The notes beneath the pieces were generated by a model. That model made no database searches. It had not been told where the DNA came from and saw only the letters and a list, made by a program, of their open reading frames with translations. Both the position numbers and the translations under genes were made by a program. From NCBI GenBank assembly GCA_030650425.1, contig JAUSED010000003.1, positions 71,903 through 135,902 on the forward strand: a stretch of DNA of 64,000 nucleotides. Direction: 5' to 3'. Shown here in pieces: positions 1 to 64,000 of this stretch; within the stretch, counting starts at the first letter, position 1; each line of letters begins with the position of its first letter. Origin of the DNA: Candidatus Omnitrophota bacterium. Lineage in GTDB: Bacteria; Omnitrophota; Gorgyraeia; Gygaellales; Profunditerraquicolaceae.

Positions 1-954
1 ACGCTTACTATTGACGATGTAATCAAGGCAGCGGAAGAAATAACCACCATTAAACAGCGGGAGTTTCTTAAGAACAATTTAGATGTTGATTTCGCGCTGT
101 ATATGGAAGAAGTAGGCTTGAGATTCCGTGTGAGCATCTTTATGCAGAGGAACTGGCCTTCCATCGCCATAAGAAGAGTGAACAATACCGCCCAGACATT
201 CGAGGAATTGAATTTACCGGCGCCTTTCCTTAAAAAGCTCTCTATGGAGAGAGGAGGGTTGGTTTTGTTGACCGGCAGTATGGGGAGCGGCAAATCCACA
301 ACCATCGCCAGCATGCTCGACTATATTAATAAAAACGCCAGGAAACATATCCTGACCATTGAAGAGCCCATAGAATTTACTTTGAAGGATCAACAATCGC
401 TGGTGAATCAGAGGGAAATTGGCATAGACGTTACCTCATATCCGGCAGCTTTACGCGCCTTTACTTTACAGAGCCCGGACGTTTTATTTATCAGTAACAT
501 CCGTGATACCGAGACGATGAGCAGCTGCCTTAACGCGGCTGAGACCGGGGTATTGGTCTTAAGCACCCTGCATACGATTAATGCCGCGCAGACCGTTGAA
601 CGGATCATTAATTTCTTTCCTCCGTATCAGCATCAGGAGGTAAGAAATCAGCTCTCTTCTTTATTAAAAGGCGTAATCTCCTTGCGCCTTCTTCCGCTCA
701 AAGATGGGAAAGGCAGGGTTCCCGCTTATGAGGCTATGCTGCTTACGCCGACGATCAGCCGCTTGATCCGCGAAGGAAAAATCTGGGAGATACCGCAATT
801 TATCGAAGACGGCGGAATCTTTGGGATGCAGTCTTTTACCCAATCTCTGGTGAAATTAGTCAGGGAAGGCAAGATCAACGAAGAAGAGGCCATTGATTTT
901 GCCGACAGTAAAGACGAATTTATTTTAAGTTTACGAGGAATAAGAAAGAGTTAA
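1..954 (+). CDS. pilT: Type IV pilus retraction ATPase PilT (5' partial; frame is open from base 1)
   Basis: Walker A 'GSMGSGKSTT' and PilT-like ATPase motifs; no stop in frame 1 upstream of the ATG at 103. Confidence 0.85.
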   Translation, partial: TLTIDDVIKAAEEITTIKQREFLKNNLDVDFALYMEEVGLRFRVSIFMQRNWPSIAIRRVNNTAQTFEELNLPAPFLKKLSMERGGLVLLTGSMGSGKSTTIASMLDYINKNARKHILTIEEPIEFTLKDQQSLVNQREIGIDVTSYPAALRAFTLQSPDVLFISNIRDTETMSSCLNAAETGVLVLSTLHTINAAQTVERIINFFPPYQHQEVRNQLSSLLKGVISLRLLPLKDGKGRVPAYEAMLLTPTISRLIREGKIWEIPQFIEDGGIFGMQSFTQSLVKLVREGKINEEEAIDFADSKDEFILSLRGIRKS

Positions 955-965
955 GGAGAAATTGA

Positions 966-2070
966 ATGTTAGACGAGATAAAATCCAAACTTAGCCGTAT
1001 CCAGATTAGCCTGGAGCAACTAAGAGGTTATCTTTGACATCGATATCAAAAGCAAGCTTATCGTTGATTTATCCGCCAAGATGTCCGAGCCCGGATTTTG
1101 GGATGATAGCGGCGATTCTACGAAAATAGTCCGGCAGCTCAAAATTCTTAAGAATACGGTTGAGCCATGGGGACTGGCCTCTAAGAAATACCAGGAGTTA
1201 CAGGAGCTTTCCGATATCGTTAGCCCCCAAGATAATGAATTAGCTTTAGATTTAAGCAAGAATGCCGATTCCCTCTTAAAGGAACTAGAGGCCTTAGAGT
1301 TTAAGACTCTTTTATCCGGAGAATTCGATCCCAACAACGCGATTCTTAGTATTAATGCCGGAGCCGGCGGAACCGAATCCTGTGATTGGGCCCAGATGCT
1401 TTTTAGGATGTACAGCCGTTTTGCGGAACACCGCGGGTGGAAAGTAAAGGCCATTGATCTGCTTTATGGTGAAGAGGCAGGGATAAAGAATGTTACAGTT
1501 TTAGTCGAAGGCGATTATGCCTATGGTTATTTGAAGGAAGAAAGGGGGGTGCATCGGTTGGTGCGCATATCTCCTTTTGACGCGAATTCGCGCAGGCATA
1601 CCTCTTTTGCCTCAGTAGATGTTATTCCGGAAGTCGAGGAAGATATAGATGTAAAGTTGGAAGAAAAAGATTTACGTATCGATGTCTACCGTTCCAAAGG
1701 CGCCGGAGGCCAGAGCGTAAACACTACGGATTCCGCGGTGCGCATTACGCACCTACCTACGGGCTTAGTCGCGCAATGCCAGAATGAGCGTTCGCAGCAT
1801 CAGAATAAACAGACGGCCTTAAAGATTTTAAAGGCGCGCGTCTATGAACTCCAGAGGCAGAAGCAGGAGGAAGAGATGCTTAAAAACTATGCCGCTTCGA
1901 AAAAGAAGATAGAATTCGGCAGTCAGATTCGTTCTTACGTTATGCATCCTTACAGCATGGTTAAAGACCACCGGACGGATTACCAGACCGGCGATGCGGC
2001 TAAGGTAATGGACGGAGGCCTGGATGAATTTATCGAGGCACACCTGAAACTCGCGAGAAAAGGAAAATAA
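966..2070 (+). CDS. prfB: Peptide chain release factor 2 with programmed +1 frameshift (ORF0 966-1037 ends 'CTT TGA C', continues in +1 frame from 1036)
   Basis: MLDEIKSKLSRIQISLEQLRGYL then TGA; internal SD 'aagaggt' upstream; +1 frame carries the GGQ motif 'KGAGGQSVNTTDSAVRITHLPTG'. Confidence 0.9.
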
Positions 2071-5018
2071 TGTTTAGTTTCATCAAGAAATCAATCTTAA
2101 ACAGCCAGCAAAGCCGGATTAGGCGTAAGGCGCCCGGGGTAAATATATCTTTACATCCGGATATGCCCCAGCCATCGATGAAGAAGATGGCCGAGGTTGC
2201 CGAACTCGTCTATGCGGTTAATGCATTAGAACCTAAGATAAACGTTTTGTCAGACGAGCAGTTAAGGGCCAGGACGCCGGAGTTTAAAGAAGCTATCCTG
2301 CGCAAGGCTAAAACTTATGAGCAGGATTTCTTAGTTTTGGAAGAAGCAATGCTATCGGTGGCCATCCCTGAGGAAAAAGAGAAACTTAAAGAAAAACTAA
2401 AATTCGCGCGCAACAGGGTCTTTGAAGATATCTTACCCGAGGCATTTGCCGTGGTCAGAGAAGCGGCAAAAAGAACCATCGGCCTGCGCCATTTTGATTC
2501 CCAGATTGCCGGCGGAATTATTTTACACGAAGGCAGGATCGCGGAGATGTCCACCGGCGAAGGAAAGACGCTGGTAGCGACTTTACCGGCGTATCTCAAC
2601 GCCCTTTTTGGCCGCGGAGTGCATATCGTTACGGTAAATGATTACCTTGCCCGGCGCGACTCAGAATGGATGGGCCCGGTCTATGAATTCCTTGGCCTAT
2701 CCGTGGGAGTGGTCCAGCACGAAATGTCCGACGAAGAAAGAAAGGCGGCTTATTCCCGCGATATTACCTATGGAACGAATAATGAATTCGGTTTTGATTA
2801 TCTGCGCGATAATATGAAGTATTCTTTGGAAGACCTGGTGCAGAGGCCTTTTTATTACGCGATTGTCGATGAAGTAGATTCAATCCTCGTTGATGAGGCG
2901 CGCACCCCGTTGATTATTAGCGGCGCGGCTGAGGAGTCCACCGGAAAATATTTTACCGCCAAGAATATCGCCGACCAATTAAAAGGAAAGCGCGTTACTG
3001 AAAAAGATGAGATAGACGCAAAATATAAAGGCATAGATTTGGGTAAGGGTTTTGATTATGTGGCGGATGAAAAGGCCCAGACTATCGCGCTTACCGATAA
3101 CGGAGAAACTAAGGCCGCCGCTCTCTGGGGAGTGGAAAGCCTGCATAATATCGAAACCATAGAATACAGGCATCATACGATCGCGGCGCTGCGGGCCAAG
3201 GAATTTTATGACCGGGATGTGGATTATGTAATTAAGGACGGCGAGGTGATTATCGTCGATGAATTTACCGGCCGGATGATGCCGGGAAGGCGCTGGTCAG
3301 ACGGCCTGCATCAGGCAGTGGAGGCGAAAGAAGGGATGAAGATCGAGCGCGAAAACCAGACCCTGGCTACGGTCACCTTCCAGAATTATTTTCGGATGTA
3401 TGAAAAATTGGCCGGGATGACCGGAACCGCCTTTACCGAGGCCAATGAATTCAAAAATATCTATCAGCTGGATGTTGTGGTGATCCCGACCAATAAACCT
3501 TTAATCCGTACGAATTACGCTGACCGGATTTATAAGACCGAAAAAGAAAAATTTGACGCGGTGGTGGAAGAGATTGTTGAGCTTTATAACGCGGGCACGC
3601 CGGTTTTGGTGGGAACGATCTCGATCGATAAATCCGAGCGCCTCTCGGAAGTACTCAAGCGCCGCGGTATAGCGCATCAAGTGCTTAATGCCAAATACCA
3701 TGAGCTGGAAGCGCAGATTGTCGCCCAGGCCGGCAGGTATAAAGCGGTGACGATTGCTACGAATATGGCTGGCCGCGGAACAGATATTCTATTAGGCGGT
3801 AACCCGGAATTTATGGCTAAAAATGTAGCCAAGCAGAAACTTAAATCCGACGATCCGCATTATCATGATGAATATAAAAAACTTATCGATAGATATAAGC
3901 AGGAGACGGATAGCGAACATAATAAAGTAGTTGAGGTTGGCGGTTTGCATGTCTTAGGGACTGAGCGGCACGAGGCGCGCAGGATTGATAACCAGTTGCG
4001 CGGCCGTTCAGGGAGGCAGGGAGATCCCGGTTCATCCAGATTTTATGTTTCTTTGTCTGATGATCTGATGCGGCTTTTCGGCTCTGACAGGTTGGTCGGA
4101 ATTATGGATAAATTAGGCTTGGAGGAAGGGCAGGTGATCGAGCACCCCTGGGTAAGCCGTTCGATTGAAATCGCCCAACGCCGGGTTGAACAGCATAATT
4201 TTGAAATAAGAAAGCAGCTTTTGGAATATGACAATGTAATGAATAAACAGAGGGAGATTATCTACGGCCAGCGCCATCAGATCTTGCAGGGTATTTCTTT
4301 AAAAGAGAGAGTGCTGGAGATTGTCGAAGGGATTATTGATAATATTATAAGTTTGCATTTTCCTGAACATTCCTCCGGAAACGAGCCGGATATAGAAGGA
4401 TTCATTCTGGCGCTAAAATCAAAATTCGGCCTGGATTTTGGCCCGGATGCAATCGATAAAATTCTCAAAACCAATTTGCAACAGGAATTATCCAACAGGC
4501 TTACCCAGTTTTATGAGAATAAAGAGAAGAATATTGGAACGGATTTAATGCGTCATTTGGAGCGGATGGTTTTTCTGCAGATTATTGATGCCAAGTGGAA
4601 AGACCATCTATACGCGATGGATAGCCTGCGCGAGGGAATAGGCCTGCGCGCCTATGGCCAGCGCGATCCCTTGGTGGAATATAAACGCGAGGCTTTTGGA
4701 ATGTTCAGCCAAATGGTCGCCTCCATCGAAGAAGAATCAGTAGATGCTATTTTTAAATTAGAGGCCAGAGGGCCGGAAAGGTTTAGCGGGGTATTTAGCT
4801 CTGTGCATCAGGAATTAGTGCACCCGGAGATTACGAAATTAGAACGCGCGCCTCAAGAGACTGGCCCGGAAGATTTTTCTAGTGTAGAAAACACTCCTGC
4901 GGTCAAGACCGTAAAATTATCCCATCCTAAAGTTGGACGCAACGATCCTTGCCCGTGCGGAGCAAAAGATCCTGTAACAGGCCATCCGATTAAATACAAA
5001 AAGTGCTGCGGTAAATGA
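2070..5018 (+). CDS. secA: Preprotein translocase ATPase SecA (N-terminal ~30 aa insertion; C-terminal Zn-binding CPCGAK...KKCCGK)
   Basis: DEAD-like motor motifs 'MSTGEGKTLVATLPAYLNAL', 'VTVNDYLARRD', 'TNMAGRGTDI'; ATAATG overlap with the prfB stop. Confidence 0.95.
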   Translation: MFSFIKKSILNSQQSRIRRKAPGVNISLHPDMPQPSMKKMAEVAELVYAVNALEPKINVLSDEQLRARTPEFKEAILRKAKTYEQDFLVLEEAMLSVAIPEEKEKLKEKLKFARNRVFEDILPEAFAVVREAAKRTIGLRHFDSQIAGGIILHEGRIAEMSTGEGKTLVATLPAYLNALFGRGVHIVTVNDYLARRDSEWMGPVYEFLGLSVGVVQHEMSDEERKAAYSRDITYGTNNEFGFDYLRDNMKYSLEDLVQRPFYYAIVDEVDSILVDEARTPLIISGAAEESTGKYFTAKNIADQLKGKRVTEKDEIDAKYKGIDLGKGFDYVADEKAQTIALTDNGETKAAALWGVESLHNIETIEYRHHTIAALRAKEFYDRDVDYVIKDGEVIIVDEFTGRMMPGRRWSDGLHQAVEAKEGMKIERENQTLATVTFQNYFRMYEKLAGMTGTAFTEANEFKNIYQLDVVVIPTNKPLIRTNYADRIYKTEKEKFDAVVEEIVELYNAGTPVLVGTISIDKSERLSEVLKRRGIAHQVLNAKYHELEAQIVAQAGRYKAVTIATNMAGRGTDILLGGNPEFMAKNVAKQKLKSDDPHYHDEYKKLIDRYKQETDSEHNKVVEVGGLHVLGTERHEARRIDNQLRGRSGRQGDPGSSRFYVSLSDDLMRLFGSDRLVGIMDKLGLEEGQVIEHPWVSRSIEIAQRRVEQHNFEIRKQLLEYDNVMNKQREIIYGQRHQILQGISLKERVLEIVEGIIDNIISLHFPEHSSGNEPDIEGFILALKSKFGLDFGPDAIDKILKTNLQQELSNRLTQFYENKEKNIGTDLMRHLERMVFLQIIDAKWKDHLYAMDSLREGIGLRAYGQRDPLVEYKREAFGMFSQMVASIEEESVDAIFKLEARGPERFSGVFSSVHQELVHPEITKLERAPQETGPEDFSSVENTPAVKTVKLSHPKVGRNDPCPCGAKDPVTGHPIKYKKCCGK

Positions 5019-6523
5019 AAAAGCAATTGATTATTGAACTAGCCTTAGCTTTGTTTTGCGGGATTCTATTGGCGGTATCATTTTCTTTTAGCCAATGCTG
5101 GATACTCGCCTGGTTTGCTTTTGTGCCGTTATTTCTGGCGCTAGATAAGCAAAACGCCAAGAAGGCTTTTTTACTCTCCTATTTATCCGGGTTAGCATTC
5201 TGGACAGGAACATTATACTGGTTGATCCATGTAACTCTCTTGGGTCAGATTCTTCTGATCTTTTATCTTGCTTTGTATTTAGGTATTTTTGGGTTTTTAC
5301 TTTCATTTATCTTTCACCATAGGCCTTCCAGCTTGCTGTTTTTTGCTCCTTCTTTATGGGTACTCTTGGAATATCTACGCAGCCATCTTCTAACTGGTTT
5401 CCCTTGGGCGCTGTTAGGTTATTCGCAATACGCGAATTTGCCGGTAATCCAAATTGCGGATATCGCCGGGGTCTGGCTGGTTTCTTTTCTGGTGATGATG
5501 GTAAATGTAGTAATTTATGTTATTGCGAGAAAGCGGCTCCAAAAACGGGATTGCTTCGCTTCGCTCGCAATGACACTGATTGTATTGCTTATTGTTTTAA
5601 CCTACGGTTATTATAAACTCTACCTAAAACCTAAAACCAAAAACCCAGCACCGATTAAGATTGCCGTAATCCAAGGAAATATCCCTCAGGAATTAAAATG
5701 GGATGCGGGGTCGAGGGAATTCGTGATGGAGAGATATTTCAAATTAACCAGCGAGGCGGTAAAAGATGGCCCGGATTTAATTATCTGGCCGGAAGCCTCT
5801 CTTCCGGTTGTCCTCGAAGACGAACCTGTTTATTATGAAAGGCTTTTGCGTTATACACAAACAATGGTAAGGCCTTTACTTTTTGGCGCAGTCACCACCA
5901 GAAATAGTTTTTATTATAATAGTGCGCTACTTTTATCCAAAGAAGGAAAGCTGCAAGAGAGGTATGATAAAGTACATCTTGTGCCTTTCGGTGAATTTAT
6001 CCCTTTGCGCAAGGTTTTTCCTTTCCTAGAAACAATCGCTCCTATTGGCGATATCGCCCCGGGTAAGGATTATACCTTGTTTAATATTCAAGATGAGGGG
6101 ACAGTAGTCCGGCATCAATTCGGCGTATTGATTTGTTTTGAGGATGTCTTTCCGGAACTCTCCCGTAGGTTTGTGAACAAGGGGGCGGATTTTCTGATTA
6201 ATATCACCAATGATGCATGGTTTGGCAGGACCCCGGAAGCTTACCAGCATTTGGCTGCTTCGGTATTCAGGGCGGTAGAGAATAGGGTGAACGTCGTGCG
6301 TTCAGCTAATACCGGTGTATCCGCTTTCATTAATCCGCAAGGCAGGATTTTGTCTTTTGTCAACGATGCAGCGGGGAATGCGATTTTTATTCCGGGCTAT
6401 CAAACTCAGGATATATCGCCGCATATCCAGCCCACTTTCTACGGCCGTTATGGAGATTTTTTGGTTGTTGGATGTTGTATGTTGATAATACTCGTTTTGA
6501 TAATCAGAAAACTTAGGGGATAG
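5015..6523 (+). CDS. lnt: Apolipoprotein N-acyltransferase
   Basis: N-terminal multi-TM region plus C-terminal CN-hydrolase domain (catalytic Cys context 'GVLICFEDVFPE'); ATGA overlap with the secA stop. Confidence 0.85.
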   Translation: MKKQLIIELALALFCGILLAVSFSFSQCWILAWFAFVPLFLALDKQNAKKAFLLSYLSGLAFWTGTLYWLIHVTLLGQILLIFYLALYLGIFGFLLSFIFHHRPSSLLFFAPSLWVLLEYLRSHLLTGFPWALLGYSQYANLPVIQIADIAGVWLVSFLVMMVNVVIYVIARKRLQKRDCFASLAMTLIVLLIVLTYGYYKLYLKPKTKNPAPIKIAVIQGNIPQELKWDAGSREFVMERYFKLTSEAVKDGPDLIIWPEASLPVVLEDEPVYYERLLRYTQTMVRPLLFGAVTTRNSFYYNSALLLSKEGKLQERYDKVHLVPFGEFIPLRKVFPFLETIAPIGDIAPGKDYTLFNIQDEGTVVRHQFGVLICFEDVFPELSRRFVNKGADFLINITNDAWFGRTPEAYQHLAASVFRAVENRVNVVRSANTGVSAFINPQGRILSFVNDAAGNAIFIPGYQTQDISPHIQPTFYGRYGDFLVVGCCMLIILVLIIRKLRG

Positions 6524-6526
6524 AAA

Positions 6527-6664
6527 ATTCAGGAAAATTCAGGGGACACTTTTCAACCTCTGCAGAAAGGGACACTTTCCGTCAGGGCTCTAACTAGAAC
6601 TTCAAAAGGAAAATGTCCCTTTCTGACGCAAAGGAAAGTGTCCCCTGGACCGTCCCCTGGACGG
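6527..6664. repeat. Nested-palindrome intergenic repeat element, copy A (inverted relative to copies B and C)
   Basis: Contains a 41-bp core 'gggacactttccgtcagggctctaactagaacttcaaaagga' identical to the reverse complement of copies B/C, plus GGGGACACTTTYC 13-mer modules in both orientations. Confidence 0.65.
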
Positions 6665-6675
6665 GTAGGATAAAT

Positions 6676-7818
6676 ATGTTCAACATTATTTTATTAGGCA
6701 TCACCAGTTTATTAACGGATATCTCCAGCGAAATGGTCTATCCTATCCTGCCGGTTTATCTGGTTAGCGTGCTTGGGGCCAGCCCGGCTATCTTGGGTTT
6801 AATTGAAGGTATTGCTGAAAGTCTGGCCAGCCTGCTTAAGGTTTTTTCCGGATATTTCTCGGATAAGGTCAAATTAAGGAAGCCGTTTGCGATATTCGGT
6901 TACGCGGCTTCAACCTTAGGAAAGTTTTTGCTCTTTATCTCTACGGGCTGGGGCTATGTTTTATTGGCCAGGGTAGTTGATCGTTTCGGAAAAGGGGTGC
7001 GCGTTGCTCCGCGCGATGCCCTTATCGCGGAGAGCAGCCCTGAGGGAAAAAGAGGAGCGGCCTTTGGTTTACACCGGGCAATGGATACCGCGGGAGCGGC
7101 CATCGGAGTTTTGTGCGCCTATTTTCTGATTACCCGTTACAAGGGCGAGTTTAAAAATATTTTTCTCCTTTCGCTGATACCGGCAGCCTTAGCCGTATTC
7201 ATCCTTTTTTTAGTCAAAGAAAAAAAGACCCGGCCGAAACAAGCGGCCGAAAAGATCAAATTTAAGTGGAAGGCGCTGGATAAAAGATTAAAACTCTTTT
7301 TTATCTTCACATTTATATTTACCCTGGGTAATTCTTCTAATCAATTTTTGCTTTTACGCGCCCAAAATTTGGGTAATCCCTTACCCACAGTTATTTTGCT
7401 ATATCTTGTTTATAATTTAAGCTACGCCCTTGTCGCCTATCCGGCTTCGCGCCTTTCAGATAAAATAGGGAGGAAGAAACTGCTGGTTTTGGGTTATCTA
7501 TTCTACGGCTTGGTTTATCTGGGTTTTGCCGTAAATAAATCCCCGCATAACTTCTGGTTTTTATTCGCCATTTACGGTTTGTATATCGGTTTTACCGAGG
7601 GCGTGGAAAAGGCGCTGGTGAGCGATATCGCGCCGCCGGAGCTGCGCGCCACAGCTATCGGCTTGCATGCTACGTTAATAGGCATCGGTTTATTCCCGGC
7701 GTCTTTATTGGCAGGCCTGCTTTGGAAGTTTATCGGCCCGCAAGCGGCATTTTATTTCGGCAGCCTGATGGGGTTAGCGGCGAGTATCGGTTTTTGGCGG
7801 GTTTTGAAAGGACTCTAA
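6676..7818 (+). CDS. MFS transporter
   Basis: 12-TM-like hydrophobic profile; 'DRFGKG' MFS loop motif; start moved to the ATG at 6676 (SD 'agga') because the ORF-track start lies inside the repeat. Confidence 0.75.
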   Translation: MFNIILLGITSLLTDISSEMVYPILPVYLVSVLGASPAILGLIEGIAESLASLLKVFSGYFSDKVKLRKPFAIFGYAASTLGKFLLFISTGWGYVLLARVVDRFGKGVRVAPRDALIAESSPEGKRGAAFGLHRAMDTAGAAIGVLCAYFLITRYKGEFKNIFLLSLIPAALAVFILFLVKEKKTRPKQAAEKIKFKWKALDKRLKLFFIFTFIFTLGNSSNQFLLLRAQNLGNPLPTVILLYLVYNLSYALVAYPASRLSDKIGRKKLLVLGYLFYGLVYLGFAVNKSPHNFWFLFAIYGLYIGFTEGVEKALVSDIAPPELRATAIGLHATLIGIGLFPASLLAGLLWKFIGPQAAFYFGSLMGLAASIGFWRVLKGL

Positions 7819-7838
7819 AATTTGAAAGGATTATAAAT

Positions 7839-9230
7839 ATGTTAAGAAAAAAAATTATTCTGACACTCTTGGTTATCTACCTTACAGCTGGGAGAGGTTT
7901 GGCTTGGGCGCAGGAGATGGGTAAAATCGAGGCCTTTACACAGTTAGATCGGGTGCTTATACTCGCTCCGCACCCGGATGACGAAAGTATCGCCTGCGCC
8001 GGCATAATTCAACAGGCAAAAAAAGCAGGCGCGGAAGTAAGGGTGCTTTATTTGACCAACGGCGATAATAATGAGTTTGCCTTTATTGTTTACGAGAAAA
8101 GGCTGACTTTTAAGAAAGGCGAATTTATTCATATGGGGCAGGTGCGCCGGCAGGAAGCCGTTAAGGCTATGAAATTGCTTGGAGTGGATGAAAACAAACT
8201 CGTATTTTTAGGTTATCCTGATTTTGGCACTTTCGCCATCTTTAGCAAATATTGGCAGAAAAATAAGCCGTTTAGAAGCATGCTTACGCGGGTAACCAGT
8301 GTACCTTATAAAAACGACTTGTCTTTCGGCGCCCCGTATATTGGAGAAAGCATTTTGAATGATCTGGATAAAATTATCCTTGATTACAAGCCGACAAAGA
8401 TTTTTGTTTCGCATCCGGCGGATTTAAACGTGGATCACCGGGCGCTCTATTTATTCCTACAAATATCTTTGCGGGGTTTAAGAAATAAAATACCCCAGCC
8501 GAAAGTCTATGCTTATTTGGTCCACACTAAAGGCTGGCCGAAACCCCGGCATTATCATCCTGAGTTGAAGCTAGAGCCGCCGAAGAGTTTCGCGGATTCT
8601 CAAATTAACTGGTCAAGGCTTGATTTAACTCCGGAAGCGCTGGAGCGCAAACACCAATCTATCCTTTGCTATAAGAGCCAGACACAATCAAGCGCTTTTT
8701 ATCTCTTGTCCTTTGCACGAGCTAATGAATTATTCGGGGATTATCCCGAAATTGAATTGAGCAGGCAGGTTTCTCTCAAGGAGCGCGCTCCCGCGTTCTT
8801 TGGTTTCTCTAAGATGTATGCCGGCTCAAGCGCCGAAGACGTTCCTGCCGATGATAACCTGATCGAAGGGGAAGGAGAGGTAGGCTATGCCATAGTGGAT
8901 AACTGCCTGCTTATCCGCGCGGCCAAAGATAAGGGATTGACCCGCAGGTTAAATTTAATACTTTATATTTTCGGATTTAGCGATAAAACTGATTTTGCCT
9001 CTATGCCTAAAATACGCGTGCTCACCCGCCGCGGAAAATTTAGAGTTTACGACGGAAAAAGAATGATTAATCCGGAGGGAACCCGTTTGAATTTAAGCCC
9101 GGACGGTTTAGTCTTACATATACCGCTGGCTATTCTGGGCAATCCTGATTTTATACTTACTTCGGTAAGGGCCTACGGAGGAAAACTTAGCCCGGCTGCC
9201 ACAGGTTTTCGCAGGATAGTCATTAAATAA
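7839..9230 (+). CDS. Secreted PIG-L/LmbE family deacetylase with C-terminal domain of unknown function
   Basis: Signal peptide 'MLRKKIILTLLVIYLTAGRGLAWA'; 'LAPHPDDESIACAG' zinc-deacetylase motif; start trimmed from 7722. Confidence 0.6.
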   Translation: MLRKKIILTLLVIYLTAGRGLAWAQEMGKIEAFTQLDRVLILAPHPDDESIACAGIIQQAKKAGAEVRVLYLTNGDNNEFAFIVYEKRLTFKKGEFIHMGQVRRQEAVKAMKLLGVDENKLVFLGYPDFGTFAIFSKYWQKNKPFRSMLTRVTSVPYKNDLSFGAPYIGESILNDLDKIILDYKPTKIFVSHPADLNVDHRALYLFLQISLRGLRNKIPQPKVYAYLVHTKGWPKPRHYHPELKLEPPKSFADSQINWSRLDLTPEALERKHQSILCYKSQTQSSAFYLLSFARANELFGDYPEIELSRQVSLKERAPAFFGFSKMYAGSSAEDVPADDNLIEGEGEVGYAIVDNCLLIRAAKDKGLTRRLNLILYIFGFSDKTDFASMPKIRVLTRRGKFRVYDGKRMINPEGTRLNLSPDGLVLHIPLAILGNPDFILTSVRAYGGKLSPAATGFRRIVIK

Positions 9231-9265
9231 ACGGTGAATGTGACAAGGTAAAAGGAGCGATTGCC

Positions 9266-9751
9266 ATGCTGGAACTAAAATTAATTGAAATAAAGAAACC
9301 GGAAGATGTCAATTTAATCTTGGGGCAGAGCCATTTTATTAAAACAGTAGAAGATATTTATGAGGTTTTGGTGAATAACGTCCCGGGTATAAAATTCGGT
9401 TTGGCTTTTGTTGAGTCAAGCGGCGCCTGTAAGGTCAGGGTTGAAGGGAACGATCCGGAGTTAAAAGAGCTTGCCGCGAAGAACAGCCTTGAAATAGGAG
9501 CAGGGCATTCCTTTATTATCCTTATGCGGAATGCCTTTCCGATCAATGTGCTTAACGGGATCAAGAATATTCCGGAAGTATGCAATATATACTGCGCAAC
9601 AGCCAATCCCTTAAAAGTTATTCTGGCTCAAACAGAAGATGGCTCCGGGATACTTGGGGTAATTGACGGCGCCAGTCCTAAGGGGATAGAGGATCAGGCG
9701 GATATGGCCTGGCGTAAAGATTTCTTGCGTAAAGTCGGATATAAGCTATAA
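9266..9751 (+). CDS. Conserved small protein, PF04008-like (adenosine-specific kinase family); tentative
   Basis: ~160 aa with conserved blocks 'GQSHFIKTVEDIYE', 'GAGHSFII', 'NAFPINVLN' recalled from that family; similarity judged from memory. Confidence 0.3.
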   Translation: MLELKLIEIKKPEDVNLILGQSHFIKTVEDIYEVLVNNVPGIKFGLAFVESSGACKVRVEGNDPELKELAAKNSLEIGAGHSFIILMRNAFPINVLNGIKNIPEVCNIYCATANPLKVILAQTEDGSGILGVIDGASPKGIEDQADMAWRKDFLRKVGYKL

Positions 9752-9802
9752 TCTTTCTTGCAAATTAAGGCCGCGTTGGTATAATTTATTCGAAAAGGAA
9801 GT

Positions 9803-10720
9803 ATGGATTTTAAAAAAATACGTAAAAGTGCCCTTCGGTTTCTCAGTTGGGTTGGCTTAACCGCGAGTTCTTTGATCATTAAGCTTATTCCGGCTTGTTT
9901 ACTCTATAAGTTTGCGGATATAGTGAGTTTCTTGGCCTATCGATTCGCCGTTAAACAAAGGCAGGTTGCTTTGGAAAGCTTGGCTATTGCTTTTGGCCAA
10001 GATAAAACTAAAGAGCAAATGGAGCGGATTGCCAGAGATTGCTTTATTTTTATGGCTAAATCAGCGGTAGAGTTGATGTTTCTTATGGACAAGCCGCTTA
10101 TCTTAAAAGAGCGCGTCAGCATAGAAGGCCGGGAAAACTTAGACCTTGCTTTAACCGGTGGATGCGGCGTAATTTTGGTCAGCGCGCACTTCGGTAATTT
10201 TCCGCTCCTGCTCGGAAGATTGGCGGTCGGGGGCTACAAGGCTGCCGGAATTATGAAACCGATGCATGATGCGCGGGTGGAAAAGATTTTTTTGGAAAAA
10301 CGCAATAAATTCGGGGTAAAGACCATCTATAGCCAACCGCGCGATGTGTGCGTGAATAATACGATACAGGCTTTACGCAACAATGAACTGGTTTTTATCC
10401 CTATCGATCAGAATTTTGGGAGTGGAGGGGTATTCGTTACTTTTTTTGGCAAAAAAGCAGCCACTGCCGCCGGCCCGATAATCTTGTCGCAGCGCACGCA
10501 TGCCGCGCTTTTACCCTGTTTTATTATCAGGCAGCCTGACGATACGCATAAGATTATTTTTGAACCGGCATTAAAATTAGAAGAAGGAGAAAATTCTCAA
10601 GATACAATTCTGATCAATACCCAGAAATTGACCAATATTATAGAGGCGTATATCCGTAAATACCCTGCGGAGTGGGGATGGATCCACCGCAGATGGAAGA
10701 GGCAACCTGAGGAGGTGTGA
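9803..10720 (+). CDS. Lipid A biosynthesis acyltransferase, LpxL/HtrB family
   Basis: N-terminal TM anchor; 'SAHFGNFP' HX4D-like acyltransferase motif; length ~300 aa. Confidence 0.6.
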   Translation: MDFKKIRKSALRFLSWVGLTASSLIIKLIPACLLYKFADIVSFLAYRFAVKQRQVALESLAIAFGQDKTKEQMERIARDCFIFMAKSAVELMFLMDKPLILKERVSIEGRENLDLALTGGCGVILVSAHFGNFPLLLGRLAVGGYKAAGIMKPMHDARVEKIFLEKRNKFGVKTIYSQPRDVCVNNTIQALRNNELVFIPIDQNFGSGGVFVTFFGKKAATAAGPIILSQRTHAALLPCFIIRQPDDTHKIIFEPALKLEEGENSQDTILINTQKLTNIIEAYIRKYPAEWGWIHRRWKRQPEEV

Positions 10721-10722
10721 CA

Positions 10723-10923
10723 ATGGCGGAAGAAACGAAGAATCTTGACGCAAAGAAGGGCTTGGCTGCTTTTTTCAAAGTTATTTTGGGGCTTATTTTC
10801 CTAATATTAGGAGGAGCGGCTATTTTAAGCTGGTGGGGTTTTCTCCTTATGATCATTAAAGGATGCATCGGTTTGTTCTTGGTCTTGGCAGGGATAATCA
10901 CCTTGGCGATAGCTAAAGAATAA
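10723..10923 (+). CDS. Small two-TM membrane protein
   Basis: Strong SD 'gaggagg' 7 nt upstream of the ATG at 10723; hydrophobic 66 aa. Confidence 0.45.
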   Translation: MAEETKNLDAKKGLAAFFKVILGLIFLILGGAAILSWWGFLLMIIKGCIGLFLVLAGIITLAIAKE

Positions 10924-10929
10924 AAACAT

Positions 10930-11067
10930 GGGACCGTTTCTATCTTTCCAGGGTAGGTGCGCTCAGGGGACACTTTTCTCACAGCAGTAGGGGACACTTT
11001 CCTTTTGAAGTTCTAGTTAGAGCCCTGACGGAAAGTGTCCCCTTCAGGGGAAAATAGAAGCGTCCCC
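10930..11067. repeat. Nested-palindrome intergenic repeat element, copy B
   Basis: Shares an ~85-bp identical stretch with copy C (gctcaggggacacttttctcacagcagtaggggacactttcc...ggaaagtgtcccc); imperfect terminal IRs gggaccgtttctat / atagaagcgtcccc. Confidence 0.7.
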
Positions 11068-11088
11068 TTTTTGCTATCTTGACAAAGG

Positions 11089-11117
11089 TTATTGCCCGTG
11101 GTAATATATTTTTTATG
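11089..11117 (+). promoter_or_regulatory. Sigma70-like promoter TTGACA-17-TAATAT
   Basis: 'cttgacaaaggttattgcccgtggtaatat' upstream of the SD GAGGAGG and the ATG at 11130. Confidence 0.4.
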
Positions 11118-11129
11118 AGGAGGTGTACT

Positions 11130-11624
11130 ATGAGGATAAAAATAACCGTAATCTTAGTATTATCAATATTGGTAAGCGCCGGTTTAGCTTTAAGCGAGGA
11201 TAGCGCAGGGACTCAGGCAACAAGCGCTCCTGCCTTGCCGGAAAGCAGTGATTCCAGTACACAATGGGTCTGGGGCGAGGTTGTAAACGTAGATAGCCTT
11301 GGTAAGGCGTTTACGCTTAAATATCTTGATTATGAGACTGATCAGGAGAAGGAATTATCTCTGACCGTGGATGACGCGACCAGTTATCAGAATTTTAAAT
11401 CTTTAGATGATATTCAGCCAAAAGATAATTTAAGCATTGATTATATCGCCAAAGACGGTAAGAACATTGCTAAGAGTATAAGTCTCGAGAAAACCGAAAG
11501 CGCCTCCTTAGAGAATAAAACAGAGACAGACGCAGCTAGCCCGGAAGCTGTTCAACCAGCGGCTACTCCACAAGCAGGGAGTACCGGCGCAGAGAAGCCG
11601 GAAACATCTGCTCAAACTAATTAA
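11130..11624 (+). CDS. Secreted hypothetical protein with low-complexity C-terminus
   Basis: Signal peptide MRIKITVILVLSILVSAGLALS; SD GAGGAGG; start trimmed from 11079. Confidence 0.55.
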   Translation: MRIKITVILVLSILVSAGLALSEDSAGTQATSAPALPESSDSSTQWVWGEVVNVDSLGKAFTLKYLDYETDQEKELSLTVDDATSYQNFKSLDDIQPKDNLSIDYIAKDGKNIAKSISLEKTESASLENKTETDAASPEAVQPAATPQAGSTGAEKPETSAQTN

Positions 11625-11634
11625 TAAAAAGCTA

Positions 11635-11789
11635 GGGGACGGTTCTATTTTTTCCCGCTCAGGGGACACTTTTCTCACAGCAGTAGGGGACACTTTCCTT
11701 TTGAAGTTCTAGTTAGAGCCCTGACGGAAAGTGTCCCCTAGTTGTGAGTTAGGAAAGTGTCCCCTTCAGGGAAAAATAGAACCGTCCCC
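11635..11789. repeat. Nested-palindrome intergenic repeat element, copy C (most complete, perfect 18-bp TIRs)
   Basis: TIRs 'ggggacggttctattttt' / 'aaaaatagaaccgtcccc'; internal 4x GGGGACACTTTCC modules (2 forward, 2 reverse) around a 30-nt core. Confidence 0.7.
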
Positions 11790-11799
11790 ATTTATTCTG

Positions 11800-12507
11800 A
11801 TGAAACTTAAATGGTTTTTGATTACGGGATGCATTATTCCGGTTTTAGCCTTAACGGGCTGCGCGGTTTTGAAGAAGCCTGTCCAGCTGGTCGATCGATT
11901 TATCGGTTCTACCCTCTTTCCTCCTTATTCCGGCCCAAAGGCAAGCGTGGTCGTCGCTGATTTTGAGATCAAGACCGCTAATCTCACTACGGAGGTGAAC
12001 ACCGGATTACGCGATATGTTAATAGAAGGCCTAAATAAGACCAATCGTTTTTTAGCAGTCTCCGCGCCTAAAGATCACCTTGAAAATAACGCCGGATTAA
12101 TCATCGCGGTTGAAGTAACAAATTTTGATCCGCTGATATCAGGCGGGAGCGAAGGGGTTGGCGGCGGTGGAAGCGCTGCCAGCGGAACCCTGGGTTCTTT
12201 ATTGGGCGTGGTTACCAACAAATCAACCATAGTTTTGAATATCCGTGTTGTTGACGCGGCATCGTCGAAAGTATTATTTTCGGAGCGCCTTAGTGGACAG
12301 GGTGTCGATAGCGAAAGCCTGCGCCGGGGACGTCAGAATAAAGAGACTAGTTTAAATGAAAGCCTGTCTGCTTATGCCAATACGCCTATGGAAGAGGCGA
12401 TTGACAAATGTATTATGGAAGCCGTGAGGTATATCGCGCAGAAGGTTCCGGCAAACTATTATAGAGAGGATAAAAATGGGAAAGCGCAAACGCAGGGGAA
12501 AACTTAA
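11800..12507 (+). CDS. CsgG-family lipoprotein (curli production assembly/transport component-like)
   Basis: Lipobox 'ALTGC'; alignment by eye to CsgG blocks 'SGGSEGVGGGG...IVLNIRVVDAASSKVL'; start trimmed from 11731 (in the repeat) to the ATG at 11800. Confidence 0.5.
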   Translation: MKLKWFLITGCIIPVLALTGCAVLKKPVQLVDRFIGSTLFPPYSGPKASVVVADFEIKTANLTTEVNTGLRDMLIEGLNKTNRFLAVSAPKDHLENNAGLIIAVEVTNFDPLISGGSEGVGGGGSAASGTLGSLLGVVTNKSTIVLNIRVVDAASSKVLFSERLSGQGVDSESLRRGRQNKETSLNESLSAYANTPMEEAIDKCIMEAVRYIAQKVPANYYREDKNGKAQTQGKT

Positions 12508-12578
12508 TTGGCGTTCCAAGAAGGCTAACAAGGGGAGAAGGCCTAATTTAGGTTAACAAGCCGATTCCTCAAGCTATT

Positions 12579-13319
12579 ATGGTATTGGGTTGGATACTTC
12601 TAAGTACTTTTTTTGTCAGTATTATTTCGCTCGCCGGCGTACTTACCATAGCGATAAAAGACGAGCTGCTGCATAAGATTATCTTTTGCTTTATCGGTTT
12701 TTCCGCCGGAGCGCTTATCGGCAGCGCTTTCCTGCACATCTTGCCGGAGTCTTTAGAAAAAACCAATAGCACCGCTGTTTTCTATTATCTTATCCTGGGT
12801 TTAACCCTATTCTTTCTATTAGAGAGATATCTTCATTGGCGGCACTGCCACGATAAAGACTGCCAAGTCCACGCCTTTACTTACCTGAACCTTTTCGGAG
12901 AGGCTTTCCATAATTTTATTGACGGTATCGCTATCGCCGCGAGTTTCATTATTTCTGTCAAACTGGGGATTGCCACAACCTTAGCGATTATCCTGCACGA
13001 GATCCCTAAGGAATTGGGGAATTTCGGAGTGCTTATTTACGGAGGATTTTCGCGGGGAAGGGCTTTGTTCTATAATTTTATTTCGGCTTTAATGGCGATC
13101 ATCGGCGCGCTAATCGGGTATTTTATAGCTGACTTCGCGCATGGTTTCTCTAATTTTATTATGCCGATGACCGCCGGCGGATTTATTTATATCGCCGCCT
13201 CCGACCTTATCCCGGAGATACATAAAGAGAAGGACCAGAAGCGCGCCACCCTCGCATTTATCTCTTTCTTGTTCGGAGTTGTATTTATGGCATTAGCCAA
13301 GATTTTACTGAAGGATTAA
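12579..13319 (+). CDS. ZIP family metal (zinc) transporter
   Basis: 'HNFIDGIAIAASF' and 'HEIPKELGNFGVL' ZIP signatures; 8 TM. Confidence 0.8.
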   Translation: MVLGWILLSTFFVSIISLAGVLTIAIKDELLHKIIFCFIGFSAGALIGSAFLHILPESLEKTNSTAVFYYLILGLTLFFLLERYLHWRHCHDKDCQVHAFTYLNLFGEAFHNFIDGIAIAASFIISVKLGIATTLAIILHEIPKELGNFGVLIYGGFSRGRALFYNFISALMAIIGALIGYFIADFAHGFSNFIMPMTAGGFIYIAASDLIPEIHKEKDQKRATLAFISFLFGVVFMALAKILLKD

Positions 13320-13324
13320 CAATT

Positions 13325-14320
13325 ATGAAAGCGATTGCTTTGATTTCTGGTGGTTTAGACAGTATCCTGGCTGCAAGGATAATTAAGGAGCAGGGTATTG
13401 AAGTATTACCTTTAAATTTTAAGATCCCTTTTTGCCCCCGTAAAAAAGCGGGTTCACCCGATAATGGCATAAGTTCCTTAGTAAAACGGAATTTGAGCGA
13501 AGAACTTAAAGTGGTTGATATAAGCGCTGATTTTTTGGGATTGCTTTTGGAGCCTAAGTATGGGTTTGGTTCAAATATGAATCCTTGCATAGACTGTAAG
13601 ATTTTTATGCTAAGCAAGGCCAGGGAATTACTCCAGATAATGGGGGCGCAATTTGTGGTTACCGGAGAGGTGCTCGGCCAGAGGCCGATGTCCCAGCATA
13701 GAAGGGCACTCAATCTTATTGAAAAAGAGAGCGGCTTAACCGGATTATTGCTCAGGCCTTTGTGCGCCGGGTTATTGCCGAAAACCCTCCCGGAAAAAGA
13801 GGGTTGGGTTAAGCGCGAGAGATTATTTAAATTCAGCGGAAGGACCCGCCGGCCGCAAATGGACTTAGCTCAGGAGTTCAAGATGGAGCATTATCCTAAC
13901 GCCGCGGGAGGGTGCCTCTTAACCGATCCCGGATTCTCCGTCAGGCTCAAAGACCTGATTAAGCATCAGGCCTTTAGCCTGGAAAATATAGGATTATTAA
14001 AGATTGGGAGGCATTTTAGATTGGCCGAGAACGCGAAATTAATCGTCGGACGTAACGAAGAGGAGAATAAAGAATTAGAGGCAGTTAGCGCTTGCGGAGA
14101 CTATTTATTTATGCCGGATGAAGAGACAGCCGGGCCTACCTGTCTTGGCAGGGGTGAATTCGATGATCAGCTGATAAAGTTTTCTGCTCAAATAGTCTGC
14201 CATTATTGTGATTTAAATGGCGCTGTAGGCGCTGAAATAATTTATACCCATCAGGGAGTATCCTATTCCGCGCAGGCCGCGCCTATTGCCGAAAACAGAT
14301 TAACGAGCTTGAGAATATGA
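13325..14320 (+). CDS. PP-loop ATPase, ThiI-like sulfurtransferase family lacking a THUMP domain
   Basis: 'SGGLDS' PP-loop; 'VTGEVLGQRPMSQ' ThiI-like block; CxxC 'NPCIDCK'. Confidence 0.5.
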   Translation: MKAIALISGGLDSILAARIIKEQGIEVLPLNFKIPFCPRKKAGSPDNGISSLVKRNLSEELKVVDISADFLGLLLEPKYGFGSNMNPCIDCKIFMLSKARELLQIMGAQFVVTGEVLGQRPMSQHRRALNLIEKESGLTGLLLRPLCAGLLPKTLPEKEGWVKRERLFKFSGRTRRPQMDLAQEFKMEHYPNAAGGCLLTDPGFSVRLKDLIKHQAFSLENIGLLKIGRHFRLAENAKLIVGRNEEENKELEAVSACGDYLFMPDEETAGPTCLGRGEFDDQLIKFSAQIVCHYCDLNGAVGAEIIYTHQGVSYSAQAAPIAENRLTSLRI

Positions 14321-15330
14321 AAGAAGCGTTTCTTTATGAAAAATTAACTAAAAAAATAGTTCATTGTTATCTCTGCAGCCATCATTGTAGAATCGCCAAT
14401 CGTAAATTCGGCTTTTGCGGGGTAAGGGAGAATGTGGAAGGGACTTTATATACTCATGCCTATGGTAATGTTGTCGCGGCGCAGGTCGATCCGATTGAGA
14501 AAAAACCGTTGTATCATTTCCTGCCCGGATCTAAAAGTTTTTCCATAGCGGCCTTAGGTTGTAATTTCCGTTGCTCTTTCTGCCAGAACTGGGAAATTTC
14601 CCAGCAGCCAAATAAATCCGGCGCTAATTTACAAGAAGAGGAATTTCTTCCTGCTGATATAGCAGAGGAAGCCCTTAAGAATGACTGTCAAAGTATCTCC
14701 TATACTTATACTGAGCCGACCATCTTTTTTGAATACGCTTATGAAACTGCGCAGGCAGCCAAAGAAAGCGGTTTATGTAACATTTTTGTCACTAACGGAT
14801 ATATGACTAAAGAATGTATTACCATGATTAAACCTTATTTAGATGCCGCCAATATCGACCTTAAATTTTTTAATGACGCAAGCTATCAAAAGAACTGCGC
14901 GGGGAGGCTGAAACCGGTATTGGATTCTATCCGGTTGATGAAAGAGCTTGGTATTTGGGTAGAGGTAACTACTTTGGTGATTCCCGGGGAGAATGACTCT
15001 GAAGCCGAGTTGTCCGGGATAGCCGATTTTCTCGCCGGAGTGGATAAGGCTATGCCTTGGCATATTTCGCGTTTTCATCCTGATTATAAATTCCGTAAAT
15101 ACGGGCTTACTCCCGAAGATACACTTAAAAAGGCCTACTCTATCGGGGTTAAGGCGGGACTGGATTTTATCTATATAGGTAATGTCAGCGGCTGGGGGAA
15201 TGATACGCTTTGCCCTAGCTGCAAAAAAATATTAATTAAAAGGGAATATTTTAATATTTTGGAGTATAATATCCAAGAAAATAAGTGCATTTATTGCCAA
15301 AAAGAGGTACCGGGAGTATTCAAGGGTTAG
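14317..15330 (+). CDS. amrS: AmmeMemoRadiSam-system radical SAM enzyme
   Basis: N-terminal Cys cluster 'CYLCSHHCRI..FCGVREN' and radical-SAM 'CNFRCSFCQNW'; ATGA overlap with the upstream gene. Confidence 0.75.
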   Translation: MKEAFLYEKLTKKIVHCYLCSHHCRIANRKFGFCGVRENVEGTLYTHAYGNVVAAQVDPIEKKPLYHFLPGSKSFSIAALGCNFRCSFCQNWEISQQPNKSGANLQEEEFLPADIAEEALKNDCQSISYTYTEPTIFFEYAYETAQAAKESGLCNIFVTNGYMTKECITMIKPYLDAANIDLKFFNDASYQKNCAGRLKPVLDSIRLMKELGIWVEVTTLVIPGENDSEAELSGIADFLAGVDKAMPWHISRFHPDYKFRKYGLTPEDTLKKAYSIGVKAGLDFIYIGNVSGWGNDTLCPSCKKILIKREYFNILEYNIQENKCIYCQKEVPGVFKG

Positions 15331-15331
15331 A

Positions 15332-15994
15332 ATGAAGATCATCAATCCGGAAAAGTGCGTTGTTTTCTTTGATTTTGATAATACTATTGCTACCTGCGAT
15401 GTGTTTGATAGTATGCTGCCCCGTTTTTCTCAAGATGACCTATGGGTAAAACTAGAGAAGGACTGGCAGAAGGGGAAGATCGGCTCGCATGCCTGCCTTG
15501 AGGGCCAGATTAGCGGAATCAGCATCACCAAGCAGGCGCTGGATAAATATTTAGCCGGTATAAAATTAGACCCTTACTTTAAAAAAATAGTAACGTCGCT
15601 ATCCGCCAGTAAAGTACAGGTGATCGTATTAAGCGATAATTTTGATTATATCTTAAAGCGCATATTAGGCTTTAACTCCATCAGGAATTTAAAGGTTTAT
15701 TCCAATAAGTTAAAATTTACCGAAGATAAACTCATTCCTTACTTTCCATTCAAGAGCAAGAAGTGCCAGGTATGCGCCCATTGCAAGACAAAAAATCTCT
15801 TGGCAAACGTAACCCCGGATTCTATAATAATCTATGTAGGAGACGGCCGTTCGGATATCTGTCCGTCACAGTACGCGGACCTGGTATTTGCCAAAGACTC
15901 TCTCTTAAAGTATTTTCAGGATAAGAAACTTACCTGTTTTGCTTACGAGTCTTTAAAAGACGTTTATACTTATTTTAAAAGGAGTTTTGTGTGA
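15332..15994 (+). CDS. HAD-IB family phosphatase (MtnX/phosphoserine phosphatase-like)
   Basis: 'FFDFDNTIATCD' DxDxT motif; 'GDGRSD' motif IV. Confidence 0.6.
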   Translation: MKIINPEKCVVFFDFDNTIATCDVFDSMLPRFSQDDLWVKLEKDWQKGKIGSHACLEGQISGISITKQALDKYLAGIKLDPYFKKIVTSLSASKVQVIVLSDNFDYILKRILGFNSIRNLKVYSNKLKFTEDKLIPYFPFKSKKCQVCAHCKTKNLLANVTPDSIIIYVGDGRSDICPSQYADLVFAKDSLLKYFQDKKLTCFAYESLKDVYTYFKRSFV

Positions 15995-17412
15995 ACCAGA
16001 AACTGGCGAGTAAAAAACCCAAAATCGATAATAAAGTTCCGGCTCCTTCAAACGAACTCTTGGAATTGGAAGCAAAATATTGTTCTTGGGGGGATACGGT
16101 GCATTACGCGGATAAACTTAATATATTCAAGGCCGCTGATGGCAGTTTTTTATATGACAAGGCCGGCGTTGAGTTCCTGGATTTACAGATGTGGTACTCC
16201 GCGGTTAATTTTGGATACAGGAATAAGCGCCTGAATACCGCCCTTAAAGAACAGATTGATACCCTGCCGCAATTGGCCTGTCAGTATTTGCACGAAGAGA
16301 AAATTCAATTGGCTGCCAAAATCAGCCGTAGGAACGAAATGACCTTTGAGGAGAAGGGGAGAGTGCATTTTAATGTCGGCGGTTCGTCAGCCTTAGAGGA
16401 TTCGTTAAAGCTGGTGAGGAATCATTCGGGCCGCAGCCTGGTTTTTGCTTTTATGGGCGGTTACCACGGCAGGACCCTGGCAGCTTCGGCAATTACCTCA
16501 AGTTTTCGCTATAGAGAGCGCTTTGGGCATTTCGGAGACAGGGCGAACTTTGTGCCGTTTCCTTATTGTTTTCGCTGCCCGTATGATAAAAAGAAAGATT
16601 TTTGCGACCTCTACTGCTTAAAGCAATTCGAAAGGTTGTTTGAAACAGAATATTATTCGATCGTCAATAAGAAGACGAATAAGTGCGAATTTTCCGCTTT
16701 TTACGTTGAAGCAGTGCAGGGGACCGGCGGCTACATCATTCCGCCGCAGGAGTATTTCTCAGGTTTAAAAGAAATCCTGGATAGATACGGCATACTCTTG
16801 GTGGATGACGAAATACAGATGGGATTCTTTAGGACCGGAAAATTCTGGGCTATAGAACATTTCAACGTTACTCCTGACATAATTGTCTTTGGGAAGGCCC
16901 TGACCAACGGCCTGAATCCCATTTCCGGGATTTGGGCAAAAGAAAAATTCATTTCTCCGGATGTCTTTCCGCCGGGATCCACCCATGCTACATTCTCTTC
17001 CAATCCCTTAGGTACGGCAGTAGGTTTAGAGGTAATGAAAGTGATAGAAGAGTCTAACTTTAGCGTGGATATCCCTGAAAAGGGCCGATATTTTCTTAAC
17101 CGTTTTAAGAAACTGCAAAAGAAGTACCCACAGATAGGCGACGTTGACGGTTTGGGGATGGCTATACGCGTGGAGATGTGCGAAAAGGATGGTTACACCC
17201 CGAGCAAAGAGCTGGCCGACAGGATAGTGGATTTAGGCCTGAGCGGAGATCTTAGTGTGGGCGGGAAAAAGCGCGGCCTGATTTTAGATATCGGCGGTTA
17301 TTACAAAAATGTCTTTACCATGGCGCCCTCTTTCTATATTAGCGAAAAAGAGATCGACCTTGGAGTTGATCTCTTTGAAGAAGCGCTCTCTAAAGCGTTA
17401 AAGCAATCTTAA
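15991..17412 (+). CDS. Class III (omega) PLP-dependent aminotransferase
   Basis: 'LLVDDEIQMGFFRTGKFWA' and 'VFGKALTNG' (PLP lysine); GTG start with SD AAAGGAG. Confidence 0.8.
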   Translation: MNQKLASKKPKIDNKVPAPSNELLELEAKYCSWGDTVHYADKLNIFKAADGSFLYDKAGVEFLDLQMWYSAVNFGYRNKRLNTALKEQIDTLPQLACQYLHEEKIQLAAKISRRNEMTFEEKGRVHFNVGGSSALEDSLKLVRNHSGRSLVFAFMGGYHGRTLAASAITSSFRYRERFGHFGDRANFVPFPYCFRCPYDKKKDFCDLYCLKQFERLFETEYYSIVNKKTNKCEFSAFYVEAVQGTGGYIIPPQEYFSGLKEILDRYGILLVDDEIQMGFFRTGKFWAIEHFNVTPDIIVFGKALTNGLNPISGIWAKEKFISPDVFPPGSTHATFSSNPLGTAVGLEVMKVIEESNFSVDIPEKGRYFLNRFKKLQKKYPQIGDVDGLGMAIRVEMCEKDGYTPSKELADRIVDLGLSGDLSVGGKKRGLILDIGGYYKNVFTMAPSFYISEKEIDLGVDLFEEALSKALKQS

Positions 17413-17430
17413 AAAAATATTCCCTTCTTT

Positions 17431-18360
17431 ATGCTTGAGCCGCCTATCCGCGTTTTGGATTTTGATGGCAGCGTTATAAAACAGCATAATCTCTTATCGC
17501 AATATCCGCACCAGATTATCGCCTTAAAAGACATGGCTCCCGGAGCCCGCCTATGGATGAATAAACGCGTCAAGCGCGCTATTTTGGAGCGCCTAAGGCA
17601 AACCCGGAAAAATTGCGTTACTTTTCTTGGTTCCGGAGATTTTCATCACCTTAGCCTGCTTCTTTTAGAACAATTCCAAGAGCCAATCTCGCTGATCACT
17701 TTTGATTTTCATCCTGATTGGGATATTTTACCTCCACGGCTGGCCTGTGGTTCTTGGGTAACCCAAGCCCTCAAGAAAAAGAATATCCTTAAATGCGCGC
17801 TGATCGGCGTATCCAGCGATGATCTTTCCTGGCCTGGGATACAAAGCGCCAACTTAGCCTGCCTTAAGCATAATCGATTGGAAATTTACCCCTATGTTCA
17901 CGCGCCTTCAGCGGTTTTCTTGAGAAGGGTCCCGCAGAATATTTCTTTAAAGGCGAGGCCATCTTTCCTGAGCGCTAAGATTTATTGGGAAGAGCTAAAA
18001 AGCAAAAACCTGGAGGATTTTTTCCGTTCGTTGATTAGGCGCCTGCCCGCGGAAAAGGTGTATCTTTCTATTGATAAAGACTGTCTGCGGAATGAATTTG
18101 CTTTAACTAATTGGGAAGAGGGTAAGTTAGCGCTGGATGAGCTTATTCTAATGCTCAGGCTGATCAAAGAGAATCTGGAGATAGTCGGTTTGGATATTAG
18201 CGGAGATTATTCCAAGATTGCTCCATCCGGTTTATTTAAGGATTTGATTTCGCGCTTTGACCATCCCCATAAAGTTGAGGCGGATAAAATTTCCGGGGAA
18301 GAGATAACTAGGGTTAACCAATCAACTAATCTTAAAATACTGGAAACTATTTTTAGTTAA
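17431..18360 (+). CDS. Arginase/agmatinase/formiminoglutamase-fold (ureohydrolase) family protein, divergent
   Basis: Degenerate metal motifs 'GSGDFHHLS', 'DFHPDWD', 'SIDKDCL' in canonical order. Confidence 0.45.
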   Translation: MLEPPIRVLDFDGSVIKQHNLLSQYPHQIIALKDMAPGARLWMNKRVKRAILERLRQTRKNCVTFLGSGDFHHLSLLLLEQFQEPISLITFDFHPDWDILPPRLACGSWVTQALKKKNILKCALIGVSSDDLSWPGIQSANLACLKHNRLEIYPYVHAPSAVFLRRVPQNISLKARPSFLSAKIYWEELKSKNLEDFFRSLIRRLPAEKVYLSIDKDCLRNEFALTNWEEGKLALDELILMLRLIKENLEIVGLDISGDYSKIAPSGLFKDLISRFDHPHKVEADKISGEEITRVNQSTNLKILETIFS

Positions 18361-19582
18361 GCCGCACCTGTTTTTTTATTTCTTCGATTACAGATAAGGC
18401 CTCTTTTTGAGTCAAGAAAGTGCTGGTGGTTAAGGTAATATGGTGTTTAGCAATGAGCCGCGCGTTTGGGCAGTCTTGAGCGCCAACCGTATTTCTTAGG
18501 TAATCATAATCCGTGATTGCCGAAAGGTAAATTTGCGATATCCCCAGACCGGAATTCATTAAGCTGTTAAACGCCCGCCGGCGTTTTAATTCGTCGTCGA
18601 AAACTAAAGTTAAATAAGGATAATTTGGCTTGGAATGCTTAAGGCCGGTAATCAATTTTATTCCCGGCAGGTCTTTAAGCTCGGTTATATAAGTGGAAGC
18701 GATTTGCCTTTGCTTGGCGATTTCCCTCTCTATGCGGTTAAACATAACATGGCCAATTTTTTTTCTTATACCAGATACCTTGTGCACGGGAAAGGTAACC
18801 TCGAAATATTCAATAAACGCCTTTTCCATTTTACCCTGCATCTGCCAGAAAATCTGCGGGAGCCTGAAGACAAACCAAAATAGGAGCGGCCGGTAAAAAA
18901 TCCAGTATCCAAATAACTCCAGGATTTTCAGGAGTTCGGCAAGCGGCGCGGTTTTTACAACTCGCTTTATTACACTCTCGATTGCCGGCGCGAATTCAGC
19001 CTTACTTGTGATCACTCCCCCCTCGTAGATAGTCAGGCCTTTACCGCGGCAGAGGCTGTAAAAAGCAAAATCACCGAAGCTGCCGGTTTTTTTGCCCTGG
19101 TACTGGGCCCCCAAACTTTGCGCGCAGTCTTCAATAATGAATATTTTATTTTCCCGGGTTATTTTTTGTATAGCCTGAAAATCCAAAGGTATACCGGCAA
19201 GATGCACGGCTACAATCGCCAGAATGTCGTTATTATTTGAACACATTTCAACTAGTTGATTAATCTGAAAATTGAAGTCATCCTGATTTATATCGCAAAC
19301 CAGGACTTTTAATCCCGCCCTTTGTATGGCTAACGGGATAAGCGGGCAGATAAAAGAAGGGATAATCACGTTTTTCTTAAGGGATAGGCTTTTTAAGGAT
19401 TCTAGTATGATATAGAAAGCAGCTGTGCCGGAATTAGTTACGCTAGCGTAAGTTACGCCTAGATAGTTTTTGAAGTCTTCTTCTAAAGAGCCGGATCGGC
19501 CTCTGTTCAAAAAGGCTAAAAACCAATCTTTAGCATAGATAGGCAGGCCTGCAGTGGGTGGTATCTGGCGAAATAAACTCAT
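18353..19582 (-). CDS. DegT/DnrJ/EryC1/StrS (ArnB-like) sugar aminotransferase
   Basis: 'IIEDCAQSLGAQYQGKKTGSFGDFAFYSLCRGKGL' with PLP lysine context. Confidence 0.8.
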   Translation of the reverse strand: MSLFRQIPPTAGLPIYAKDWFLAFLNRGRSGSLEEDFKNYLGVTYASVTNSGTAAFYIILESLKSLSLKKNVIIPSFICPLIPLAIQRAGLKVLVCDINQDDFNFQINQLVEMCSNNNDILAIVAVHLAGIPLDFQAIQKITRENKIFIIEDCAQSLGAQYQGKKTGSFGDFAFYSLCRGKGLTIYEGGVITSKAEFAPAIESVIKRVVKTAPLAELLKILELFGYWIFYRPLLFWFVFRLPQIFWQMQGKMEKAFIEYFEVTFPVHKVSGIRKKIGHVMFNRIEREIAKQRQIASTYITELKDLPGIKLITGLKHSKPNYPYLTLVFDDELKRRRAFNSLMNSGLGISQIYLSAITDYDYLRNTVGAQDCPNARLIAKHHITLTTSTFLTQKEALSVIEEIKKQVRLN

Positions 19583-19702
19583 TTCATAAACTCATTTTAT
19601 TTTAGTAATGTTAACTATTCTATGCTAAAATATCCCATATTTCAAGTTACTTAATATGCCCATCTACACCGCGTAGGTGTACGCGGGTTGCGTTAGAGAA
19701 TA

Positions 19703-20125
19703 ATGAATATGTTTAAGAAGAGGCTTACCCTAAAAATATTATTTTTTCTTATCTCTACTGATTTTCTGGAGACATTCACCCACCTCTGTTTCAAAAAAAG
19801 CGCCCTGATTGAAAACGAAGTCGTCATCACCAAAGTATCCGATGCCGTCTCTTTTCTGATGGTTGTTTTTTCATCTCCCTTTTTGTGGGTAGGGCTTTTA
19901 TCCGTGTTAGCGACATTTATTATCTGGTCGAGCTTACTCTCTAAGATTGACTTAAGTGTGGCAGTGCCCATATGCAGTTTTAGCTATATCCTCATCCCTT
20001 TAGCTTCCATTTTTTTCCTGCATGAAAAAGTAAGCCTTTTCAGGTGGTCAGGGGTATTATTCATACTCTTGGGGGTGGTCTTTGTTTCTTTAAGCGCCTC
20101 AGAGAAGGAGCGCAGCCCGGAATGA
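19703..20125 (+). CDS. Small EamA/SMR-like 4-TM membrane protein, ArnE/ArnF-like flippase subunit
   Basis: ~140 aa, four hydrophobic helices; divergent from degT. Confidence 0.5.
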   Translation: MNMFKKRLTLKILFFLISTDFLETFTHLCFKKSALIENEVVITKVSDAVSFLMVVFSSPFLWVGLLSVLATFIIWSSLLSKIDLSVAVPICSFSYILIPLASIFFLHEKVSLFRWSGVLFILLGVVFVSLSASEKERSPE

Positions 20126-20502
20126 AACAAGGCTTACCTTTCATTTTATCCCTTATCGCCTTTACCAGCGTCTGCGATACGATCAACCAACTTTTTTTGA
20201 AATCCGCGATAAATTCCCTGCATTCACCCAAAGGTAACATTAGGGCGGTACTAAATTTTATTCTCAAGTTAATTATGGTGCCGCGGGTTTGGGTTAGTTT
20301 TCTCTTTAGCATAATTTCATTGTGTATTTGGCTATTTGTATTGTCTCAGGTAGATTTAAGCTTTGCCTTCTCCGCAGACAGCATGCATTATATCTTTATC
20401 GCGCTTACCTCCAGGTTTATCTTGAAAGAAAAGGTATCTCTTAAACGATGGGTGGGAATAATTCTAATCGTGGCCGGTATAATGATGGTTAGTCTGAGTT
20501 AG
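20122..20502 (+). CDS. Small EamA/SMR-like 4-TM membrane protein, ArnE/ArnF-like flippase subunit (second of a pair)
   Basis: ATGA overlap with the upstream partner; start trimmed from 20044. Confidence 0.5.
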   Translation: MKQGLPFILSLIAFTSVCDTINQLFLKSAINSLHSPKGNIRAVLNFILKLIMVPRVWVSFLFSIISLCIWLFVLSQVDLSFAFSADSMHYIFIALTSRFILKEKVSLKRWVGIILIVAGIMMVSLS

Positions 20503-20556
20503 CCCTACGATCCCGCCAGCATTTTCCAGTTATTTACTTTTTTCTTTTATGAAGGT

Positions 20557-21180
20557 TTAAAATTTGTAAGCTATCCCGGTATTTACGGAGTAGCTGTTTA
20601 TTCCGTGATTAGGTTCTTTAATTCCGGAATTAGAAAGGTGGCGCCAGCGGCCTTCTAAGGTAAAGGCGGTATTATTAGTGAAGAAATAATGTATCCCCAG
20701 CGCGGCTTGTTCCGTAAAATTAAACTGGGTGGACTGCTCATCCGTATGCAAGGTCATATAATTTAAGCCTGCGCCTAATTTTACGTAAGGCTCCAGCCTC
20801 CAAGTGTCGGGGAATAATCCCAGTTTAAGCCAGAAGATCGTTCCTGTTTCCAAATTGTTGTGGGGCCTAGAGATGAAGCCGAGGAACGGTTCGATCTGGA
20901 ATTGAAAAATCCCTGAGGGGTTAAAATTTATTTTTGAGGAAAGATTTTTGAGATTGAAATCAAAAGCGGCGCTAAAAGGAATAACATTGTAGTTGGTTTG
21001 GCCTTTAAGTTTCCCCCAGCCAAAACCGGTGAGGAATTCCACGCCTACAAGGCTTTTTTGATTTGTTTCTTCGGCGTGAGGGGTATTTGAGGCAAGAAGA
21101 ATAAACCCTGATATTAGAACCAAAGTTATAATTTTCTTCATCCATAGAATTATACAAAAATACCGCGCTAAAGCAAGCAT
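20557..21180 (-). CDS. Outer-membrane beta-barrel protein (OmpW/PagL-like); start at M18 (SD GAGGA), alternative M31
   Basis: Signal peptide, alternating amphipathic strands, C-terminal 'GIAYKF' aromatic terminus. Confidence 0.45.
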   Translation of the reverse strand: MLALARYFCIILWMKKIITLVLISGFILLASNTPHAEETNQKSLVGVEFLTGFGWGKLKGQTNYNVIPFSAAFDFNLKNLSSKINFNPSGIFQFQIEPFLGFISRPHNNLETGTIFWLKLGLFPDTWRLEPYVKLGAGLNYMTLHTDEQSTQFNFTEQAALGIHYFFTNNTAFTLEGRWRHLSNSGIKEPNHGINSYSVNTGIAYKF

Positions 21181-21302
21181 TTTTTTCCTCAGTAGAAAAA
21201 AGTCAGAAATAAGGGCAATTAGCCAATACAATTGCTTCTTGGATTTTGGTATATATAAATAATATAACTAGCAGTTGCTTTATTACTTAATAGGAGGAAA
21301 AA

Positions 21303-21404
21303 ATGTTAAAGTGGCTCGGCATAGCATTGATTATTTTGGCCGTCATTATCTTGGTCAAAAAATTCGGCAGCGGTTGTGGCTGCGGTTGTACCCCTAAGAA
21401 ATAA
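21303..21404 (+). CDS. Micro-protein (33 aa): one TM helix plus C-terminal GSGCGCGCTPKK
   Basis: Perfect SD 'taggagga' 7 nt upstream; MLKWLGIALIILAVIILVKKFGSGCGCGCTPKK; not in the ORF track (<60 aa). Confidence 0.35.
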   Translation: MLKWLGIALIILAVIILVKKFGSGCGCGCTPKK

Positions 21405-21437
21405 AACGGCTAGGAGAAAGAAAAATATATATTTTTC

Positions 21438-21465
21438 TTGACAAATGATACAATTATGGTATCAT
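21438..21465 (+). promoter_or_regulatory. TTGACA -35 box followed by palindromic operator ATGATAC-N7-GTATCAT
   Basis: Perfect 7-bp inverted repeat at 21445-21465 immediately downstream of TTGACA, upstream of the rrf2-hcp operon. Confidence 0.45.
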
Positions 21466-21610
21466 TTTACATTGAGAGGAGGGCATATGGATGTAACCAT
21501 TAGATACATGATCCGTCCGGTAGCCCACTGTAAAGAGGGCTGCGCTACTGCGTCCCGGGTACGACTTTAAACTGCCCGCTTATTTAATCCATAATTTTTT
21601 AAGGGGTATA

Positions 21611-22009
21611 ATGAAATTAATCACTAGAAATACGGATTACGCGCTAAGGGCATTATGTTTTATCGCCAAAAGCGATGGTAAGATTATTCCTGTTTCAGGA
21701 CTGGCTCGTGAATTACGGGTCCCGCAGCCGTTCTTAAGGAAAATACTACAGGTATTAAGCAAGAAGCGGATACTGAAGTCTCTTAAGGGTCAGGGCGGCG
21801 GATTTTTGTTAAAGAGGAGCCCGGTAAAGATCTTCTTGCCGGATATAATGCGCATATTTCAAGGTAAATTGAGGTTGAATGAATGTTCTTTAAAGAAGCT
21901 TCTTTGCCCGGAACAGAAGACTTGCCCTTTGAGGAAAAAAATCTCCGGTATTGAACGTTATGTATTAAGAGAACTTAACGCTATCAGCATAGCGTCTTTG
22001 ATAGGTTAA
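21611..22009 (+). CDS. Rrf2-family transcriptional regulator (IscR/NsrR-like, with C-x6-C-x5-C Fe-S ligand cluster)
   Basis: N-terminal wHTH 'TDYALRALCFIA'; 'ECSLKKLLCPEQKTCP'. Confidence 0.85.
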   Translation: MKLITRNTDYALRALCFIAKSDGKIIPVSGLARELRVPQPFLRKILQVLSKKRILKSLKGQGGGFLLKRSPVKIFLPDIMRIFQGKLRLNECSLKKLLCPEQKTCPLRKKISGIERYVLRELNAISIASLIG

Positions 22010-22018
22010 AGGTAAACC

Positions 22019-22846
22019 ATGTCCAAAAGAAAAATTATCAAGATTAACGAAAACAAATGCAATGGCTGCGGCTTGTGTATACCAAACTGCCCGGAAGGCG
22101 CGATTCAAATCATCGATCAGAAAGCGCGTTTAATCAGCGATTTATGCTGCGATGGGCTGGGGGCATGCCTTGGCCATTGTCCGCAAGGAGCAATCACCAT
22201 AGAAGAGAGAGAAGCAGAAGAATATAACGAGAAGAAAGTGATGGAGAATATTGTAAAACAGGGCCCGAATGTGATTAAGGCCCACCTGCATCATCTTAAA
22301 GAACATAGCCAGTCGGCCTACCTAAAGGACGCCCTTGACTATTTAGAAGAAAAAGGGATTCGTAAATCTATAGAGGAGGATATAGAGATTCATGCGCACC
22401 GAGAATGCCCCGGTTCTAGGATAATTGATTTGAGGCCTAAGCAAGTTCCAGCTGGGGCTGAGTGGGCTGTGAAGCTTGAATCCAGGTTGGCTAATTGGCC
22501 GGTGCAGCTTATGCTTGTTCCAGCTTATGCGCCTTATTTAAAGGGTGCCGATATACTTATCGCCGCGGATTGTGTGCCTTTTGCCTATGCTAATTTTCAT
22601 GAAGGACTACTTAAGGGGAAGGTCTTGCTCGTTGGCTGCCCTAAGCTTGACGATGCAGGGATCTATAAGGATAAACTCACCCGGATATTCAAGGAGAATG
22701 AGATCAAGTCTATTAGCTATGCCCATATGGAAGTCCCCTGTTGTTTTGGGCTGGTGAGTATAATTCAATCAGCCATCGATGAATCAGGGAAAAAAGTTCC
22801 TTTTAAGGAGATAGTCATCGCTATAAGCGGAGAGAGATTGAAGTGA
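22019..22846 (+). CDS. 4Fe-4S dicluster ferredoxin-domain protein with C-terminal domain of unknown function
   Basis: 'CNGCGLCIPNCPEGAI' and 'CCDGLGACLGHCPQGAI'. Confidence 0.6.
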   Translation: MSKRKIIKINENKCNGCGLCIPNCPEGAIQIIDQKARLISDLCCDGLGACLGHCPQGAITIEEREAEEYNEKKVMENIVKQGPNVIKAHLHHLKEHSQSAYLKDALDYLEEKGIRKSIEEDIEIHAHRECPGSRIIDLRPKQVPAGAEWAVKLESRLANWPVQLMLVPAYAPYLKGADILIAADCVPFAYANFHEGLLKGKVLLVGCPKLDDAGIYKDKLTRIFKENEIKSISYAHMEVPCCFGLVSIIQSAIDESGKKVPFKEIVIAISGERLK

Positions 22847-23559
22847 TTTATAAATGTCCCGGTCAAGATAAGAGGAATGTTTTGGCAGAAACACTGAGGT
22901 GCCCGGAATGCGGTTACGCGATAGAATTGTTTTCCGACGAGATCAGGGCCAGGTGCCCGCGGTGCAGAAAGGAGACATCGCGAGAAATTTTGCCTACCTG
23001 TATTGACTGGTGTAAGCACGCCAATGAATGCGTGGGAGAGAATATCTATAAGGAGCATTTAAAAAATAAATCTTTGGTTTTGAAAGATAAGCTGCTTAAG
23101 GATTTAGAGGAATATTTCGGAGAAGATCAAAGAAGGATTAATCACGCCAGAAAAGTAATGGATTTTTCCGAAGAGCTGTTGCGTAAGGAAGGAGGGGATT
23201 GGCATATTGTTATTCCGGCGAGTATCCTGCATGACGTTGGGATTAAGCTCGCGGAAAAAAAATACGGTTCATCCGCCGGGCATTACCAGGAGAAGGAAGG
23301 GCCGGAAGTGGCCGCCGGCATACTGCGTAAGGAAAATTTCAAGAGAAAGGATATCGACCAGATATGCAAGATTATCGCCTACCATCATTCTCCCGGTAAG
23401 ATTGAAACAATCAATTTTAAGGTATTATATGACGCGGATTGGTTGGTGAATTTAAAGGATGAAGCCGGGTTGGATGATCAGGAGAAGTTGGGAAAGGTTA
23501 TTGAAAGGGTTTTTCTTACTGAGGCGGGTAAGCAAAAAGCAAAAGAATTGTATCTATAA
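22843..23559 (+). CDS. HD-domain phosphohydrolase with N-terminal zinc ribbon
   Basis: 'CPECG...CPRC' ribbon; 'HARKV...ILHDVG...AYHHS' H..HD..H..D pattern. Confidence 0.65.
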   Translation: MIYKCPGQDKRNVLAETLRCPECGYAIELFSDEIRARCPRCRKETSREILPTCIDWCKHANECVGENIYKEHLKNKSLVLKDKLLKDLEEYFGEDQRRINHARKVMDFSEELLRKEGGDWHIVIPASILHDVGIKLAEKKYGSSAGHYQEKEGPEVAAGILRKENFKRKDIDQICKIIAYHHSPGKIETINFKVLYDADWLVNLKDEAGLDDQEKLGKVIERVFLTEAGKQKAKELYL

Positions 23560-23573
23560 GGAGGGAGAGGAAA

Positions 23574-24869
23574 ATGAGTATGTTTTGTTATCAGTGCGAA
23601 CAGACAGCAGGAGGAAGCGGTTGCGCAAAATTAGGCGTATGCGGGAAAAACGAAGATATCCAAAGCCTGCAGGATATTCTCTTGTTTGGTTTAAAGGGTA
23701 TTGCTGCTTACGCCTATCATGCCCGGGAGTTAGGCGCCAAATCTGAAGAGGTCGATGCGTTTATGCATGAGGCTTTATTTAAGACCGTAACTAATGTAAG
23801 TTTCGATTTAAATCAGCATCTGGATTTGGTTTTAAAATGCGGGGCAATGAACCTGGTGACCATGGAGATGCTGGATAAGGCGCATACCCAGAGGTTTGGG
23901 GATCCGGTTCCCACGCAAGTTGAAACAGGGACCAAGGTAGGCCCGGGGATTTTAGTTACCGGGCATGATTTGTTGGATTTGTATGAGTTATTAAAACAGA
24001 GCGAGGGAACAGGGGTCAATATTTATACCCATAGCGAGATGCTCCCCGCGCACGGCTATCCGGAATTAAGAAAATTCAAGCATTTGGCCGGTAACTATGG
24101 CGGGGCTTGGCAGGAGCAGAAAAAAGAATTCAATGCTTTTAGCGGCGCGATCTTAGCTACGACTAATTGCGTGTTGATTCCGCCGGAAAATTCTTATCTT
24201 AACCGGCTCTTTACGGTAGGGATTACCGGAATTACCGGGGCAACGCATTTAGCCGGTAGAAACTTTAAGGCCCTGATTGAGAAAGCGAAATCCCTTCCTT
24301 CTTTAGCCCAAGCGCCGGGAAAAAAGATTATCACTGGTTTTCACCATACGGCGATTTTGGGCTTAGCGGATAAAATTGTCAATTTGGTAAAATCCGGGAA
24401 AATCCGGCATTTTTTCTTAATCGGCGGATGCGACGGAGCAAAACCCGGCAGGAATTATTACACGGAATTTGCCGAAAAGGTGCCTAAGGATTGCGTAATT
24501 CTCACCCTTGCCTGCGGTAAATACCGTTTTAACAAGCTCGATTTTGGGGAAATCGAAGGAATCCCGCGGCTTATCGATGTCGGCCAGTGCAATAACGCTT
24601 ATTCGGCAATACAGGTAGCTATTGCTTTAAGTAAGGCCTTTAATTGCGGGGTAAATGAGCTTCCTTTGACTTTAGTGCTCTCTTGGTTTGAGCAAAAAGC
24701 AGTTGCTATCCTGCTTACTTTGTTGTATCTTAATATCAAAGGTATTTACATCGGCCCGACTCCACCGGCGTTTATCTCCAAGAATGTTTTTGGAGTTTTA
24801 CAGGAAAAATTTGATTTGAGATTGATTAGTTCTCCTGACGAAGATCTGAAAAAGATATTCAACAAATAA
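23574..24869 (+). CDS. hcp: Hybrid cluster protein / hydroxylamine reductase (short class)
   Basis: Hallmark N-terminus 'MFCYQCEQTAGGSGCAKLGVCGK'; 431 aa. Confidence 0.85.
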   Translation: MSMFCYQCEQTAGGSGCAKLGVCGKNEDIQSLQDILLFGLKGIAAYAYHARELGAKSEEVDAFMHEALFKTVTNVSFDLNQHLDLVLKCGAMNLVTMEMLDKAHTQRFGDPVPTQVETGTKVGPGILVTGHDLLDLYELLKQSEGTGVNIYTHSEMLPAHGYPELRKFKHLAGNYGGAWQEQKKEFNAFSGAILATTNCVLIPPENSYLNRLFTVGITGITGATHLAGRNFKALIEKAKSLPSLAQAPGKKIITGFHHTAILGLADKIVNLVKSGKIRHFFLIGGCDGAKPGRNYYTEFAEKVPKDCVILTLACGKYRFNKLDFGEIEGIPRLIDVGQCNNAYSAIQVAIALSKAFNCGVNELPLTLVLSWFEQKAVAILLTLLYLNIKGIYIGPTPPAFISKNVFGVLQEKFDLRLISSPDEDLKKIFNK

Positions 24870-24924
24870 CACCCCGCGCTTATAGGAATTGCGCGGGTGT
24901 GCCCTTCTGGGCAAGGAGGTGAAT

Positions 24925-24987
24925 ATGAGCTGCGGAAGATGCGGATCAATGGCCAAGAAGAAAAAGAAAAAAGCTAAGAAGAAGTAG
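24925..24987 (+). CDS. Micro-ORF (20 aa) MSCGRCGSMAKKKKKKAKKK; possible leader/regulatory peptide
   Basis: Perfect SD 'aaggaggtg' 5 nt upstream; CxxC then a poly-Lys tract encoded by an A-rich run; followed by a hairpin. Confidence 0.25.
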   Translation: MSCGRCGSMAKKKKKKAKKK

Positions 24988-25014
24988 CTTAGAAACAGGG
25001 AGAAACAAGGAAAC

Positions 25015-25045
25015 AAGGACCGTTTCCTTTCAGGAAACGGTCCTT
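25015..25045 (+). terminator. Hairpin 'aaggaccgtttcc-tttcag-ggaaacggtcctt' (weak T-tract)
   Basis: 13-bp perfect stem; member of the local GGACCGTTTCC terminator family. Confidence 0.4.
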
Positions 25046-25103
25046 AAATTCTCAAAGAGAAAATAGCCGCTGTCCCCTAAGAGAGAAGAGAGGGAGGTTC
25101 AAG

Positions 25104-25262
25104 ATGGACAAATATAGATGCACAGTATGCGGTTATATTTATGACCCTGCGCAGGGTGATGCGAGCGCAGCTATTCCCGCAGGTACGCCTTTTGATAAAT
25201 TACCCGCGGATTGGGTCTGTCCGGAGTGTGGAGTAGGTAAAGATATGTTTGAAAAGGTTTGA
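25104..25262 (+). CDS. rub: Rubredoxin
   Basis: [15 protein letters not shown]...[16 protein letters not shown]; SD AGGGAGG; missed by the ORF track (<60 aa). Confidence 0.85.
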
Positions 25263-25275
25263 AGAGAGGTAAATT

Positions 25276-26127
25276 ATGCTGTCAAAAATAACCTTTAAAG
25301 CTAACCCGCTTACTTTAGTGGGCAGACAGATAGATACCGGAAGCATCGCTCCTGATTTCAGGGTCGTTGACAAAGATCTCAATGAAGCAGGATTAGTTGA
25401 TTTCAAGGGTAAAATTAAGTTAATCAGTTCTTTTCCGTCGATAGATACGCCTGTCTGCGACTTACAGGTCAAGGAATTCAATAAAAAAGCTGCCAGTTTA
25501 TCCGCTGACATAGTGGTCATAGGGATAAGCAAAGACCTCCCCTTTGCCCAAAGCCGGTTTTGTTCTCTCAACGAAATTAAAAACGAGGTTATCTTTTCAG
25601 ATTACAAATATTCATCCTTTGGGATTAATTACGGATTGTTGATCAAAGAACTAAACCTGTTGGCCCGTTCAGTGTTAATTATAGATAAAAACGATATACT
25701 AAGGTATTTTAAGATTGTCCCGGAATTAACCCAAGCTGTGGATTATCAGGAGGCGTTGGGTAATCTAGAGGCAGTTCTCAAAAGCCCTAACTTGATCGAT
25801 AAGCAAGGTAAAGTCATCCGCTGTATTCCTTGTGAAGGCGTAGTTCCGGCCCTAGCTAGGGCAGAGATTGAGAAAGCGCTCTCCGGGCTCCCGGGATGGG
25901 AGGTAATCGAAGATAAAAAAATAACTAAAGAATTTAAGTTTAAAGATTTTATCGAGGCCAAATACTTTCTAGACTTGGTTGCGCTGATCGCCGAAGAGCA
26001 GGGACATCATCCCACACTGACTTTAATTTATAACAAACTGAAGATTACGCTTACCACACACGCCGCAGGCGGCCTTACCGCGAACGACTTTATTATGGCT
26101 GGGATAATTGATAGATTAAGCGCTTAA
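25276..26127 (+). CDS. Thiol peroxidase (Tpx) fused to a pterin-4a-carbinolamine dehydratase (PCD/DCoH) domain
   Basis: Tpx 'SIDTPVCDLQVKEFNKK'; C-terminal 'EEQGHHPTLTLIYNKLKITLTTHAAGGLT' matches the PCD signature. Confidence 0.75.
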   Translation: MLSKITFKANPLTLVGRQIDTGSIAPDFRVVDKDLNEAGLVDFKGKIKLISSFPSIDTPVCDLQVKEFNKKAASLSADIVVIGISKDLPFAQSRFCSLNEIKNEVIFSDYKYSSFGINYGLLIKELNLLARSVLIIDKNDILRYFKIVPELTQAVDYQEALGNLEAVLKSPNLIDKQGKVIRCIPCEGVVPALARAEIEKALSGLPGWEVIEDKKITKEFKFKDFIEAKYFLDLVALIAEEQGHHPTLTLIYNKLKITLTTHAAGGLTANDFIMAGIIDRLSA

Positions 26128-26832
26128 ATGACTAAAGATTTAATGGTGAGAGTTAAGGAAGTCATCCCAAGGACTTATAATGTTAAAAGTATCCGTTTTG
26201 ATCTTGGGGTAGAGTTTGATTTCAAAGCCGGGCAATTTCTTTCTCTAACACTTCAAAATAATCCGGCGTTAAAAAGATACCTTTCCATATCCAGCTCGCC
26301 CACGGAAAAATGCTACTTAGAGGTAACCAAGAAAATTACCGGCAGCGATTTTTCCAAAACGCTTGGTCAGCTTAAAACCGGGGATACCGTCACTATTCAG
26401 TATCCTTTCGGTAAATTTATTTTAGAAGAGCAAGAGAAAAGAATAGCATTTTTGTCCGGAGGCATAGGGATTACGCCGATAAGAAGCATAGCCAAATATG
26501 CCGTAGATAAAAATTTAGGTGTGGATATGGCCTTAATTTATGCCAACCGTTCGCTAAAAGATATCGTCTTTAAAGAAGATTTTGACGCGATGCAAAAAAT
26601 CTACCCTAAATTAAAGGTTAGTCATGTGCTTTGCGAAGCGGATCCGGGGTTTAAATGTATACCCGGTTTAATCAATGCCCAGGTGATTAAAAACGAAGTG
26701 AGCGATTATGCGCGAAGAAAGTTTTATCTCTGCGGCCCGCCAGCAATGGTAGAGGCGATGGGTAAGATATTGACTGAAGAATTAGGGTTAGATAAAAAAA
26801 ATATTATTACCGAGAATTTTCAAGGTTATTAG
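26128..26832 (+). CDS. FAD/NAD(P)-binding oxidoreductase (ferredoxin-NADP reductase-like)
   Basis: 'KRYLSISS' RxYS FAD motif; 'AFLSGGIGITP' NAD(P) motif. Confidence 0.7.
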   Translation: MTKDLMVRVKEVIPRTYNVKSIRFDLGVEFDFKAGQFLSLTLQNNPALKRYLSISSSPTEKCYLEVTKKITGSDFSKTLGQLKTGDTVTIQYPFGKFILEEQEKRIAFLSGGIGITPIRSIAKYAVDKNLGVDMALIYANRSLKDIVFKEDFDAMQKIYPKLKVSHVLCEADPGFKCIPGLINAQVIKNEVSDYARRKFYLCGPPAMVEAMGKILTEELGLDKKNIITENFQGY

Positions 26833-26861
26833 CCTGTTTCATAAGCAGGCGGGGAGGCGCT

Positions 26862-28055
26862 ATGTCAGTGATTAAAATATTACCGGATATATATTCCGTG
26901 GGGGTAGTGGATTGGAACGTGCGTAATTTTCACGGCCATACCTATACCACCAAACGAGGCACGACTTATAATGCTTATTTGATTATTGACGAGAAAATCA
27001 CCCTCGTGGATACAGTATACGGGCCATATTCTGCGGAACTGATTGAAAATATCCAGCAGATTATACCCGTAAATAAAATAGATTATATTATCGCCAACCA
27101 CGTAGAGACGGATCACTCCGGCGCGCTTCCTGCAATGATGAAACTTTGCCCGCAGGCCAAGATTTTCGGCACAGAAAAATGCAAGGACGGCCTGTACCAT
27201 TATTACTACGAAGATTGGGATTTTCAGGTGGTAAAATCCGGGGATAAGCTAAAATTAGGAAAAAGAAACCTGGAATTTATTGAGGCTCCGATGATTCACT
27301 GGCCTGATAGTATGTTTACTTATTGCCCGGAAGAAGCATTGCTTATGCCCAATGACGCCTTTGGCCAGCATCTGGCTACGCAGGAGAGATTCGCGGACGA
27401 GGTTGACCCTTGCGTGGTGTGGGATGAGGCAGCGAAGTATTACGGGAACATACTCTGGCCGTTAGGCATGGTTATTTTGAAAAAAATCGAAGAAATTAAA
27501 AAAAGAAACCTCCCGATAAAAATAATCGCTCCCAGCCACGGAGTTATCTGGCGTAAAGATCCGCTGCAAATAGTCGATAAATACGTTAGTTGGGCAAAGA
27601 ATGAAACCCTGCCTAAGGTAGTGATCGTCTATGAGTCGATGTGGGGCGCAACCGAAAAGATGGCTCGGAAAATCGTCGAAGGGATTGAAAAAGAAGGGGT
27701 AAGTGTCAAATTGTTCGATATAACCGGTTCTGACCGCACTGAGGTAATCAAAGAAATGCTGGAGGCAAGAGGTTTTCTTTTCGGTTCCTCGACGCACGAT
27801 AATGGGATGCTTACGACAATAGCCGGATTCCTTGATTTTATCCGCGGGCTTAAGCCAAAAAACAGGTTAGCTGCAGTTTTCGGCTCTTATGGTTGGGCCG
27901 CAGGGGCAGTCAAGCAAATAGAGGATATCGCTAAAGAAACCGGTATGGAGTTGGCGCTAGCAGGATTGCAGGTTAAATATATGCCTAATAAGGGGGATTT
28001 AGAGGGTTGCTTAGAATTCGGCAGGAAATTTGCCGCCGTAATAAAGGGGAGGTAA
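26862..28055 (+). CDS. Flavodiiron protein (rubredoxin:oxygen/NO oxidoreductase, FprA/ROO)
   Basis: Metallo-beta-lactamase 'HVETDHSGALP' plus C-terminal flavodoxin 'VVIVYESMWGATEKMA'. Confidence 0.85.
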   Translation: MSVIKILPDIYSVGVVDWNVRNFHGHTYTTKRGTTYNAYLIIDEKITLVDTVYGPYSAELIENIQQIIPVNKIDYIIANHVETDHSGALPAMMKLCPQAKIFGTEKCKDGLYHYYYEDWDFQVVKSGDKLKLGKRNLEFIEAPMIHWPDSMFTYCPEEALLMPNDAFGQHLATQERFADEVDPCVVWDEAAKYYGNILWPLGMVILKKIEEIKKRNLPIKIIAPSHGVIWRKDPLQIVDKYVSWAKNETLPKVVIVYESMWGATEKMARKIVEGIEKEGVSVKLFDITGSDRTEVIKEMLEARGFLFGSSTHDNGMLTTIAGFLDFIRGLKPKNRLAAVFGSYGWAAGAVKQIEDIAKETGMELALAGLQVKYMPNKGDLEGCLEFGRKFAAVIKGR

Positions 28056-28058
28056 ATA

Positions 28059-28235
28059 ATGGGTCCGATAGAAGCTTTGGAGTTGGCGCTGGGAAAAGAA
28101 ATCGAAGCCAGGGATATGTACGAGAAATTCAGTTACCAGTATCCCGCAACAAAAGAGATTTTTACTTTTCTAATGAACGAAGAAGCGAAACATAAACAGC
28201 TGATTGAGAAAAGGATAGTAGAGCTGCAAGATTAG
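28059..28235 (+). CDS. 58-aa two-helix 'half-ferritin' protein (rubrerythrin/ferritin-like ExxH half-site)
   Basis: SD GGGGAGG; 'FLMNEEAKHKQLIEK'; resembles the N-terminal half of the 28711 gene product; not in the ORF track. Confidence 0.4.
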   Translation: MGPIEALELALGKEIEARDMYEKFSYQYPATKEIFTFLMNEEAKHKQLIEKRIVELQD

Positions 28236-28700
28236 ATGAAACAACTTAACGATACTATTGTTCAATTCTTTCAAAAGCAGGGATGTGTTATAATTTCAAG
28301 TATCGATAGCAACGGCTTTCCCCATAGTTCTTGTAAGGGTATAGTCAGGATTGATAAAAAAGGAAGTATTTATTTGCTTGATGCCTACAGGGGCAAAACT
28401 TTTCAAAACCTGCAAAACAATCCTAATGTAAGCGTTACGTCTTTTGACGAAGATAAATTTGTCGGCTACTGCCTTAAAGGAAGGGCGCGCCTTTTATCCA
28501 AAGAGGAAGTTGACGCCGGGATGATCAGGGCTTGGGAGGATAGAATCACCAGCAGGCTGACCCAAAGGTTGCTGAAAAATATCCGCGGTGATGCAAAAGG
28601 ACATCCTGCTCATCCGGAAGCTTTATTACCTAAACCGGAGCATATGATTGTTGTTAGTGTTAAAGAGGTAGTTGATCTTACACCGCACCATTTAAAATAA
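28236..28700 (+). CDS. Pyridoxamine 5'-phosphate oxidase-like FMN-binding split-barrel protein
   Basis: ~150 aa; 'PHSSCKG...YLLDAYRGKTFQNL' pattern typical of PNPOx-like proteins. Confidence 0.55.
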   Translation: MKQLNDTIVQFFQKQGCVIISSIDSNGFPHSSCKGIVRIDKKGSIYLLDAYRGKTFQNLQNNPNVSVTSFDEDKFVGYCLKGRARLLSKEEVDAGMIRAWEDRITSRLTQRLLKNIRGDAKGHPAHPEALLPKPEHMIVVSVKEVVDLTPHHLK

Positions 28701-28710
28701 AGAGGTAGGT

Positions 28711-29187
28711 ATGGGGAACATTTTTAGTGGGAGCGAAATAGTAGCAATCGGGATTCAGATTGAAAAAAACGGCCGCGATTTCTATAATGCGCTTGTCAGG
28801 CAATCGAATAACCAAAAGGCGAGAGAGGTCTTTAAATTCCTGGCAGGCGAAGAGGAGAAACATATAAAGGTATTCCAAGGTATATTGGATAAAACTGAAA
28901 AATTTGAACCTCAAGGTTTAGACGCTGATGATTATTTTGCCTATATGAGCGCTTTGGCAGGCGAGCATGTTTTTACCCAAAAAGAGAAGGGTGAGAAAAT
29001 AGCTAAGGATATTAAGAGTGATAAAGAAGCGATAGATAAAGCCATACGTTTTGAAGAGGATTCTATTGTTTTTTACGCGGGGATGAAAAAAATTGTCCCA
29101 GCGTATGACGTGAAGATAATCGAGGCCTTGATTATACAGGAAGAAGGCCATTTAAAACAGCTTATAGAGATGAAGAAGTTGATTTAG
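28711..29187 (+). CDS. Rubrerythrin-like ferritin-fold diiron protein (no rubredoxin domain)
   Basis: Two ExxH sites 'EEEKH' and 'EEGH' in a four-helix arrangement. Confidence 0.6.
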   Translation: MGNIFSGSEIVAIGIQIEKNGRDFYNALVRQSNNQKAREVFKFLAGEEEKHIKVFQGILDKTEKFEPQGLDADDYFAYMSALAGEHVFTQKEKGEKIAKDIKSDKEAIDKAIRFEEDSIVFYAGMKKIVPAYDVKIIEALIIQEEGHLKQLIEMKKLI

Positions 29188-29197
29188 AAAGGATAAT

Positions 29198-29434
29198 ATG
29201 GCTAAAAACGTAAATGTATACAGCACTCCGACTTGTCCATGGTGTGTAAGGGTTAAGCAGTTTTTAAAAGATAATAATGTTGTTTTCCAAGATTATGATG
29301 TCTCTATTGATCGAGCAAAGGGTGATGAAATGGCGCAAAAGTCCGGCCAGATGAGCGTGCCGGTAATTGATATCGAAGGCGAGATTATCGTCGGATTTGA
29401 TAAAGAGAGGATTAAAGCGGCATTGGGATTATGA
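29198..29434 (+). CDS. Glutaredoxin-like protein (CPWC active site)
   Basis: 'YSTPTCPWCVRVKQFL'; 78 aa thioredoxin fold. Confidence 0.7.
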   Translation: MAKNVNVYSTPTCPWCVRVKQFLKDNNVVFQDYDVSIDRAKGDEMAQKSGQMSVPVIDIEGEIIVGFDKERIKAALGL

Positions 29435-30339
29435 AAATTTACGATCTTATTATTGTGGGCGCGGGGCCGGCGGGGATTACCGCCAGCGTCTACGCCGCGC
29501 GCAAGAAAATGGATTTCTTGGTGATCACCGGAGATATCGGAGGCCAGACTGCTTGGAGCGGCGATATTGAAAATTATACCGGTTATCAATTTGTCACCGG
29601 GCCCGAATTAGTGCGTAAATTCGAAGAACATATGCGCAGCTACGATACCAGCGTCCGGGAAGGCGAGGGAGTAATCGCGGTGGAAAAGAGCGGAGAATTC
29701 ATTTTGGTCGAGACTAATAAGGGAGCCCAATATCAAGCTAAAACCGCGATCATTGCTTCGGGCAAACGCTCAAGAGAACTAGGCGTTCCGGGCGAAAAAG
29801 AATATAAAAATAAAGGGATTAGTTATTGCGCGACTTGCGACGGCCCGCTTTTTAACGGTAAAGCCGTGGCGATTATCGGCGGAGGGAATTCCGCTCTGGA
29901 CGCGTGCCTGCAATTAATCAGGATCGCCAAGTATGTATATATGGTCAATAACCTTCCTAAGCTGGGTGGCGATTCGATTATGCGCCAGAAAGTGGAAGAG
30001 GCAAAAAATGTTGAAATTCTGAATAATGCTAAAGTGGCTGCTATTTTGGGCGATAAAATGGTGAACGCTATTCAGGTAAATCACGAGGGAAAAGAAAGAA
30101 CACTTCAGGTAGAGGGAGTTTTTGTTGAGATTGGGTTAATTCCTAATTCGGATTTTGTTAAGGATGTGGAAAAAAACGCCTCAGGCGAAATTAAAATAAA
30201 TAACCATAACGAAACCAATATCCCCGGTATATTTGCCGCCGGAGACGTTACGGATGTCCCGGAGAAGCAGATCATCATTGCTGCTGGTGAGGGGTCAAAG
30301 GCCTGCCTTCGCGCTTTTCGTTATTTAGCTCAGCATTAA
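29431..30339 (+). CDS. trxB: Thioredoxin-disulfide reductase family flavoprotein
   Basis: 'IVGAGPAGITASVYAAR'; redox 'CATCDG'; 'GGGNSA'. Confidence 0.8.
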   Translation: MKIYDLIIVGAGPAGITASVYAARKKMDFLVITGDIGGQTAWSGDIENYTGYQFVTGPELVRKFEEHMRSYDTSVREGEGVIAVEKSGEFILVETNKGAQYQAKTAIIASGKRSRELGVPGEKEYKNKGISYCATCDGPLFNGKAVAIIGGGNSALDACLQLIRIAKYVYMVNNLPKLGGDSIMRQKVEEAKNVEILNNAKVAAILGDKMVNAIQVNHEGKERTLQVEGVFVEIGLIPNSDFVKDVEKNASGEIKINNHNETNIPGIFAAGDVTDVPEKQIIIAAGEGSKACLRAFRYLAQH

Positions 30340-30366
30340 ATGTTTACATAACCAAAGGAGGATTGA

Positions 30367-30588
30367 ATGCGTGATAGAGTTGAGAAAGCGTTAGAAAAGG
30401 TGCGGCCGATGCTTGAGGCTGATGGAGGGAATGTAGAACTAATCGATGTAACTGCTGATGGCGTGGTAAAATTAAAACTTAAGGGAAGTTGCGGCTGCTG
30501 TCCGATGAGTCAGATGACCTTAAAGATGGGGATCGAAAAGATTATTAAACAGGAAGTTCCCGAAGTAAAAGAGGTAGTGGCAATATAA
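30367..30588 (+). CDS. NifU-like (Nfu C-terminal domain) Fe-S scaffold/carrier protein
   Basis: 'GSCGCCPMSQMTLK' CxxC motif in a 73-aa protein. Confidence 0.75.
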   Translation: MRDRVEKALEKVRPMLEADGGNVELIDVTADGVVKLKLKGSCGCCPMSQMTLKMGIEKIIKQEVPEVKEVVAI

Positions 30589-30608
30589 GTAGTGAATAGT
30601 GGGGAAAG

Positions 30609-31415
30609 ATGGGAGTGGAGAAAAAATTAGTTAGGCTTAAGCAGATAATTTTAGAAGCTGATTCCTGTCTGATTGCCTTTTCAGGCGGAGCAGATAGCGC
30701 GTTTTTACTCAAAATCACTTCTTTGATACTGCCAAAGAATAAAATTATCGCGGTTACGGCAAATTCCGCGACTTACCCTAAAGAAGAATTAACATCTGCC
30801 AAGAAAATAGCGGCAGGTTTTGGCGTAAGGCATAAGATAATCAATACGTTTGAATTAAATGATCGAAGATTTGTTTCCAATCCCATCAATCGCTGCTATT
30901 TTTGCAAGAAAGAGCTTTTTACGCGGTTAAAAAAAATAGCCGGGGAAAATAAGCTTAAATTTGTCTTTGACGCCAGCAATGTTTCGGATAAATCCGATTT
31001 TCGTCCGGGAGCAAAGGCAAAAAACGAATTAGGTGTGCGTTCTCCGTTGCAGGAAGCAGGCATCACCAAGCAAGAGGTGCGTATTTTAAGCAAAAAGCTG
31101 GGTTTAAGCACATGGGATAAGCCCAGCTTAGCCTGTCTTGCCTCGCGCATTCCCTATGGAACAAAAATTTCTCAGCCTATCTTGGAGCGGATTAATCAGG
31201 CCGAGGTGGTTTTACGAGGATTGGGGTTTAGCCAATCAAGAGTCAGGCATTATCACGGGCTTTGCCGGATAGAAGTCCCGAAAAAAGATATTGCCGGATT
31301 GATCAAACGGGGCCAAGGCCTAATCGACAAATTTAAAAAGTTGGGCTATAATTATATTACGGTGGATTTGGAAGGATACCGCACCGGCAGCCTAAACGAG
31401 GTGATTGGAAAATGA
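30609..31415 (+). CDS. TIGR00268/LarE-like PP-loop ATP pyrophosphatase (putative sulfur transferase)
   Basis: 'AFSGGADSAFLL' PP-loop; 'CYFCKKELF'. Confidence 0.6.
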   Translation: MGVEKKLVRLKQIILEADSCLIAFSGGADSAFLLKITSLILPKNKIIAVTANSATYPKEELTSAKKIAAGFGVRHKIINTFELNDRRFVSNPINRCYFCKKELFTRLKKIAGENKLKFVFDASNVSDKSDFRPGAKAKNELGVRSPLQEAGITKQEVRILSKKLGLSTWDKPSLACLASRIPYGTKISQPILERINQAEVVLRGLGFSQSRVRHYHGLCRIEVPKKDIAGLIKRGQGLIDKFKKLGYNYITVDLEGYRTGSLNEVIGK

Positions 31416-32575
31416 AAAATATTTATTTAGATTACGCGGCAACTGCTCCTTGCGATCCCGAAGTACTTAAGGCGATGGAGCCTTATTTCTTTGAGAGGTT
31501 TGGCAATGCTTCCAGTCTGCACGCTTTCGGCCAAGAAGCAAAAAAAGCGCTTGAGGATAGCCGCGAACAAACGGCTGAGTTTTTAGGGGCAAAGCCCGAA
31601 GAAATTATTTTTACTTCCGGAGGATCAGAATCAGATAATCATGTAATTTTTGGCGTAAGCGAGGCTTTAGCCGCTAAAGGTAACCATATTATCACTTCTA
31701 GCATAGAGCACCACGCGATCCTGGAACCTTGCAAGGCGTTGGAGAAAAAAGGATTTAAAGTTACCTATGTTGGCGTAGATAAAGAAGGGTTAGTCTCTCC
31801 TGATGCGATTAAGCAGGCGATCACCGATAAAACAATCCTTATTTCTGTCATGCAGGCGAATAATGAAATCGGCACCATTCAGCCGATCGCCCAAATCGGT
31901 AAAATCGCCAAAGAAAAAGGAATCTATTTTCATACCGACGCTGTACAGACAGTCGGCCACATTCCGGTAAATGTTGATGATTTGAATGTTGACCTTTTAT
32001 CACTCTCAGCGCACAAATTTTATGGGCCAAAGGGTGTAGGTGCCTTGTATGTCAGAAAAGGGACACGCATAAGCAGATTCTTATACGGCGGAGATCAGGA
32101 GAGAGGAAGGCGCGCCTCGACCAGTAATATTTCCGGAATAGCCGGTTTGGGTAAGGCTATAGATTTATGCGCTAAGACGATGGATAAGGAGGCTAAGCTT
32201 TTAATATCTCTACGCGATAAGTTAATCAAAGAGATACCCGTAAAAATCCCGGAAGTCCGGCTTAATGGGCATCCTACTCAGCGGCTTCCCAATAATGTTA
32301 ATTTTTCCATAAAATATATCGAGGGAGAATCCATGCTTTTAAGCTTAGATATGCTGGGTTTAGCCCTTTCTACGGGCTCAGCCTGCACCTCCAGTTCCCT
32401 AGAGCCTTCACATGTGCTTTTAGCTATTGGTTTAGATCACGCTACTGCCCACGGATCATTAAGGATTACTACGGGCAGATGGACTAAAGAATCTGATATT
32501 CAATATTTATTGGAAAACCTGCCTAAGGTGGCCGAGAAACTGCGCGCGATGTCTCCCCTCTACGAAAAGAAATGA
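31412..32575 (+). CDS. nifS: Cysteine desulfurase (NifS/IscS-type, class V aminotransferase)
   Basis: 'LSLSAHKFYGPKGVGALYV' PLP lysine; catalytic loop 'STGSACTSSSLEPSHVL'. Confidence 0.85.
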   Translation: MKNIYLDYAATAPCDPEVLKAMEPYFFERFGNASSLHAFGQEAKKALEDSREQTAEFLGAKPEEIIFTSGGSESDNHVIFGVSEALAAKGNHIITSSIEHHAILEPCKALEKKGFKVTYVGVDKEGLVSPDAIKQAITDKTILISVMQANNEIGTIQPIAQIGKIAKEKGIYFHTDAVQTVGHIPVNVDDLNVDLLSLSAHKFYGPKGVGALYVRKGTRISRFLYGGDQERGRRASTSNISGIAGLGKAIDLCAKTMDKEAKLLISLRDKLIKEIPVKIPEVRLNGHPTQRLPNNVNFSIKYIEGESMLLSLDMLGLALSTGSACTSSSLEPSHVLLAIGLDHATAHGSLRITTGRWTKESDIQYLLENLPKVAEKLRAMSPLYEKK

Positions 32576-33540
32576 GCGATTTAGTTCCTGATAAAATCTT
32601 AAGCCTCTTAAAGAAAAAAGAGAGTTACATCTCCGGCGAGGATATCAGCGCCCAGCTAAACATAAGCCGTCAGGCGCTCTGGAAACATATCCAAGATTTA
32701 AAAGATAGCGGCTATACCATCGAGGCAGTCCCTCACTTAGGTTATCGCCTTGAAGCAAGCCCTGATAGGTTGTTTGAGTTTGAGGTTTCGCGGGGCCTAA
32801 ACACCAAAACTTTAGGCAAGAAATTATTTTATTTCGATACCTTAACTTCTACCATAGATATGGCGATGGATCTGGGGGTAAAAGGCGCCTCAAGCGGAAC
32901 GCTGGTTTTGGCTGAGTCGCAGACCAAAGGTAAAGGCAGATTAGGCCGGAGTTGGTTCTCTCCTAAATATAAAGGCCTCTATATATCTTTAATTCTACGG
33001 CCGGATATGCTCCCTACGCAGGCGCCTATCCTGACTTTACTTACCGCGGTGAGTATTTGCGAGGCGATTAAAGTTGTTTCCGGTCTGGATACCCGGATCA
33101 AATGGCCGAATGATATCTTAATCAACAATAAGAAACTTTGCGGCATACTCACACAGGTAGTTTCCGAAACAGATAAAATAGATTTCGTGATTATTAGCGC
33201 CGGGGTAAATGTGAATAACGATAAGAAGGCCTTAACCGCTACAGCTACTTCTCTAAAAGAACACAAAAAAGAAGAGATATGCCGGGTGAGCCTACTGCAG
33301 GAGATATTGCGCAGGTTGGAAGAGAATTATTTAGTTTTGGAGAAGAAGGGCGCTGGGCAAATTCTGGAAAAGTGGCGTCAGCATAACACGACTTTAGGCA
33401 GGAGGGTTAAGGTGTACTGTCAGCATAAGCATAACGAAGGAGAGGCGTTGGATATAGATAGTGACGGTGGACTCTTGCTGAGAAAAGATAACGGCCTCAT
33501 TGAAAAGGTGATGGCCGGAGATGTGGTACATTGTAGATAA
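32572..33540 (+). CDS. birA: Bifunctional biotin-[acetyl-CoA-carboxylase] ligase / biotin operon repressor
   Basis: N-terminal HTH; 'KGKGRLGRSWFSP' BPL motif. Confidence 0.85.
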   Translation: MSDLVPDKILSLLKKKESYISGEDISAQLNISRQALWKHIQDLKDSGYTIEAVPHLGYRLEASPDRLFEFEVSRGLNTKTLGKKLFYFDTLTSTIDMAMDLGVKGASSGTLVLAESQTKGKGRLGRSWFSPKYKGLYISLILRPDMLPTQAPILTLLTAVSICEAIKVVSGLDTRIKWPNDILINNKKLCGILTQVVSETDKIDFVIISAGVNVNNDKKALTATATSLKEHKKEEICRVSLLQEILRRLEENYLVLEKKGAGQILEKWRQHNTTLGRRVKVYCQHKHNEGEALDIDSDGGLLLRKDNGLIEKVMAGDVVHCR

Positions 33541-33588
33541 AAAAGCCTTGTTATCTGAAGCAATAAGTGTTATAATTGTATCAGATAT

Positions 33589-33617
33589 TGAAGCGATTAA
33601 TAGGCTTAATCGCTTCA
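33589..33617 (+). promoter_or_regulatory. Perfect 12-bp inverted repeat TGAAGCGATTAA-N5-TTAATCGCTTCA (operator or terminator) preceded by a TATAAT box
   Basis: Read directly; lies between a candidate -10 (33571-33576) and the fic SD. Confidence 0.45.
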
Positions 33618-33632
33618 GGAGGGAATAGCTGG

Positions 33633-34754
33633 ATGAAATACATTTGGGAAGGTAAAAATTGGTTTGATTTTAAATATGACAATGCGGCTTTGCTCGAGCC
33701 TTTAAGCAAGTTACGAGTGTTACAGGGGAAATTATTGGGCCGCGCCGCGTCTCTTGACCTTAAGCTTGAAGCCGAGGCTCAGGGCGCTATTTTGGTGGAA
33801 GAGGCGGTCAGGACTGCTGAAATTGAGGGCCAGAAGCTCAAACGTGACGCAGTCCGTTCTTCGGTAGCGGCCAGACTTGGTTTGCCGGATGGAGTGGGCA
33901 TACGCGACAGGAACGTTGATGGCTTGGTAGATGTTTTGTTGGATGCTGTCCGTTTTCATGATAAGTCTTTGACTCTGGAGCGGCTCAATGGCTGGCAGGC
34001 CGCCTTATTTCCCACCGGCTATTCAGGCTTAAGGAAAATTACTATTGGAAAACTTAGGGGAAACGAACCTATGCGAATAGTATCCGGGCCATTAGGTAAA
34101 GAAAAGGTGCATTTTGAAGCGCTGCCAAAGGATCGCCTTGATCAAGAGATGCGGCTTTTTTTGCAATGGTGGAATTCATCATTAGGCAGCATGGATGGTA
34201 TCTTACGCGCGGCAGCTGTTCATTTACGCTTTTTGACTATTCATCCATACGAAGATGGCAATGGCCGCCTGGGAAGGGCTTTAACGGATATGGCTCTGGC
34301 GCAGGATGAGAAATTAAAAGTCAGGTTTTACAGCGTCTCTTCAGAGATTATGCGTATGAAGGGAGGGTATTATAAAATCCTTGAGGATACGCAAAGATGC
34401 CGCGTTGATCCAACGGAATGGTTCCTATGGTTTATTAAATGTGTTACGGCATCCATTGAGCATTCCAGAGAGATGATTGCCAATGTATTTACGCGCGTTG
34501 ATTTCTGGAATCAACACGCGCAAACAGAGCTTAATGAGCGTCAGAAAAAAGTTATAAATCGTATTTTGGAAGCTGGTCCCGGTAATTTTGTTGGCGGCTT
34601 GACAACGCGTAAATATGTGAGTATGGCTAAGACAAGCCGGGCTACGGCATTTCGTGAAATTACAGATCTGCTTGATAAGAAAATCCTGCGGCAATTGTCC
34701 GGTAAAGGCCGAAGTGTGCATTATGATTTAGTCTGGCCGAAGATGGCTCAGTAA
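33633..34754 (+). CDS. Fic/DOC family protein (AMPylator-type, DUF4172 N-terminus)
   Basis: 'HPYEDGNGRLGRAL' Fic motif; typical 'MKYIWEGKNWFDF' start; start trimmed from 33576. Confidence 0.8.
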   Translation: MKYIWEGKNWFDFKYDNAALLEPLSKLRVLQGKLLGRAASLDLKLEAEAQGAILVEEAVRTAEIEGQKLKRDAVRSSVAARLGLPDGVGIRDRNVDGLVDVLLDAVRFHDKSLTLERLNGWQAALFPTGYSGLRKITIGKLRGNEPMRIVSGPLGKEKVHFEALPKDRLDQEMRLFLQWWNSSLGSMDGILRAAAVHLRFLTIHPYEDGNGRLGRALTDMALAQDEKLKVRFYSVSSEIMRMKGGYYKILEDTQRCRVDPTEWFLWFIKCVTASIEHSREMIANVFTRVDFWNQHAQTELNERQKKVINRILEAGPGNFVGGLTTRKYVSMAKTSRATAFREITDLLDKKILRQLSGKGRSVHYDLVWPKMAQ

Positions 34755-34830
34755 TTAGCCCAAAAAAAGTCCCCATTTTTTTCCTTGTAGATATACAGCT
34801 TGGATGTATAATAAAATCGAGGTGATAAGA

Positions 34831-35019
34831 ATGGTTCAGACATTAATAAAAGACAGTGGTTATGAAGGAAAATATGTAGCTTTAAAGAGTTTTGAGGACT
34901 CTACTGTTATTAGCTACGGAAGCACTCCCGCGGAAGCTTACGAAAAAGCTGTGGGAAAAGGATTTGCTAAGCCCGTATTGGTATTTGTACCCCTAAAAGA
35001 TATGGTACAAATTTATTAA
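34831..35019 (+). CDS. Small protein (62 aa) partnered with retropepsin-like protease (DUF5678-like; tentative)
   Basis: SD 'gaggtga'; promoter TTGTAG-16-TATAAT at 34785-34812; ATGG overlap with the downstream gene. Confidence 0.4.
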   Translation: MVQTLIKDSGYEGKYVALKSFEDSTVISYGSTPAEAYEKAVGKGFAKPVLVFVPLKDMVQIY

Positions 35020-35426
35020 TGGAAATAGCAAGCATACCTTTTAGAAAGTTTGGGCCAAACGACATCCCGAGGCCATGGCTGCCCATTACTATTATAAATC
35101 CCCACGCGGATAAAGAAATCGAAGTATATGGCTTGATTGATACTGGCGCCGATGAATGCGCTTTACCGGCTCAATACGCGCCTCTTATTGGCCATAATTT
35201 GCAGGCAGGTTATCCCAAAGAAATTAATACAGGAAATGGAAAGACATTGGCTTATTCTCATACAATATGTTTAGAAATCCAGGATTTTACAATCAAAGAT
35301 GTTTTGATAGATTTCATGCCTAATCTTTCTGTGCCGCTCTTGGGCACAAAGAGCTTTCTTAGTAATTTTATGCTTACCATAGATTATCCAAATTCTACTT
35401 TTTCAATTATTAAAAGTAAATCGTAG
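35019..35426 (+). CDS. Retropepsin-like (clan AA) aspartic protease domain protein
   Basis: 'LIDTGADECALP' D-T-G-A catalytic motif; 135 aa. Confidence 0.65.
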   Translation: MEIASIPFRKFGPNDIPRPWLPITIINPHADKEIEVYGLIDTGADECALPAQYAPLIGHNLQAGYPKEINTGNGKTLAYSHTICLEIQDFTIKDVLIDFMPNLSVPLLGTKSFLSNFMLTIDYPNSTFSIIKSKS

Positions 35427-35612
35427 AAATAAAATTTTAACTATCCTTCAGGCCGGCGCCTTAAAGAACTAATTGCCGCTTGTGTGCAAAAGAAGGAGAT
35501 TAGCGGATATCTGCAAGTTGGAAGAAGAGAACGCTTATGATACTGAGCCGGAGATGAAGGAGGCATTGGTATTTGTGGATACGGTGAGCTAAAATATACA
35601 TAGATGAGGAAA

Positions 35613-35640
35613 AAATGGGGACAGTCCCCATTTTTTAAGG
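35613..35640. terminator. Bidirectional intrinsic terminator (A-run, TGGGGA-CAG-TCCCCA, T-run)
   Basis: Read directly: 6-bp GC-rich stem flanked by A6 and T6. Confidence 0.55.
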
Positions 35641-35672
35641 TACGGTGTAATAAAAAATATCCTATATTTCGG

Positions 35673-35700
35673 TTGACAAATCCGGAATTTAAGGTATACT
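35673..35700 (+). promoter_or_regulatory. csp promoter TTGACA-16-TATACT
   Basis: Consensus -35 and near-consensus -10 about 125 nt upstream of the cspA ATG (long 5'UTR typical of csp genes). Confidence 0.55.
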
Positions 35701-35736
35701 TAATTCCAATGGTAATAAGGTGGTAGAAGTCTTGAA

Positions 35737-35774
35737 CCGTAAGGAGAAAGAGCGACACGCCTTACGGTTTTTTT
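35737..35774 (+). terminator. Intrinsic terminator-like hairpin inside the csp 5'UTR (possible attenuator)
   Basis: 'ccgtaagg-15nt-ccttacgg' followed by T7, located between the promoter and the SD. Confidence 0.5.
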
Positions 35775-35823
35775 CTACACGGCCGAATTACCAAAATTTA
35801 AGAAGGAAGGAGGAATTGCAGTA

Positions 35824-36024
35824 ATGGCAAAAGGTAAAGTAAAGTGGTTTTCCAACCAGAAAGGTTATGGATTTATTACTCCTGAGAATGGCAGCGATGT
35901 GTTCGTGCATCATACAGCTATACAGGGTGATGGCTATAAGACTTTAGAAGAGGGCCAGGAAGTTGAGTTTGAAATTGAAAAAGGTCCGAAGGGCGAGCAA
36001 GCTACAAAAGTAAACAAGTTATAA
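35824..36024 (+). CDS. cspA: Cold-shock protein (CspA family)
   Basis: '[32 protein letters not shown]' RNP1/RNP2 motifs; SD GGAAGGAGG. Confidence 0.95.
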
Positions 36025-36042
36025 CCTAAAGAAGAAAAAAAT

Positions 36043-36079
36043 GGGGACGGTTCTATTTTTTAGAACCGTCCCTTTTTTT
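36043..36079. terminator. Bidirectional intrinsic terminator; stem identical to the TIRs of repeat copy C
   Basis: A7-'ggggacggttcta ttttt tagaaccgtccc'-T7. Confidence 0.7.
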
Positions 36080-36080
36080 C

Positions 36081-36239
36081 TTGATTTTCTCCAAAAAAAT
36101 GCTATTATAAGTAATGTAAATCAGTTCCGAGTTTAAAGGTGGGTCTGGATTTACTGATGGTTCAGTAGAATAACGAGAAACCTTTGTTAGCCGGTTTTGT
36201 TGGCTAATAAAGGTTTCTCTTTTTTATAGAGGTTATCCG
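36081..36239 (+). promoter_or_regulatory. Promoter (TTGATT-16-TATTAT) plus ~110-nt structured leader ending in an intrinsic terminator directly abutting the Ehr operon SD; candidate riboswitch/attenuator or sRNA
   Basis: Terminator 'gagaaacctttgttagcc-ggttttgtt-ggctaataaaggtttctc-T6' at 36175-36225, then 'atagagg' SD and the GTG at 36240. Confidence 0.3.
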
Positions 36240-38051
36240 GTGCAAATGATTGATCCTCTGGCATTATTTTTTCTTGCCGTAATTTTTATTGTTTCCCTGC
36301 CGTCAGCTATTTACTCCCTTGGTTACCTAAAGAACGAATATTCATCTGCCAAAATAACGCTTGCCTGGGTTTTGTTGGTTGCCTTTGTTTTATCCATGGC
36401 CTTGGTAGTCAGCGTAAGCAACGTTTTGGTTTTTCTTGTGTTTTGGGAGATTATGTCTTTGCTCTCCTATTTTCTGGTCGTCTTTGATACAAAACATGAG
36501 AAATCTATCCAAGCGGGAATGATTTACATTGTGATGACGCATATCGGCACCGCTTTTTTGATCGCCGCGTTTCTCTTAATGTATAAATACGCGCATTCCT
36601 TTGATTTCCTCGCCATAAAGAGCGCCTGCCTGAGTATGCCTGCTCAAACTAGAAATATTGTGTTTTTATTACTCTTGGTTGGTTTCGGTACTAAAGCCGG
36701 AATCGTGCCTTTGCATGTCTGGCTGCCCTATGCCCATCCGCAAGCTCCCAGCCATATTTCAAGTATTATGTCGGGAGTAATGATCAAAACTGCCATTTAT
36801 GGAATTATCCGGTTCGTAATATTTATACTGGGCGCAGGCTCTTCTTGGTGGGGGATATTAATTATAATCCTTGCCTTAATCTCTTGCCTGGTGGGCATTA
36901 TTTACGCGCTGATGGAGCGCGATATTAAAAAGCTGCTTGCCTATTCTAGTGTTGAGAATATGGGAATAATTTTATTAGGAGTAGGGCTTGCCCTCTTTTT
37001 CCAGAGCGTAAATATGCCTTATCTTGCGGTGTTTTCTCTAATCGCAGGATTATATCATTTAGTCAATCACGCGATTTTTAAGGGCCTGCTCTTTTTATGC
37101 GCCGGCAGCGTATATAAAGCTAGCGGGACACGGGATATCGAAAAATTAGGGGGGTTAATTAAGCAAATGCCATTGACAGCGGGATTTTTTCTCTTTGGCG
37201 CGATGGCTATTTCCGGCCTCCCGCCCTTAAACGGCTTTGTGAGTGAATGGCTGACTTTACAGGCCTTCTTTTTAGGGGCTTTTAATACAATAGGAGGAGT
37301 CAAACTTTTTTTAGGGATTTGCGCCGGCCTCTTGGCTTTAACCGGCGGTTTGGCCGCGGCTTGTTTTGTGAAAGCTTTTGGCTTAACTTTCCTCGCGCTT
37401 CCCAGAAGCCATTACGCTAAAGAGGCGCGGGAGGTTGCTTTATCGATGAAGCTGGGGATGTTTTGCTTAGCGCTTCTCGTGCTTATCTTCGGTTTAGCCG
37501 CAGCGATAATTATGAAATTACTGGCCAGAGTTGCAGGCGCGGCATGCGGCATTGATATAGGTAATATGGCATTCTTTTTAAATAATTTCACCCTTAGCCC
37601 GCAGGTGGGCAGGGGTATTTATCTTTCTGTGCCTTTACTGGCGATCTGGCTGATTGTTTTGGGAGTTCTTGGTTTTGCTATCTATAAGCTATTTTGGAAA
37701 GGTAAGTCAGTAATTTATAAAACTTGGGATTGCGGTTATTATAATATGGACTCGCGTAACGAATACACCGCGACTGCTTTTTCCAAGCCCTTTAGGATTG
37801 CCTTTAGTTTCTTTTTGCTCCCTTACCGCAAAACCCAGAAGATTAGAGACTCATTTTATCACGTTAAATCTTTTGCTTATGAAACGCATACGACCCTGAT
37901 TTTTAAAAAATATATCTATGATCCGGCAATTGCCTTAGTTTTAACTACAGCTAAGGCGATGAGGAGGATTCAACCGGGTAGTATCCACCTGTATTTAGGT
38001 TATATTTTTATCACCTTATTATTGTTAATTATCTTTATACACCAATTCTAA
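36240..38051 (+). CDS. EhrA-like antiporter-type membrane subunit (NuoL/MrpA/HyfB family)
   Basis: 603 aa, ~16 TM, conserved 'WLPDAH'-type motif 'WLPYAHPQAPSHIS'. Confidence 0.7.
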   Translation: MQMIDPLALFFLAVIFIVSLPSAIYSLGYLKNEYSSAKITLAWVLLVAFVLSMALVVSVSNVLVFLVFWEIMSLLSYFLVVFDTKHEKSIQAGMIYIVMTHIGTAFLIAAFLLMYKYAHSFDFLAIKSACLSMPAQTRNIVFLLLLVGFGTKAGIVPLHVWLPYAHPQAPSHISSIMSGVMIKTAIYGIIRFVIFILGAGSSWWGILIIILALISCLVGIIYALMERDIKKLLAYSSVENMGIILLGVGLALFFQSVNMPYLAVFSLIAGLYHLVNHAIFKGLLFLCAGSVYKASGTRDIEKLGGLIKQMPLTAGFFLFGAMAISGLPPLNGFVSEWLTLQAFFLGAFNTIGGVKLFLGICAGLLALTGGLAAACFVKAFGLTFLALPRSHYAKEAREVALSMKLGMFCLALLVLIFGLAAAIIMKLLARVAGAACGIDIGNMAFFLNNFTLSPQVGRGIYLSVPLLAIWLIVLGVLGFAIYKLFWKGKSVIYKTWDCGYYNMDSRNEYTATAFSKPFRIAFSFFLLPYRKTQKIRDSFYHVKSFAYETHTTLIFKKYIYDPAIALVLTTAKAMRRIQPGSIHLYLGYIFITLLLLIIFIHQF

Positions 38052-38971
38052 TGATGAAAATTATAATTATCCTGCAATTAGCTTTTTTTATCGCAGCCGC
38101 TCCTTTACTCAACGGCCTGATTACCAAAATAAAGAATAATCTTAGGCTGCGCAAGGGGCAAAGTATTTTCCAGCCGTATTATAATTTAGCTAAACTTTTT
38201 GCCAAGGGAGAGGTGGTTTCGGAAACCGCCTCTTGGATCTTCAAAGTTGCTCCTTGGGTAGTATTTTCTGCCACGCTTAGCGCGGCGTTACTCATTCCTG
38301 TATTTATATTCGCCAGTCCGGCACATCGCCTAGGCGATTTTTTGGCCTTAATTTTTATTTTTGCTTTAGCGCGCTTCTTTTTGGCGCTTGCGGCATTGGA
38401 TACCGGAAGTTCTTTTGGCGGGATGGGTTCATCAAGGGAGATGTTTATTTCCGGCTTGGCTGAGCCGGCGCTTTGTTTAGTCATCTTTAGCCTGTCTTTG
38501 CAATTCGGTTCAACGGATATTTCGGCGTTTAGCGGGATGCATAGGGTATCGGTTTCTTCCGTGGTGGCCGCGTTGGCATTATTCCTGGTGACCCTCGCGG
38601 AGACCTCGCGTATCCCGGTTGATAATCAGGAGACGCATCTGGAACTAACCATGGCGCATGAGGCAATGGTTTTGGAATATTCCGGCCCTTCTTTAGCCTT
38701 ACTCGAGTGGTCTGCCCACATTAAACAGATGATTTTCTTTTTCTTGATCGCTCAGATTGTTTTTCCGATTAGCCTGCCGTTTCTCGGGAGCTTAGTTCAA
38801 ACCTCTGTTTGGGTTATATGCTATTTAGCCAGAATAATGGTTATCGCTGTGATCGTAGCACTGGTCGAGGTTTCCGTAGCCAAAATGAGGTTGTTCAGGG
38901 TAGCGGATTTTCTGGGGTTTGCCTTTGTTTTAGGGGTGATTGCCAGCGTATGCGCTATACTAGGAGTTTAA
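38051..38971 (+). CDS. EhrB-like membrane subunit (NuoH/HycD family)
   Basis: 'RLRKGQSIFQPYYNLAKLF' NuoH-family N-terminal block; 8 TM. Confidence 0.7.
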   Translation: MMKIIIILQLAFFIAAAPLLNGLITKIKNNLRLRKGQSIFQPYYNLAKLFAKGEVVSETASWIFKVAPWVVFSATLSAALLIPVFIFASPAHRLGDFLALIFIFALARFFLALAALDTGSSFGGMGSSREMFISGLAEPALCLVIFSLSLQFGSTDISAFSGMHRVSVSSVVAALALFLVTLAETSRIPVDNQETHLELTMAHEAMVLEYSGPSLALLEWSAHIKQMIFFFLIAQIVFPISLPFLGSLVQTSVWVICYLARIMVIAVIVALVEVSVAKMRLFRVADFLGFAFVLGVIASVCAILGV

Positions 38972-38972
38972 T

Positions 38973-39608
38973 ATGCAAGGAATAATTTTATTCGCGGTTT
39001 TAGCTTCAACTTACCTTATGCTGATCGCTAAAAGGATGCCGGCCTTGATCCGGAGTTTTCGTTATCAATCATTTTGTTTATTCCTGGCGACCTTGCTCAT
39101 CGCGTTGAGTGAGCGCCAATTAGATTTGTATATTATTTCCGGCCTGTTATTTATTTTAAAAGTTTTGCTGATCCCGCAGTTATTGTACCGGATCTTAAGA
39201 AGGACGAATACAAAGGAAGATTTAGGGTTATTTATTAATCCCCAACTTTCTTTATTGTTGGCTTTGGTTTTTAGTTATTTATCATGGATCTTTGCCGCGC
39301 ATCTGGTTACTCCGGTTAAAGAAATCCAGATTAGTATCCTTGCCGTTACTTTTTTTATAATTTTAGCCGGGATATTTTTAATGATTTTCAGGATGACCGC
39401 GCTGGCCCAGATTACCGGGCTATTGGTGATGGAGAATGGCCTATTTCTGCTGGCTTCAGCGGTCTCGGGCGGAATGCCATTTTTCGTAGAGATCGCCATA
39501 TTCTTTGATGTGTTTATGAGCGTCTTGATTATGGGTTTTTTTGTCTATAAGATCAGCAAGCTATTTACACATATTGACGTGAATAAACTCTCGCGTCTAA
39601 GAGGATAA
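38973..39608 (+). CDS. EhrC-like small membrane subunit (HyfE family)
   Basis: 211-aa polytopic membrane protein in the conserved position. Confidence 0.5.
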   Translation: MQGIILFAVLASTYLMLIAKRMPALIRSFRYQSFCLFLATLLIALSERQLDLYIISGLLFILKVLLIPQLLYRILRRTNTKEDLGLFINPQLSLLLALVFSYLSWIFAAHLVTPVKEIQISILAVTFFIILAGIFLMIFRMTALAQITGLLVMENGLFLLASAVSGGMPFFVEIAIFFDVFMSVLIMGFFVYKISKLFTHIDVNKLSRLRG

Positions 39609-39612
39609 CCTG

Positions 39613-41070
39613 ATGCAGATATTTATCATTCTCGGAATACCAATTTTTCTTTCGCTGGGAGCGTTTATTTTCGGGAAGAAACGGTTTTTTGGGATAATTA
39701 ATTGCAGCGGCTATCTGGCAATCTTGTGCTGCAGCCTGATTTTATTTAAAGAAACGGTGTTTACCGGAAAGACTAAAGAGTTTTTTGGCTTTATCTATCT
39801 GGATGCCTTAAGCGCATTTTTTATTCTGGTTATTTCAGTGGTAGCTTTTGCTGCCGCGCTTTATTCCATCGGTTACATCCGAAAGGATATTCAACGAGGA
39901 GTTATAACTGAGAGCAAAGCGAGGGTTTATTATCTTTTTTTCAATCTTTTCTGTCTCTCGATGTTTTTTGTCCCCGCGCTGGATAACTTGGGTATGCTTT
40001 GGGTGGCTGTTGAAATGACCACGCTTATCTCGGCATTCCTGGTAGGGTTTTATAATTCCAAGGAATCCGTCGAGGCAGCCTGGAAATATATCATTATCTG
40101 CTCGGTGGGGATAATTTTCGCGCTTTTAGGTACGATTCTTTTTTCCTACGCCTTTTCCATCTCCGGATTAACGAAAAGCCTGAATTGGTCCGAGATTACC
40201 CCGGTCGCGCATATCTTGGATAAAAATATCCTGAAAGTAGCGTTTATCTTTATTCTCGTTGGATACGGGACTAAGGCGGGCCTTGCGCCGATGCATACCT
40301 GGCTGCCGGACGCCCACAGCCAAGCCGTTGCTCCGATTAGCGCGCTTCTCTCCGGGGTATTGCTCAAGACAGCTATTTACGCCATTTTAAGGTTCGGCAT
40401 AATTATTATTAAGAGCGTAGGCTTCGCGTATTTCGCGCATTTGATGATTCTCTTTGGCGCGATTTCATTGGTTATCTCAAGCGGTTTTATCCTGGTTCAG
40501 AAAGACTTGAAGCGGCTCCTGGCTTACAGCAGCATCGAGCATATCGGCATCATCGCAATCGGTTTTGGCCTGGGTTCGCCTTTAGCTATCGCCGGAGCAC
40601 TACTGCATATTTTTAACCACGCGGTAACCAAATCACTGATGTTTTTTGGCGCGGGTAATATTGTCAGCGCTTATAAAAAACATAATATGCACGCTATCCG
40701 GGGAGTAATTAAGGCCTTGCCTTTTACGGGGATGATGCTGCTTTTAGGGTGTTTCGCGCTTACCGGCTTTCCGCCATTCTCCATATTTATAAGCGAGATA
40801 ATGATTATCATCGCTGCTTTTACCAACGGCGCGTATTTTATCGGCGCTTTGTTGTTATTATTGCTTGCGGTAATTTTTGGAGCGTTCATTTATCATTTCG
40901 GAAGAATGCTTTTTGGCAATCTTCCTAAAAGTATGTCTGCGGCAGGGGAGCCGTTCAGCGGAAAGTTGGCGTTTTTGTTTTTACTCTTTTTGATCTGCGC
41001 TTTAGGGATAAGCTTGCCATTTATGAATAAGGATACGCTATGGATATTCCAACAGTTATTGCACGGATAA
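39613..41070 (+). CDS. EhrD-like antiporter-type membrane subunit (NuoM/N / HyfF family)
   Basis: 'GTKAGLAPMHTWLPDAHSQA' conserved antiporter motif. Confidence 0.7.
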   Translation: MQIFIILGIPIFLSLGAFIFGKKRFFGIINCSGYLAILCCSLILFKETVFTGKTKEFFGFIYLDALSAFFILVISVVAFAAALYSIGYIRKDIQRGVITESKARVYYLFFNLFCLSMFFVPALDNLGMLWVAVEMTTLISAFLVGFYNSKESVEAAWKYIIICSVGIIFALLGTILFSYAFSISGLTKSLNWSEITPVAHILDKNILKVAFIFILVGYGTKAGLAPMHTWLPDAHSQAVAPISALLSGVLLKTAIYAILRFGIIIIKSVGFAYFAHLMILFGAISLVISSGFILVQKDLKRLLAYSSIEHIGIIAIGFGLGSPLAIAGALLHIFNHAVTKSLMFFGAGNIVSAYKKHNMHAIRGVIKALPFTGMMLLLGCFALTGFPPFSIFISEIMIIIAAFTNGAYFIGALLLLLLAVIFGAFIYHFGRMLFGNLPKSMSAAGEPFSGKLAFLFLLFLICALGISLPFMNKDTLWIFQQLLHG

Positions 41071-42617
41071 GAAATAATTTTCCGGAGTTTAGCGAGCTTG
41101 CTAGCGCGCAAAACTATGCGGATGAGCTTAATATTAAGGTAAGTCCTCAGGATTTCAAGCATACCTGTCTTGCCTTGCATAAAATCCTTCCTTCTCCGGT
41201 GATGATGCTTTTTGCCCAGGATGAGCGCGCAGGTGAAGGGATTTTTAGGATTAATTCCGTATTCGTGGATTTTAAAAACAAAGAGTGGGTTATGGTGAGT
41301 ATGGATATCCCGCCGGAAAATCCATGTTTTGATTCTTTGGCCAAGAGCATCTATTCGGCCAGCCTTTTTGAAAGGGAGATTTGGGAGATGTTCGGCGTTG
41401 AACCAAAAGGCCATCCTGATCTCAGGAGATTGAGGCTGCATGATGAAGTTTGGCCAAAGGGGAATTATCCGTTACGCAAAGATTTCCAAAAAGTAGAGCC
41501 CGGGGACTTGAGCGATTATAAATTCAGCAGGGTAGAGGGAGAAGGGATATTTGAAGTTCCGGTTGGGCCTGTGCACGCCGGGATCATCGGCCCCGGGCAT
41601 TTCCGTTTTAGCGTTGCCGGAGAGCCGATTATTAGCTTAGAAACAAGGCTGGGGTTTAGCCATCGGGGAGTGGAAAAAATTTTTGAAGGAAAATCTTGTT
41701 TAGAGGCGGTTAGAATTTCAGAATGTGTTTCCGGTGATGCTTCTTTCGCGCATAGCCTGGCGTTTACTCAGGCGGCTGAGAAGATTTTCGGGATACAAAT
41801 ACCCGCGGCCGCGGCTTATTCAAGGGCTATCTTTTTAGAGCTTGAGCGGATGTATAATCATGTGAATGATCTCGGTGGAATAGCGCTGGATGCGGGTTTT
41901 AGCTTTCCGGCTGCCTACGCCTCGGTGATCAAGGAGGTGATTCTGCAACTAAACGCCCGGCTTAGCGGGAGCAGGTACCTTAGAAAAATTAACGCCATAG
42001 GCGGAATTTCAATTGGCCTAGACGAAACCAAAAAGCAGATGCTTCTTAGTTCCCTTAAAGAGCTAAAACGTGATTTTAAGGAGTTAGTTAAAATTTTGTA
42101 TTCCAGTGTTTCTTTCATGGACAGGATAGATACTACCGGTGTTTTACGCAAGAAGACCGCCGAAGATTTGGGGGTAACCGGCCTGGTTGCCCGCGCTTCG
42201 GGGATTCCCACGGATTTAAGGAAATATTTCCCCGGGGTATATAAAGAAGCTAAATTTAGAATGGCGATACAGGAATCCGGGGATGTTTTGGCACGTTTAC
42301 GCGTAAGGATTTTTGAATTTGAAGAATCATGCCGGCTGATTGAAGAATTTTCCGGAAAGCTGATTAAGGGTGAGGAGATTAAAGTTAACGCGGAGCTAAA
42401 GGGAGGAAGCGCCTTAGGTTATACAGAAGGATGGCGAGGCCCGGTTTTATATTGGCTTAAAACAGATACTAGAGGTTTAGTCACCAGGTGTAAGATTGTC
42501 GATCCATCTTTCCTTAACTGGCAGGGGCTTTCCTACGCAGTGTTGGGAAACATCATCCCTGATTTTCCGCTCTGTAATAAAAGCTTTGATTTGTCATATT
42601 CAGGGAATGATCTTTAA
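41040..42617 (+). CDS. EhrL-like fused NuoC-NuoD / hydrogenase large subunit homolog LACKING the [NiFe] cysteine ligands
   Basis: NuoC block 'FEREIWEMFGV'; L1 region 'RISECVSGDASFAHS' instead of RxCGxCxxxH; C-terminus 'VDPSFLNWQG' instead of DPCxxCxxH/R. Confidence 0.75.
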   Translation: MDIPTVIARIRNNFPEFSELASAQNYADELNIKVSPQDFKHTCLALHKILPSPVMMLFAQDERAGEGIFRINSVFVDFKNKEWVMVSMDIPPENPCFDSLAKSIYSASLFEREIWEMFGVEPKGHPDLRRLRLHDEVWPKGNYPLRKDFQKVEPGDLSDYKFSRVEGEGIFEVPVGPVHAGIIGPGHFRFSVAGEPIISLETRLGFSHRGVEKIFEGKSCLEAVRISECVSGDASFAHSLAFTQAAEKIFGIQIPAAAAYSRAIFLELERMYNHVNDLGGIALDAGFSFPAAYASVIKEVILQLNARLSGSRYLRKINAIGGISIGLDETKKQMLLSSLKELKRDFKELVKILYSSVSFMDRIDTTGVLRKKTAEDLGVTGLVARASGIPTDLRKYFPGVYKEAKFRMAIQESGDVLARLRVRIFEFEESCRLIEEFSGKLIKGEEIKVNAELKGGSALGYTEGWRGPVLYWLKTDTRGLVTRCKIVDPSFLNWQGLSYAVLGNIIPDFPLCNKSFDLSYSGNDL

Positions 42618-42620
42618 ATT

Positions 42621-43130
42621 ATGATAGATATACTAAAGAATAGAATTTTAAAAGGCATCGTTACCCGGCAGATTGAGCCGGAATTAGCGCAAGAGATAGA
42701 GGCGGTTGGCGCGGAATTAAGATCCCTGATTCAGCAAAGATTCGGCAGGTCTTTACATCTACGCGAAGTAGACACTGGTTCCTGCGCTGCCTGTGAATCG
42801 GAGATCATCGCGGCGAATAATCCTATTTACGACCTGCAGCGCTTCGGAATAAATTTCACCGCTTCTCCCCGCCACGCCGACGCGCTCTTAGTTACCGGCC
42901 CGGTCTCGAAAAATATGCTCGCGGCTTTAAAAAAGACTTACGCGGCTATGCCTGAACCCAAATTTGTGGTTACTTGCGGAGATTGCGCGCTGGATGGCGG
43001 TTCATTCAAAGATTCTTATTATGTCGAAGGAGGGGTAAAAAAAATATTACCGGTTGTTTTGCATATCCCCGGATGCCCTCCCAGCCCGCTGGTGATCATT
43101 AAAACATTGTTAGCCTTTTTGGTGGCCTAG
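42621..43130 (+). CDS. EhrS-like small subunit (NuoB / hydrogenase small subunit homolog, N2-type [4Fe-4S] cysteines retained)
   Basis: 'GSCAACESE', 'TCGDCALDGG', 'IPGCPP'. Confidence 0.75.
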   Translation: MIDILKNRILKGIVTRQIEPELAQEIEAVGAELRSLIQQRFGRSLHLREVDTGSCAACESEIIAANNPIYDLQRFGINFTASPRHADALLVTGPVSKNMLAALKKTYAAMPEPKFVVTCGDCALDGGSFKDSYYVEGGVKKILPVVLHIPGCPPSPLVIIKTLLAFLVA

Positions 43131-43157
43131 CCTGCCGCTTGTGCTATAATTATTAAA

Positions 43158-44228
43158 ATGAAGAAGAGAGTAGTAGTCGGGATGAGCGGAGGAGTGGATT
43201 CTTCAGTAGCCGCTGCTTTATTAAAGGCAAAAGGCTATGAAGTGATTGGGGTTACTATGTGTTTTAACCTTGCTTCTTCCAGCCGTAAGAAGATTGGTTG
43301 TTGCAGCCTGCAAGGGATAGAGGACGCCCGGCGCGTAGCGCACAAATTAGGGATTAGGCATTATGTCCTGAATATGCAAAAAGCGCTGGAAGAGAAGGTA
43401 ATCAAAAATTTCTGTGAAGAATACCTCGCGGGCCGCACGCCTAATCCCTGTGTGCTTTGCAACCAGTACCTCAAATTCGGAGACTTACTGGGTAAAGCCC
43501 GCCTTTTAGACGCGGAATTTTTAGCTACCGGGCATTATGCCAGAATAGCCAAGACCCGGCAGGGTTTTTTATTAGCCAAGGCCAAAGACGCCAAGAAGGA
43601 CCAGTCTTATTTTTTATACCGGCTTAAACAAACCCAACTTAAACAGATAATTTTTCCTCTGGGGAATTATACCAAAGAAGAGGTGAGGGGTTTAGCCCGG
43701 AAATTTAAATTACCGGTTGCCGAAAAAAAAGCCAGTCAGGAGATTTGTTTTCTGCCTAATGATGATTATCGCGCGTTTTTAAAAGCAAGGATCGGCAAAG
43801 ATATACTTCCCGGCCCGGTAATCGATTCCGAGGGAAATATAGCCGGCCAGCATAAGGGAATCGCCTATTATACCATTGGCCAGCGTGAGGGCCTGGGAAT
43901 AGCTAAAGGCTATCCGGTTTATATCACCAGAATTGCGCCTAAGAGTAACACAATTTTTATCGGTTCTCAAAACGAAGCCCTGAAACGGGAATTCTTAGTC
44001 AAAGATCTGTATTTTAGTTTAAAAACCCCGCTAAAAAAGAAGATTGCCTTGAAGGTGAAGATAAGGTATAATCATCAAGAAAGTAACGCCGAGATTTATC
44101 CCTTCGCTAGCCAAGCCAAGATTATCTTTAAAAAAACGCAGTTCGCTATAACTCCGGGACAGTCAGCAGTTTTCTATTCGCAGGGGAGGGTCTTAGGCGG
44201 GGCGATTATCGATCAGGTTATAGGATAG
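43158..44228 (+). CDS. mnmA: tRNA-specific 2-thiouridylase
   Basis: 'VVGMSGGVDSSVAA' PP-loop; 'NPCVLCNQYLKFGDLL'; extended -10 'TGcTATAAT' upstream. Confidence 0.9.
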   Translation: MKKRVVVGMSGGVDSSVAAALLKAKGYEVIGVTMCFNLASSSRKKIGCCSLQGIEDARRVAHKLGIRHYVLNMQKALEEKVIKNFCEEYLAGRTPNPCVLCNQYLKFGDLLGKARLLDAEFLATGHYARIAKTRQGFLLAKAKDAKKDQSYFLYRLKQTQLKQIIFPLGNYTKEEVRGLARKFKLPVAEKKASQEICFLPNDDYRAFLKARIGKDILPGPVIDSEGNIAGQHKGIAYYTIGQREGLGIAKGYPVYITRIAPKSNTIFIGSQNEALKREFLVKDLYFSLKTPLKKKIALKVKIRYNHQESNAEIYPFASQAKIIFKKTQFAITPGQSAVFYSQGRVLGGAIIDQVIG

Positions 44229-44264
44229 AATACTACGTTAAGGATATAGATAAGAGTAAATAGA

Positions 44265-45182
44265 ATGACTAAAGAGGTTTCCAGCTTAGAGAATAGGATT
44301 AAAGAGCTTAAGAAGCAACGCAACGCCGTGATCCTGGCGCATAATTATCAGCTGCCTGAGGTTCAAGATGTGGCGGATTTTCGTGGTGATTCTTTGGAAT
44401 TATCCCGCGCTGCCGCCAAAACTGAGGCCAAGGTGATTGTTTTTTGCGGGGTTTATTTTATGGCGGAAACCGCGTCCATACTCTCTCCCCATAAAACAGT
44501 AATTATGCCGGATACCAACGCCGGATGTCCGATGGCCAATATGCTTAGCGCCGAGGAATTAAGAAAACTTAAAAGCGAACACCCGCAGGCCGTGGTCGTC
44601 GGTTATGTAAATTCCTCGGCCCAAGTCAAGGCAGAGCTGGATTATTGTTGTACTTCCACCAATGCCGTCGCGGTGGTCAATTATTTAAAAGATCAAGAAG
44701 AGATTATCTTTGTTCCGGATAAATATTTAGCGGACTATGTCTCCAAGCAGACGGGAAGGAAGCTGATTATCTGGAACGGTTTTTGTCCCACACACACCAA
44801 GATTCTTCCTGAAGACCTAAGGCGCGAAAAAAAGTTCCATCCTTTTGCCAAGGTGATCGTGCATCCAGAATGCCTGCCGCAGGTGGTGGCGATGGCGGAC
44901 GCGGTTTTATCGACCAGTCAGATGGCTAAATTTGCTAAAGAGACCGAAGCCAAAGAGATGATTGTCGGTACAGAAGTGGGGTTGATTTACCGCCTGAAAA
45001 AAGACAACCCCGGAAAAGAATTTTATCCGGCTTCTGAACGCGCGGTCTGCCCAAATATGAAACGCACGACCCAAGAGAAGATACTTTGGGCGCTGGAAGA
45101 GTTAAAAGAGGAAGTTAAGGTCCCTGATCATATCCGGCTACGCGCTAAAAAAGCAATAGACAGAATGCTTGAAATAGTCTAG
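44265..45182 (+). CDS. nadA: Quinolinate synthase A
   Basis: NadA blocks 'AHNYQLPEVQDVAD', 'GVYFMAET', 'IVHPEC'. Confidence 0.85.
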   Translation: MTKEVSSLENRIKELKKQRNAVILAHNYQLPEVQDVADFRGDSLELSRAAAKTEAKVIVFCGVYFMAETASILSPHKTVIMPDTNAGCPMANMLSAEELRKLKSEHPQAVVVGYVNSSAQVKAELDYCCTSTNAVAVVNYLKDQEEIIFVPDKYLADYVSKQTGRKLIIWNGFCPTHTKILPEDLRREKKFHPFAKVIVHPECLPQVVAMADAVLSTSQMAKFAKETEAKEMIVGTEVGLIYRLKKDNPGKEFYPASERAVCPNMKRTTQEKILWALEELKEEVKVPDHIRLRAKKAIDRMLEIV

Positions 45183-45257
45183 TAATGATGGTTGTATTAG
45201 AGTTACCGTAGCGGACACTTAAGTGTCCGCTACCGGAACTGATTGGATTAGAGGCTA

Positions 45258-45851
45258 GTGAATATTCCGATAATTTACGAAGACGAGTGGCTTTTGGTAG
45301 CAGATAAGCCCTCCGGCCTTTTAACCGTACCTACACCTAAAAATGAAAAACGCACGCTTACCAGTATTTTAAACTTATATCCTTGTCACCGGCTCGACCG
45401 GGAGACTTCCGGTTTGATCATTTACGCGAAAGATAAAGAGACGCAAGCGAAGATGATGGATGAATTCCGGGCCAGAAGAGTAAAGAAAACCTATATTGCT
45501 TTTGTGCGGGGAGAGCCTTCTAAAAATCAAGGAGAGATTAAAAATAAGATCGAAGGTTTAAACGCCCAAACTCGTTACAAAGTTATTGAAAAAAGGGAAG
45601 ATTTTGCTATTCTAGAAGTTAACCCCCTGACCGGCAGGACTAACCAGATCAGGATTCACTTGAAAGAGATCGGGCATCCGATTTTAGGCGAAAGCAAATA
45701 TGCCTTTCGTCGGGATTTTAAGATTAAAGCCAAACGGCTGATGTTGCAGGCTGCGGGCTTGGAATTTAAGCATCCGGTAACCGGTAGGCAGCTTTGTTTA
45801 AGGCTGGATTTAGCGGATGGTCTAAAGAAGTTCTTGGAGAGTCATGACTGA
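45258..45851 (+). CDS. RluA-family pseudouridine synthase (GTG start)
   Basis: 'HRLDRETSGLIIYAK' catalytic Asp motif. Confidence 0.8.
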   Translation: MNIPIIYEDEWLLVADKPSGLLTVPTPKNEKRTLTSILNLYPCHRLDRETSGLIIYAKDKETQAKMMDEFRARRVKKTYIAFVRGEPSKNQGEIKNKIEGLNAQTRYKVIEKREDFAILEVNPLTGRTNQIRIHLKEIGHPILGESKYAFRRDFKIKAKRLMLQAAGLEFKHPVTGRQLCLRLDLADGLKKFLESHD

Positions 45852-46338
45852 GATTGCCAATTTAATTTTTATTTTTGGCGCGAAATATTTGTATCTAATC
45901 GTAATGATCATTTCTTTTATTTGGTTCTTAAGCCAGCCCAAGCCCCGGAGGAGAGAGATTCTAATGATTACTTGTATCTGTCTTCCGCTCATGCTGATTA
46001 TCTTCGGGATTGCCAGCCATCTTTATTATAACCCCCGGCCGTTCGTTTTAGGGCATTTCCAACCTTTAATAGCCCACAAGGCGGATAATGGTTTTCCTTC
46101 ACACCATATGCTGTTAACTTCGGCTATCGCGGCTATAATTTTTGTTTTTGACCGGCGCACCAGCCTTATTCTCTGGGTTTTGGCATTATTGGCAGGCTTC
46201 TCCAGAGTATATGCCGGCGTGCATCATACAATTGATATTACCGGGAGTTTATTAATTGCGATTATTTCGGTAAGCTTAGCCTGGTTTTTTGTAAAGAACT
46301 TAAAGAACCGTAAACCACGTATCTTTCAGGAGGGATAA
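45844..46338 (+). CDS. PAP2-family membrane phosphatase
   Basis: 'KADNGFPSHH' and 'SRVYAGVHHTIDI' PAP2 motifs. Confidence 0.75.
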   Translation: MTEIANLIFIFGAKYLYLIVMIISFIWFLSQPKPRRREILMITCICLPLMLIIFGIASHLYYNPRPFVLGHFQPLIAHKADNGFPSHHMLLTSAIAAIIFVFDRRTSLILWVLALLAGFSRVYAGVHHTIDITGSLLIAIISVSLAWFFVKNLKNRKPRIFQEG

Positions 46339-46342
46339 GAGG

Positions 46343-47245
46343 GTGAGCATACTTGTCTTGGGGACTGTTGCATTGGATAATGTCAGGACGCCGTATGGAG
46401 CAAGGAGAAAAATGCTTGGCGGTTCAGCCGCGCATTTTTCCATGGCCGCGCGGCTATTCACCAAGGTAAACCTTGTCGCTATCGTAGGCAAAGATTTTCC
46501 CCAAAAAAATATAGATTTTTTGGAAGCTAAAGGCATCAATCTTACCGCGCTGATCCGCGAGCCCTCCGGAAAGACCTTTCAGTGGTCAGGGGAGTATAAA
46601 GGCGATTTAAATACCGCGATTACCCTGAATACCGAATTAGGCGTGCTCAGTTCGTTCCAGCCACAGGTTTCCGACGAGCAGAAGGAGATAGAATATCTCT
46701 TTTTGGCTAATGTCGATCCGGATATACAGCGGCATCTCTTAAGCCACATGCAATCGCCTAAACTCGTTGCTTTGGATAGTATGAATTACTGGATAAATAA
46801 TAAGCGTAAATCACTTTTAGGTTTATTAAAAGAGGTGCATATCTATGTGGCTAATGATCAGGAGGCGCGCTCTTTATCCGGCGAACACAACTTAATTAAG
46901 GCGGCCAAGCGTCTGCGTTCTTTCGGCCCCAAAATGGTTCTGATCAAAAAAGGCGAGCACGGAGTTTTATTTTATAGCGATAAATTCATTTTTTCCCTTC
47001 CGGCGTACCCGGCGGATAAAGTGATCGATCCTACCGGAGCAGGCGATACCTTTGCCGGCGCCTTTATGGGTTATTTAGCTAAATCTAAGGCTATAAATAT
47101 GCTCAACATAAAAAAAGCTATTACCTTTGGCACAATAGCCGCCTCATTTAATATCGAAGGTTTTGGCTTGGAAAGAACTGCCAAGCTTACGCTGAAAGAT
47201 TTGAATAAACGAGTAACCGAATTCAAGAAGTGTATTTTATTATAA
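46343..47245 (+). CDS. PfkB/ribokinase-family carbohydrate kinase (GTG start)
   Basis: 'DPTGAGDTFAGAF' PfkB signature 2. Confidence 0.75.
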   Translation: MSILVLGTVALDNVRTPYGARRKMLGGSAAHFSMAARLFTKVNLVAIVGKDFPQKNIDFLEAKGINLTALIREPSGKTFQWSGEYKGDLNTAITLNTELGVLSSFQPQVSDEQKEIEYLFLANVDPDIQRHLLSHMQSPKLVALDSMNYWINNKRKSLLGLLKEVHIYVANDQEARSLSGEHNLIKAAKRLRSFGPKMVLIKKGEHGVLFYSDKFIFSLPAYPADKVIDPTGAGDTFAGAFMGYLAKSKAINMLNIKKAITFGTIAASFNIEGFGLERTAKLTLKDLNKRVTEFKKCILL

Positions 47246-47256
47246 GGAGGGGACTG

Positions 47257-47703
47257 ATGCTGGAAGCTAAAATTCTTAGTGATTATAAAGAAGCGATGAA
47301 ATCAAGGGATTCACTAAAGAGTTCGGTGTTAAGTTTTTTAAGGGCGGACTTGATGAATGCCGCCATCGCTAAGAAGAAGAACGCGCTCGATGACAGCGAG
47401 ACAATCGCCGTAATTAAAAAACAGGTCAAGCAGCGCCAGGATTCTATTGAACAGTTTACCAAAGGCGCCCGCCCGGAGATGGCTGAAAAAGAGAAGCAGG
47501 AATTGGAAATATTAAAAACCTATCTTCCTGCTGAGATGTCTAGCGATGAAATTAAAAAAATAATTGAAGAGGTTGCCGTTGCGGCCGGCGCAGGCGGCTT
47601 GAAAGATATGGGTAAGGTGATGAAAGAGGTTAATCTAAAAATAGCCGGTAAGGCAGATGGTAAATTAGTCAGTGAATTGGTAAGAGAGAGGCTTGGTAAA
47701 TAG
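47257..47703 (+). CDS. GatB/YqeY domain protein
   Basis: YqeY-family pattern; SD AAGGAGGGG; start trimmed from 47230. Confidence 0.7.
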   Translation: MLEAKILSDYKEAMKSRDSLKSSVLSFLRADLMNAAIAKKKNALDDSETIAVIKKQVKQRQDSIEQFTKGARPEMAEKEKQELEILKTYLPAEMSSDEIKKIIEEVAVAAGAGGLKDMGKVMKEVNLKIAGKADGKLVSELVRERLGK

Positions 47704-47716
47704 GGAAAGTAATTGA

Positions 47717-48817
47717 ATGGAAACCTATTTTTTAAAGAACGAAGACCTGTTGAAGTTTTATGAGCGCATAGCCCAGGGATATGAGTTGTATGTGCCTACC
47801 CGGGTTAAATCCCCGATTAAGAAGGATGAATGTGCCTGTAAGTCTGACCTTCCCACCGATGATTTTTTATTAAGAAAATTTTCGCAAATCGGCAAGGAAG
47901 AGATAGTCTTTGGTGATTACCGCGCGGTAGAGCCGACTCGCGCCTTTTTCACGCATTATAAAGAAGAGGTTTGTGAATATTTTGAAGGTAATGACGTAAG
48001 AGAGAAAAAAGAACGGCCCCTTGCTTTGTGCGGCATAAAGAATTGCGATTTATTTTCGTTAAAAGTACAGGATTTTGTATTTTTAGGCGGCAATGAAGCC
48101 GACCCGCTTTATAAGAAAAGAAGGGATGATGCTTTAATCATTGCCGGTGACTGCCCGTATTTCAAAGAAGTTTGTTTTTGCCGGGCATTTGATATCAATC
48201 CCTATCCTACCGAAGGCTTTGATTTTAACCTTTCTCCGTTAAATAACGGCTATCTCCTTGATGTAGCATCGCAAAAAGCGAAAATAATTGTTCTGTCTCT
48301 GAAAAAGCTGTTGATTCCGGCGACATTAGGACAACTTTCGGGAAGGGGGGCAAAGAGAGAGTCGGTAAATATGCGCATGGATGCGCATCTGGTGCCGCAT
48401 AAGATCCCTAAAAAAGAGGTTTTACAAGATATAGTTTTAGCAGGTTACAACTCAGGGGTTTGGGTTGATGAGATGCGCACCTGTGTTGAATGCAACGGTT
48501 GTGTTTTTATGTGCGATACCTGCCACTGTTTTTTACTTTCAGACGACACTTCTTCGGGAAATGCCAGAAAGCTGCGGCTTTGGGATGGCTGCCTGTTAAA
48601 AAATTTTACCAAGGTAGCCGGAGGAGCCAATCCTTTACGTTTACGTTATATGCGGCTGCGTAACCGCTATTTAAAGAAATTTGATTTTTTTGTTGAGAAT
48701 TTAGGGTTTCAAGCCTGCTGCGGTTGCGGCAGGTGTATAGAAGTCTGCCCCGGGAAAATAGATATCCGCCGGATATTACGAAGATTAAATGAAGAAAAAC
48801 ATATACCAACCGGTTAA
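47717..48817 (+). CDS. Fe-S subunit, sulfhydrogenase beta (HydB) / anaerobic sulfite reductase AsrA-like
   Basis: Multiple Cys clusters 'CVECNGCVFMCDTCHC', 'CCGCGRCIEVCPG'. Confidence 0.55.
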   Translation: METYFLKNEDLLKFYERIAQGYELYVPTRVKSPIKKDECACKSDLPTDDFLLRKFSQIGKEEIVFGDYRAVEPTRAFFTHYKEEVCEYFEGNDVREKKERPLALCGIKNCDLFSLKVQDFVFLGGNEADPLYKKRRDDALIIAGDCPYFKEVCFCRAFDINPYPTEGFDFNLSPLNNGYLLDVASQKAKIIVLSLKKLLIPATLGQLSGRGAKRESVNMRMDAHLVPHKIPKKEVLQDIVLAGYNSGVWVDEMRTCVECNGCVFMCDTCHCFLLSDDTSSGNARKLRLWDGCLLKNFTKVAGGANPLRLRYMRLRNRYLKKFDFFVENLGFQACCGCGRCIEVCPGKIDIRRILRRLNEEKHIPTG

Positions 48818-49607
48818 GGCTGTCATCGAAGAAATCATCGAAGAGACAGCCACGATCAAGACTTTCCGGATTAGGCCGGAGGTAGAATTTAGCTTTGCTA
48901 CCGGGCAATTCATCGAAGTGACTGTGCCGGGGGTAGGGGAAGCGCCTTTTACCCCTTCTTCTGATCCGGGAGTCAAGGATAGGCTGGATCTCACGATAAT
49001 GAAAGCAGGCGAGGTTACCTCTAAATTACATAGTATGGGTAAAGGCGGCCTGCTTGGTATCCGCGGGCCCTATGGTAAGGGGTATCCTTTGGATCAATTT
49101 AAAGGAAAAGATATCCTGATTGTCGGCGGCGGCGTGGGCCTGGCGCCCTTACGTTCGTTATTATTCAGCCTTTTTTCCGGGCTTGATCAATACAACAAAG
49201 TTGTCTTACGTTACGGCGCGCGTTCTCCGGCAGATATAGTTTATAAAGCACTCCTTCCTGAATGGGCTAAGCAGGATAAAGTTGATCTTTTAACCAGCGT
49301 TGATGTAGGTGATGCTGGCTGGCAGGGAAATGTGGGGTTGGTGACTACTATCTTAGGCGCTGCCCCGGTAGATTTCGCCAGCGCTATCGGTATAGTTTGC
49401 GGCCCGCCGATTATGATGAAATTCGTTACTTTAAAATTGCTGGATTTAGGTTTTAAGCCGTGCGATATATATTTATCCATGGAGAAGAGTATGTCCTGCG
49501 GCCTGGGTAAATGCGGGCACTGCCGGATCGGGAAATATTACGCCTGTAAAGACGGCCCGGTGTTTACCTATGAACAATTAAAGGATATCCATGACATTTG
49601 GGACTAA
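48789..49607 (+). CDS. FAD/NAD(P)H-binding subunit with C-terminal [2Fe-2S] (HydG/AsrB/PyrK-like)
   Basis: 'ILIVGGGVGLAPL'; 'CGLGKCGHCRIG'. Confidence 0.7.
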   Translation: MKKNIYQPVKAVIEEIIEETATIKTFRIRPEVEFSFATGQFIEVTVPGVGEAPFTPSSDPGVKDRLDLTIMKAGEVTSKLHSMGKGGLLGIRGPYGKGYPLDQFKGKDILIVGGGVGLAPLRSLLFSLFSGLDQYNKVVLRYGARSPADIVYKALLPEWAKQDKVDLLTSVDVGDAGWQGNVGLVTTILGAAPVDFASAIGIVCGPPIMMKFVTLKLLDLGFKPCDIYLSMEKSMSCGLGKCGHCRIGKYYACKDGPVFTYEQLKDIHDIWD

Positions 49608-49611
49608 AGGC

Positions 49612-49668
49612 GAAACAGTTTCCGATCCAAAGCGGAAACTGTTTCCGAGCCAATCGGGAAACAGTTTC
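49612..49668. promoter_or_regulatory. Three tandem palindromes GGAAAC-N-GTTTCC at ~21-22-bp spacing (candidate operator)
   Basis: 'cgaaacagtttccg', 'cggaaactgtttccg', 'gggaaacagtttct' read directly between the hydG-like stop and the ferredoxin start. Confidence 0.4.
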
Positions 49669-49675
49669 TAAGCTT

Positions 49676-50176
49676 ATGCTTATGAAGAGGCTATTTATAG
49701 ACTTAGAGATCTGTAATAAATGCAAAGAGTGTAAGGTTGCCTGCGATTATTTTTATCATCCGCAGAATAACGGGGTTACTTCTTTACGTGAATATGCCAC
49801 CTTTGCCACGATCTGCCGGCATTGTGAAGAAGCGCCTTGCGTGCATGCCTGCTATCATAATGCCTTGGAGCGTGCCTCTGATGGCCACATTAAGCGCTAC
49901 AAAATGCGCTGCACAAGTTGTAAATCCTGTTCAGTGGCTTGCCCGTTTGGGATCATCTACCAGGATTTTATCCCTTACCTTGATTCTAAATGCGATTATT
50001 GTGTAGGTAAAGCTGCAAAAATGCCTGAATGCTCATTTAGCTGCCCGGAAAAAGCCATAGAGGTAAAAGAGGTAGAAGAGAACCTTGAACAAGATATTTA
50101 TTTTGTGGGAGAACATCTGGCAGTGCATACACCTAGATGGTCAAGAGAGGATATACAGCTTCCTAGAAAGAAATGA
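49676..50176 (+). CDS. Poly-ferredoxin-like 4Fe-4S protein (start uncertain)
   Basis: 'CNKCKECKVACD', 'CRHCEEAPCVHAC', 'CTSCKSCSVACP', 'CDYCVGK...CSFSCP'. Confidence 0.6.
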   Translation: MLMKRLFIDLEICNKCKECKVACDYFYHPQNNGVTSLREYATFATICRHCEEAPCVHACYHNALERASDGHIKRYKMRCTSCKSCSVACPFGIIYQDFIPYLDSKCDYCVGKAAKMPECSFSCPEKAIEVKEVEENLEQDIYFVGEHLAVHTPRWSREDIQLPRKK

Positions 50177-51084
50177 AATATATTCTTTACTACTTAATAT
50201 TCCCGGGTTTTTTATTCAGTTCAATAGTGGGACTCTTAGCCTGTTGGGTTGACAGGAAAGTTACCGCGCGCTTACAGTGGAGGGTTGGCCCGCCGTGGCA
50301 TCAGAATTTCACCGATCTAGTAAAATTGTTAGGTAAGGAAGTGATTGTGCCCGAAAGCGCAAAGTTAACCTTTTTACTTTCACCTTATCTTGGATTGATT
50401 AGCGTGGTATTAGTTTGCACCGGATTAGGCAGGATAATCATTTTACCGCTGGATAGTTTCGGAGTAGATTTAATCGTATTCTTTTATCTTTTGACTGTTC
50501 CGGCAATAGCTCTGATTATCGGAGCATCGGCTTCAAGAAACCCATTGGCTTCGGTGGGGGCGTCAAGAGAAGCCAAACTCATCCTGGCTTATGAACTGCC
50601 TTTTATTTTGGCAATCATTGTTGTGGTAATCAAAAGTAGAGGCGCAATACAAATAGGCCAGATTATCCAATATCAGATGATCTTTGGTTCAAACCTTTTC
50701 TCTATCTCAGGATTTTTAAGCTTCATTGCCGCCATTTTTTGCATTCAGGCAAAGCTAGGGACGGGCCTTTTTGATATTGCTGAGGCGGATCAGGAGATTA
50801 TGTGCGGTACTTTGATTGAATACTCGGGGCTCCCCCTGGCAATCTTTAAACTGACCAAGGCGCTCATGCTTTATATTGTCCCGCTTTTTATCATTGTTTT
50901 ATTTCTAGGCCGCGATTTAAGCCCGGTATTCTTAACCGCCAAATATTTGATGTTGTTAGTGATCATCATTTTGTTTAAAAATACAAATCCGCGTTTGCGT
51001 ATTGATCAGGCCTTAAGGTTCTTCTGGAGGATACCGACGCTTCTGGCGGGAGCAGCTGTGGTGTTAGCGATATGCGGATTATAA
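50173..51084 (+). CDS. Ech/Mbh hydrogenase membrane subunit (NuoH/EchB/HycD family)
   Basis: 'KVTARLQWRVGPP' NuoH-family N-terminal motif. Confidence 0.8.
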   Translation: MKYILYYLIFPGFLFSSIVGLLACWVDRKVTARLQWRVGPPWHQNFTDLVKLLGKEVIVPESAKLTFLLSPYLGLISVVLVCTGLGRIIILPLDSFGVDLIVFFYLLTVPAIALIIGASASRNPLASVGASREAKLILAYELPFILAIIVVVIKSRGAIQIGQIIQYQMIFGSNLFSISGFLSFIAAIFCIQAKLGTGLFDIAEADQEIMCGTLIEYSGLPLAIFKLTKALMLYIVPLFIIVLFLGRDLSPVFLTAKYLMLLVIIILFKNTNPRLRIDQALRFFWRIPTLLAGAAVVLAICGL

Positions 51085-51085
51085 T

Positions 51086-51511
51086 ATGGATATAAGAAAA
51101 AAAGCCTTAACGAAGTCCATTTGGGTATTTCATGTAAGCGCAGGCTCATGCAATAACTGCGACATAGAAATATTCGATTGTTTTACCCCCCGGTTTGATG
51201 TCGAGCGTTTGGGCATTCAGCTTGCCGGTTCAGTTCGTCATGCCGACGCGCTCTTGATCACGGGAGTAATCAACAAAAAAACCATCCCCATCGTGAAAAA
51301 GATTTACGAACAGGCGCCCAAGCCCTGTATGGTGATCGCCTGCGGCATCTGCGCTAATTCGCAGCATATGTTCAGGTTTGGTTATAATGTGGAAAAACCC
51401 TTGGATAAAATACTGCCGGTTGATGTCTATATTCCGGGTTGTCCGCCTAAACCCGAAGCGATAATTTCAGGCATTGTGAAGTTGATAGATAAGCTAAAGA
51501 AAGGTAAGTAG
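51086..51511 (+). CDS. [NiFe] hydrogenase small subunit (NuoB/EchC-like)
   Basis: 'GSCNNCDIE', 'ACGICANS', 'IPGCPP'. Confidence 0.85.
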   Translation: MDIRKKALTKSIWVFHVSAGSCNNCDIEIFDCFTPRFDVERLGIQLAGSVRHADALLITGVINKKTIPIVKKIYEQAPKPCMVIACGICANSQHMFRFGYNVEKPLDKILPVDVYIPGCPPKPEAIISGIVKLIDKLKKGK

Positions 51512-51515
51512 GCTT

Positions 51516-51944
51516 ATGGATATGCGGGATAGGATTAAAGAGAAGCTGCAGGATAAGCTAAGCGATTGGCTTGAGCCCTCTATTAAAAGGGTATATTTCA
51601 GCATAGACAAAAAAGATATCTTTAAGGTGACACAGGTATTGTTTAAAGAATTACAGCTAAGGTTTATTACGGCTTCAGCCGTGGATAACCCCGATTCTCT
51701 GGGAATTGTTTATCACTTTAGCAATGACCCCGCCGGCGAGGTTTATTCCGTGCGCGTTTTACTAGAGGATAAAATTAAACCCGAGATCCAATCGATCAGC
51801 CCTATTTTTCCGGCTGCGGAGTGGATCGAGCGCGAGATTTGGGAGATGTTCGGGATCAATTTTATCGGGCATCCTAATTTAAAGAAGCTTCTACTTGCCG
51901 ATGATTGGCCGGAGGGCGAGTATCCCTTGAGGAATAAAAAATGA
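51516..51944 (+). CDS. Hydrogenase NuoC-like subunit (EchD-like)
   Basis: 'AAEWIEREIWEMFGINFIGHP'. Confidence 0.8.
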   Translation: MDMRDRIKEKLQDKLSDWLEPSIKRVYFSIDKKDIFKVTQVLFKELQLRFITASAVDNPDSLGIVYHFSNDPAGEVYSVRVLLEDKIKPEIQSISPIFPAAEWIEREIWEMFGINFIGHPNLKKLLLADDWPEGEYPLRNKK

Positions 51945-53149
51945 GCCATAAAATCATCGTACCCATAGGGCCGTATCATCCATTGCAGGACGAGCCGGAG
52001 TTTTTCCAGCTTTATGTGGAAGGAGAAAAGGTAGTTGATATTGATATTATTATCGGGTATAACCACCGCGGGATAGAGAAACTTTCTGAATCCAAGCATT
52101 TTGATCAAGTTCCGTTTTTAGTCGAACGTATCTGCGGTATTTGTTCGTCAAGCCATCCCTACGCTTATTGCTTAGCGGTAGAGAATATTTTAGGCGGAGA
52201 GATAAATATTGTCCCCGAGAAAGCGCTGTATATCCGCACAATTATCGATGAATTGCAGCGGATTCACAGCCATCTTTTGTGGCTGGGCCTGGCCGGGCAC
52301 TTTATAGGATATAACACTGTTTGGATGTGGGCCTGGAAATACCGCGAGCCGGTATTGGATATGTTTGAAATGGTAACCGGTAACCGGAACAATTATGCTA
52401 TGTTTAAAATCGGCGGGGTCAGGCGCGATATAAAAGACGAAGATATCCCCCTATTAAGAAAAATGCTCGATGAATTACTTCCTGCCGTAGATTTGTTTCG
52501 CGGGGCGGTAATGGATGATCCGGTAATTAAGATGAGATTGAAAGATGTCGGGACTTTAACTTATCAGCAGGCAGTTGATTGGTGCGTGGTTGGGCCGACT
52601 GCCCGCGCCTCCGGAGTTAATATCGATATCCGTAGAGACGACCCTTACGGGGTAACCGAGCGGCTTGATTGGAATGTGATTTTGGAAAAAGACGGTGATA
52701 TATTTTCTAAGACCATAGTCAGGATTCTTGAACTTTACGAGAGTATAAGCATTATCCGGCAGTCTCTGGATAAGATGCCTAAGTCCGGGGTAATTGATGC
52801 CGAGGTCAAAGATATCCCCGAAGGCGAAGGTATCGGCAGGGTTGAAGCTCCCAGAGGCGAATGTTTCCACTATATCAAAAGTGACGGAACAAATCAACCA
52901 GTCAGGCATAAGGTTCGCTCCCCGAGCTTTATGAATGTGGCTTCGGATAAAGTATCTGCCGTAGGAGGGACAATCTCTGACGCGACGATTACTTTAGCCG
53001 CGGTTGATCCCTGTTATTGCTGCACAGAGCGAGTGGCGGTGATCAACAAAATAAATAATCGCAAGGTGATGAATGGCTGGGATCTGGTTAAGCTCTCTCA
53101 AGAAAAGACCCTTAAGCTAAAGGAGGGTTACCATGGCAGACCTAAATAG
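51941..53149 (+). CDS. Group 4 [NiFe] hydrogenase large subunit (EchE/MbhL-like) with intact Ni-Fe ligands
   Basis: 'RICGICSSSHPYAY' and C-terminal 'DPCYCCTER'. Confidence 0.85.
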   Translation: MSHKIIVPIGPYHPLQDEPEFFQLYVEGEKVVDIDIIIGYNHRGIEKLSESKHFDQVPFLVERICGICSSSHPYAYCLAVENILGGEINIVPEKALYIRTIIDELQRIHSHLLWLGLAGHFIGYNTVWMWAWKYREPVLDMFEMVTGNRNNYAMFKIGGVRRDIKDEDIPLLRKMLDELLPAVDLFRGAVMDDPVIKMRLKDVGTLTYQQAVDWCVVGPTARASGVNIDIRRDDPYGVTERLDWNVILEKDGDIFSKTIVRILELYESISIIRQSLDKMPKSGVIDAEVKDIPEGEGIGRVEAPRGECFHYIKSDGTNQPVRHKVRSPSFMNVASDKVSAVGGTISDATITLAAVDPCYCCTERVAVINKINNRKVMNGWDLVKLSQEKTLKLKEGYHGRPK

Positions 53150-53750
53150 TATTAAGGATAAGATTATCCGCATGAGCAGAAGCGCGTCTACTATGTGGCA
53201 GCTTACTTACGGCGCCTTTATTGAGCACGACGTGGAGTTGATCGCTAAGGCGCTGGAAGAGGAGAATAAACTTAACTCTTTGGAAGAAGAGATTAACAAA
53301 AGCATTATTGATTTAGGGCGTACTAAATTTACACGGGAGGAGAAGGCGCGGGTAATAGCTTACGCCGATATCGCGGCGGATTTTGAGTTAATCGGGGACT
53401 ATTGTAAAGATATCTTGGAAAGAATCCAGATTAAAATAGAAGAGAAGCTCCTTTTTAGCGAGGATGCCGTTAAAGAATATAAAGAGCTCTATAATAAAAC
53501 AAAAGACGCCCTTGAAGAAGTGGTTTTTGTCCTGGAAAAGGACAATCTGGCGTTGATCAAAGAGGTGTTGCGCGAAGAGGAACATATTGACGGCCTTGTA
53601 GATAAATATCGCCAACATCACAGCCAGAGGATACTTGCCGGAGCGTGCACTCCGATGAGCTGTAATATGTTTTTAAATATGCTGGATTTTACGGCCGCGG
53701 TTTATTATCATATTAAAAAAATCGCTAAAAGCCTGCTTAAAATAAAATGA
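53133..53750 (+). CDS. PhoU-domain protein embedded in the hydrogenase operon
   Basis: Two helical repeats with 'ADFELIGDYCKDILERI' and 'LDFTAAVYYHIKKIAKSL' PhoU-like motifs. Confidence 0.45.
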   Translation: MADLNSIKDKIIRMSRSASTMWQLTYGAFIEHDVELIAKALEEENKLNSLEEEINKSIIDLGRTKFTREEKARVIAYADIAADFELIGDYCKDILERIQIKIEEKLLFSEDAVKEYKELYNKTKDALEEVVFVLEKDNLALIKEVLREEEHIDGLVDKYRQHHSQRILAGACTPMSCNMFLNMLDFTAAVYYHIKKIAKSLLKIK

Positions 53751-55462
53751 TGAGCTTAAGCTTATTTTTTCTTTTTTCTCTTCCTTTCATCGGAGGCCTG
53801 TCCCTATTTTTTGTCGGCCGGCAGGATAATTTACGGAAGAATTTAAGCTTAGTTATATTTCTATTGAGTTTGTGTTCGTCCGTTTATTTATTATTCAGGC
53901 CCGAGGCCTCTTGGAGCAGGTATATTTTTAACGGTTATACCCTTACGCTTGGCCTGGGTAAGCTTAGCCGCCTGATTCTTTTTTCCGCCAACCTCATCAG
54001 CGCGTTAATTTGCCTGTATTCTAAAGATTATATTTCCGTCAAGCGTGGATATTACTCATGGTTTCTTTGGTTGTTAGCTCTCTCTAACCTACAGATATTG
54101 GCAACAGATTTTATTCTGTTTGTTCTTTCTTGGGTTGGTTCAATCTTTATACTTTACGCGCTGCTTAATCCGGGTTCACGTTCCAGCGCCAGGAAAGCCG
54201 CGACGATCTTAGGTTTCTCCTGCCTTTGTTTTATGATTGGCGCGTATATTTATTGCAGATTCAGCGGTTCAACCAGTATGTCAGCCGGTATGAGCATGGT
54301 TTTGAACAGGCCGATTTGCTGGTTGGCTTTTAGCCTTATGCTGATCGGCGCTTTGGCCAAGACAGACGCGTGGCCTTTTCATACCTGGGTTCCTGCCGCA
54401 AGCGAGAGCGCGCCGGTTACGGTTATGGCTATTTTACCCGCATCTTTGGACAAATTAATCGGCGTTTATTTATTATCACGGATATGTTTGGATTTATTTA
54501 TTTTGAACGGTTTTGTAGTTGCTATTCTGCTGATTATCGGCAGTCTTACGATCATCATCGCCGCGATGCTGGCTCTTACGCAGCATGACTTAAGAAAGAT
54601 GCTCTCATATTATACTATCAGCCAGGCAGGTTATATGGTTTTAGGCATTGCTACAGCGAATGCGGTAGGAATAGTAGGCGCGATATTTCATATGTTTAAT
54701 AATGCCATCTATCAGAATGGGCTTTTTCTTGTTGGGGGCGCGGTAGAGAAGGAAAAGGGGAGTTGGGATCTGGGGAAATTAGGCGGCCTGGCCCGTTATA
54801 TGCCGCTTACCTTTGTTAGCGGTTTAGTCTTCGCGCTCTCTATTTCAGGCGTTCCTCCTTTTAACGGTTTTGCTTCTAAGTGGATGATTTATCAGGGGGT
54901 CTTCTTAGGATTGACTTCATCCGGGCATTTTTGGTTACGTTTTGTTTATCTGTTTGCCCTGGTCGCGGCAATGTTTGGCAGCACATTTACCTTAGCCAGC
55001 TTCCTAAAATTCATTCACGCCATCTTCCTGGGACAGGATAATCATCCCGAAAAGAAACCCTCCGGCGAAACTTACCGGGGGATGCTTATTCCTTTATTGA
55101 TTTTATCCGGGCTTTGCATCATCTTGGGCGTATTCTCGAATTATTTTATTAAAAACCTCCTCGCCCCGTCTTTTTCATTCGTTTTAGATTATGGCGGAAG
55201 ATGGAATAGCCTATTTGTCGCTTTATTTTTTGCCGGCGCTTTAATTTTGGGATTTATTTTATGGCGCCTGACTTCCGGCGCCAGGAAGGTGAGAGAGGAC
55301 GGTTTTTTTATAGGAGGAGAGTCAGTCTCTGGCCGCCCTGTTTTTCCGGCCACGGAGTTTTATAAAACTATCGAAGAAATCCCCTTATTCCGCGCAGCTT
55401 ACAATTTTGTTAAATCTAAAGAATGGGATCTAAGGCGGATTATTAAAAGAAAGAAAGAATAA
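53747..55462 (+). CDS. Antiporter-like membrane subunit (NuoL/EchA/MbhH family)
   Basis: 'WPFHTWVPAASESAPVTV' motif; ~16 TM. Confidence 0.75.
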   Translation: MMSLSLFFLFSLPFIGGLSLFFVGRQDNLRKNLSLVIFLLSLCSSVYLLFRPEASWSRYIFNGYTLTLGLGKLSRLILFSANLISALICLYSKDYISVKRGYYSWFLWLLALSNLQILATDFILFVLSWVGSIFILYALLNPGSRSSARKAATILGFSCLCFMIGAYIYCRFSGSTSMSAGMSMVLNRPICWLAFSLMLIGALAKTDAWPFHTWVPAASESAPVTVMAILPASLDKLIGVYLLSRICLDLFILNGFVVAILLIIGSLTIIIAAMLALTQHDLRKMLSYYTISQAGYMVLGIATANAVGIVGAIFHMFNNAIYQNGLFLVGGAVEKEKGSWDLGKLGGLARYMPLTFVSGLVFALSISGVPPFNGFASKWMIYQGVFLGLTSSGHFWLRFVYLFALVAAMFGSTFTLASFLKFIHAIFLGQDNHPEKKPSGETYRGMLIPLLILSGLCIILGVFSNYFIKNLLAPSFSFVLDYGGRWNSLFVALFFAGALILGFILWRLTSGARKVREDGFFIGGESVSGRPVFPATEFYKTIEEIPLFRAAYNFVKSKEWDLRRIIKRKKE

Positions 55463-56082
55463 TGCGGCTACCCAAGGTAAGAGAATTAAAAGAGGCAATA
55501 AAATCGTTATTTAGTCCGGCTTACACCAGCGATTTTCCGCGTAAGCCGCATATTCCCTACGAGCGGTTCCGGGGAAGGCCATACTTTCACGAAGAGGATT
55601 GCACAGGCTGCACTGCCTGCGCTCAGGTCTGCCCGGCTAAGGCAATCGAGATCAATGATGAGATAAAAGGAGCTCTGGCTAAAAGAAAGTTGACTGTGCA
55701 TTGGGACATTTGCATATTTTGCGGGCAATGCCAGGCGAATTGCCTGACTGCAAAGGGCATCATGCTTTCGCGGGAGTTTGATTTAGCCACGACGGAAAAG
55801 AGGGAGGACTTAAAGCAGACAATCGAGAAAGAATTTGTGCTTTGCGAATCTTGCGCTGAGCCGATTGTTCCTTATGATCAATACGTCTGGGTAGCTAAAA
55901 AATTAGGCCCGTTATCTTTTACTAACGCGTCGCTATTATTGTTTTATCTAAGAAGCATCGGGTTGGCCTTAAAAGAAAGGATCCACCCCGGTCCCGGCAG
56001 TAAACCCGCGGCAATCAACCGCTCCACGCGCATCAAGACCCTTTGTCCCCGCTGCCGGCGCGAGGCAGTGCTTAAATCATAA
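55462..56082 (+). CDS. 2x[4Fe-4S] ferredoxin subunit (NuoI/EchF-like) with extra Cys-rich C-terminal extension
   Basis: 'CTGCTACAQVCP', 'CIFCGQCQANC', plus 'CESCAEP...CPRCRRE'. Confidence 0.75.
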   Translation: MRLPKVRELKEAIKSLFSPAYTSDFPRKPHIPYERFRGRPYFHEEDCTGCTACAQVCPAKAIEINDEIKGALAKRKLTVHWDICIFCGQCQANCLTAKGIMLSREFDLATTEKREDLKQTIEKEFVLCESCAEPIVPYDQYVWVAKKLGPLSFTNASLLLFYLRSIGLALKERIHPGPGSKPAAINRSTRIKTLCPRCRREAVLKS

Positions 56083-56086
56083 AAAT

Positions 56087-57283
56087 ATGTTTTCATCTTT
56101 ACAGGTTAGAAACTTCCGCGTTTATTGGTTTGGGATGTTTGTTTCGCTCATCGGCACCTGGATCCAGCAGGTAGCCCAGAGTTGGCTGGTTTTTGAGCTT
56201 ACTAATTCAGCTTTCCTGCTGGGAGTGGTTGGATTTTTAGGCTCTATCCCCATATTCTTCCTTTCATTATTCGGAGGTGTCTTAGCCGACCGCCTGAACA
56301 AAAGAAATATCCTTATTCTGACGCAAAGTATCTTTATGCTTTTGGCATTCGCGTTAGCTATTCTTACCCAGACTAAATTCATTACTCCAGCTCAAATTAT
56401 GCTTATCGCTCTGCTTAACGGTGCCGTCATGGCTTTTGACGCGCCTACCCGACAGGCAATGGTGGTGGAGTTGGTTGGTAAAACCCATTTATTTAATGCT
56501 ATCGCTTTAAATTCCATCTCTTTTAATTCTTCGCGGATTATCGGCCCGGCCATCGCAGGAATATTAGTGGCAAGTACCGGGATGAGCGGATGTTTCTATA
56601 TCAACGCGATAAGTTTCTTAGCGGTAATCATCGCCCTCTGGACGATTAAAATTAATCAAGGTGAAAATACCAGTAAATCCAAAAGCGCTTATGAAGATTT
56701 AAAGGAAGGGCTTATTTTTATTAAGAATCACCGTTTGATATTAGCTTTAATTTCGATGGTCGCGGTAGTCAGCCTTTTCGGGGTGGCCCATATTATACTG
56801 ATGCCTATATTCGCCAATGATATCCTTAAGGTGGGAGTGAAAGGTTTAGCCACTTTGATGTCTGTCTCGGGAGCCGGAGCGCTCGTCGGAGCGCTGATCT
56901 TGGCCCGGCTGGGAGATTTTAAATTTAAAGGCAAACTATTATCTTTTTCGAATTTGTTATTCTCCGTATCTTTGGTGATTTTCTCTCTCTCCAAAATATA
57001 TTGGCTGTCGTTAGTTACCTTATTTTTTGTCGGAGGGGCAAGCGTAACTTCCATTGCCGTAGTAAATACGATCTTGCAGATCAGGGTTGAAGATAAATTT
57101 AGAGGCAGGGTAATGAGCGTATTTATGGTTACCTTTGCCGGCTTTATGCCTTTCGGAAATTTGATTGCCGGAAGCCTTGCCCAAGGCTTGGGTGTATCTT
57201 TTGCGGTTATGCTCGGTGGACTCATCTGTACCGCATTTTTCCTGACGGTGAACATTTTGTTCCCTAAAATTAGAGAGATTTGA
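56087..57283 (+). CDS. MFS transporter
   Basis: 12 TM; 'GVLADRLNKR' MFS loop. Confidence 0.8.
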   Translation: MFSSLQVRNFRVYWFGMFVSLIGTWIQQVAQSWLVFELTNSAFLLGVVGFLGSIPIFFLSLFGGVLADRLNKRNILILTQSIFMLLAFALAILTQTKFITPAQIMLIALLNGAVMAFDAPTRQAMVVELVGKTHLFNAIALNSISFNSSRIIGPAIAGILVASTGMSGCFYINAISFLAVIIALWTIKINQGENTSKSKSAYEDLKEGLIFIKNHRLILALISMVAVVSLFGVAHIILMPIFANDILKVGVKGLATLMSVSGAGALVGALILARLGDFKFKGKLLSFSNLLFSVSLVIFSLSKIYWLSLVTLFFVGGASVTSIAVVNTILQIRVEDKFRGRVMSVFMVTFAGFMPFGNLIAGSLAQGLGVSFAVMLGGLICTAFFLTVNILFPKIREI

Positions 57284-57347
57284 TAAAAAGGGTTGCTTTT
57301 TTTAGAGAATTTGCTAAAATTAAATTAACCAATAAGGAGGTGAGTAA

Positions 57348-57809
57348 ATGAGGAAATTCGGATTTATTGTTTTAGTTTTCGCGCTTGGAATCTATCTTGT
57401 TGGATGCGGTAATAAACAGCAGACATTAGAAGAGATGCAGCAGCCGATGTCTATGGAGACGCTCTCCACCATGTCTACGACTACTCCAGCTGCTCCCGAG
57501 GTAAAAATAGAGAGCAGCGCCCCTGAAGCTAAAGTTGAGGTAGCGCCGGCAGTGAGTAAAGCGGTAAAATTAGAGTCATTACCTCCGGCTGGCCCTTATA
57601 AACCCGCAGCCACAGAAATCCAGAGAGCGCTTAAAAACGCTGGGTTCTATACCGGAGCAATAGACGGTAAGATCGGAGCCAAGACTAAGAAGGCAATCGC
57701 AGCCTTCCAGAAGGCAAACGGCCTGACCGGAGACGGTAAAGTCGGACCAAAAACTTGGGGGGCGTTAAGCAAATATCTTAATCCAGAAGCAGCGCCTAAG
57801 GCCAGATAA
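57348..57809 (+). CDS. Lipoprotein with peptidoglycan-binding (PG_binding_1) domain
   Basis: Lipobox 'LVGCG'; 'IDGKIGAKTKKAIAAFQKANGLTGDGKVGPKTW'. Confidence 0.65.
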   Translation: MRKFGFIVLVFALGIYLVGCGNKQQTLEEMQQPMSMETLSTMSTTTPAAPEVKIESSAPEAKVEVAPAVSKAVKLESLPPAGPYKPAATEIQRALKNAGFYTGAIDGKIGAKTKKAIAAFQKANGLTGDGKVGPKTWGALSKYLNPEAAPKAR

Positions 57810-57839
57810 ATTTATCTTCACAGTCTTAAATAGAATAAA

Positions 57840-57886
57840 GGGACCGTTTCCCTGAAGGGAAACGGTCCCTTGTTTGTTTTATTTTT
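57840..57886 (+). terminator. Intrinsic terminator gggaccgtttccc-tgaa-gggaaacggtccc + T-rich tail
   Basis: 13-bp perfect stem read directly. Confidence 0.7.
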
Positions 57887-57898
57887 GATGTTATAATA

Positions 57899-59083
57899 GT
57901 GGCAATGATTGAATTTCCTAAAGATTTTTTCTGGGGCGCGGCTACTTCCGCTTATCAGGTTGAAGGAGATAACCTGTCCAGCGACTGGTGGGAGTGGGAG
58001 AAGCGTGTTAATGTTAAAGAGCCTTCCGGGAAAGCAGCCCGCCACTACGAGTTTTACGCCCAGGATTTTGACCTGGCCAAAGAGTTAAACCAGAATTGCC
58101 ACCGCTTATCCATCGAATGGGCGCGCATTGAACCCGAAGAAGGAAAATTCTCGACAAGAGAATTGGAGCATTATCAGCAGGTAATTTTAAGCCTGAAAGA
58201 GCGCTCGCTTATCCCGATCGTTACCCTGCATCATTTTACCAACCCTCTCTGGTTTGCCAAGTTAGGCGGCTGGCGCAATAAGCAGGCAGGTAGTTATTTC
58301 TTGCGTTATGTTGAAAAGGTGGTGAGCGAATTAGCCGGGGATGTACCTTTTTGGGTGACTATTAATGAGCCGATGGTCTATACCTATTTTTCTTATCTTT
58401 TAGGTACTTGGCCGCCGCAGGATAAATCGCTTTTACATTCCCGCCAGGTGACTAACAACCTAGTTAATGCCCACATCAAGGCCTACCATTTAATCCGCGC
58501 TATCTACAAAAAACATAATTTAACGTATCCCAAAATCAGCATTGCCCAGAATATGCAGGCGTTTGTCCCGTGTCCGCCCAGTTTAAAGAACAAACTCGCC
58601 GCTTACTTGAGGCATAAATTTTATAATCTTGAATTCATCGAGCGGTTAATAGCCAAGTCTACGCTTGATTTTATCGGGATGAATTATTATAGCCCAAGCT
58701 GGGTGGGAAGAGGCGAACACCTGCCCTTAAAGAAAAATACAATGGGCTGGGATATCTATCCTCAAGGCCTCTATGATTTATTGGTTAGCCTTAAAATTTA
58801 TAAGCTGCCTCTATTTATCCTAGAGAACGGTATTTGCGCTGATAACGATGCTTTAAGGTGGGATTATATCCGTGAACATCTTGAAAGCGTGAGTAAGGCT
58901 ATGCTGCACGGAGCAAAGATAATGGGTTACATCTATTGGTCTTTGCTTGATAATTATGAATGGGATAAAGGGTTTGGCCCGCGTTTTGGCTTGATCGAAG
59001 TGGATTATCATAGTTATAAGCGTTACGTAAGAGAGAGCAGCCGTAAATTCGCCGAGGTCTGTAAAACCGGAAGATTATCATGA
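57899..59083 (+). CDS. Glycoside hydrolase family 1 beta-glucosidase (short)
   Basis: 'FFWGAATSAYQVEG', 'TINEP', 'ILENG'. Confidence 0.8.
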   Translation: MAMIEFPKDFFWGAATSAYQVEGDNLSSDWWEWEKRVNVKEPSGKAARHYEFYAQDFDLAKELNQNCHRLSIEWARIEPEEGKFSTRELEHYQQVILSLKERSLIPIVTLHHFTNPLWFAKLGGWRNKQAGSYFLRYVEKVVSELAGDVPFWVTINEPMVYTYFSYLLGTWPPQDKSLLHSRQVTNNLVNAHIKAYHLIRAIYKKHNLTYPKISIAQNMQAFVPCPPSLKNKLAAYLRHKFYNLEFIERLIAKSTLDFIGMNYYSPSWVGRGEHLPLKKNTMGWDIYPQGLYDLLVSLKIYKLPLFILENGICADNDALRWDYIREHLESVSKAMLHGAKIMGYIYWSLLDNYEWDKGFGPRFGLIEVDYHSYKRYVRESSRKFAEVCKTGRLS

Positions 59084-61098
59084 TTGACGCGCTTGAAAAA
59101 GATCTGATTATCCGGGAATTTCCTCTATTCGCGGATTTATCAGCCAGAGAACGCAAGATTATTAATGAGCATTCCAGTATTATTTCTTTTAAGAAGGGCG
59201 AGATTATCTATAGGGAGGCTTCTACCCCAAGCGGTTTTTACTGCCTGGTTATAGGCAGGGTGATGATTTATGTTCAGGATAATCAGGGTACTCAAAAGAT
59301 CCTCGAATATTTACACCGCGGAAAATATTTCGGGATCATTTCTTTGCTTACCAACGAACATCATTCGGTTACCGCTCAGGCAACTAATGATTGTGTGATT
59401 CTGGTAGTAAATAGAGAAGACTTTGATTTAGTACTCAATAAAATTCCGCGCCTGGCGATTGATTTAAGCCGGACCCTTTCGCGAAGGTTAAGGCATAAGG
59501 ATGCGCATCAAAAAACCATCTTTGAAAGCACGGTTGTTTCAGTATTCAGTTCGTATTCTCAGGCCGGAAAAACGATCTATGCCTTAAATTTAAGCTTAAG
59601 TTTAAAGAAAGAGACGCGTAAGTCCGTCATTATTCTGGATATCCTTTCAACCGACAAAACCCATACCCTTCCCGCCAGGCTTGAGTTGGAAACGGGGAAA
59701 ATATTTGATCTTTCCAAAAGCTCAGCGGATAACGCCAAGTCAGCCAAGGATTTTATACTCAAAAGCAATTTCGGCATAGATTTACTCTGTTTTCATTACA
59801 GCCCGGAGGATAACCTATGCGTAAGCAGGTTATTAGGGATTTTAAGCTGGCTGGTCAATGATTATCACTTCATTATTTTGGATTTACCATCCATCTTGGA
59901 CAAAAATATTTTCAGTATCCTTAATCAATCTGATTTTATTCATTTACTAAGCGGCCCCGGAGAAGAAGAGCTCAAGAAGACGCATATTTTGACGCAAGGG
60001 TTAAAGGATGAATTTAATTTTCAGGAAGAAAAGATCAAAATCATCATCAATGAGTATAAACTTTCCAAGATTACCCCTGTAGAGCAGGCGCGGATTTTAG
60101 ACAGGAATGTTTTTGCTACCTTGCCTAGAATCGAACCCGGCATACCTGACAGGCTGATTTTGGATAATCCGGAGAGCGAGTATGCTAAGGCAATCAGGCG
60201 TATCTCCCGTTACGTAGGTGAAAGTATGGTGGGTTTGGTTTTGGGTGTCGGCGTAGGCTATGGCTTTTGTCACGTAGGAGTATTGAAGGTGATTGAGGAG
60301 GAAAGAATACCGATAGATATTATTGCCGGTTCCAGTATCGGCGCGCTGATTGCCAGCCTCTGGGCAATCGGTAAGTCGAGCTCAGAGATATTGGAGATTA
60401 CCAAAGATTTTAAAGAGCCCAAACACATCTGGGGTTTAATCGACTTGACTTTTCCGCATTTAGGGTTTATTAAGGGGAATAAACTATATAAATTTTTGAG
60501 TAAACATTTAGGAGAAAAGACGTTTTATGATACCCGGCTCCCCTTAAAGATTATTGCCAGCGACGTAAAAAGAAAAGAGCCGCGCGTCTTGGATCAAGGC
60601 CTGCTGGTAGACGCGATTATGGCCAGCTGCGCTATGCCGGGGGTATTCGCGCCTTTTAAATTTAGGGAAGATCTGCTTTTTGACGGAGGGGTGATTAATC
60701 CTCTACCCACGGAGCCGCTCTTTAAAATGGGGGTAAAAAAGATTATCGCGGTCAATGTCACGCCTTCGCGGCAGGACATCTTAAATCAGTATGAAAAGAT
60801 TAAGCAAGGGCTTAAAACCAATATCTCCGAGGTAATAAAGAAGAGGGCTTGGTTTGACTTCGGCAGGTATCTTAGGGATGCCTTTAAAACAAATATACTT
60901 GACATTATCTTTAGTAGTGTTGAAATATTACAGTCTGAGGTAGCCCAGAAAGAGGAGCTTTTAGCGGATGTGGTCCTGCATCCGGATACCTCTGGCTTAT
61001 ATTGGCTTGAGCTGCATAAGGCGGCTGAATTTGCCAAAAGAGGCGAGATTGAGGCACGCAAGAATTTGGATAAAATAAAACAGCTTATTAATGAATGA
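59080..61098 (+). CDS. Cyclic nucleotide-binding domain protein fused to patatin-like phospholipase
   Basis: cNMP-binding domain at the N-terminus; 'GVGVGYGFCHVG', 'GSSIG', 'DGGVINPLP' patatin motifs. Confidence 0.8.
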   Translation: MIDALEKDLIIREFPLFADLSARERKIINEHSSIISFKKGEIIYREASTPSGFYCLVIGRVMIYVQDNQGTQKILEYLHRGKYFGIISLLTNEHHSVTAQATNDCVILVVNREDFDLVLNKIPRLAIDLSRTLSRRLRHKDAHQKTIFESTVVSVFSSYSQAGKTIYALNLSLSLKKETRKSVIILDILSTDKTHTLPARLELETGKIFDLSKSSADNAKSAKDFILKSNFGIDLLCFHYSPEDNLCVSRLLGILSWLVNDYHFIILDLPSILDKNIFSILNQSDFIHLLSGPGEEELKKTHILTQGLKDEFNFQEEKIKIIINEYKLSKITPVEQARILDRNVFATLPRIEPGIPDRLILDNPESEYAKAIRRISRYVGESMVGLVLGVGVGYGFCHVGVLKVIEEERIPIDIIAGSSIGALIASLWAIGKSSSEILEITKDFKEPKHIWGLIDLTFPHLGFIKGNKLYKFLSKHLGEKTFYDTRLPLKIIASDVKRKEPRVLDQGLLVDAIMASCAMPGVFAPFKFREDLLFDGGVINPLPTEPLFKMGVKKIIAVNVTPSRQDILNQYEKIKQGLKTNISEVIKKRAWFDFGRYLRDAFKTNILDIIFSSVEILQSEVAQKEELLADVVLHPDTSGLYWLELHKAAEFAKRGEIEARKNLDKIKQLINE

Positions 61099-61149
61099 CA
61101 CCCGGCCTTATCAGATTAGGCCGGTGCGCATTTACTGTGCAAGGAGGGG

Positions 61150-61599
61150 ATGATGTACATGCTGTATACTTTTTTATTTCTCACTATTCTTCTTTCGGGT
61201 TGCGCCCAAACCAAAGAAGTTTGTAAGGGGGTGCTTGGGGTTTCTACCGAGGTCCTTGAGGACGGCCGTAAAGAGGCGATCAAAAAAGAATTTAACTATG
61301 ACTTAATCACCTGCCATAATAAAATAAGGTCAATATTAAAAATCGCCGGTTCTTATATCTACTGCGATGATTTGCAAAAAGACATACTCGCATTGTATAT
61401 TTCCGGTGAAGATACGACTCCGGTAGGGATATTTTTGACAGAGACAGGTAAAGAGAAAACGCTTGTAGAAGTTTCCAGCCCCAGTATTTACGGCAAAGAG
61501 TCAATCTCTAAGCTGGTTTTTGAAGGTTTGGCCGGAAACCTGGATCCTGCGTTAAAGAAAGGACTAACTGATGCGGATAAAGCCAAAAAAGAGTATTAA
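61150..61599 (+). CDS. Hypothetical lipoprotein
   Basis: 'LLSGCAQT' lipobox. Confidence 0.45.
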   Translation: MMYMLYTFLFLTILLSGCAQTKEVCKGVLGVSTEVLEDGRKEAIKKEFNYDLITCHNKIRSILKIAGSYIYCDDLQKDILALYISGEDTTPVGIFLTETGKEKTLVEVSSPSIYGKESISKLVFEGLAGNLDPALKKGLTDADKAKKEY

Positions 61600-61882
61600 T
61601 AATTTTATCCGGGAGTGCCACAAGGTAGCCAAATCTAAGGGCTGGTGGCTGGATATCCGTAATGATGGAGAGTTGATTGCCCTGATGCACTCGGAATTAT
61701 CTGAGGCGCTGGAAGCAATGCGTAAGGGCGGTAAGAAGGAAGAGCTGGCTGAAGAACTAGCGGATTGTTGTATCCGTATCTTTGATTATTGCGGGGCAAG
61801 AAAAATAGATTTGGAAAAGGCGCTGGTCAAAAAAATAGAATACAATAAGGGCCGGCCCTACAGGCATGGAAAAAAGTTTTAA
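61571..61882 (+). CDS. MazG-like nucleotide pyrophosphohydrolase domain protein (start uncertain)
   Basis: 'HSELSEALEA...EELADCCIRIFD' E-E-x-x-E/D pattern. Confidence 0.5.
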   Translation: MRIKPKKSINNFIRECHKVAKSKGWWLDIRNDGELIALMHSELSEALEAMRKGGKKEELAEELADCCIRIFDYCGARKIDLEKALVKKIEYNKGRPYRHGKKF

Positions 61883-62324
61883 ATTAGATCTATCCGGTAA
61901 AGTCGTCATCTTGGGTATCGGAAATACCTTGCGCAGCGACGATGGAGTAGGCTCGATCTTAGTAACGCGGATCCAGGGTAAGGTGCCGTATATTGTCTAT
62001 GATGGAAGCTTGAGCCCGGAAAATTACTTAGGGAAGATCATTAAAGACAAACCCGATATTATTTTACTGATCGATGCCGTTGATTTCTCCGGCCAAGCAG
62101 GAGAATTCAGGGTATTCGAAGGAGAAGATATTCAGACGGTAAATTTTTTCTCTACTCATGATGCCTCGATTAGTTTAGCGATCAGTTATTTAAAAAATAG
62201 TTTAAAAGCAGTAGATATCATGATTCTGGCTATACAACCAAAGATATTAGCCTTTGGCGATCAATTAAGTCCGGAGATAGCGAAAACATTGGAAAAATTG
62301 GAAGGGTGGTTTGTGAATGGCTAA
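61866..62324 (+). CDS. Hydrogenase maturation endopeptidase (HycI/HybD family)
   Basis: 'ILGIGNTLRSDDGVG' and 'STHDAS' motifs. Confidence 0.8.
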   Translation: MEKSFKLDLSGKVVILGIGNTLRSDDGVGSILVTRIQGKVPYIVYDGSLSPENYLGKIIKDKPDIILLIDAVDFSGQAGEFRVFEGEDIQTVNFFSTHDASISLAISYLKNSLKAVDIMILAIQPKILAFGDQLSPEIAKTLEKLEGWFVNG

Positions 62325-63879
62325 AACTCGGGATAGCTGGGGTTCGCGCCTGGGAATTATCATGGCGGTTGCCGGTTCAGCCATAGGTTTGGGAAATTTC
62401 TTAAGATTTCCAGCCAAGGCAGCCTCAAACGGCGGCGGCGCTTTTATGATCCCTTATTTTATCTCTTTGTTTTTATTAGGCATACCGCTGATGTGGATTG
62501 AATGGACCTTGGGCCGTTACGGCGGAGGCTTTGAGCATGGGACTGCGCCGGGAATATTTCACAGCGTTTGGCGGAAGAATCGGTTCATCAAATATTTTGG
62601 GGTAATCGGTATCTTTGGGCCGCTGGTTATCTTTATCTATTATACTTATATTGGATGCTGGACACTGGCCTATAGTTTCTTCGCGCTCTCCGGTAAGTAT
62701 CATGCAATTACCGGCCAAGCTGATATGCAGGCTTTCTTAAGAGGATTCCAGGGCCTCGAACATAACACATATTTTCAAGGTATAGGCCCGGCATATTTAT
62801 TTTTCTTAGTTACCTTTATAATTAATATCTGGGTGATTTATTTTGGGATTCGCGGCGGAATTGAAAAAATATGCAAATGGGCTTTGGGCCTGCTTTTTAT
62901 TTTTGGTTTTCTGCTGATGGCGCGCGTATTGACGCTCGGCGCGCCTAATCAGCTTAATCCCGGATGGAATGTGGCGAGCGGGATGGGTTTTCTTTGGAAC
63001 CCGGATTTTAGCGCCTTAAAATCCGCCAAGGTTTGGCTGGAGGCAGCCGGCCAGATATTCTTTACTTTAAGCGTAGGGATCGGCGTAATCCTGACCTATG
63101 CCAGTTACCTTAAAAAAGGGGATGATGTGGTTCTTTCCGGCCTGACCGCCTCCACGATGAATACATTCGCGGAAGTTATCCTCGGCGGAAGTATTGTGAT
63201 TACCGCGGCGTTTGTATTTTTCGGGCCAAGCCAAATCGGGGACATTGCCCGTTCAGGAGTTTTTAATCTTGGTTTTGTGACTATGCCGCTCGTCCTTAAT
63301 CAGCTTCCTTTATCGGAGTTGTTGGGATTTTGCTGGTTTTTTCTTTTGTTTCTGGCGGGGGTTACCTCGTCGATCTCTCTGGCGCAGCCTGCCATAGCCT
63401 TTCTGGAAGATGAATTCCAGATCAGCAGGAAGAAGGCAGTCACTATATTCGGATGCGTTGCATTCTTACTTTGCCAGCCGGCGATTTTCTTTTTAGGCCG
63501 GGGCGTGGTCGATGAACTGGATTTTTGGGGCGGGACATTCTTTTTGGTGGTTTTTGCCGCGATAGAAGTCATACTTTTTGTGTGGGTCTTTGGGATGGAA
63601 GCTGCTTGGGATGAGATACATAAGGGCGCGGATATGCGGGTGCCTAAAATCTATAAATTTATCATTAGATATATTACCCCGGCCTTTCTATTTATTATTC
63701 TTGGAATGTGGTTCGCGCAGGAGTGGCTGTCAATTATCTTGATGAAGAATGTTTCATCGGATAACCGGCCGTTTATATTGGCGACCCGGCTAGGTTTATT
63801 GGCGCTCTTTCTGACTTTGGGGGTTTTAGTTAAAATTGCCTGGAGAAAGAAGGCTAGACAGGCGCAAAGGATAGAATGA
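62317..63879 (+). CDS. Sodium-dependent transporter, NSS (SNF) family
   Basis: 'GSRLGIIMAVAGSAIGLGNFLRFP' NSS TM1 signature. Confidence 0.85.
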   Translation: MAKTRDSWGSRLGIIMAVAGSAIGLGNFLRFPAKAASNGGGAFMIPYFISLFLLGIPLMWIEWTLGRYGGGFEHGTAPGIFHSVWRKNRFIKYFGVIGIFGPLVIFIYYTYIGCWTLAYSFFALSGKYHAITGQADMQAFLRGFQGLEHNTYFQGIGPAYLFFLVTFIINIWVIYFGIRGGIEKICKWALGLLFIFGFLLMARVLTLGAPNQLNPGWNVASGMGFLWNPDFSALKSAKVWLEAAGQIFFTLSVGIGVILTYASYLKKGDDVVLSGLTASTMNTFAEVILGGSIVITAAFVFFGPSQIGDIARSGVFNLGFVTMPLVLNQLPLSELLGFCWFFLLFLAGVTSSISLAQPAIAFLEDEFQISRKKAVTIFGCVAFLLCQPAIFFLGRGVVDELDFWGGTFFLVVFAAIEVILFVWVFGMEAAWDEIHKGADMRVPKIYKFIIRYITPAFLFIILGMWFAQEWLSIILMKNVSSDNRPFILATRLGLLALFLTLGVLVKIAWRKKARQAQRIE

Positions 63880-63980
63880 GTATAGCTGGCTGGCTATTTT
63901 TGATTATTTCCTGGGGTGGTATTATCGGCCTTTCCGTATTTTGTTTTGTCCGGATATTTTCCAAGAAAAAGCTTAAGTAA
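63876..63980 (+). CDS. 34-aa single-TM partner protein of the NSS transporter (MetS/YhdT-like)
   Basis: ATGA overlap with the NSS stop; MSIAGWLFLIISWGGIIGLSVFCFVRIFSKKKLK. Confidence 0.4.
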   Translation: MSIAGWLFLIISWGGIIGLSVFCFVRIFSKKKLK

Positions 63981-64000
63981 GCTAATCCGGATCTTATTGA

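Follow-up and report, generated by a model that had tools for sequence, protein, structure and literature searches.

An Ehr-type operon of Candidatus Omnitrophota whose large subunit lacks the four NiFe cysteine ligands

Gene content and leader of the ehr operon

The window analysed here, a stretch of 64,000 nucleotides from a Candidatus Omnitrophota MAG, contains at positions 36240-43130 of the forward strand six intact and tightly packed open reading frames, which match the coordinates of the initial annotation exactly (Table 1). Neighboring genes overlap or lie 1-4 nt apart, and all six frames are unbroken in every long contig examined. Gene identities were assigned by Pfam and NCBIfam profile searches and by sequence comparison to the PDB. 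From ehrA to ehrS, the profiles identified Proton_antipo_M/HyfB-like, NADHdh, HyfE-like, Proton_antipo_M/HyfF-like, Complex1_30kDa plus Complex1_49kDa with a weak NiFeSe_Hases match (25.4 bits), and Oxidored_q6. The top NCBIfam models for the membrane subunits were HyfB, HyfE and HyfF, all scoring under their equivalog cutoffs, the gene order is co-linear with hyfB-C-E-F-G-I, and the nearest PDB relatives of EhrL, EhrA, EhrB and EhrS are HycE, HycC, HycD and HycG. As proposed initially, this arrangement corresponds to the EhrABCDLS architecture and agrees with the naming used for Geobacter (EhrA NuoL-like, EhrC HyfE-like, EhrL, EhrS), supporting the assignment of the cluster to the Ehr (energy-converting / Ech-hydrogenase-related) family. 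A genuine group-4 hydrogenase is encoded 4.6 kb downstream of the operon.

Table 1. Genes, motifs and leader elements of the Omnitrophota ehr operon (positions within the window)
Feature	Position	Strand	Description
sigma-70-like promoter	36081..36108	+	predicted by consensus scan; TTGATT, 16 nt spacer, TG-extended TATTAT
conserved leader element CCGAGTTTAAAGGTGGGTCTGGA	36127..36149	+	loop and inner stem of small hairpin P1
terminator/attenuator hairpin	36175..36229	+	predicted; 20-bp hairpin with T-run in the 5' leader
ehrA	36240..38051	+	HyfB/HycC/NuoL-like antiporter-type subunit, 603 aa
ehrB	38051..38971	+	HycD/NuoH-like subunit, 306 aa
ehrC	38973..39608	+	HyfE-like membrane subunit, 211 aa
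ehrD	39613..41070	+	HyfF/NuoN-like antiporter-type subunit, 485 aa
ehrL	41040..42617	+	fused NuoC and NuoD/HycE-like large subunit without NiFe ligands, 525 aa
EhrL L1 equivalent	41721..41753	+	ECVSGDASFAH
EhrL L2 equivalent	42585..42611	+	FDLSYSGND; last nine residues before L525, at the very C-terminus
ehrS	42621..43130	+	NuoB/HycG/MbhJ-like small subunit, 169 aa

The membrane arm comprises a NuoH-type subunit (EhrB), a HyfE-type subunit (EhrC) and the two antiporter-type subunits EhrD and EhrA. EhrA matched Pfam PF00361 (7.9e-60), the NCBIfam HyfB model (613 bits against a cutoff of 667, with the match beginning at model position 78) and HycC (7z0s_C; 7.7e-69, aligned from HycC residue 73), and, relative to HycC, its start is shifted downstream by about 70 residues. 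EhrD likewise matched PF00361 (2.9e-50) and reached 467 bits against the cutoff of 610 for HyfF. The antiporter-type motif residues are present in EhrA (E70, K152, K230, H273, H277, K281, E336) as well as in EhrD (E134, K221, K300, H332, H336, K340, E395), and these glutamate, lysine and histidine residues presumably form a lateral proton-transfer chain. EhrB was identified by NADHdh (1.5e-30) and by similarity to HycD (7z0s_D; 4.2e-38), whose acidic loop E..P.D..E...EL...E...EYSG is kept. EhrC was recognized by NF008556 (hydrogenase 4 membrane subunit; 3.6e-23, under the cutoff), with no match in Pfam or among PDB sequences. The motif residues of EhrA and EhrD together with the acidic loop of EhrB point to a capability for ion pumping.

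The six genes make up a single autonomous operon, headed by a conserved leader in which a terminator hairpin is present. The element CCGAGTTTAAAGGTGGGTCTGGA has one copy each in the window, L001, L002, L003 and L019, always upstream of ehrA, and 56 of its 65 metagenomic matches lie directly upstream of an EhrA-like frame; similar -35 and -10 boxes were also recognized ahead of the leader in L002, L003 and L019. Within the leader, the consensus CCGAGUUUWAAGGUGGGUCUGGA is followed by an A-rich linker and by the terminator with its invariant 5' arm GAGAAACCUU (in the hairpin of the window, GAGAAACCTT). For the terminator hairpin, 91% of cells are paired compared to 36-66% in slid controls, the distal pairs show 11-19 double changes, and the covariation score was reached by none of 500 shuffles. 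The conserved leader block displays almost no covariation, partly since this block served as the search pattern. The leader with its terminator hairpin is conserved upstream of ehrA in Omnitrophota and clade-specific, and no matching family was present in Rfam.

Cofactor sites of EhrL and EhrS

The ligand positions of EhrL were determined in three independent alignments, i.e., with HycE of E. coli and MbhL of P. furiosus, with the hydrogenase large subunit encoded in the window, and with 128 family representatives. All four NiFe cysteine positions are replaced (S231, A234, S519 and G522), in line with the loss described in the initial annotation. R-V-C-G-I-C-G-F-A-H of the HycE L1 motif aligns with C229-V-S231-G-D-A234-S-F-A-H238, so that the position of the motif arginine, earlier placed at R225, is occupied by C229. 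In L2, D-P-C-Y-S-C-T-D of HycE corresponds to D517-L-S519-Y-S-G522-N-D524. The segment previously taken for L2, VDPSFLNWQG (residues 487-496, nt 42498-42527), instead falls on the PSF.N.Q strand conserved in NuoD/HycE; as the true L2 equivalent also lacks both cysteines, the conclusion drawn from it stands. In addition, the beta1-beta2 loop reads HAGIIGPGHF, with G184 at the position of the proton-relay glutamate (E21 in MbhL). Hence, EhrL lacks at every position the four cysteine ligands and the relay glutamate by which group 4 [NiFe] hydrogenases are recognized. The hydrogenase large subunit of the window served as positive control and possesses RICGICSSSH, DPCYCC and an EEP-type glutamate. 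A sequencing error, raised earlier as a possible source of the missing cysteines, is excluded because 118 close homologues of EhrL carry the same cysteine-less motifs.

EhrL is most similar to HycE (2.6e-60), and its AlphaFold model (pLDDT 89.2, pTM 0.92) has HycE (7z0s_E) as top PDB fold match with a TM score of 0.95, an rmsd of 2.1 A and 31% identity, suggesting that the HycE fold is kept. Among the 118 homologues, which share 70-86% identity, 121 of the 525 positions are invariant, indicating that EhrL is probably under purifying selection; EhrL and EhrS are among the best-conserved proteins of the operon across Omnitrophota (70-86% identity). Judged by the alignments, EhrL would not be able to bind a NiFe centre, and the complex would therefore neither produce nor consume H2. 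This part of the original interpretation is well supported; the coupling of another redox reaction to ion translocation, also proposed there, is inferred.

In EhrS, which resembles HycG (1.8e-32), residues C55, C58, C122 and C152 occupy the positions of the four cluster ligands in HycG and MbhJ and are kept across the Omnitrophota/Saganbacteria clade, strongly suggesting that a single hydrogenase-type [4Fe-4S] cluster is retained. The initial annotation was thus correct about the retention of the cysteines, which are, however, of the hydrogenase CxxC type and not the tandem CC type of the complex I N2 cluster. The N-terminus of EhrS is a stub remaining from a deleted 2x[4Fe-4S] domain. In many other Ehr lineages this domain is fused to the EhrS N-terminus, an argument for electron uptake by the ancestor of the family. 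It is degenerate in EhrS of the Acidobacteria type, and in CPR and Methanosarcina the cluster cysteines themselves are gone with the whole operon retained, so that electron transfer cannot be a requirement in every Ehr complex. Taken over the family, the sequences show a graded cofactor loss that affected NiFe in all members, then the 2x[4Fe-4S] domain and then the final cluster.

As noted before, the cluster contains no NuoI-like subunit: no NuoI-like or CxxCxxCxxxC frame lies within 36240-43130, the close-clade loci gave no match to a NuoI-like query, and the sole NuoI-like frame of the window (55462-56082) is part of another operon. NuoE/F/G and FdhA are also absent from the operon, which is therefore devoid of an electron-input module, and connecting subunits of the HycF/NuoI-like and HycB-like types are missing as well. 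No gene for an electron donor or acceptor was identified in or near the operon, and no flanking gene is recurrent, be it across the Ehr family or in the clade.

Position within the Ehr family and relation to named complexes

Ehr has been reported for Geobacter, comammox Nitrospira, Saganbacteria/Margulisbacteria, CPR and ammonia-oxidising archaea. The earlier statement that Ehr had been predicted by comparative genomics only is slightly outdated, as all subunits of Ehr in Geobacter sulfurreducens (EhrA-1/B/C/D/L/S; GSU0739-45) were detected by proteomics, with higher abundance on formate; no biochemical or structural Ehr study was found in the literature, nor any experiment beyond this proteomic detection. 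The relatives of EhrL include lineages with published Ehr, i.e., Saganbacteria, Nitrospira, CPR and ammonia-oxidising archaea. Of 80 species-level genomes sampled from many phyla, about 70 show the same cysteine-less signature and gene order. Across 80 GTDB loci, the order was A-B-C-D-L-S or S-A-B-C-D-L almost without exception, and about 75 of 82 related loci share the order of the window. The signature ER[IV]SGD...H / NKSFNLSY[SA]GND was present in about 100 of the 128 best representatives at 50% identity. In a neighbor-joining tree of the 128 representatives, a crude method applied to sequences among which there is no authenticated or curated Geobacter or HydDB reference, all cysteine-less EhrL sequences, including that of the window, formed one clade beside a CCCC grade. 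We infer that these adjoining CCCC relatives are group-4f-like, a label taken from the literature and not from a HydDB classification. The Omnitrophota cluster is a further member of the already named Ehr family and not a new family.

The operon shares with Ehr of other lineages the six subunit types, their order, the NuoB-like small subunit and a large subunit without both CxxC motifs. Compared to most Ehr, the Omnitrophota/Saganbacteria clade has glycine in place of the glutamate of HAGIIEPGHF (116 of 118 clade sequences) and cysteine in place of the L1 arginine (108 of 118), so that the pocket is further degraded than in most Ehr. In addition, its EhrS is short owing to deletion of the N-terminal ferredoxin-like domain, its EhrA is shorter by about 70 N-terminal residues, and Omnitrophota have their own clade-specific 5' leader RNA. 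These clade traits, i.e., the Glu-to-Gly and L1 Arg-to-Cys exchanges and the deleted ferredoxin domain, are added here to what is known of the family, together with the leader and the nearby hydrogenase.

The nearest relatives in sequence and fold are E. coli Hyc (formate hydrogenlyase-1, PDB 7Z0S) and Hyf (hydrogenase-4) of group 4a. Compared to these, the complex of the window lacks the NiFe ligands, HycF/HyfH (NuoI-like), HycB/HyfA, HyfD and FdhF, and no maturation protease is encoded in the operon. An assignment to the group 4 [NiFe] hydrogenases was rejected because cysteine ligands, relay glutamate and a NuoI/HycF/MbhN-like subunit are all absent. In fold, Ehr agrees with complex I/NDH-1 for the NuoCD, NuoB and NuoH modules as well as for the antiporter-type subunits, whose motif residues are also conserved. 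However, I183 and G232 occupy the EhrL positions of His38 and Tyr87 of T. thermophilus Nqo4, which we take to be the quinone ligands, and EhrS has C55-x-x-C58 in place of the tandem CC of N2. With only six genes and with NuoI, A, J, K and NuoEFG absent, this identity was also rejected.

MBS/Mbx of Pyrococcus furiosus (PDB 6U8Y) provides a precedent for a group-4 descendant that has lost the NiFe cysteines and is still a redox-driven ion pump. This 13-subunit complex, a NiFe-less sulfane-sulfur reductase related to MBH, includes the NuoI-like MbsN and a complete Mrp module. Homology of its large and small subunits to EhrL and EhrS was detectable (7.3e-23 and 5.9e-17, respectively), MbsL being much more distant from EhrL than HycE is. 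MBS is archaeal and sulfur-linked, and nothing at the ehr locus points to sulfur; as the subunit set differs and the similarity to MbsL is weaker than that to HycE, identity with MBS/Mbx was rejected. The locus also does not match an Mrp-type antiporter set, since NuoH-, NuoB- and NuoCD-like genes are present and only two subunits are of the antiporter type.

Possible function of the Omnitrophota Ehr complex

The reading we favor, at a probability of about 0.5, is that the complex is a redox-driven, ion-translocating Ehr module without NiFe that acts on a non-quinone, non-proton acceptor. A separately encoded low-potential donor, e.g., ferredoxin, would dock at the site of the lost NuoI-like domain, and electrons passing via the one cluster of EhrS to an acceptor in a remodelled pocket at the EhrL/EhrS/EhrB interface would drive translocation of H+ or Na+; the reaction could run in reverse, and transcription attenuation in the leader may gate expression. 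Redox capability is argued from the four EhrS cysteines kept in the clade and from the 2x[4Fe-4S] fusion of other lineages. Against a redox pump stand the missing electron-input module, the lack of a recurrent flanking gene, the degraded EhrL pocket and the intact operons of CPR and Methanosarcina, in which EhrS has no cluster cysteines.

It is possible, although rather unlikely, that the complex is a redox-independent or redox-gated cation/proton antiporter, in which an EhrL/EhrS pseudo-enzyme forms a cap or gate on an Mrp-like machine and the single [4Fe-4S] cluster is structural or a redox sensor instead of an electron conduit. An Ehr complex may work like an Mrp antiporter, and the stepwise loss of cofactors from intact operons, the lack of a donor or acceptor gene, the loss of the relay glutamate in the clade and the fully kept antiporter-type motif residues would all be in agreement with this. 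However, the strong conservation of EhrL and EhrS, the four cluster cysteines kept in EhrS and the conserved EhrB coupling loop argue against it, and known Mrp antiporters function without homologues of NuoH, NuoB and NuoD.

We consider it improbable that Ehr anchors a formate dehydrogenase in the membrane and acts as its energy-coupling module, passing formate electrons to an unnamed acceptor in a manner similar to formate hydrogenlyase. Such an FDH-Ehr complex has been proposed for Riflemargulisbacteria and Saganbacteria, whose genomes also carry fdhA and nuoE/F-like genes, and the higher abundance on formate in Geobacter as well as the kinship to the E. coli formate hydrogenlyase subunits fit this idea. 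However, the window has no FdhA-sized gene up to a distance of about 30 kb in both directions, no FdhA-like neighbor recurs among 80 genomic and about 60 metagenomic loci, and the connecting subunits are missing. A decaying or misread hydrogenase or complex I (pseudogenes, hidden cysteines, sequencing error or a quinone-reducing NDH-1), as might be suspected from the weak NiFeSe_Hases match, the NCBI label of EhrL ('NADH-quinone oxidoreductase subunit C') and the use of PF00346 as complex I marker in an Omnitrophota survey, is highly improbable given the intact, strongly conserved frames, the non-cysteine residues in all alignments and close homologues, the positive control, the altered quinone-ligand and N2 positions and the missing NuoI, A, J and K.

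A doubtful extension is that the leader is a riboswitch or attenuator of an undescribed kind, which senses a ligand, serves only ehr operons of Omnitrophota and controls a minimal energy converter with one cluster and with neither NiFe nor the relay glutamate. If so, the ion or metabolite that it binds would reveal on which physiological substrate Ehr acts or what triggers it.

Ehr occurs in hundreds of species, including nitrifiers, acetogens, CPR bacteria, Omnitrophota and ammonia-oxidising archaea, and stands evolutionarily between group-4 hydrogenases and complex I; the graded loss of cofactors is relevant to the question of whether Ehr complexes still act as redox enzymes. Annotation pipelines and surveys based on PF00346 or on names such as that given to EhrL can mistake Ehr for complex I, and metabolic reconstructions of Omnitrophota would thereby be distorted. 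The operon of the window is compact, with six genes, one Fe-S cluster, no accessory redox subunits and a true hydrogenase nearby, and is therefore well suited for heterologous expression and cryo-EM, while the leader RNA offers a direct experimental handle on the signal controlling the ehr operon.

Identity of the operon and loss of the nickel-iron ligands

Re-reading of the ORFs in the window yielded six genes whose coordinates agreed exactly with those of the initial annotation. As the ORFs overlap or lie 1-4 nt apart, they are translationally coupled. None of the six proteins reached a Hyf or Nuo equivalog cutoff, and the generic NuoB subfamily model alone was passed (NCBIfam). The operon is co-linear with E. 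coli hyfB-C-E-F-G-I, however, hyfD and hyfH are missing in ehr. Compared to HycC/HyfB, the start of EhrA is shifted by about 70 residues into the protein, and EhrC gave no match among the PDB sequences at E ≤ 1. The family signature, the gene order and the naming of such complexes in the literature show that the initial reading as an Ehr complex was correct.

Features of the ehr operon, its leader and its products (window coordinates, residues or loci)
Feature	Position	Strand	Basis or remark
ehrA, antiporter-type HyfB/NuoL-like	36240-38051	+	Pfam, NCBIfam
ehrB, NuoH/HycD-like	38051-38971	+	Pfam, NCBIfam
ehrC, HyfE-like membrane protein	38973-39608	+	Pfam, NCBIfam
ehrD, antiporter-type HyfF/NuoN-like	39613-41070	+	Pfam, NCBIfam
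ehrL, fused NuoC + NuoD/large subunit	41040-42617	+	Pfam, NCBIfam
ehrS, NuoB-like small subunit	42621-43130	+	Pfam, NCBIfam
Promoter-like site	36081-36108		upstream of ehr operon
Leader, 125 nt	within 36081-36239		upstream of ehrA
Conserved element CCGAGTTTAAAGGTGGGTCTGGA	36127-36149		once upstream of ehrA, also in four related genomic loci
20-bp hairpin and T-run (terminator)	36175-36229		RBS and GTG start immediately 3'
TM5 Glu	EhrA E70, EhrD E134
TM7 Lys	EhrA K152, EhrD K221
Lys of D[IL]K[KR]LLAYSS motif	EhrA K230, EhrD K300
HxxxHxxxK motif	EhrA H273/H277/K281, EhrD H332/H336/K340
TM12 Glu	EhrA E336, EhrD E395
EhrS, 260-350 aa, two CxxCxxCxxxC motifs	L018, L024, L034, L036, L041, L044, L060		N-terminal NuoI-like 2x[4Fe-4S] domain
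EhrS, 260-350 aa, degenerate	L016, L017, L026, L033, L045, L048, L049, L051, L052		degenerate N-terminal 2x[4Fe-4S] domain

The best match of EhrL among the PDB sequences was E. coli HycE (phmmer, 2.6e-60). In this alignment the N-terminal cysteine motif of HycE (L1, RVCGICGFAH) lies opposite C229-V-S231-G-D-A234-S-F-A-H238 of EhrL, and the C-terminal motif (L2, DPCYSCTD) opposite D517-L-S519-Y-S-G522-N-D524 at the extreme C-terminus. The true hydrogenase large subunit encoded in the window (51941-53149, RICGICSSSH ... DPCYCC) gave the same alignment with EhrL. The loss of the NiFe cysteines, claimed earlier from the sequence, was thus borne out, as no Cys occupies the L1 or L2 positions in either comparison. 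The segment VDPSFLNWQG, initially taken for L2, was misplaced and represents a separate conserved strand (raPSFvNlQs in Nqo4); however, the conclusion that NiFe is absent holds because the true L2 likewise lacks both cysteines. EhrL is therefore shown to be unable to bind NiFe. The AlphaFold model of EhrL (pLDDT 89.2, pTM 0.92) superimposed on HycE, the nearest solved structure with an identity of only 31%, with a TM score of 0.95 and an rmsd of 2.1 Å. The confident model and the superposition show the fold to be intact and the metal site alone to be gone.

I183 and G232 of EhrL align with H38 and Y87 of Nqo4, the quinone ligands of complex I, and at the level of aligned residues a quinone site of known type is likewise ruled out for the pocket. 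In 116 of 118 close homologues the otherwise invariant Glu of HAGIIEPGHF is replaced by G184, a position opposite the proton donor MbhL E21, and C229 stands in place of the L1 Arg in 108 of the 118. Since saturation of synonymous sites is to be expected at an amino-acid identity of 72-86%, conservation counts took the place of dN/dS. It was considered that the clade-specific cysteines C229, C484 and C512 might form a new metal site in the old pocket; C512 is, however, shared with numerous Ehr lineages outside the clade, and some members of the clade lack C229.

Small subunit, membrane arm and distribution of the family

EhrS had been described as keeping the N2-cluster cysteines. Alignment with HycG and MbhJ placed C55, C58, C122 and C152 at the four cluster positions, and this part of the description stood; the arrangement, however, is the CxxC of hydrogenases and differs from N2 of complex I, which has a tandem CC. 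The alignment shows one predicted Fe-S cluster to be retained in EhrS. The NuoI-like gene is indeed missing from the ehr cluster, as every ferredoxin-motif ORF of the window sits elsewhere. EhrS of Acidobacteria, Bacillota and Nitrososphaeria has an N-terminal 2x[4Fe-4S] ferredoxin-like domain, degenerate in some. All that is left of this domain in the short EhrS of Omnitrophota and Saganbacteria is a stretch of ~15 residues at its start (ILKNRILKGIVT), the remainder being deleted. In CPR and Methanosarcina also the remaining cluster cysteines are lost and the whole operon is kept. A single Cys is present in the entire EhrS of the Patescibacteria MAGs L021, L028 and L054 and of Methanosarcina (L071, L082), and the cluster positions in the aligned L021 and L071 read GSDNSTE or GSTNACE, GDDA, and PGNPP or PGDPP. 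Such complexes would carry no redox cofactor at all, with the operon intact.

EhrA and EhrD both contain the charged residues listed in the table, the Lys of D[IL]K[KR]LLAYSS presumably belonging to TM8. Judged by their motifs, these residues would correspond to the charged chain of NuoL/M/N. EhrB has an acidic loop in common with HycD. At motif level, the putative pumping and coupling residues of Ehr are shown to be conserved.

A search of 1.84 billion representatives identified 922 relatives of EhrL at E ≤ 1e-30, and more than 100 clusters from Omnitrophota metagenomes are 70-86% identical to it. A protein that NCBI lists for a Candidatus Omnitrophota MAG is identical to the window EhrL; an exact-sequence look-up gave no record, and the relatives P0010 and P0067 were used in its place. 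Among the 128 best full-length relatives, about 100 lack the cysteines and have the replacement signature ER[IV]SGD...H and NKSFNLSY[SA]GND in common, and about 22 keep CCCC with SFELCYxCxD; a crude NJ tree groups the Cys-less sequences in a single clade, next to a CCCC grade. A GTDB scan with one genome per species found at least 594 relatives, the best 80 of which belong to Omnitrophota, Saganbacteria, Nitrospirota, Acidobacteriota, Methylomirabilota, Chloroflexota, Verrucomicrobiota, Patescibacteria, Bacillota and Actinomycetota and also include Methanosarcina and Nitrososphaeria. The gene order was A-B-C-D-L-S or S-A-B-C-D-L in nearly all of these 80 loci. Two Nitrospirota MAGs (L030, L058) carry two complete A-B-C-D-L-S operons in tandem with unlike EhrL signatures (ERVSGTSS... 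and [AG/AS]RVSGDTT...).

In the literature, Ehr has been reported for Margulisbacteria, Saganbacteria, ammonia-oxidising archaea and CPR, and for comammox Nitrospira, where it is placed near group 4f, lacks the CxxC motifs and has its function given as unknown. In Geobacter, EhrA-1 (NuoL-like), EhrC (HyfE-like), EhrL and EhrS were all found by proteomics and were higher on formate. No biochemical or structural study of Ehr was found in the literature. In an Omnitrophota survey, Pfam PF00346 is the marker of 'respiratory complex I' (PMC10066038). As PF00346 is matched by both EhrL and the in-window hydrogenase, and EhrL is named 'NADH-quinone oxidoreductase subunit C' at NCBI, some complex I reported in Omnitrophota may be Ehr or hydrogenase.

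Leader RNA and neighbouring genes

The leader upstream of ehrA contains an invariant element, CCGAGTTTWAAGGTGGGTCTGGA, which is also present in related genomic loci (L001:5040, L002:5070, L003:5076, L019:2281) and in the metagenomic leader matches L083-L147. When metagenomes were scanned with its 20-nt core, 65 matches emerged, and an EhrA-like ORF follows directly in 56 of them; four others were cut by contig ends, three had the full leader and two were chance. In the 41-sequence alignment the terminator's 5' arm (GAGAAACCTT) was invariant, though it lies outside the search pattern. The structure had 91% paired cells compared to 36-66% in slid controls and a covariation score of 0.235 compared to at most 0.089, a score reached by none of 500 shuffles, with support coming chiefly from the distal terminator stem. 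An antiterminator (loop AAGGU with arm ACCUU) was rejected, as it occurred in the nascent-leader MFE of only 26 of 52 sequences and involves invariant bases, in which no covariation can show. An E-value scan of 35400-36400 found no Rfam family for the leader, but only chance matches and a sub-threshold cspA thermoregulator over cspA (35612-36075; 52.5 bits, gathering score 78). The leader looks like a new candidate riboswitch or attenuator of transcription, one confined to the ehr operons of Omnitrophota, and ehr expression is probably autonomous and attenuated. An ArsR/SmtB-family regulator gene directly upstream of ehr in about 11 non-Omnitrophota loci (L023, L031, L040, L047, L052, L078, L081 and others) is a regulatory solution unlike this leader RNA.

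The window operon is flanked by cspA and mnmA, with no terminator ahead of mnmA; cspA (35824-36024) is followed by a terminator of its own (36043-36073). When 725 flanking ORFs from 80 genomic loci were clustered all against all, promiscuous families (ABC ATPases, response regulators/kinases) were all that emerged besides the ArsR-type regulator, and no partner gene was conserved; no neighbour recurred upstream or downstream of ehr in about 60 Omnitrophota-type metagenomic loci. In the Omnitrophota relative L001 (12205-21578), ehr is directly followed by genes for a Rex-like repressor, NuoE-like and NuoF/GltD-like proteins and two [FeFe]-hydrogenase-type genes. This set is absent from the window and from the related locus L002; in another Omnitrophota relative unrelated genes follow ehr. 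About 4.6 kb downstream of ehr, the window contains a true group-4 [NiFe] hydrogenase operon (47717-56082) encoding an Fe-S (Fer4_22) protein, an FAD/NAD-binding protein, a ferredoxin, NuoH-, NuoB- and NuoC-like subunits, the large subunit, an internal PhoU-domain protein and antiporter-type and NuoI-like subunits. Ehr thus exists alongside this hydrogenase as a further paralogous machine and does not replace it. The translation of ORF 61866-62324 looked by eye like a HycI-type maturation protease. An apparent oxidative/nitrosative stress gene block lies upstream at 23574-30339, in which a hybrid-cluster protein (Prismane) was confirmed by Pfam and thiol-peroxidase-like fusion, FNR-like reductase, flavodiiron-like, rubrerythrin/ferritin-like and thioredoxin-reductase-like proteins were read by eye.

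Proposed function of the complex

Ehr may function as a redox-coupled ion pump, a model to which we assign a probability of about one half. A separately encoded low-potential donor would deliver electrons into the EhrS cluster, from which they would pass onward to an acceptor in the remodelled pocket, and this transfer would drive, or be driven by, ion translocation. That the cofactors are lost by degrees across the family and that no donor or acceptor gene is present in or near the operon both speak for an antiporter that is capped by a pseudo-enzyme and either redox-gated or independent of redox chemistry, the main rival, which we nevertheless consider rather unlikely. A role coupled to FDH is highly improbable and lacks any local support. 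Pseudogene, true hydrogenase and complex I are essentially excluded and were rejected together with a sequencing error.

The ehr operon of the window is an ordinary member of the known, uncharacterised Ehr family that is already in public databases, and its interest lies in the question of Ehr function, in the minimal cofactor content of this clade and in the leader RNA that has now come to light.

Follow-up and report, generated by a model that had tools for sequence, protein, structure and literature searches.

The formate hydrogenlyase of E. coli (FHL-1, HycBCDEFG plus FdhF; group 4a; PDB 7Z0S) moves electrons from a soluble dehydrogenase to a HycB-type connector with four clusters, and then through NuoI-like and NuoB-like subunits to a [NiFe] large subunit. 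Its membrane part consists of just a NuoH-like and an antiporter-like subunit. The large subunit is synthesized with an extension at its C terminus, which HycI cuts off. In the solved complex, HycB wires FdhF to HycF as a bound subunit, not as a free ferredoxin. The 14-subunit Mbh of Pyrococcus furiosus (an Mbh-Mrp enzyme, group 4d; PDB 6CFW) accepts electrons straight from ferredoxin, without beta/gamma or HycB-type subunits. Ech hydrogenase (EchABCDEF, group 4e) consists of two membrane and four hydrophilic subunits. In both Mbh and Ech, the NuoI-like subunit is the entry point for ferredoxin. In the soluble sulfhydrogenase I of P. furiosus (SHI; group 3b; PDB 9NEZ), the beta and gamma subunits dock on cytosolic group-3b alpha/delta subunits.

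Clusters that combine beta/gamma-like genes with a group-4 hydrogenase are already in the literature, all of them known from sequence. In 2019, asrA, asrB, and cooF were reported beside a group-4 hydrogenase related to Omnitrophica sequences in Saganbacteria RX5A (PMC6349859). This was followed in 2020 by an "Mbh-Mrp-oxidoreductase type" from Elusimicrobia (10.1101/765248), and in 2026 by homologs of SHI beta/gamma in group-4b clusters with an Fdh-like protein (PMC13582414). In these clusters, as in Kole_0555-0575 of the cultured bacterium Kosmotoga olearia, a trio of beta-like, gamma-like, and HycB/CooF-like genes directly precedes NuoH-B-C-large subunit; a complete Mrp module is part of these clusters, and an Fdh-like molybdopterin protein is encoded in some of them. 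Given these three reports, we do not consider the combination to be novel. Membrane-bound [NiFe] hydrogenases of Omnitrophota have been typed as 4g in HydDB and treated as ferredoxin-dependent Mbh (PMC8542988, PMC10066038); our comparison to these Mbh-like enzymes relies on that published typing.

We analyzed a stretch of 64,000 nt (the window) from Candidatus Omnitrophota bacterium (GCA_030650425.1, contig JAUSED010000003.1, positions 71,903-135,902 of the forward strand; GTDB lineage Bacteria; Omnitrophota; Gorgyraeia; Gygaellales; Profunditerraquicolaceae). Open reading frames and matches to Pfam and NCBIfam identified a hydrogenase cluster of ten genes on the + strand (47717-56082): homologs of SHI beta and gamma, a HycB-like ferredoxin, the six subunits that form the core of a group-4 [NiFe] hydrogenase, and a PhoU-domain gene (Table 1). 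The original prediction had listed the beta/gamma-like genes, a poly-ferredoxin, and six core subunits within 49676-56082, and we found each of these in its place; it had overlooked the PhoU-domain gene and a spacer, able to form hairpins, that separates the gamma gene from the HycB-like gene. The cluster is a stripped-down form of a widespread type: it lacks both the Mrp module and the Fdh-like protein of the clusters described above, and it has the PhoU-domain gene in addition.

Table 1. Features of the window (positions are counted from its first nucleotide)
Feature	Position	Strand	Length	Basis
Six-gene Ehr cassette, separate from the hydrogenase cluster	36240-43130	+		Domain matches and motif alignment
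SHI beta (HydB/ShyB)-like Fe-S subunit, 20 Cys	47717-48817	+	366 aa	Pfam Fer4_22, 3e-25
SHI gamma (HydG)/AsrB-like subunit with FAD, NAD(P), and [2Fe-2S] domains	48789-49607	+	272 aa	Pfam
Spacer between the gamma and HycB-like genes; contains the palindrome GAAACNGTTTC three times	49608-49675	+	68 nt	Motif scan, fold prediction
HycB/CooF-like ferredoxin with four [4Fe-4S] motifs	49676-50176	+	166 aa	Pfam Fer4_11
NuoH/HycD/EchB-like membrane anchor	50173-51084	+	303 aa	Pfam NADHdh, 1.2e-57
NuoB-like hydrogenase small subunit	51086-51511	+	141 aa	Pfam Oxidored_q6, 5e-27
NuoC-like subunit	51516-51944	+	142 aa	Pfam Complex1_30kDa, 1.2e-28
[NiFe] large subunit	51941-53149	+	402 aa	Pfam Complex1_49kDa, NiFeSe_Hases
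PhoU-domain protein	53133-53750	+	205 aa	Pfam PhoU, 1e-18; PDB 1xwm_A, 2.5e-6
Antiporter-like (MbhH/MrpA/NuoL/EchA-like) membrane subunit	53747-55462	+	571 aa	Pfam Proton_antipo_M, 8e-45
NuoI/HycF/EchF-like subunit with two [4Fe-4S] motifs, 12 Cys	55462-56082	+	206 aa	Pfam Fer4_7
MFS_3 transporter, 4 nt past the NuoI-like gene	56087-57283	+		Pfam MFS_3, 1.3e-68
First strong terminator-like hairpin 3' of the cluster, 15-bp stem	57838-57871	both		Terminator scan
HycI-type maturation endopeptidase	61866-62324	+	152 aa	Pfam HycI, 3.6e-14

Sequence comparisons identify the first two genes, which overlap by 29 nt, as true homologs of the sulfhydrogenase beta and gamma subunits, as had been proposed. 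The beta-like protein has a single match in the PDB, which is SHI beta (9nez_B, 1.4e-27), and the top match of the gamma-like protein is SHI gamma (9nez_C, 3e-51). In alignments to these closest solved homologs, all of the cluster, FAD, and NAD(P) motifs are conserved, including the cysteine motifs of beta and the C-terminal CGxGKCGHC...C motif of gamma. (The domains of the gamma-like protein in Pfam are FAD_binding_6, NAD_binding_1, and the DHODB 2Fe-2S domain, DHODB_Fe-S_bind.) Among NCBIfam models, the beta-like protein scores higher with ShyB (154.9 bits) and HydB (122.7 bits) than with AsrA (91.9 bits), and no AsrC-type subunit of sulfite reductase is encoded in or beside the cluster. Both proteins score far below the equivalog cutoffs, so their substrate specificity is not assured. 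Whereas SHI beta/gamma dock on a cytosolic hydrogenase, their homologs in the window adjoin a complex-I-like membrane hydrogenase and a HycB-type connector.

The putative connector was originally described as a poly-ferredoxin. It does have 16 cysteines in four cluster motifs, but while the reading frame starts at a mechanically chosen TTG (49598), homologs align from the ATG at 49676, and the K. olearia ortholog aligns from 49682. Its best match in the PDB is HycB of E. coli FHL (7z0s_B, 6.6e-13), followed by the HycB4/HycB3 chains of HDCR. The start of the NuoH-like gene overlaps its stop codon by 4 nt.

As originally noted, the large subunit is canonical: both RICGICSSSH (residues 63-72, nt 52127-52156) and DPCYCCTER (residues 356-364, nt 53006-53032) are intact, and all 91 relatives that we aligned keep their four cysteines. 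The protein is 94% identical to proteins from Omnitrophota MAGs and has a 38-amino-acid extension after DPCYCCTER. The NuoB-like subunit has seven cysteines (residues 22, 25, 32, 81, 86, 89, and 119), which is enough for a single NuoB-type cluster, and the NuoI-like subunit matches the NCBIfam family "formate hydrogenlyase complex iron-sulfur subunit" (1e-24). The antiporter-like subunit, which matches MrpA (6z16_A) and MbhH (6cfw_H) in the PDB, is the only one of its kind in the cluster, and no Mrp small subunits are encoded anywhere in the window.

The claim that this is a bona fide Ech-type enzyme is not supported. The cluster does have the same six kinds of core subunits as Ech, but it adds three electron-input genes and the PhoU-domain gene, and its gene order is B-C-D-E-(PhoU)-A-F instead of echABCDEF. 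Ech-type (4e) large subunits naturally lack the C-terminal extension (PMC7294309) that is present here, along with a nearby HycI gene. In addition, the closest solved large subunit is MbhL (6cfw_L, 291 bits), followed by HycE (7z0s_E, 255 bits), and the clade is nested among Mbh-Mrp-type clusters. Because the nearest relatives are Mbh-Mrp types, the likeness to Ech arose by reduction. In its overall build, the enzyme is similar to formate hydrogenlyase, except that beta/gamma stand where formate dehydrogenase would be. The window's enzyme and FHL-1 share a HycB-type connector, two membrane subunits, and a large subunit with a C-terminal extension plus HycI. They differ in several respects. In the window's enzyme, the presumed dehydrogenase is an NAD(P)(H) flavoprotein like SHI beta/gamma instead of the molybdoenzyme FdhF; the NuoC-like subunit is a protein of its own, whereas in FHL-1 it is fused with the large subunit; the genes are ordered differently; a PhoU-domain gene is inserted; and MbhL, not HycE, is the nearer match of the large subunit.

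Because the genome is compact, with all genes packed tightly on one strand, adjacency within the window is by itself weak evidence for a functional link. (Just 13 nt separate the beta gene from the gene before it.) We examined related loci from 54 different species that have enough upstream sequence (mostly Omnitrophota, with a few Elusimicrobiota; large subunits 65-91% identical). The beta-gamma-HycB trio lies directly upstream of NuoH-B-C-D in all 54, while the flanking genes vary, which indicates that the link between beta/gamma and the hydrogenase is not due to chance. Median gaps in related loci are -7 to +3 nt within the cluster versus 125 nt upstream of the beta gene. The trio also lies upstream of the hydrogenase genes in K. 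olearia (large subunit 57% identical) and is present in two distant metagenomic clusters: L086 (46% identity), which lacks the antiporter-like gene entirely, and L087 (large subunit 56% identical), which has an extra Fdh-like gene between the gamma and HycB-like genes. The arrangement is thus conserved across several phyla, with a constant electron-input trio and a variable membrane arm. A more distant group-4 cluster (L088) does not have the trio, so the link is specific to this clade.

Related clusters encode the full set of MbhD/E and MnhB, C, D, E, F, and G in an Mbh-like order. The Mrp small subunits are missing from the window's cluster and from its seven closest relatives, each of which has one antiporter-like gene. 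The clade lies within a set of Mbh-Mrp-type clusters, and the form with a single antiporter-like gene is derived, through loss of the ancestral Mrp sodium/proton module in the window's lineage. The loss leaves a core the size of Ech or Hyc, with two membrane subunits plus the PhoU-domain protein.

Transcription data are available for K. olearia. Rockhopper analysis of RNA-seq data placed Kole_0568-0575, from the large subunit through the beta-like gene, in a single eight-gene unit (PMC5674127, Table S2), and the RPKM values of these genes co-vary (Tables S2 and S3). Co-transcription is therefore observed for the orthologs of the window's genes. The K. olearia genes are weakly expressed during pyruvate fermentation (RPKM of 30-200), which means that they do not encode the main producer of H2 in this organism. 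In the window, our terminator scan found no terminator with a U-tract within the cluster; no site with a U-tract that is comparable to the hairpin beyond the cluster was found between 43158 and 57809. However, the spacer between the gamma and HycB-like genes contains the window's only three perfect matches to GAAACNGTTTC, which can pair as alternative hairpins of 12-13 bp (predicted fold of -32.5 kcal/mol, z of -3.7). No U-tract follows these hairpins. Similar hairpins elsewhere in the window are located at gene ends, and 22 of 62 related loci have long hairpins, of unrelated sequence, at this junction. The spacer could partly uncouple transcription of the two genes, which overlap or abut in about half of the related loci.

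We think that the cluster probably encodes an NAD(P)(H)-linked membrane [NiFe] hydrogenase. This part of the original prediction, unlike the Ech-type label, is favored by the homology to SHI beta/gamma, the conserved adjacency in all relatives examined, and co-transcription in K. olearia. Other authors independently reached similar readings of related clusters (PMC6349859, PMC13582414). Electrons from NADH or NADPH would enter at the FAD of the gamma-like subunit, which would be attached to the complex with beta, and pass to the [2Fe-2S] cluster of gamma, the [4Fe-4S] clusters of the beta-like subunit, and the four clusters of the HycB-like connector. The NuoI-like subunit, with two clusters, and then the NuoB-like subunit, with one, would relay them to the Ni-Fe site of the large subunit, where protons would be reduced or H2 oxidized. 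The NuoH-like subunit and the single antiporter-like subunit would link this to the transport of ions through the membrane. Since the NAD(P)H/H2 couple is near equilibrium (with about +18 kJ/mol for the formation of H2 at standard conditions), the enzyme is most likely reversible: a very low level of H2 may pull it toward H2 formation, or the ion gradient may drive it in that direction, and H2 oxidation may pump ions and make NAD(P)H. Against this reading, the NuoI-like subunit could accept electrons directly from ferredoxin, as in Mbh and Ech.

Alternatively, the core might be an ordinary ferredoxin-dependent, H2-evolving ion pump like Mbh or Ech, and beta, gamma, and HycB might form a separate soluble enzyme, such as an NAD(P)H:ferredoxin or NAD(P)H:acceptor oxidoreductase, that is encoded alongside because both use the same ferredoxin pool. 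The group 4g enzymes of Omnitrophota are assigned to ferredoxin in the literature (PMC8542988, PMC10066038), the ferredoxin entry subunit of Mbh and Ech has its NuoI-like counterpart here, and the hairpins split the two sets of genes in the window and in some relatives. Nevertheless, we consider this unlikely: the trio has stayed with the hydrogenase at all 54 loci, across phyla and through full remodeling of the membrane arm, which is tighter than expected for a cooperating soluble enzyme. The overlapping or abutting gamma and HycB-like genes in about half of the loci, the single transcription unit in K. olearia, and the bound position of HycB in the FHL structure also argue against two separate enzymes.

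We consider it about equally unlikely that ferredoxin (via the NuoI-like or HycB-like subunits) and NAD(P)(H) (via gamma) are jointly coupled to H+/H2 in a confurcating/bifurcating or branched scheme. Such a scheme was proposed in 2026 for the group-4b clusters with SHI beta/gamma and an Fdh-like protein, on AlphaFold models with a three-way branched chain of clusters (PMC13582414). The Fdh-like subunit in L087 fits with this, and using both donors would solve the unfavorable energetics of forming H2 from NAD(P)H. However, the window's cluster lacks this Fdh-like third arm, and the ion-coupling membrane arm is already another route to balancing the energetics. Furthermore, the sole flavin site is the FNR/PyrK-type FAD of gamma, which in SHI is a simple NADPH dehydrogenase, and the cluster encodes neither a further flavin site nor any site known for bifurcation. 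It is far less probable still that beta/gamma act like AsrAB, or as a literal sulfhydrogenase, to reduce sulfite or polysulfide instead of exchanging electrons with NAD(P). The top NCBIfam match of the gamma-like protein is AsrB (222 bits), the beta-like protein also matches AsrA, and earlier authors named the homologs asrA and asrB (PMC6349859). However, these scores are below the cutoffs (288.6 bits for AsrB and 323 bits for AsrA), the beta-like protein scores higher with ShyB and HydB and matches SHI beta alone in the PDB, and genes for AsrC or another siroheme catalytic subunit are absent from the clusters of the window, K. olearia, L086, and L087 and from their immediate surroundings.

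The window also contains an Ehr cassette, and its closeness to the hydrogenase had been highlighted. The cassette encodes HyfB-, NuoH-, HyfE-, and HyfF-like membrane subunits, a fused NuoC/D-like large subunit, and a NuoB-like subunit. It is genuinely cysteine-less: all four Ni-Fe cysteines of the large subunit are replaced (by Ser and Ala in the first motif and by two Ser in the second). Ehr cassettes are conserved across Omnitrophota (large subunits 70-86% identical), but in three other Omnitrophota genomes their neighbors are unrelated, and the cassette was not seen upstream of the hydrogenase cluster in the closest relatives. The cassette is an independent, self-contained unit, and its location near the hydrogenase is incidental.

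The PhoU-domain gene overlaps both of its neighbors, the large-subunit and antiporter-like genes. It is at the same position in 28 of 49 related loci and is not found in the K. olearia, L086, or L087 clusters. An MFS_3 gene follows the NuoI-like gene in many loci from Omnitrophota and not in the deep-branching ones, so this transporter is a conserved neighbor whose membership in the hydrogenase system is uncertain. The HycI-type protease, which would trim the precursor of the large subunit, exceeds the cutoff for TIGR00072 (99.5 versus 47.45 bits) and falls below that for the HycI family TIGR00142 (98.1 versus 119.1 bits). Its gene begins 8.7 kb past the end of the large-subunit gene and abuts an SNF-family transporter (62317-63879), much as originally described (about 8 kb away and beside an NSS transporter). 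In K. olearia and in deep-branching relatives, the HycI gene directly follows the cluster.

From position 36240 onward, nearly all long ORFs in the window are on the plus strand. Ten of these genes, which overlap or abut, make up the hydrogenase cluster (47717-56082; see the table): three encode the electron-input trio (a beta-like Fe-S protein, a gamma-like protein, and a HycB-like ferredoxin), one encodes a PhoU-domain protein, and the others encode the core of a group 4 [NiFe] hydrogenase. Judging by Pfam, the group 4 set is complete, with NuoB-, NuoC-, NuoD-, NuoI-, and NuoH-like subunits encoded together. Everything listed in the original prediction is present, namely this cluster and the Ehr (energy-converting hydrogenase-related) cassette, a canonical large subunit, six core subunits, the beta and gamma genes, and a HycI gene near a transporter; it did not mention the PhoU gene or the 68-nt spacer that separates the gamma-like gene from the ferredoxin gene.

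Features of the window, with coordinates in the window
Feature	Coordinates	Strand	Remark
Stress gene cluster	21611-30339		Rrf2 regulator, 4Fe-4S protein, HD protein, hybrid-cluster protein, peroxiredoxin fused to pterin-4a-carbinolamine dehydratase; FNR-type reductase, flavodiiron protein, PNPOx-like protein, rubrerythrin, thioredoxin-reductase-like protein
Ehr cassette	36240-43130		Six genes
Fer4_22 Fe-S protein (beta-like), 366 aa	47717-48817	+	Pfam
Protein with FAD, NAD, and 2Fe-2S domains (gamma-like), 272 aa	48789-49607	+	Pfam
Spacer at gamma/HycB-like junction, 68 nt	49608-49675		
Four-cluster ferredoxin (HycB-like)	49676-50176	+	Mechanical ORF start is TTG at 49598
NuoH-like	50173-51084	+	Pfam NADHdh
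NuoB-like	51086-51511	+	Pfam Oxidored_q6
NuoC-like	51516-51944	+	Pfam Complex1_30kDa
NuoD-like [NiFe] large subunit	51941-53149	+	Pfam Complex1_49kDa and NiFeSe_Hases
PhoU-domain protein	53133-53750	+	Overlaps large-subunit and antiporter-like genes
Antiporter-like protein	53747-55462	+	Sole antiporter-like gene of the cluster
NuoI-like protein	55462-56082	+	Pfam Fer4_7
MFS_3 (EntS-like) transporter	56087-57283	+	Starts 4 nt after NuoI-like gene
HycI-type protease	61866-62324	+	Adjoins SNF-family transporter gene

The large subunit carries the motifs RICGICSSSH (residues 63-72) and DPCYCCTER (residues 356-364), followed by 38 more residues. Both CxxC motifs for the Ni-Fe site are intact, and their four cysteines are invariant in all 91 relatives. 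The protein is 82-94% identical to over 100 proteins from metagenome-assembled genomes of Candidatus Omnitrophota, and an identical large subunit is found in the Logan assembly of run SRR13727527. We found no hyp genes elsewhere in the window, and an Rfam scan of the whole window gave no family at threshold.

On its own, the adjacency of the trio and the hydrogenase in the window is weak evidence for a shared function, because the genome is compact: just 13 nt separate the beta gene from an upstream yqeY-like gene. We therefore rely on related genomes. Scanning a single genome for each GTDB species, we identified 80 loci with a relative of the large subunit (65-91% identity), mostly from Omnitrophota with a few from Elusimicrobiota, and we restricted the synteny count to the 54 loci with at least 4.4 kb of sequence upstream of the large subunit. 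In all 54 of them, the beta-like, gamma-like, and HycB-like genes are directly upstream of NuoH-B-C-D, while the genes further upstream vary. Across loci, median gaps within the cluster range from -7 to +3 nt, versus 125 nt upstream of the beta gene. Thus, the pairing of HydBG-like genes with a group 4 hydrogenase, whose conservation the original prediction had proposed to check, is conserved in related genomes.

Outside these taxa, we searched 1.8 billion cluster representatives and inspected three of the nearest relatives. The cluster from the cultured bacterium Kosmotoga olearia (Kole_0555-0575; 57% identity) has the trio, the hydrogenase core, and a full Mrp module, followed by NuoI, HycI, and HypFCD. 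A metagenomic cluster at 56% identity (L087, 1666-11209) has the trio, but here a gene for a molybdopterin-binding, formate dehydrogenase-like protein separates the gamma gene from the HycB-like gene, and NuoC is fused to the NuoD-like large subunit; this cluster matches clusters described for Saganbacteria and group 4b. Another metagenomic cluster (L086, 5808-12011; 46% large-subunit identity) has the trio, NuoH, NuoB, NuoC, the large subunit, and NuoI, with no antiporter-like gene; its predicted product is a membrane-anchored hydrogenase, which perhaps does not pump ions. (The L086 contig also encodes PorV and Por-secretion-tail proteins, with Rnf genes upstream.) The trio is missing from a further group 4 cluster (L088; 45% identity). 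It follows that the trio is constant in the clade and that the membrane arm is variable: the arm ranges from no antiporter-like gene to a complete Mrp module.

The list of hydrogenase genes for K. olearia reportedly stems from Schut et al. (2012; FEMS Microbiol Rev 37:182). In the published annotation of the K. olearia cluster, Kole_0567 (11194-13988 of locus L085) is flagged as a pseudogene that covers the domains Proton_antipo_M, MbhD, and MnhB. From the DNA we read three intact ORFs instead (599, 178, and 152 amino acids), as in an Omnitrophota locus with the full Mrp set (L075), so the flag is probably an annotation artifact. A 135-amino-acid ORF that precedes the K. olearia cluster is without homologs in every other locus, and we rejected it as a member of the system.

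The original prediction had proposed a test for cotranscription, and transcript data exist for the K. olearia orthologs. In the RNA-seq data that Pollo et al. (2017; PMC5674127) analyzed with Rockhopper, a single eight-gene unit (624178..618398, their Table S2) corresponds to Kole_0568-0575, which by coordinates are a small upstream ORF, beta-like, gamma-like, HycB-like, NuoH, NuoB, NuoC, and the large subunit. The expression of these genes is low (RPKM of 30-200) and covaries over four temperatures (their Table S3). In the window, we found no hairpin with a U-tract inside 47717-56082, and the first strong terminator-like site after the cluster is at 57838-57871. The numbers of promoter-like sites (31 versus 28.1 in shuffled sequence) and terminator-like sites (18 versus 18.5) are at shuffle level and hence uninformative about operon boundaries; only the hairpin at 57838-57871 is exceptional.

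The spacer between the gamma-like and HycB-like genes contains three GAAACNGTTTC palindromes, which are the window's only three perfect matches. These copies can form two alternative hairpins of 12-13 bp (-32.5 kcal/mol, z = -3.7). At this junction, 22 of 62 related loci have a long hairpin whose sequence is unrelated (z = -4 to -6 in most of the tested cases), and in most of the other loci the two genes overlap or abut. Loci with such hairpins include L001, L002, L005, L006, L036, L048, L053, and L064. We considered whether the spacer might be a unique boundary between two modules, which was only partly upheld: hairpin spacers also occur at five other junctions (in 5-17 loci each), so the spacer is not a specific boundary marker, even if this junction is the commonest site. 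Partial uncoupling of the two halves of the cluster at the spacer is conceivable, and their functional link does not depend on it. The intercistronic hairpins often have short tandem repeats on one arm and the complements on the other, with unrelated sequences in different species; candidate explanations are a role in RNA stability or in attenuation and descent from a mobile palindromic element. Strong intergenic hairpins are also found at gene ends in the window (25015-25045, 36037-36079, 36166-36228, 45201-45240, and 57829-57880), and several of these share a GGACCGTTTCC or GGACAC-like core that resembles the palindromes between the gamma-like and HycB-like genes. These hairpins may be terminators of the kind that the genome normally uses, or they may form a family of small palindromic elements.

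Two proteins of the trio are related to the beta and gamma subunits of sulfhydrogenases, as originally proposed. The only PDB match of the beta-like protein is the beta subunit of Pyrococcus furiosus sulfhydrogenase I (9nez_B, 1.4e-27), with aligned cysteine motifs, and the gamma-like protein matches the gamma subunit (9nez_C, 3e-51), including the C-terminal [2Fe-2S] motif. In these alignments the cluster, FAD, and NAD(P) motifs are conserved; the beta-like protein has the cluster cysteines and the gamma-like protein has the FAD, NAD(P), and [2Fe-2S] domains. The beta-like protein's best NCBIfam scores are for ShyB (154.9 bits, versus a cutoff of 690) and HydB (122.7 versus 750), and the gamma-like protein scores 178.7 for ShyC (cutoff of 600) and 174.2 for HydG (cutoff of 650). 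Because these scores are far below the equivalog cutoffs, we consider the two proteins to be homologs, not orthologs, of the sulfhydrogenase subunits.

The relationship to AsrA and AsrB raises the alternative that the beta-like and gamma-like genes belong to a sulfur or sulfite reductase. The gamma-like protein does match AsrB, as well as PyrK-type proteins. The scores are below the equivalog cutoffs (AsrA for the beta-like protein, 91.9 versus 323, which is also less than its ShyB and HydB scores; AsrB for the gamma-like protein, 222 versus 288.6), and there is no AsrC-type siroheme subunit in or beside the clusters of the window, K. olearia, L086, or L087. We rejected the sulfite reductase reading, and a sulfur or sulfite reductase of any kind seems highly improbable.

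The third protein of the trio has 16 cysteines in four cluster motifs, and its best match of solved structure is HycB from the formate hydrogenlyase of E. coli. In that enzyme, electrons from FdhF pass through HycB, HycF, and HycG to HycE, and HycC and HycD are in the membrane. In the window, the position of FdhF would be filled by a flavoprotein of the sulfhydrogenase beta/gamma type, with the HycB-like protein as the putative connector between this soluble dehydrogenase and the NuoI-like subunit. This is a predicted likeness of build rather than membership in the formate hydrogenlyase group.

The original prediction also described the hydrogenase as bona fide Ech-type. In composition the cluster is indeed Ech-like, with one NuoH-like and one antiporter-like membrane subunit and four hydrophilic core subunits, and we found no Mrp small subunits anywhere in the window or in the seven closest loci (L001-L007); they are present in L075 and in K. 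olearia. However, other evidence does not support the assignment. Ech (4e) lacks dedicated extra electron-input subunits and ferredoxin docks directly, whereas here the trio is always attached. Ech-type large subunits naturally lack a C-terminal extension (PMC7294309), whereas this one extends beyond DPCYCCTER and comes with a HycI gene. The gene order departs from echABCDEF. The closest large subunit of solved structure is MbhL from Mbh (291 bits), followed by HycE (255 bits). Of the two large-subunit phylogenies that the original prediction envisaged, that of the hydrogenase took the form of a neighbor-joining distance tree of 91 sequences (a rough tree with an arbitrary outgroup and without EchE or CooH references), in which the window and L001-L007 form a terminal clade whose nearest relatives are all Mbh-Mrp-type clusters.

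The Mbh-Mrp type (4d or 4g in the literature) is defined by Mrp-derived small membrane subunits (MbhA-G or MnhB-G-like), and the window's cluster has none. The other members of the surrounding Omnitrophota clade, like the outgroups, have two or three antiporter-like genes along with MbhD/E and MnhB, C, D, E, F, and G. The window and L001-L007 have lost MbhD/E, MnhB-G, and one or two antiporter-like genes, and all other members of the clade keep the module. Because this terminal clade is nested among Mrp-bearing clusters in the tree, we interpret the form with a single antiporter-like gene and no Mrp subunits as a derived reduction; its occurrence in nine independent assemblies means that it is no artifact of assembly. 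In published work, HydDB types the membrane-bound [NiFe] hydrogenases of Omnitrophota as 4g (PMC10066038 and PMC8542988).

The PhoU gene is found at this position in 28 of 49 related loci. It is absent from deep-branching relatives and from K. olearia, and 10 of the 11 loci that have three antiporter-like genes keep it. In a hydrogenase operon, a PhoU-type protein might act as a subunit for regulation or gating, or it might handle a metal. The MFS_3 transporter gene trails the hydrogenase cluster in many Omnitrophota loci, though not in deep-branching ones.

Membrane-bound group 4 hydrogenases are usually described as oxidizing ferredoxin, formate, or CO. Comparative evidence gives good support to a putative NAD(P)(H) link, as the original prediction had it. 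On balance, we favor an NAD(P)(H)-linked, ion-coupled membrane hydrogenase with a formate hydrogenlyase-like build. Electrons would pass from NAD(P)H to FAD and then to [2Fe-2S], both in the gamma-like subunit; they would continue through the clusters of the beta-like protein, the four of the HycB-like protein, and the two of the NuoI-like protein, and would reach the Ni-Fe site by the one NuoB-like cluster. From the textbook potentials of -320 and -414 mV, we calculated that H2 formation from NAD(P)H costs about +18 kJ/mol under standard conditions; the couple is near equilibrium. An ion gradient across the membrane arm could plausibly drive H2 formation, or else H2 oxidation could pump ions while making NAD(P)H.

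Two other readings involve ferredoxin or a second donor. Papers on Omnitrophota (PMC8542988 and PMC10066038) depict the enzyme as an Mrp-linked Mbh that depends on ferredoxin; on that account the trio would be a soluble oxidoreductase that is merely coencoded. Given the trio's conserved position and its place in one transcription unit with the hydrogenase in K. olearia, we consider this rather unlikely. A two-donor or bifurcating scheme has been proposed for related 4b clusters: a 2026 paper (PMC13582414) reported homologs of the beta and gamma subunits of sulfhydrogenase I in group 4b clusters and suggested bifurcation. L087, with its formate dehydrogenase-like gene, resembles those clusters; the window's cluster has no such gene, and for it we judge a scheme of this kind quite unlikely.

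More tentatively, the clade as a whole could represent an ion-coupled NAD(P)H:H+ oxidoreductase, or "hydrogen-evolving complex I," whose nucleotide head came from sulfhydrogenase beta/gamma with a HycB connector, independently of NuoEFG of complex I. The window's lineage would then be a minimal working form (two membrane subunits and no Mrp), in which PhoU is a new subunit for regulation or assembly where the antiporter-like subunit joins. We regard this combination as possible but doubtful.

This kind of enzyme is already known from sequence and is uncharacterized. Matheus Carnevali et al. (2019; PMC6349859) described a group 4 hydrogenase from Saganbacteria, with its nearest relatives in Zixibacteria and Omnitrophica, along with cooF, asrA, and asrB as a possible oxidoreductase module, and Méheust et al. 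(2020; 10.1101/765248) named an "Mbh-Mrp-oxidoreductase type" in Elusimicrobia. What is new is the finding of an invariant trio combined with a variable membrane arm, the naturally minimized Mrp-less form carried by the window, the PhoU insertion, and the connection to a cultured organism for which transcript data exist. Because K. olearia has an orthologous cluster, the NAD(P)(H) question is directly testable at the bench. If the enzyme is wired to NAD(P)(H), then the main nucleotide pool would be coupled directly to H2 and an ion gradient. Models of energy metabolism in Omnitrophota, Elusimicrobiota, and other uncultured anaerobes would change, as their enzymes are now drawn as ferredoxin-dependent, and there would be a second, independent route for a complex I-like membrane machine to gain a nucleotide-oxidizing head.

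The Ehr cassette is a Hyf-like set with HyfB-, HyfE-, and HyfF-like membrane subunits, a NuoH-like and a NuoB-like subunit, and a fused NuoC/D-like large subunit. As anticipated, all four Ni-Fe cysteines of its large subunit are replaced, which makes this an Ehr complex and excludes hydrogenase activity. A 359-kb Omnitrophota contig encodes a 100% match to this large subunit, and the cassette is conserved across Omnitrophota (70-86% large-subunit identity). The significance originally attached to its location within 20 kb of the hydrogenase did not hold up: its neighbors are unrelated in three other Omnitrophota contigs, and in the loci most closely related to the hydrogenase locus we did not see it upstream of mnmA. 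We therefore rejected a functional tie and consider the proximity incidental. In one of these contigs (L082, 12205-21578), the genes after the cassette encode a Rex-like regulator, a NuoE-like and a NuoF/GltD-like protein, and (two genes) [FeFe] hydrogenase, which is a possible clue to a redox partner of Ehr; the arrangement does not recur in the other two (L083 and L084). The window also contains a cluster of genes for coping with oxidative and nitrosative stress, which is typical of an anaerobe.
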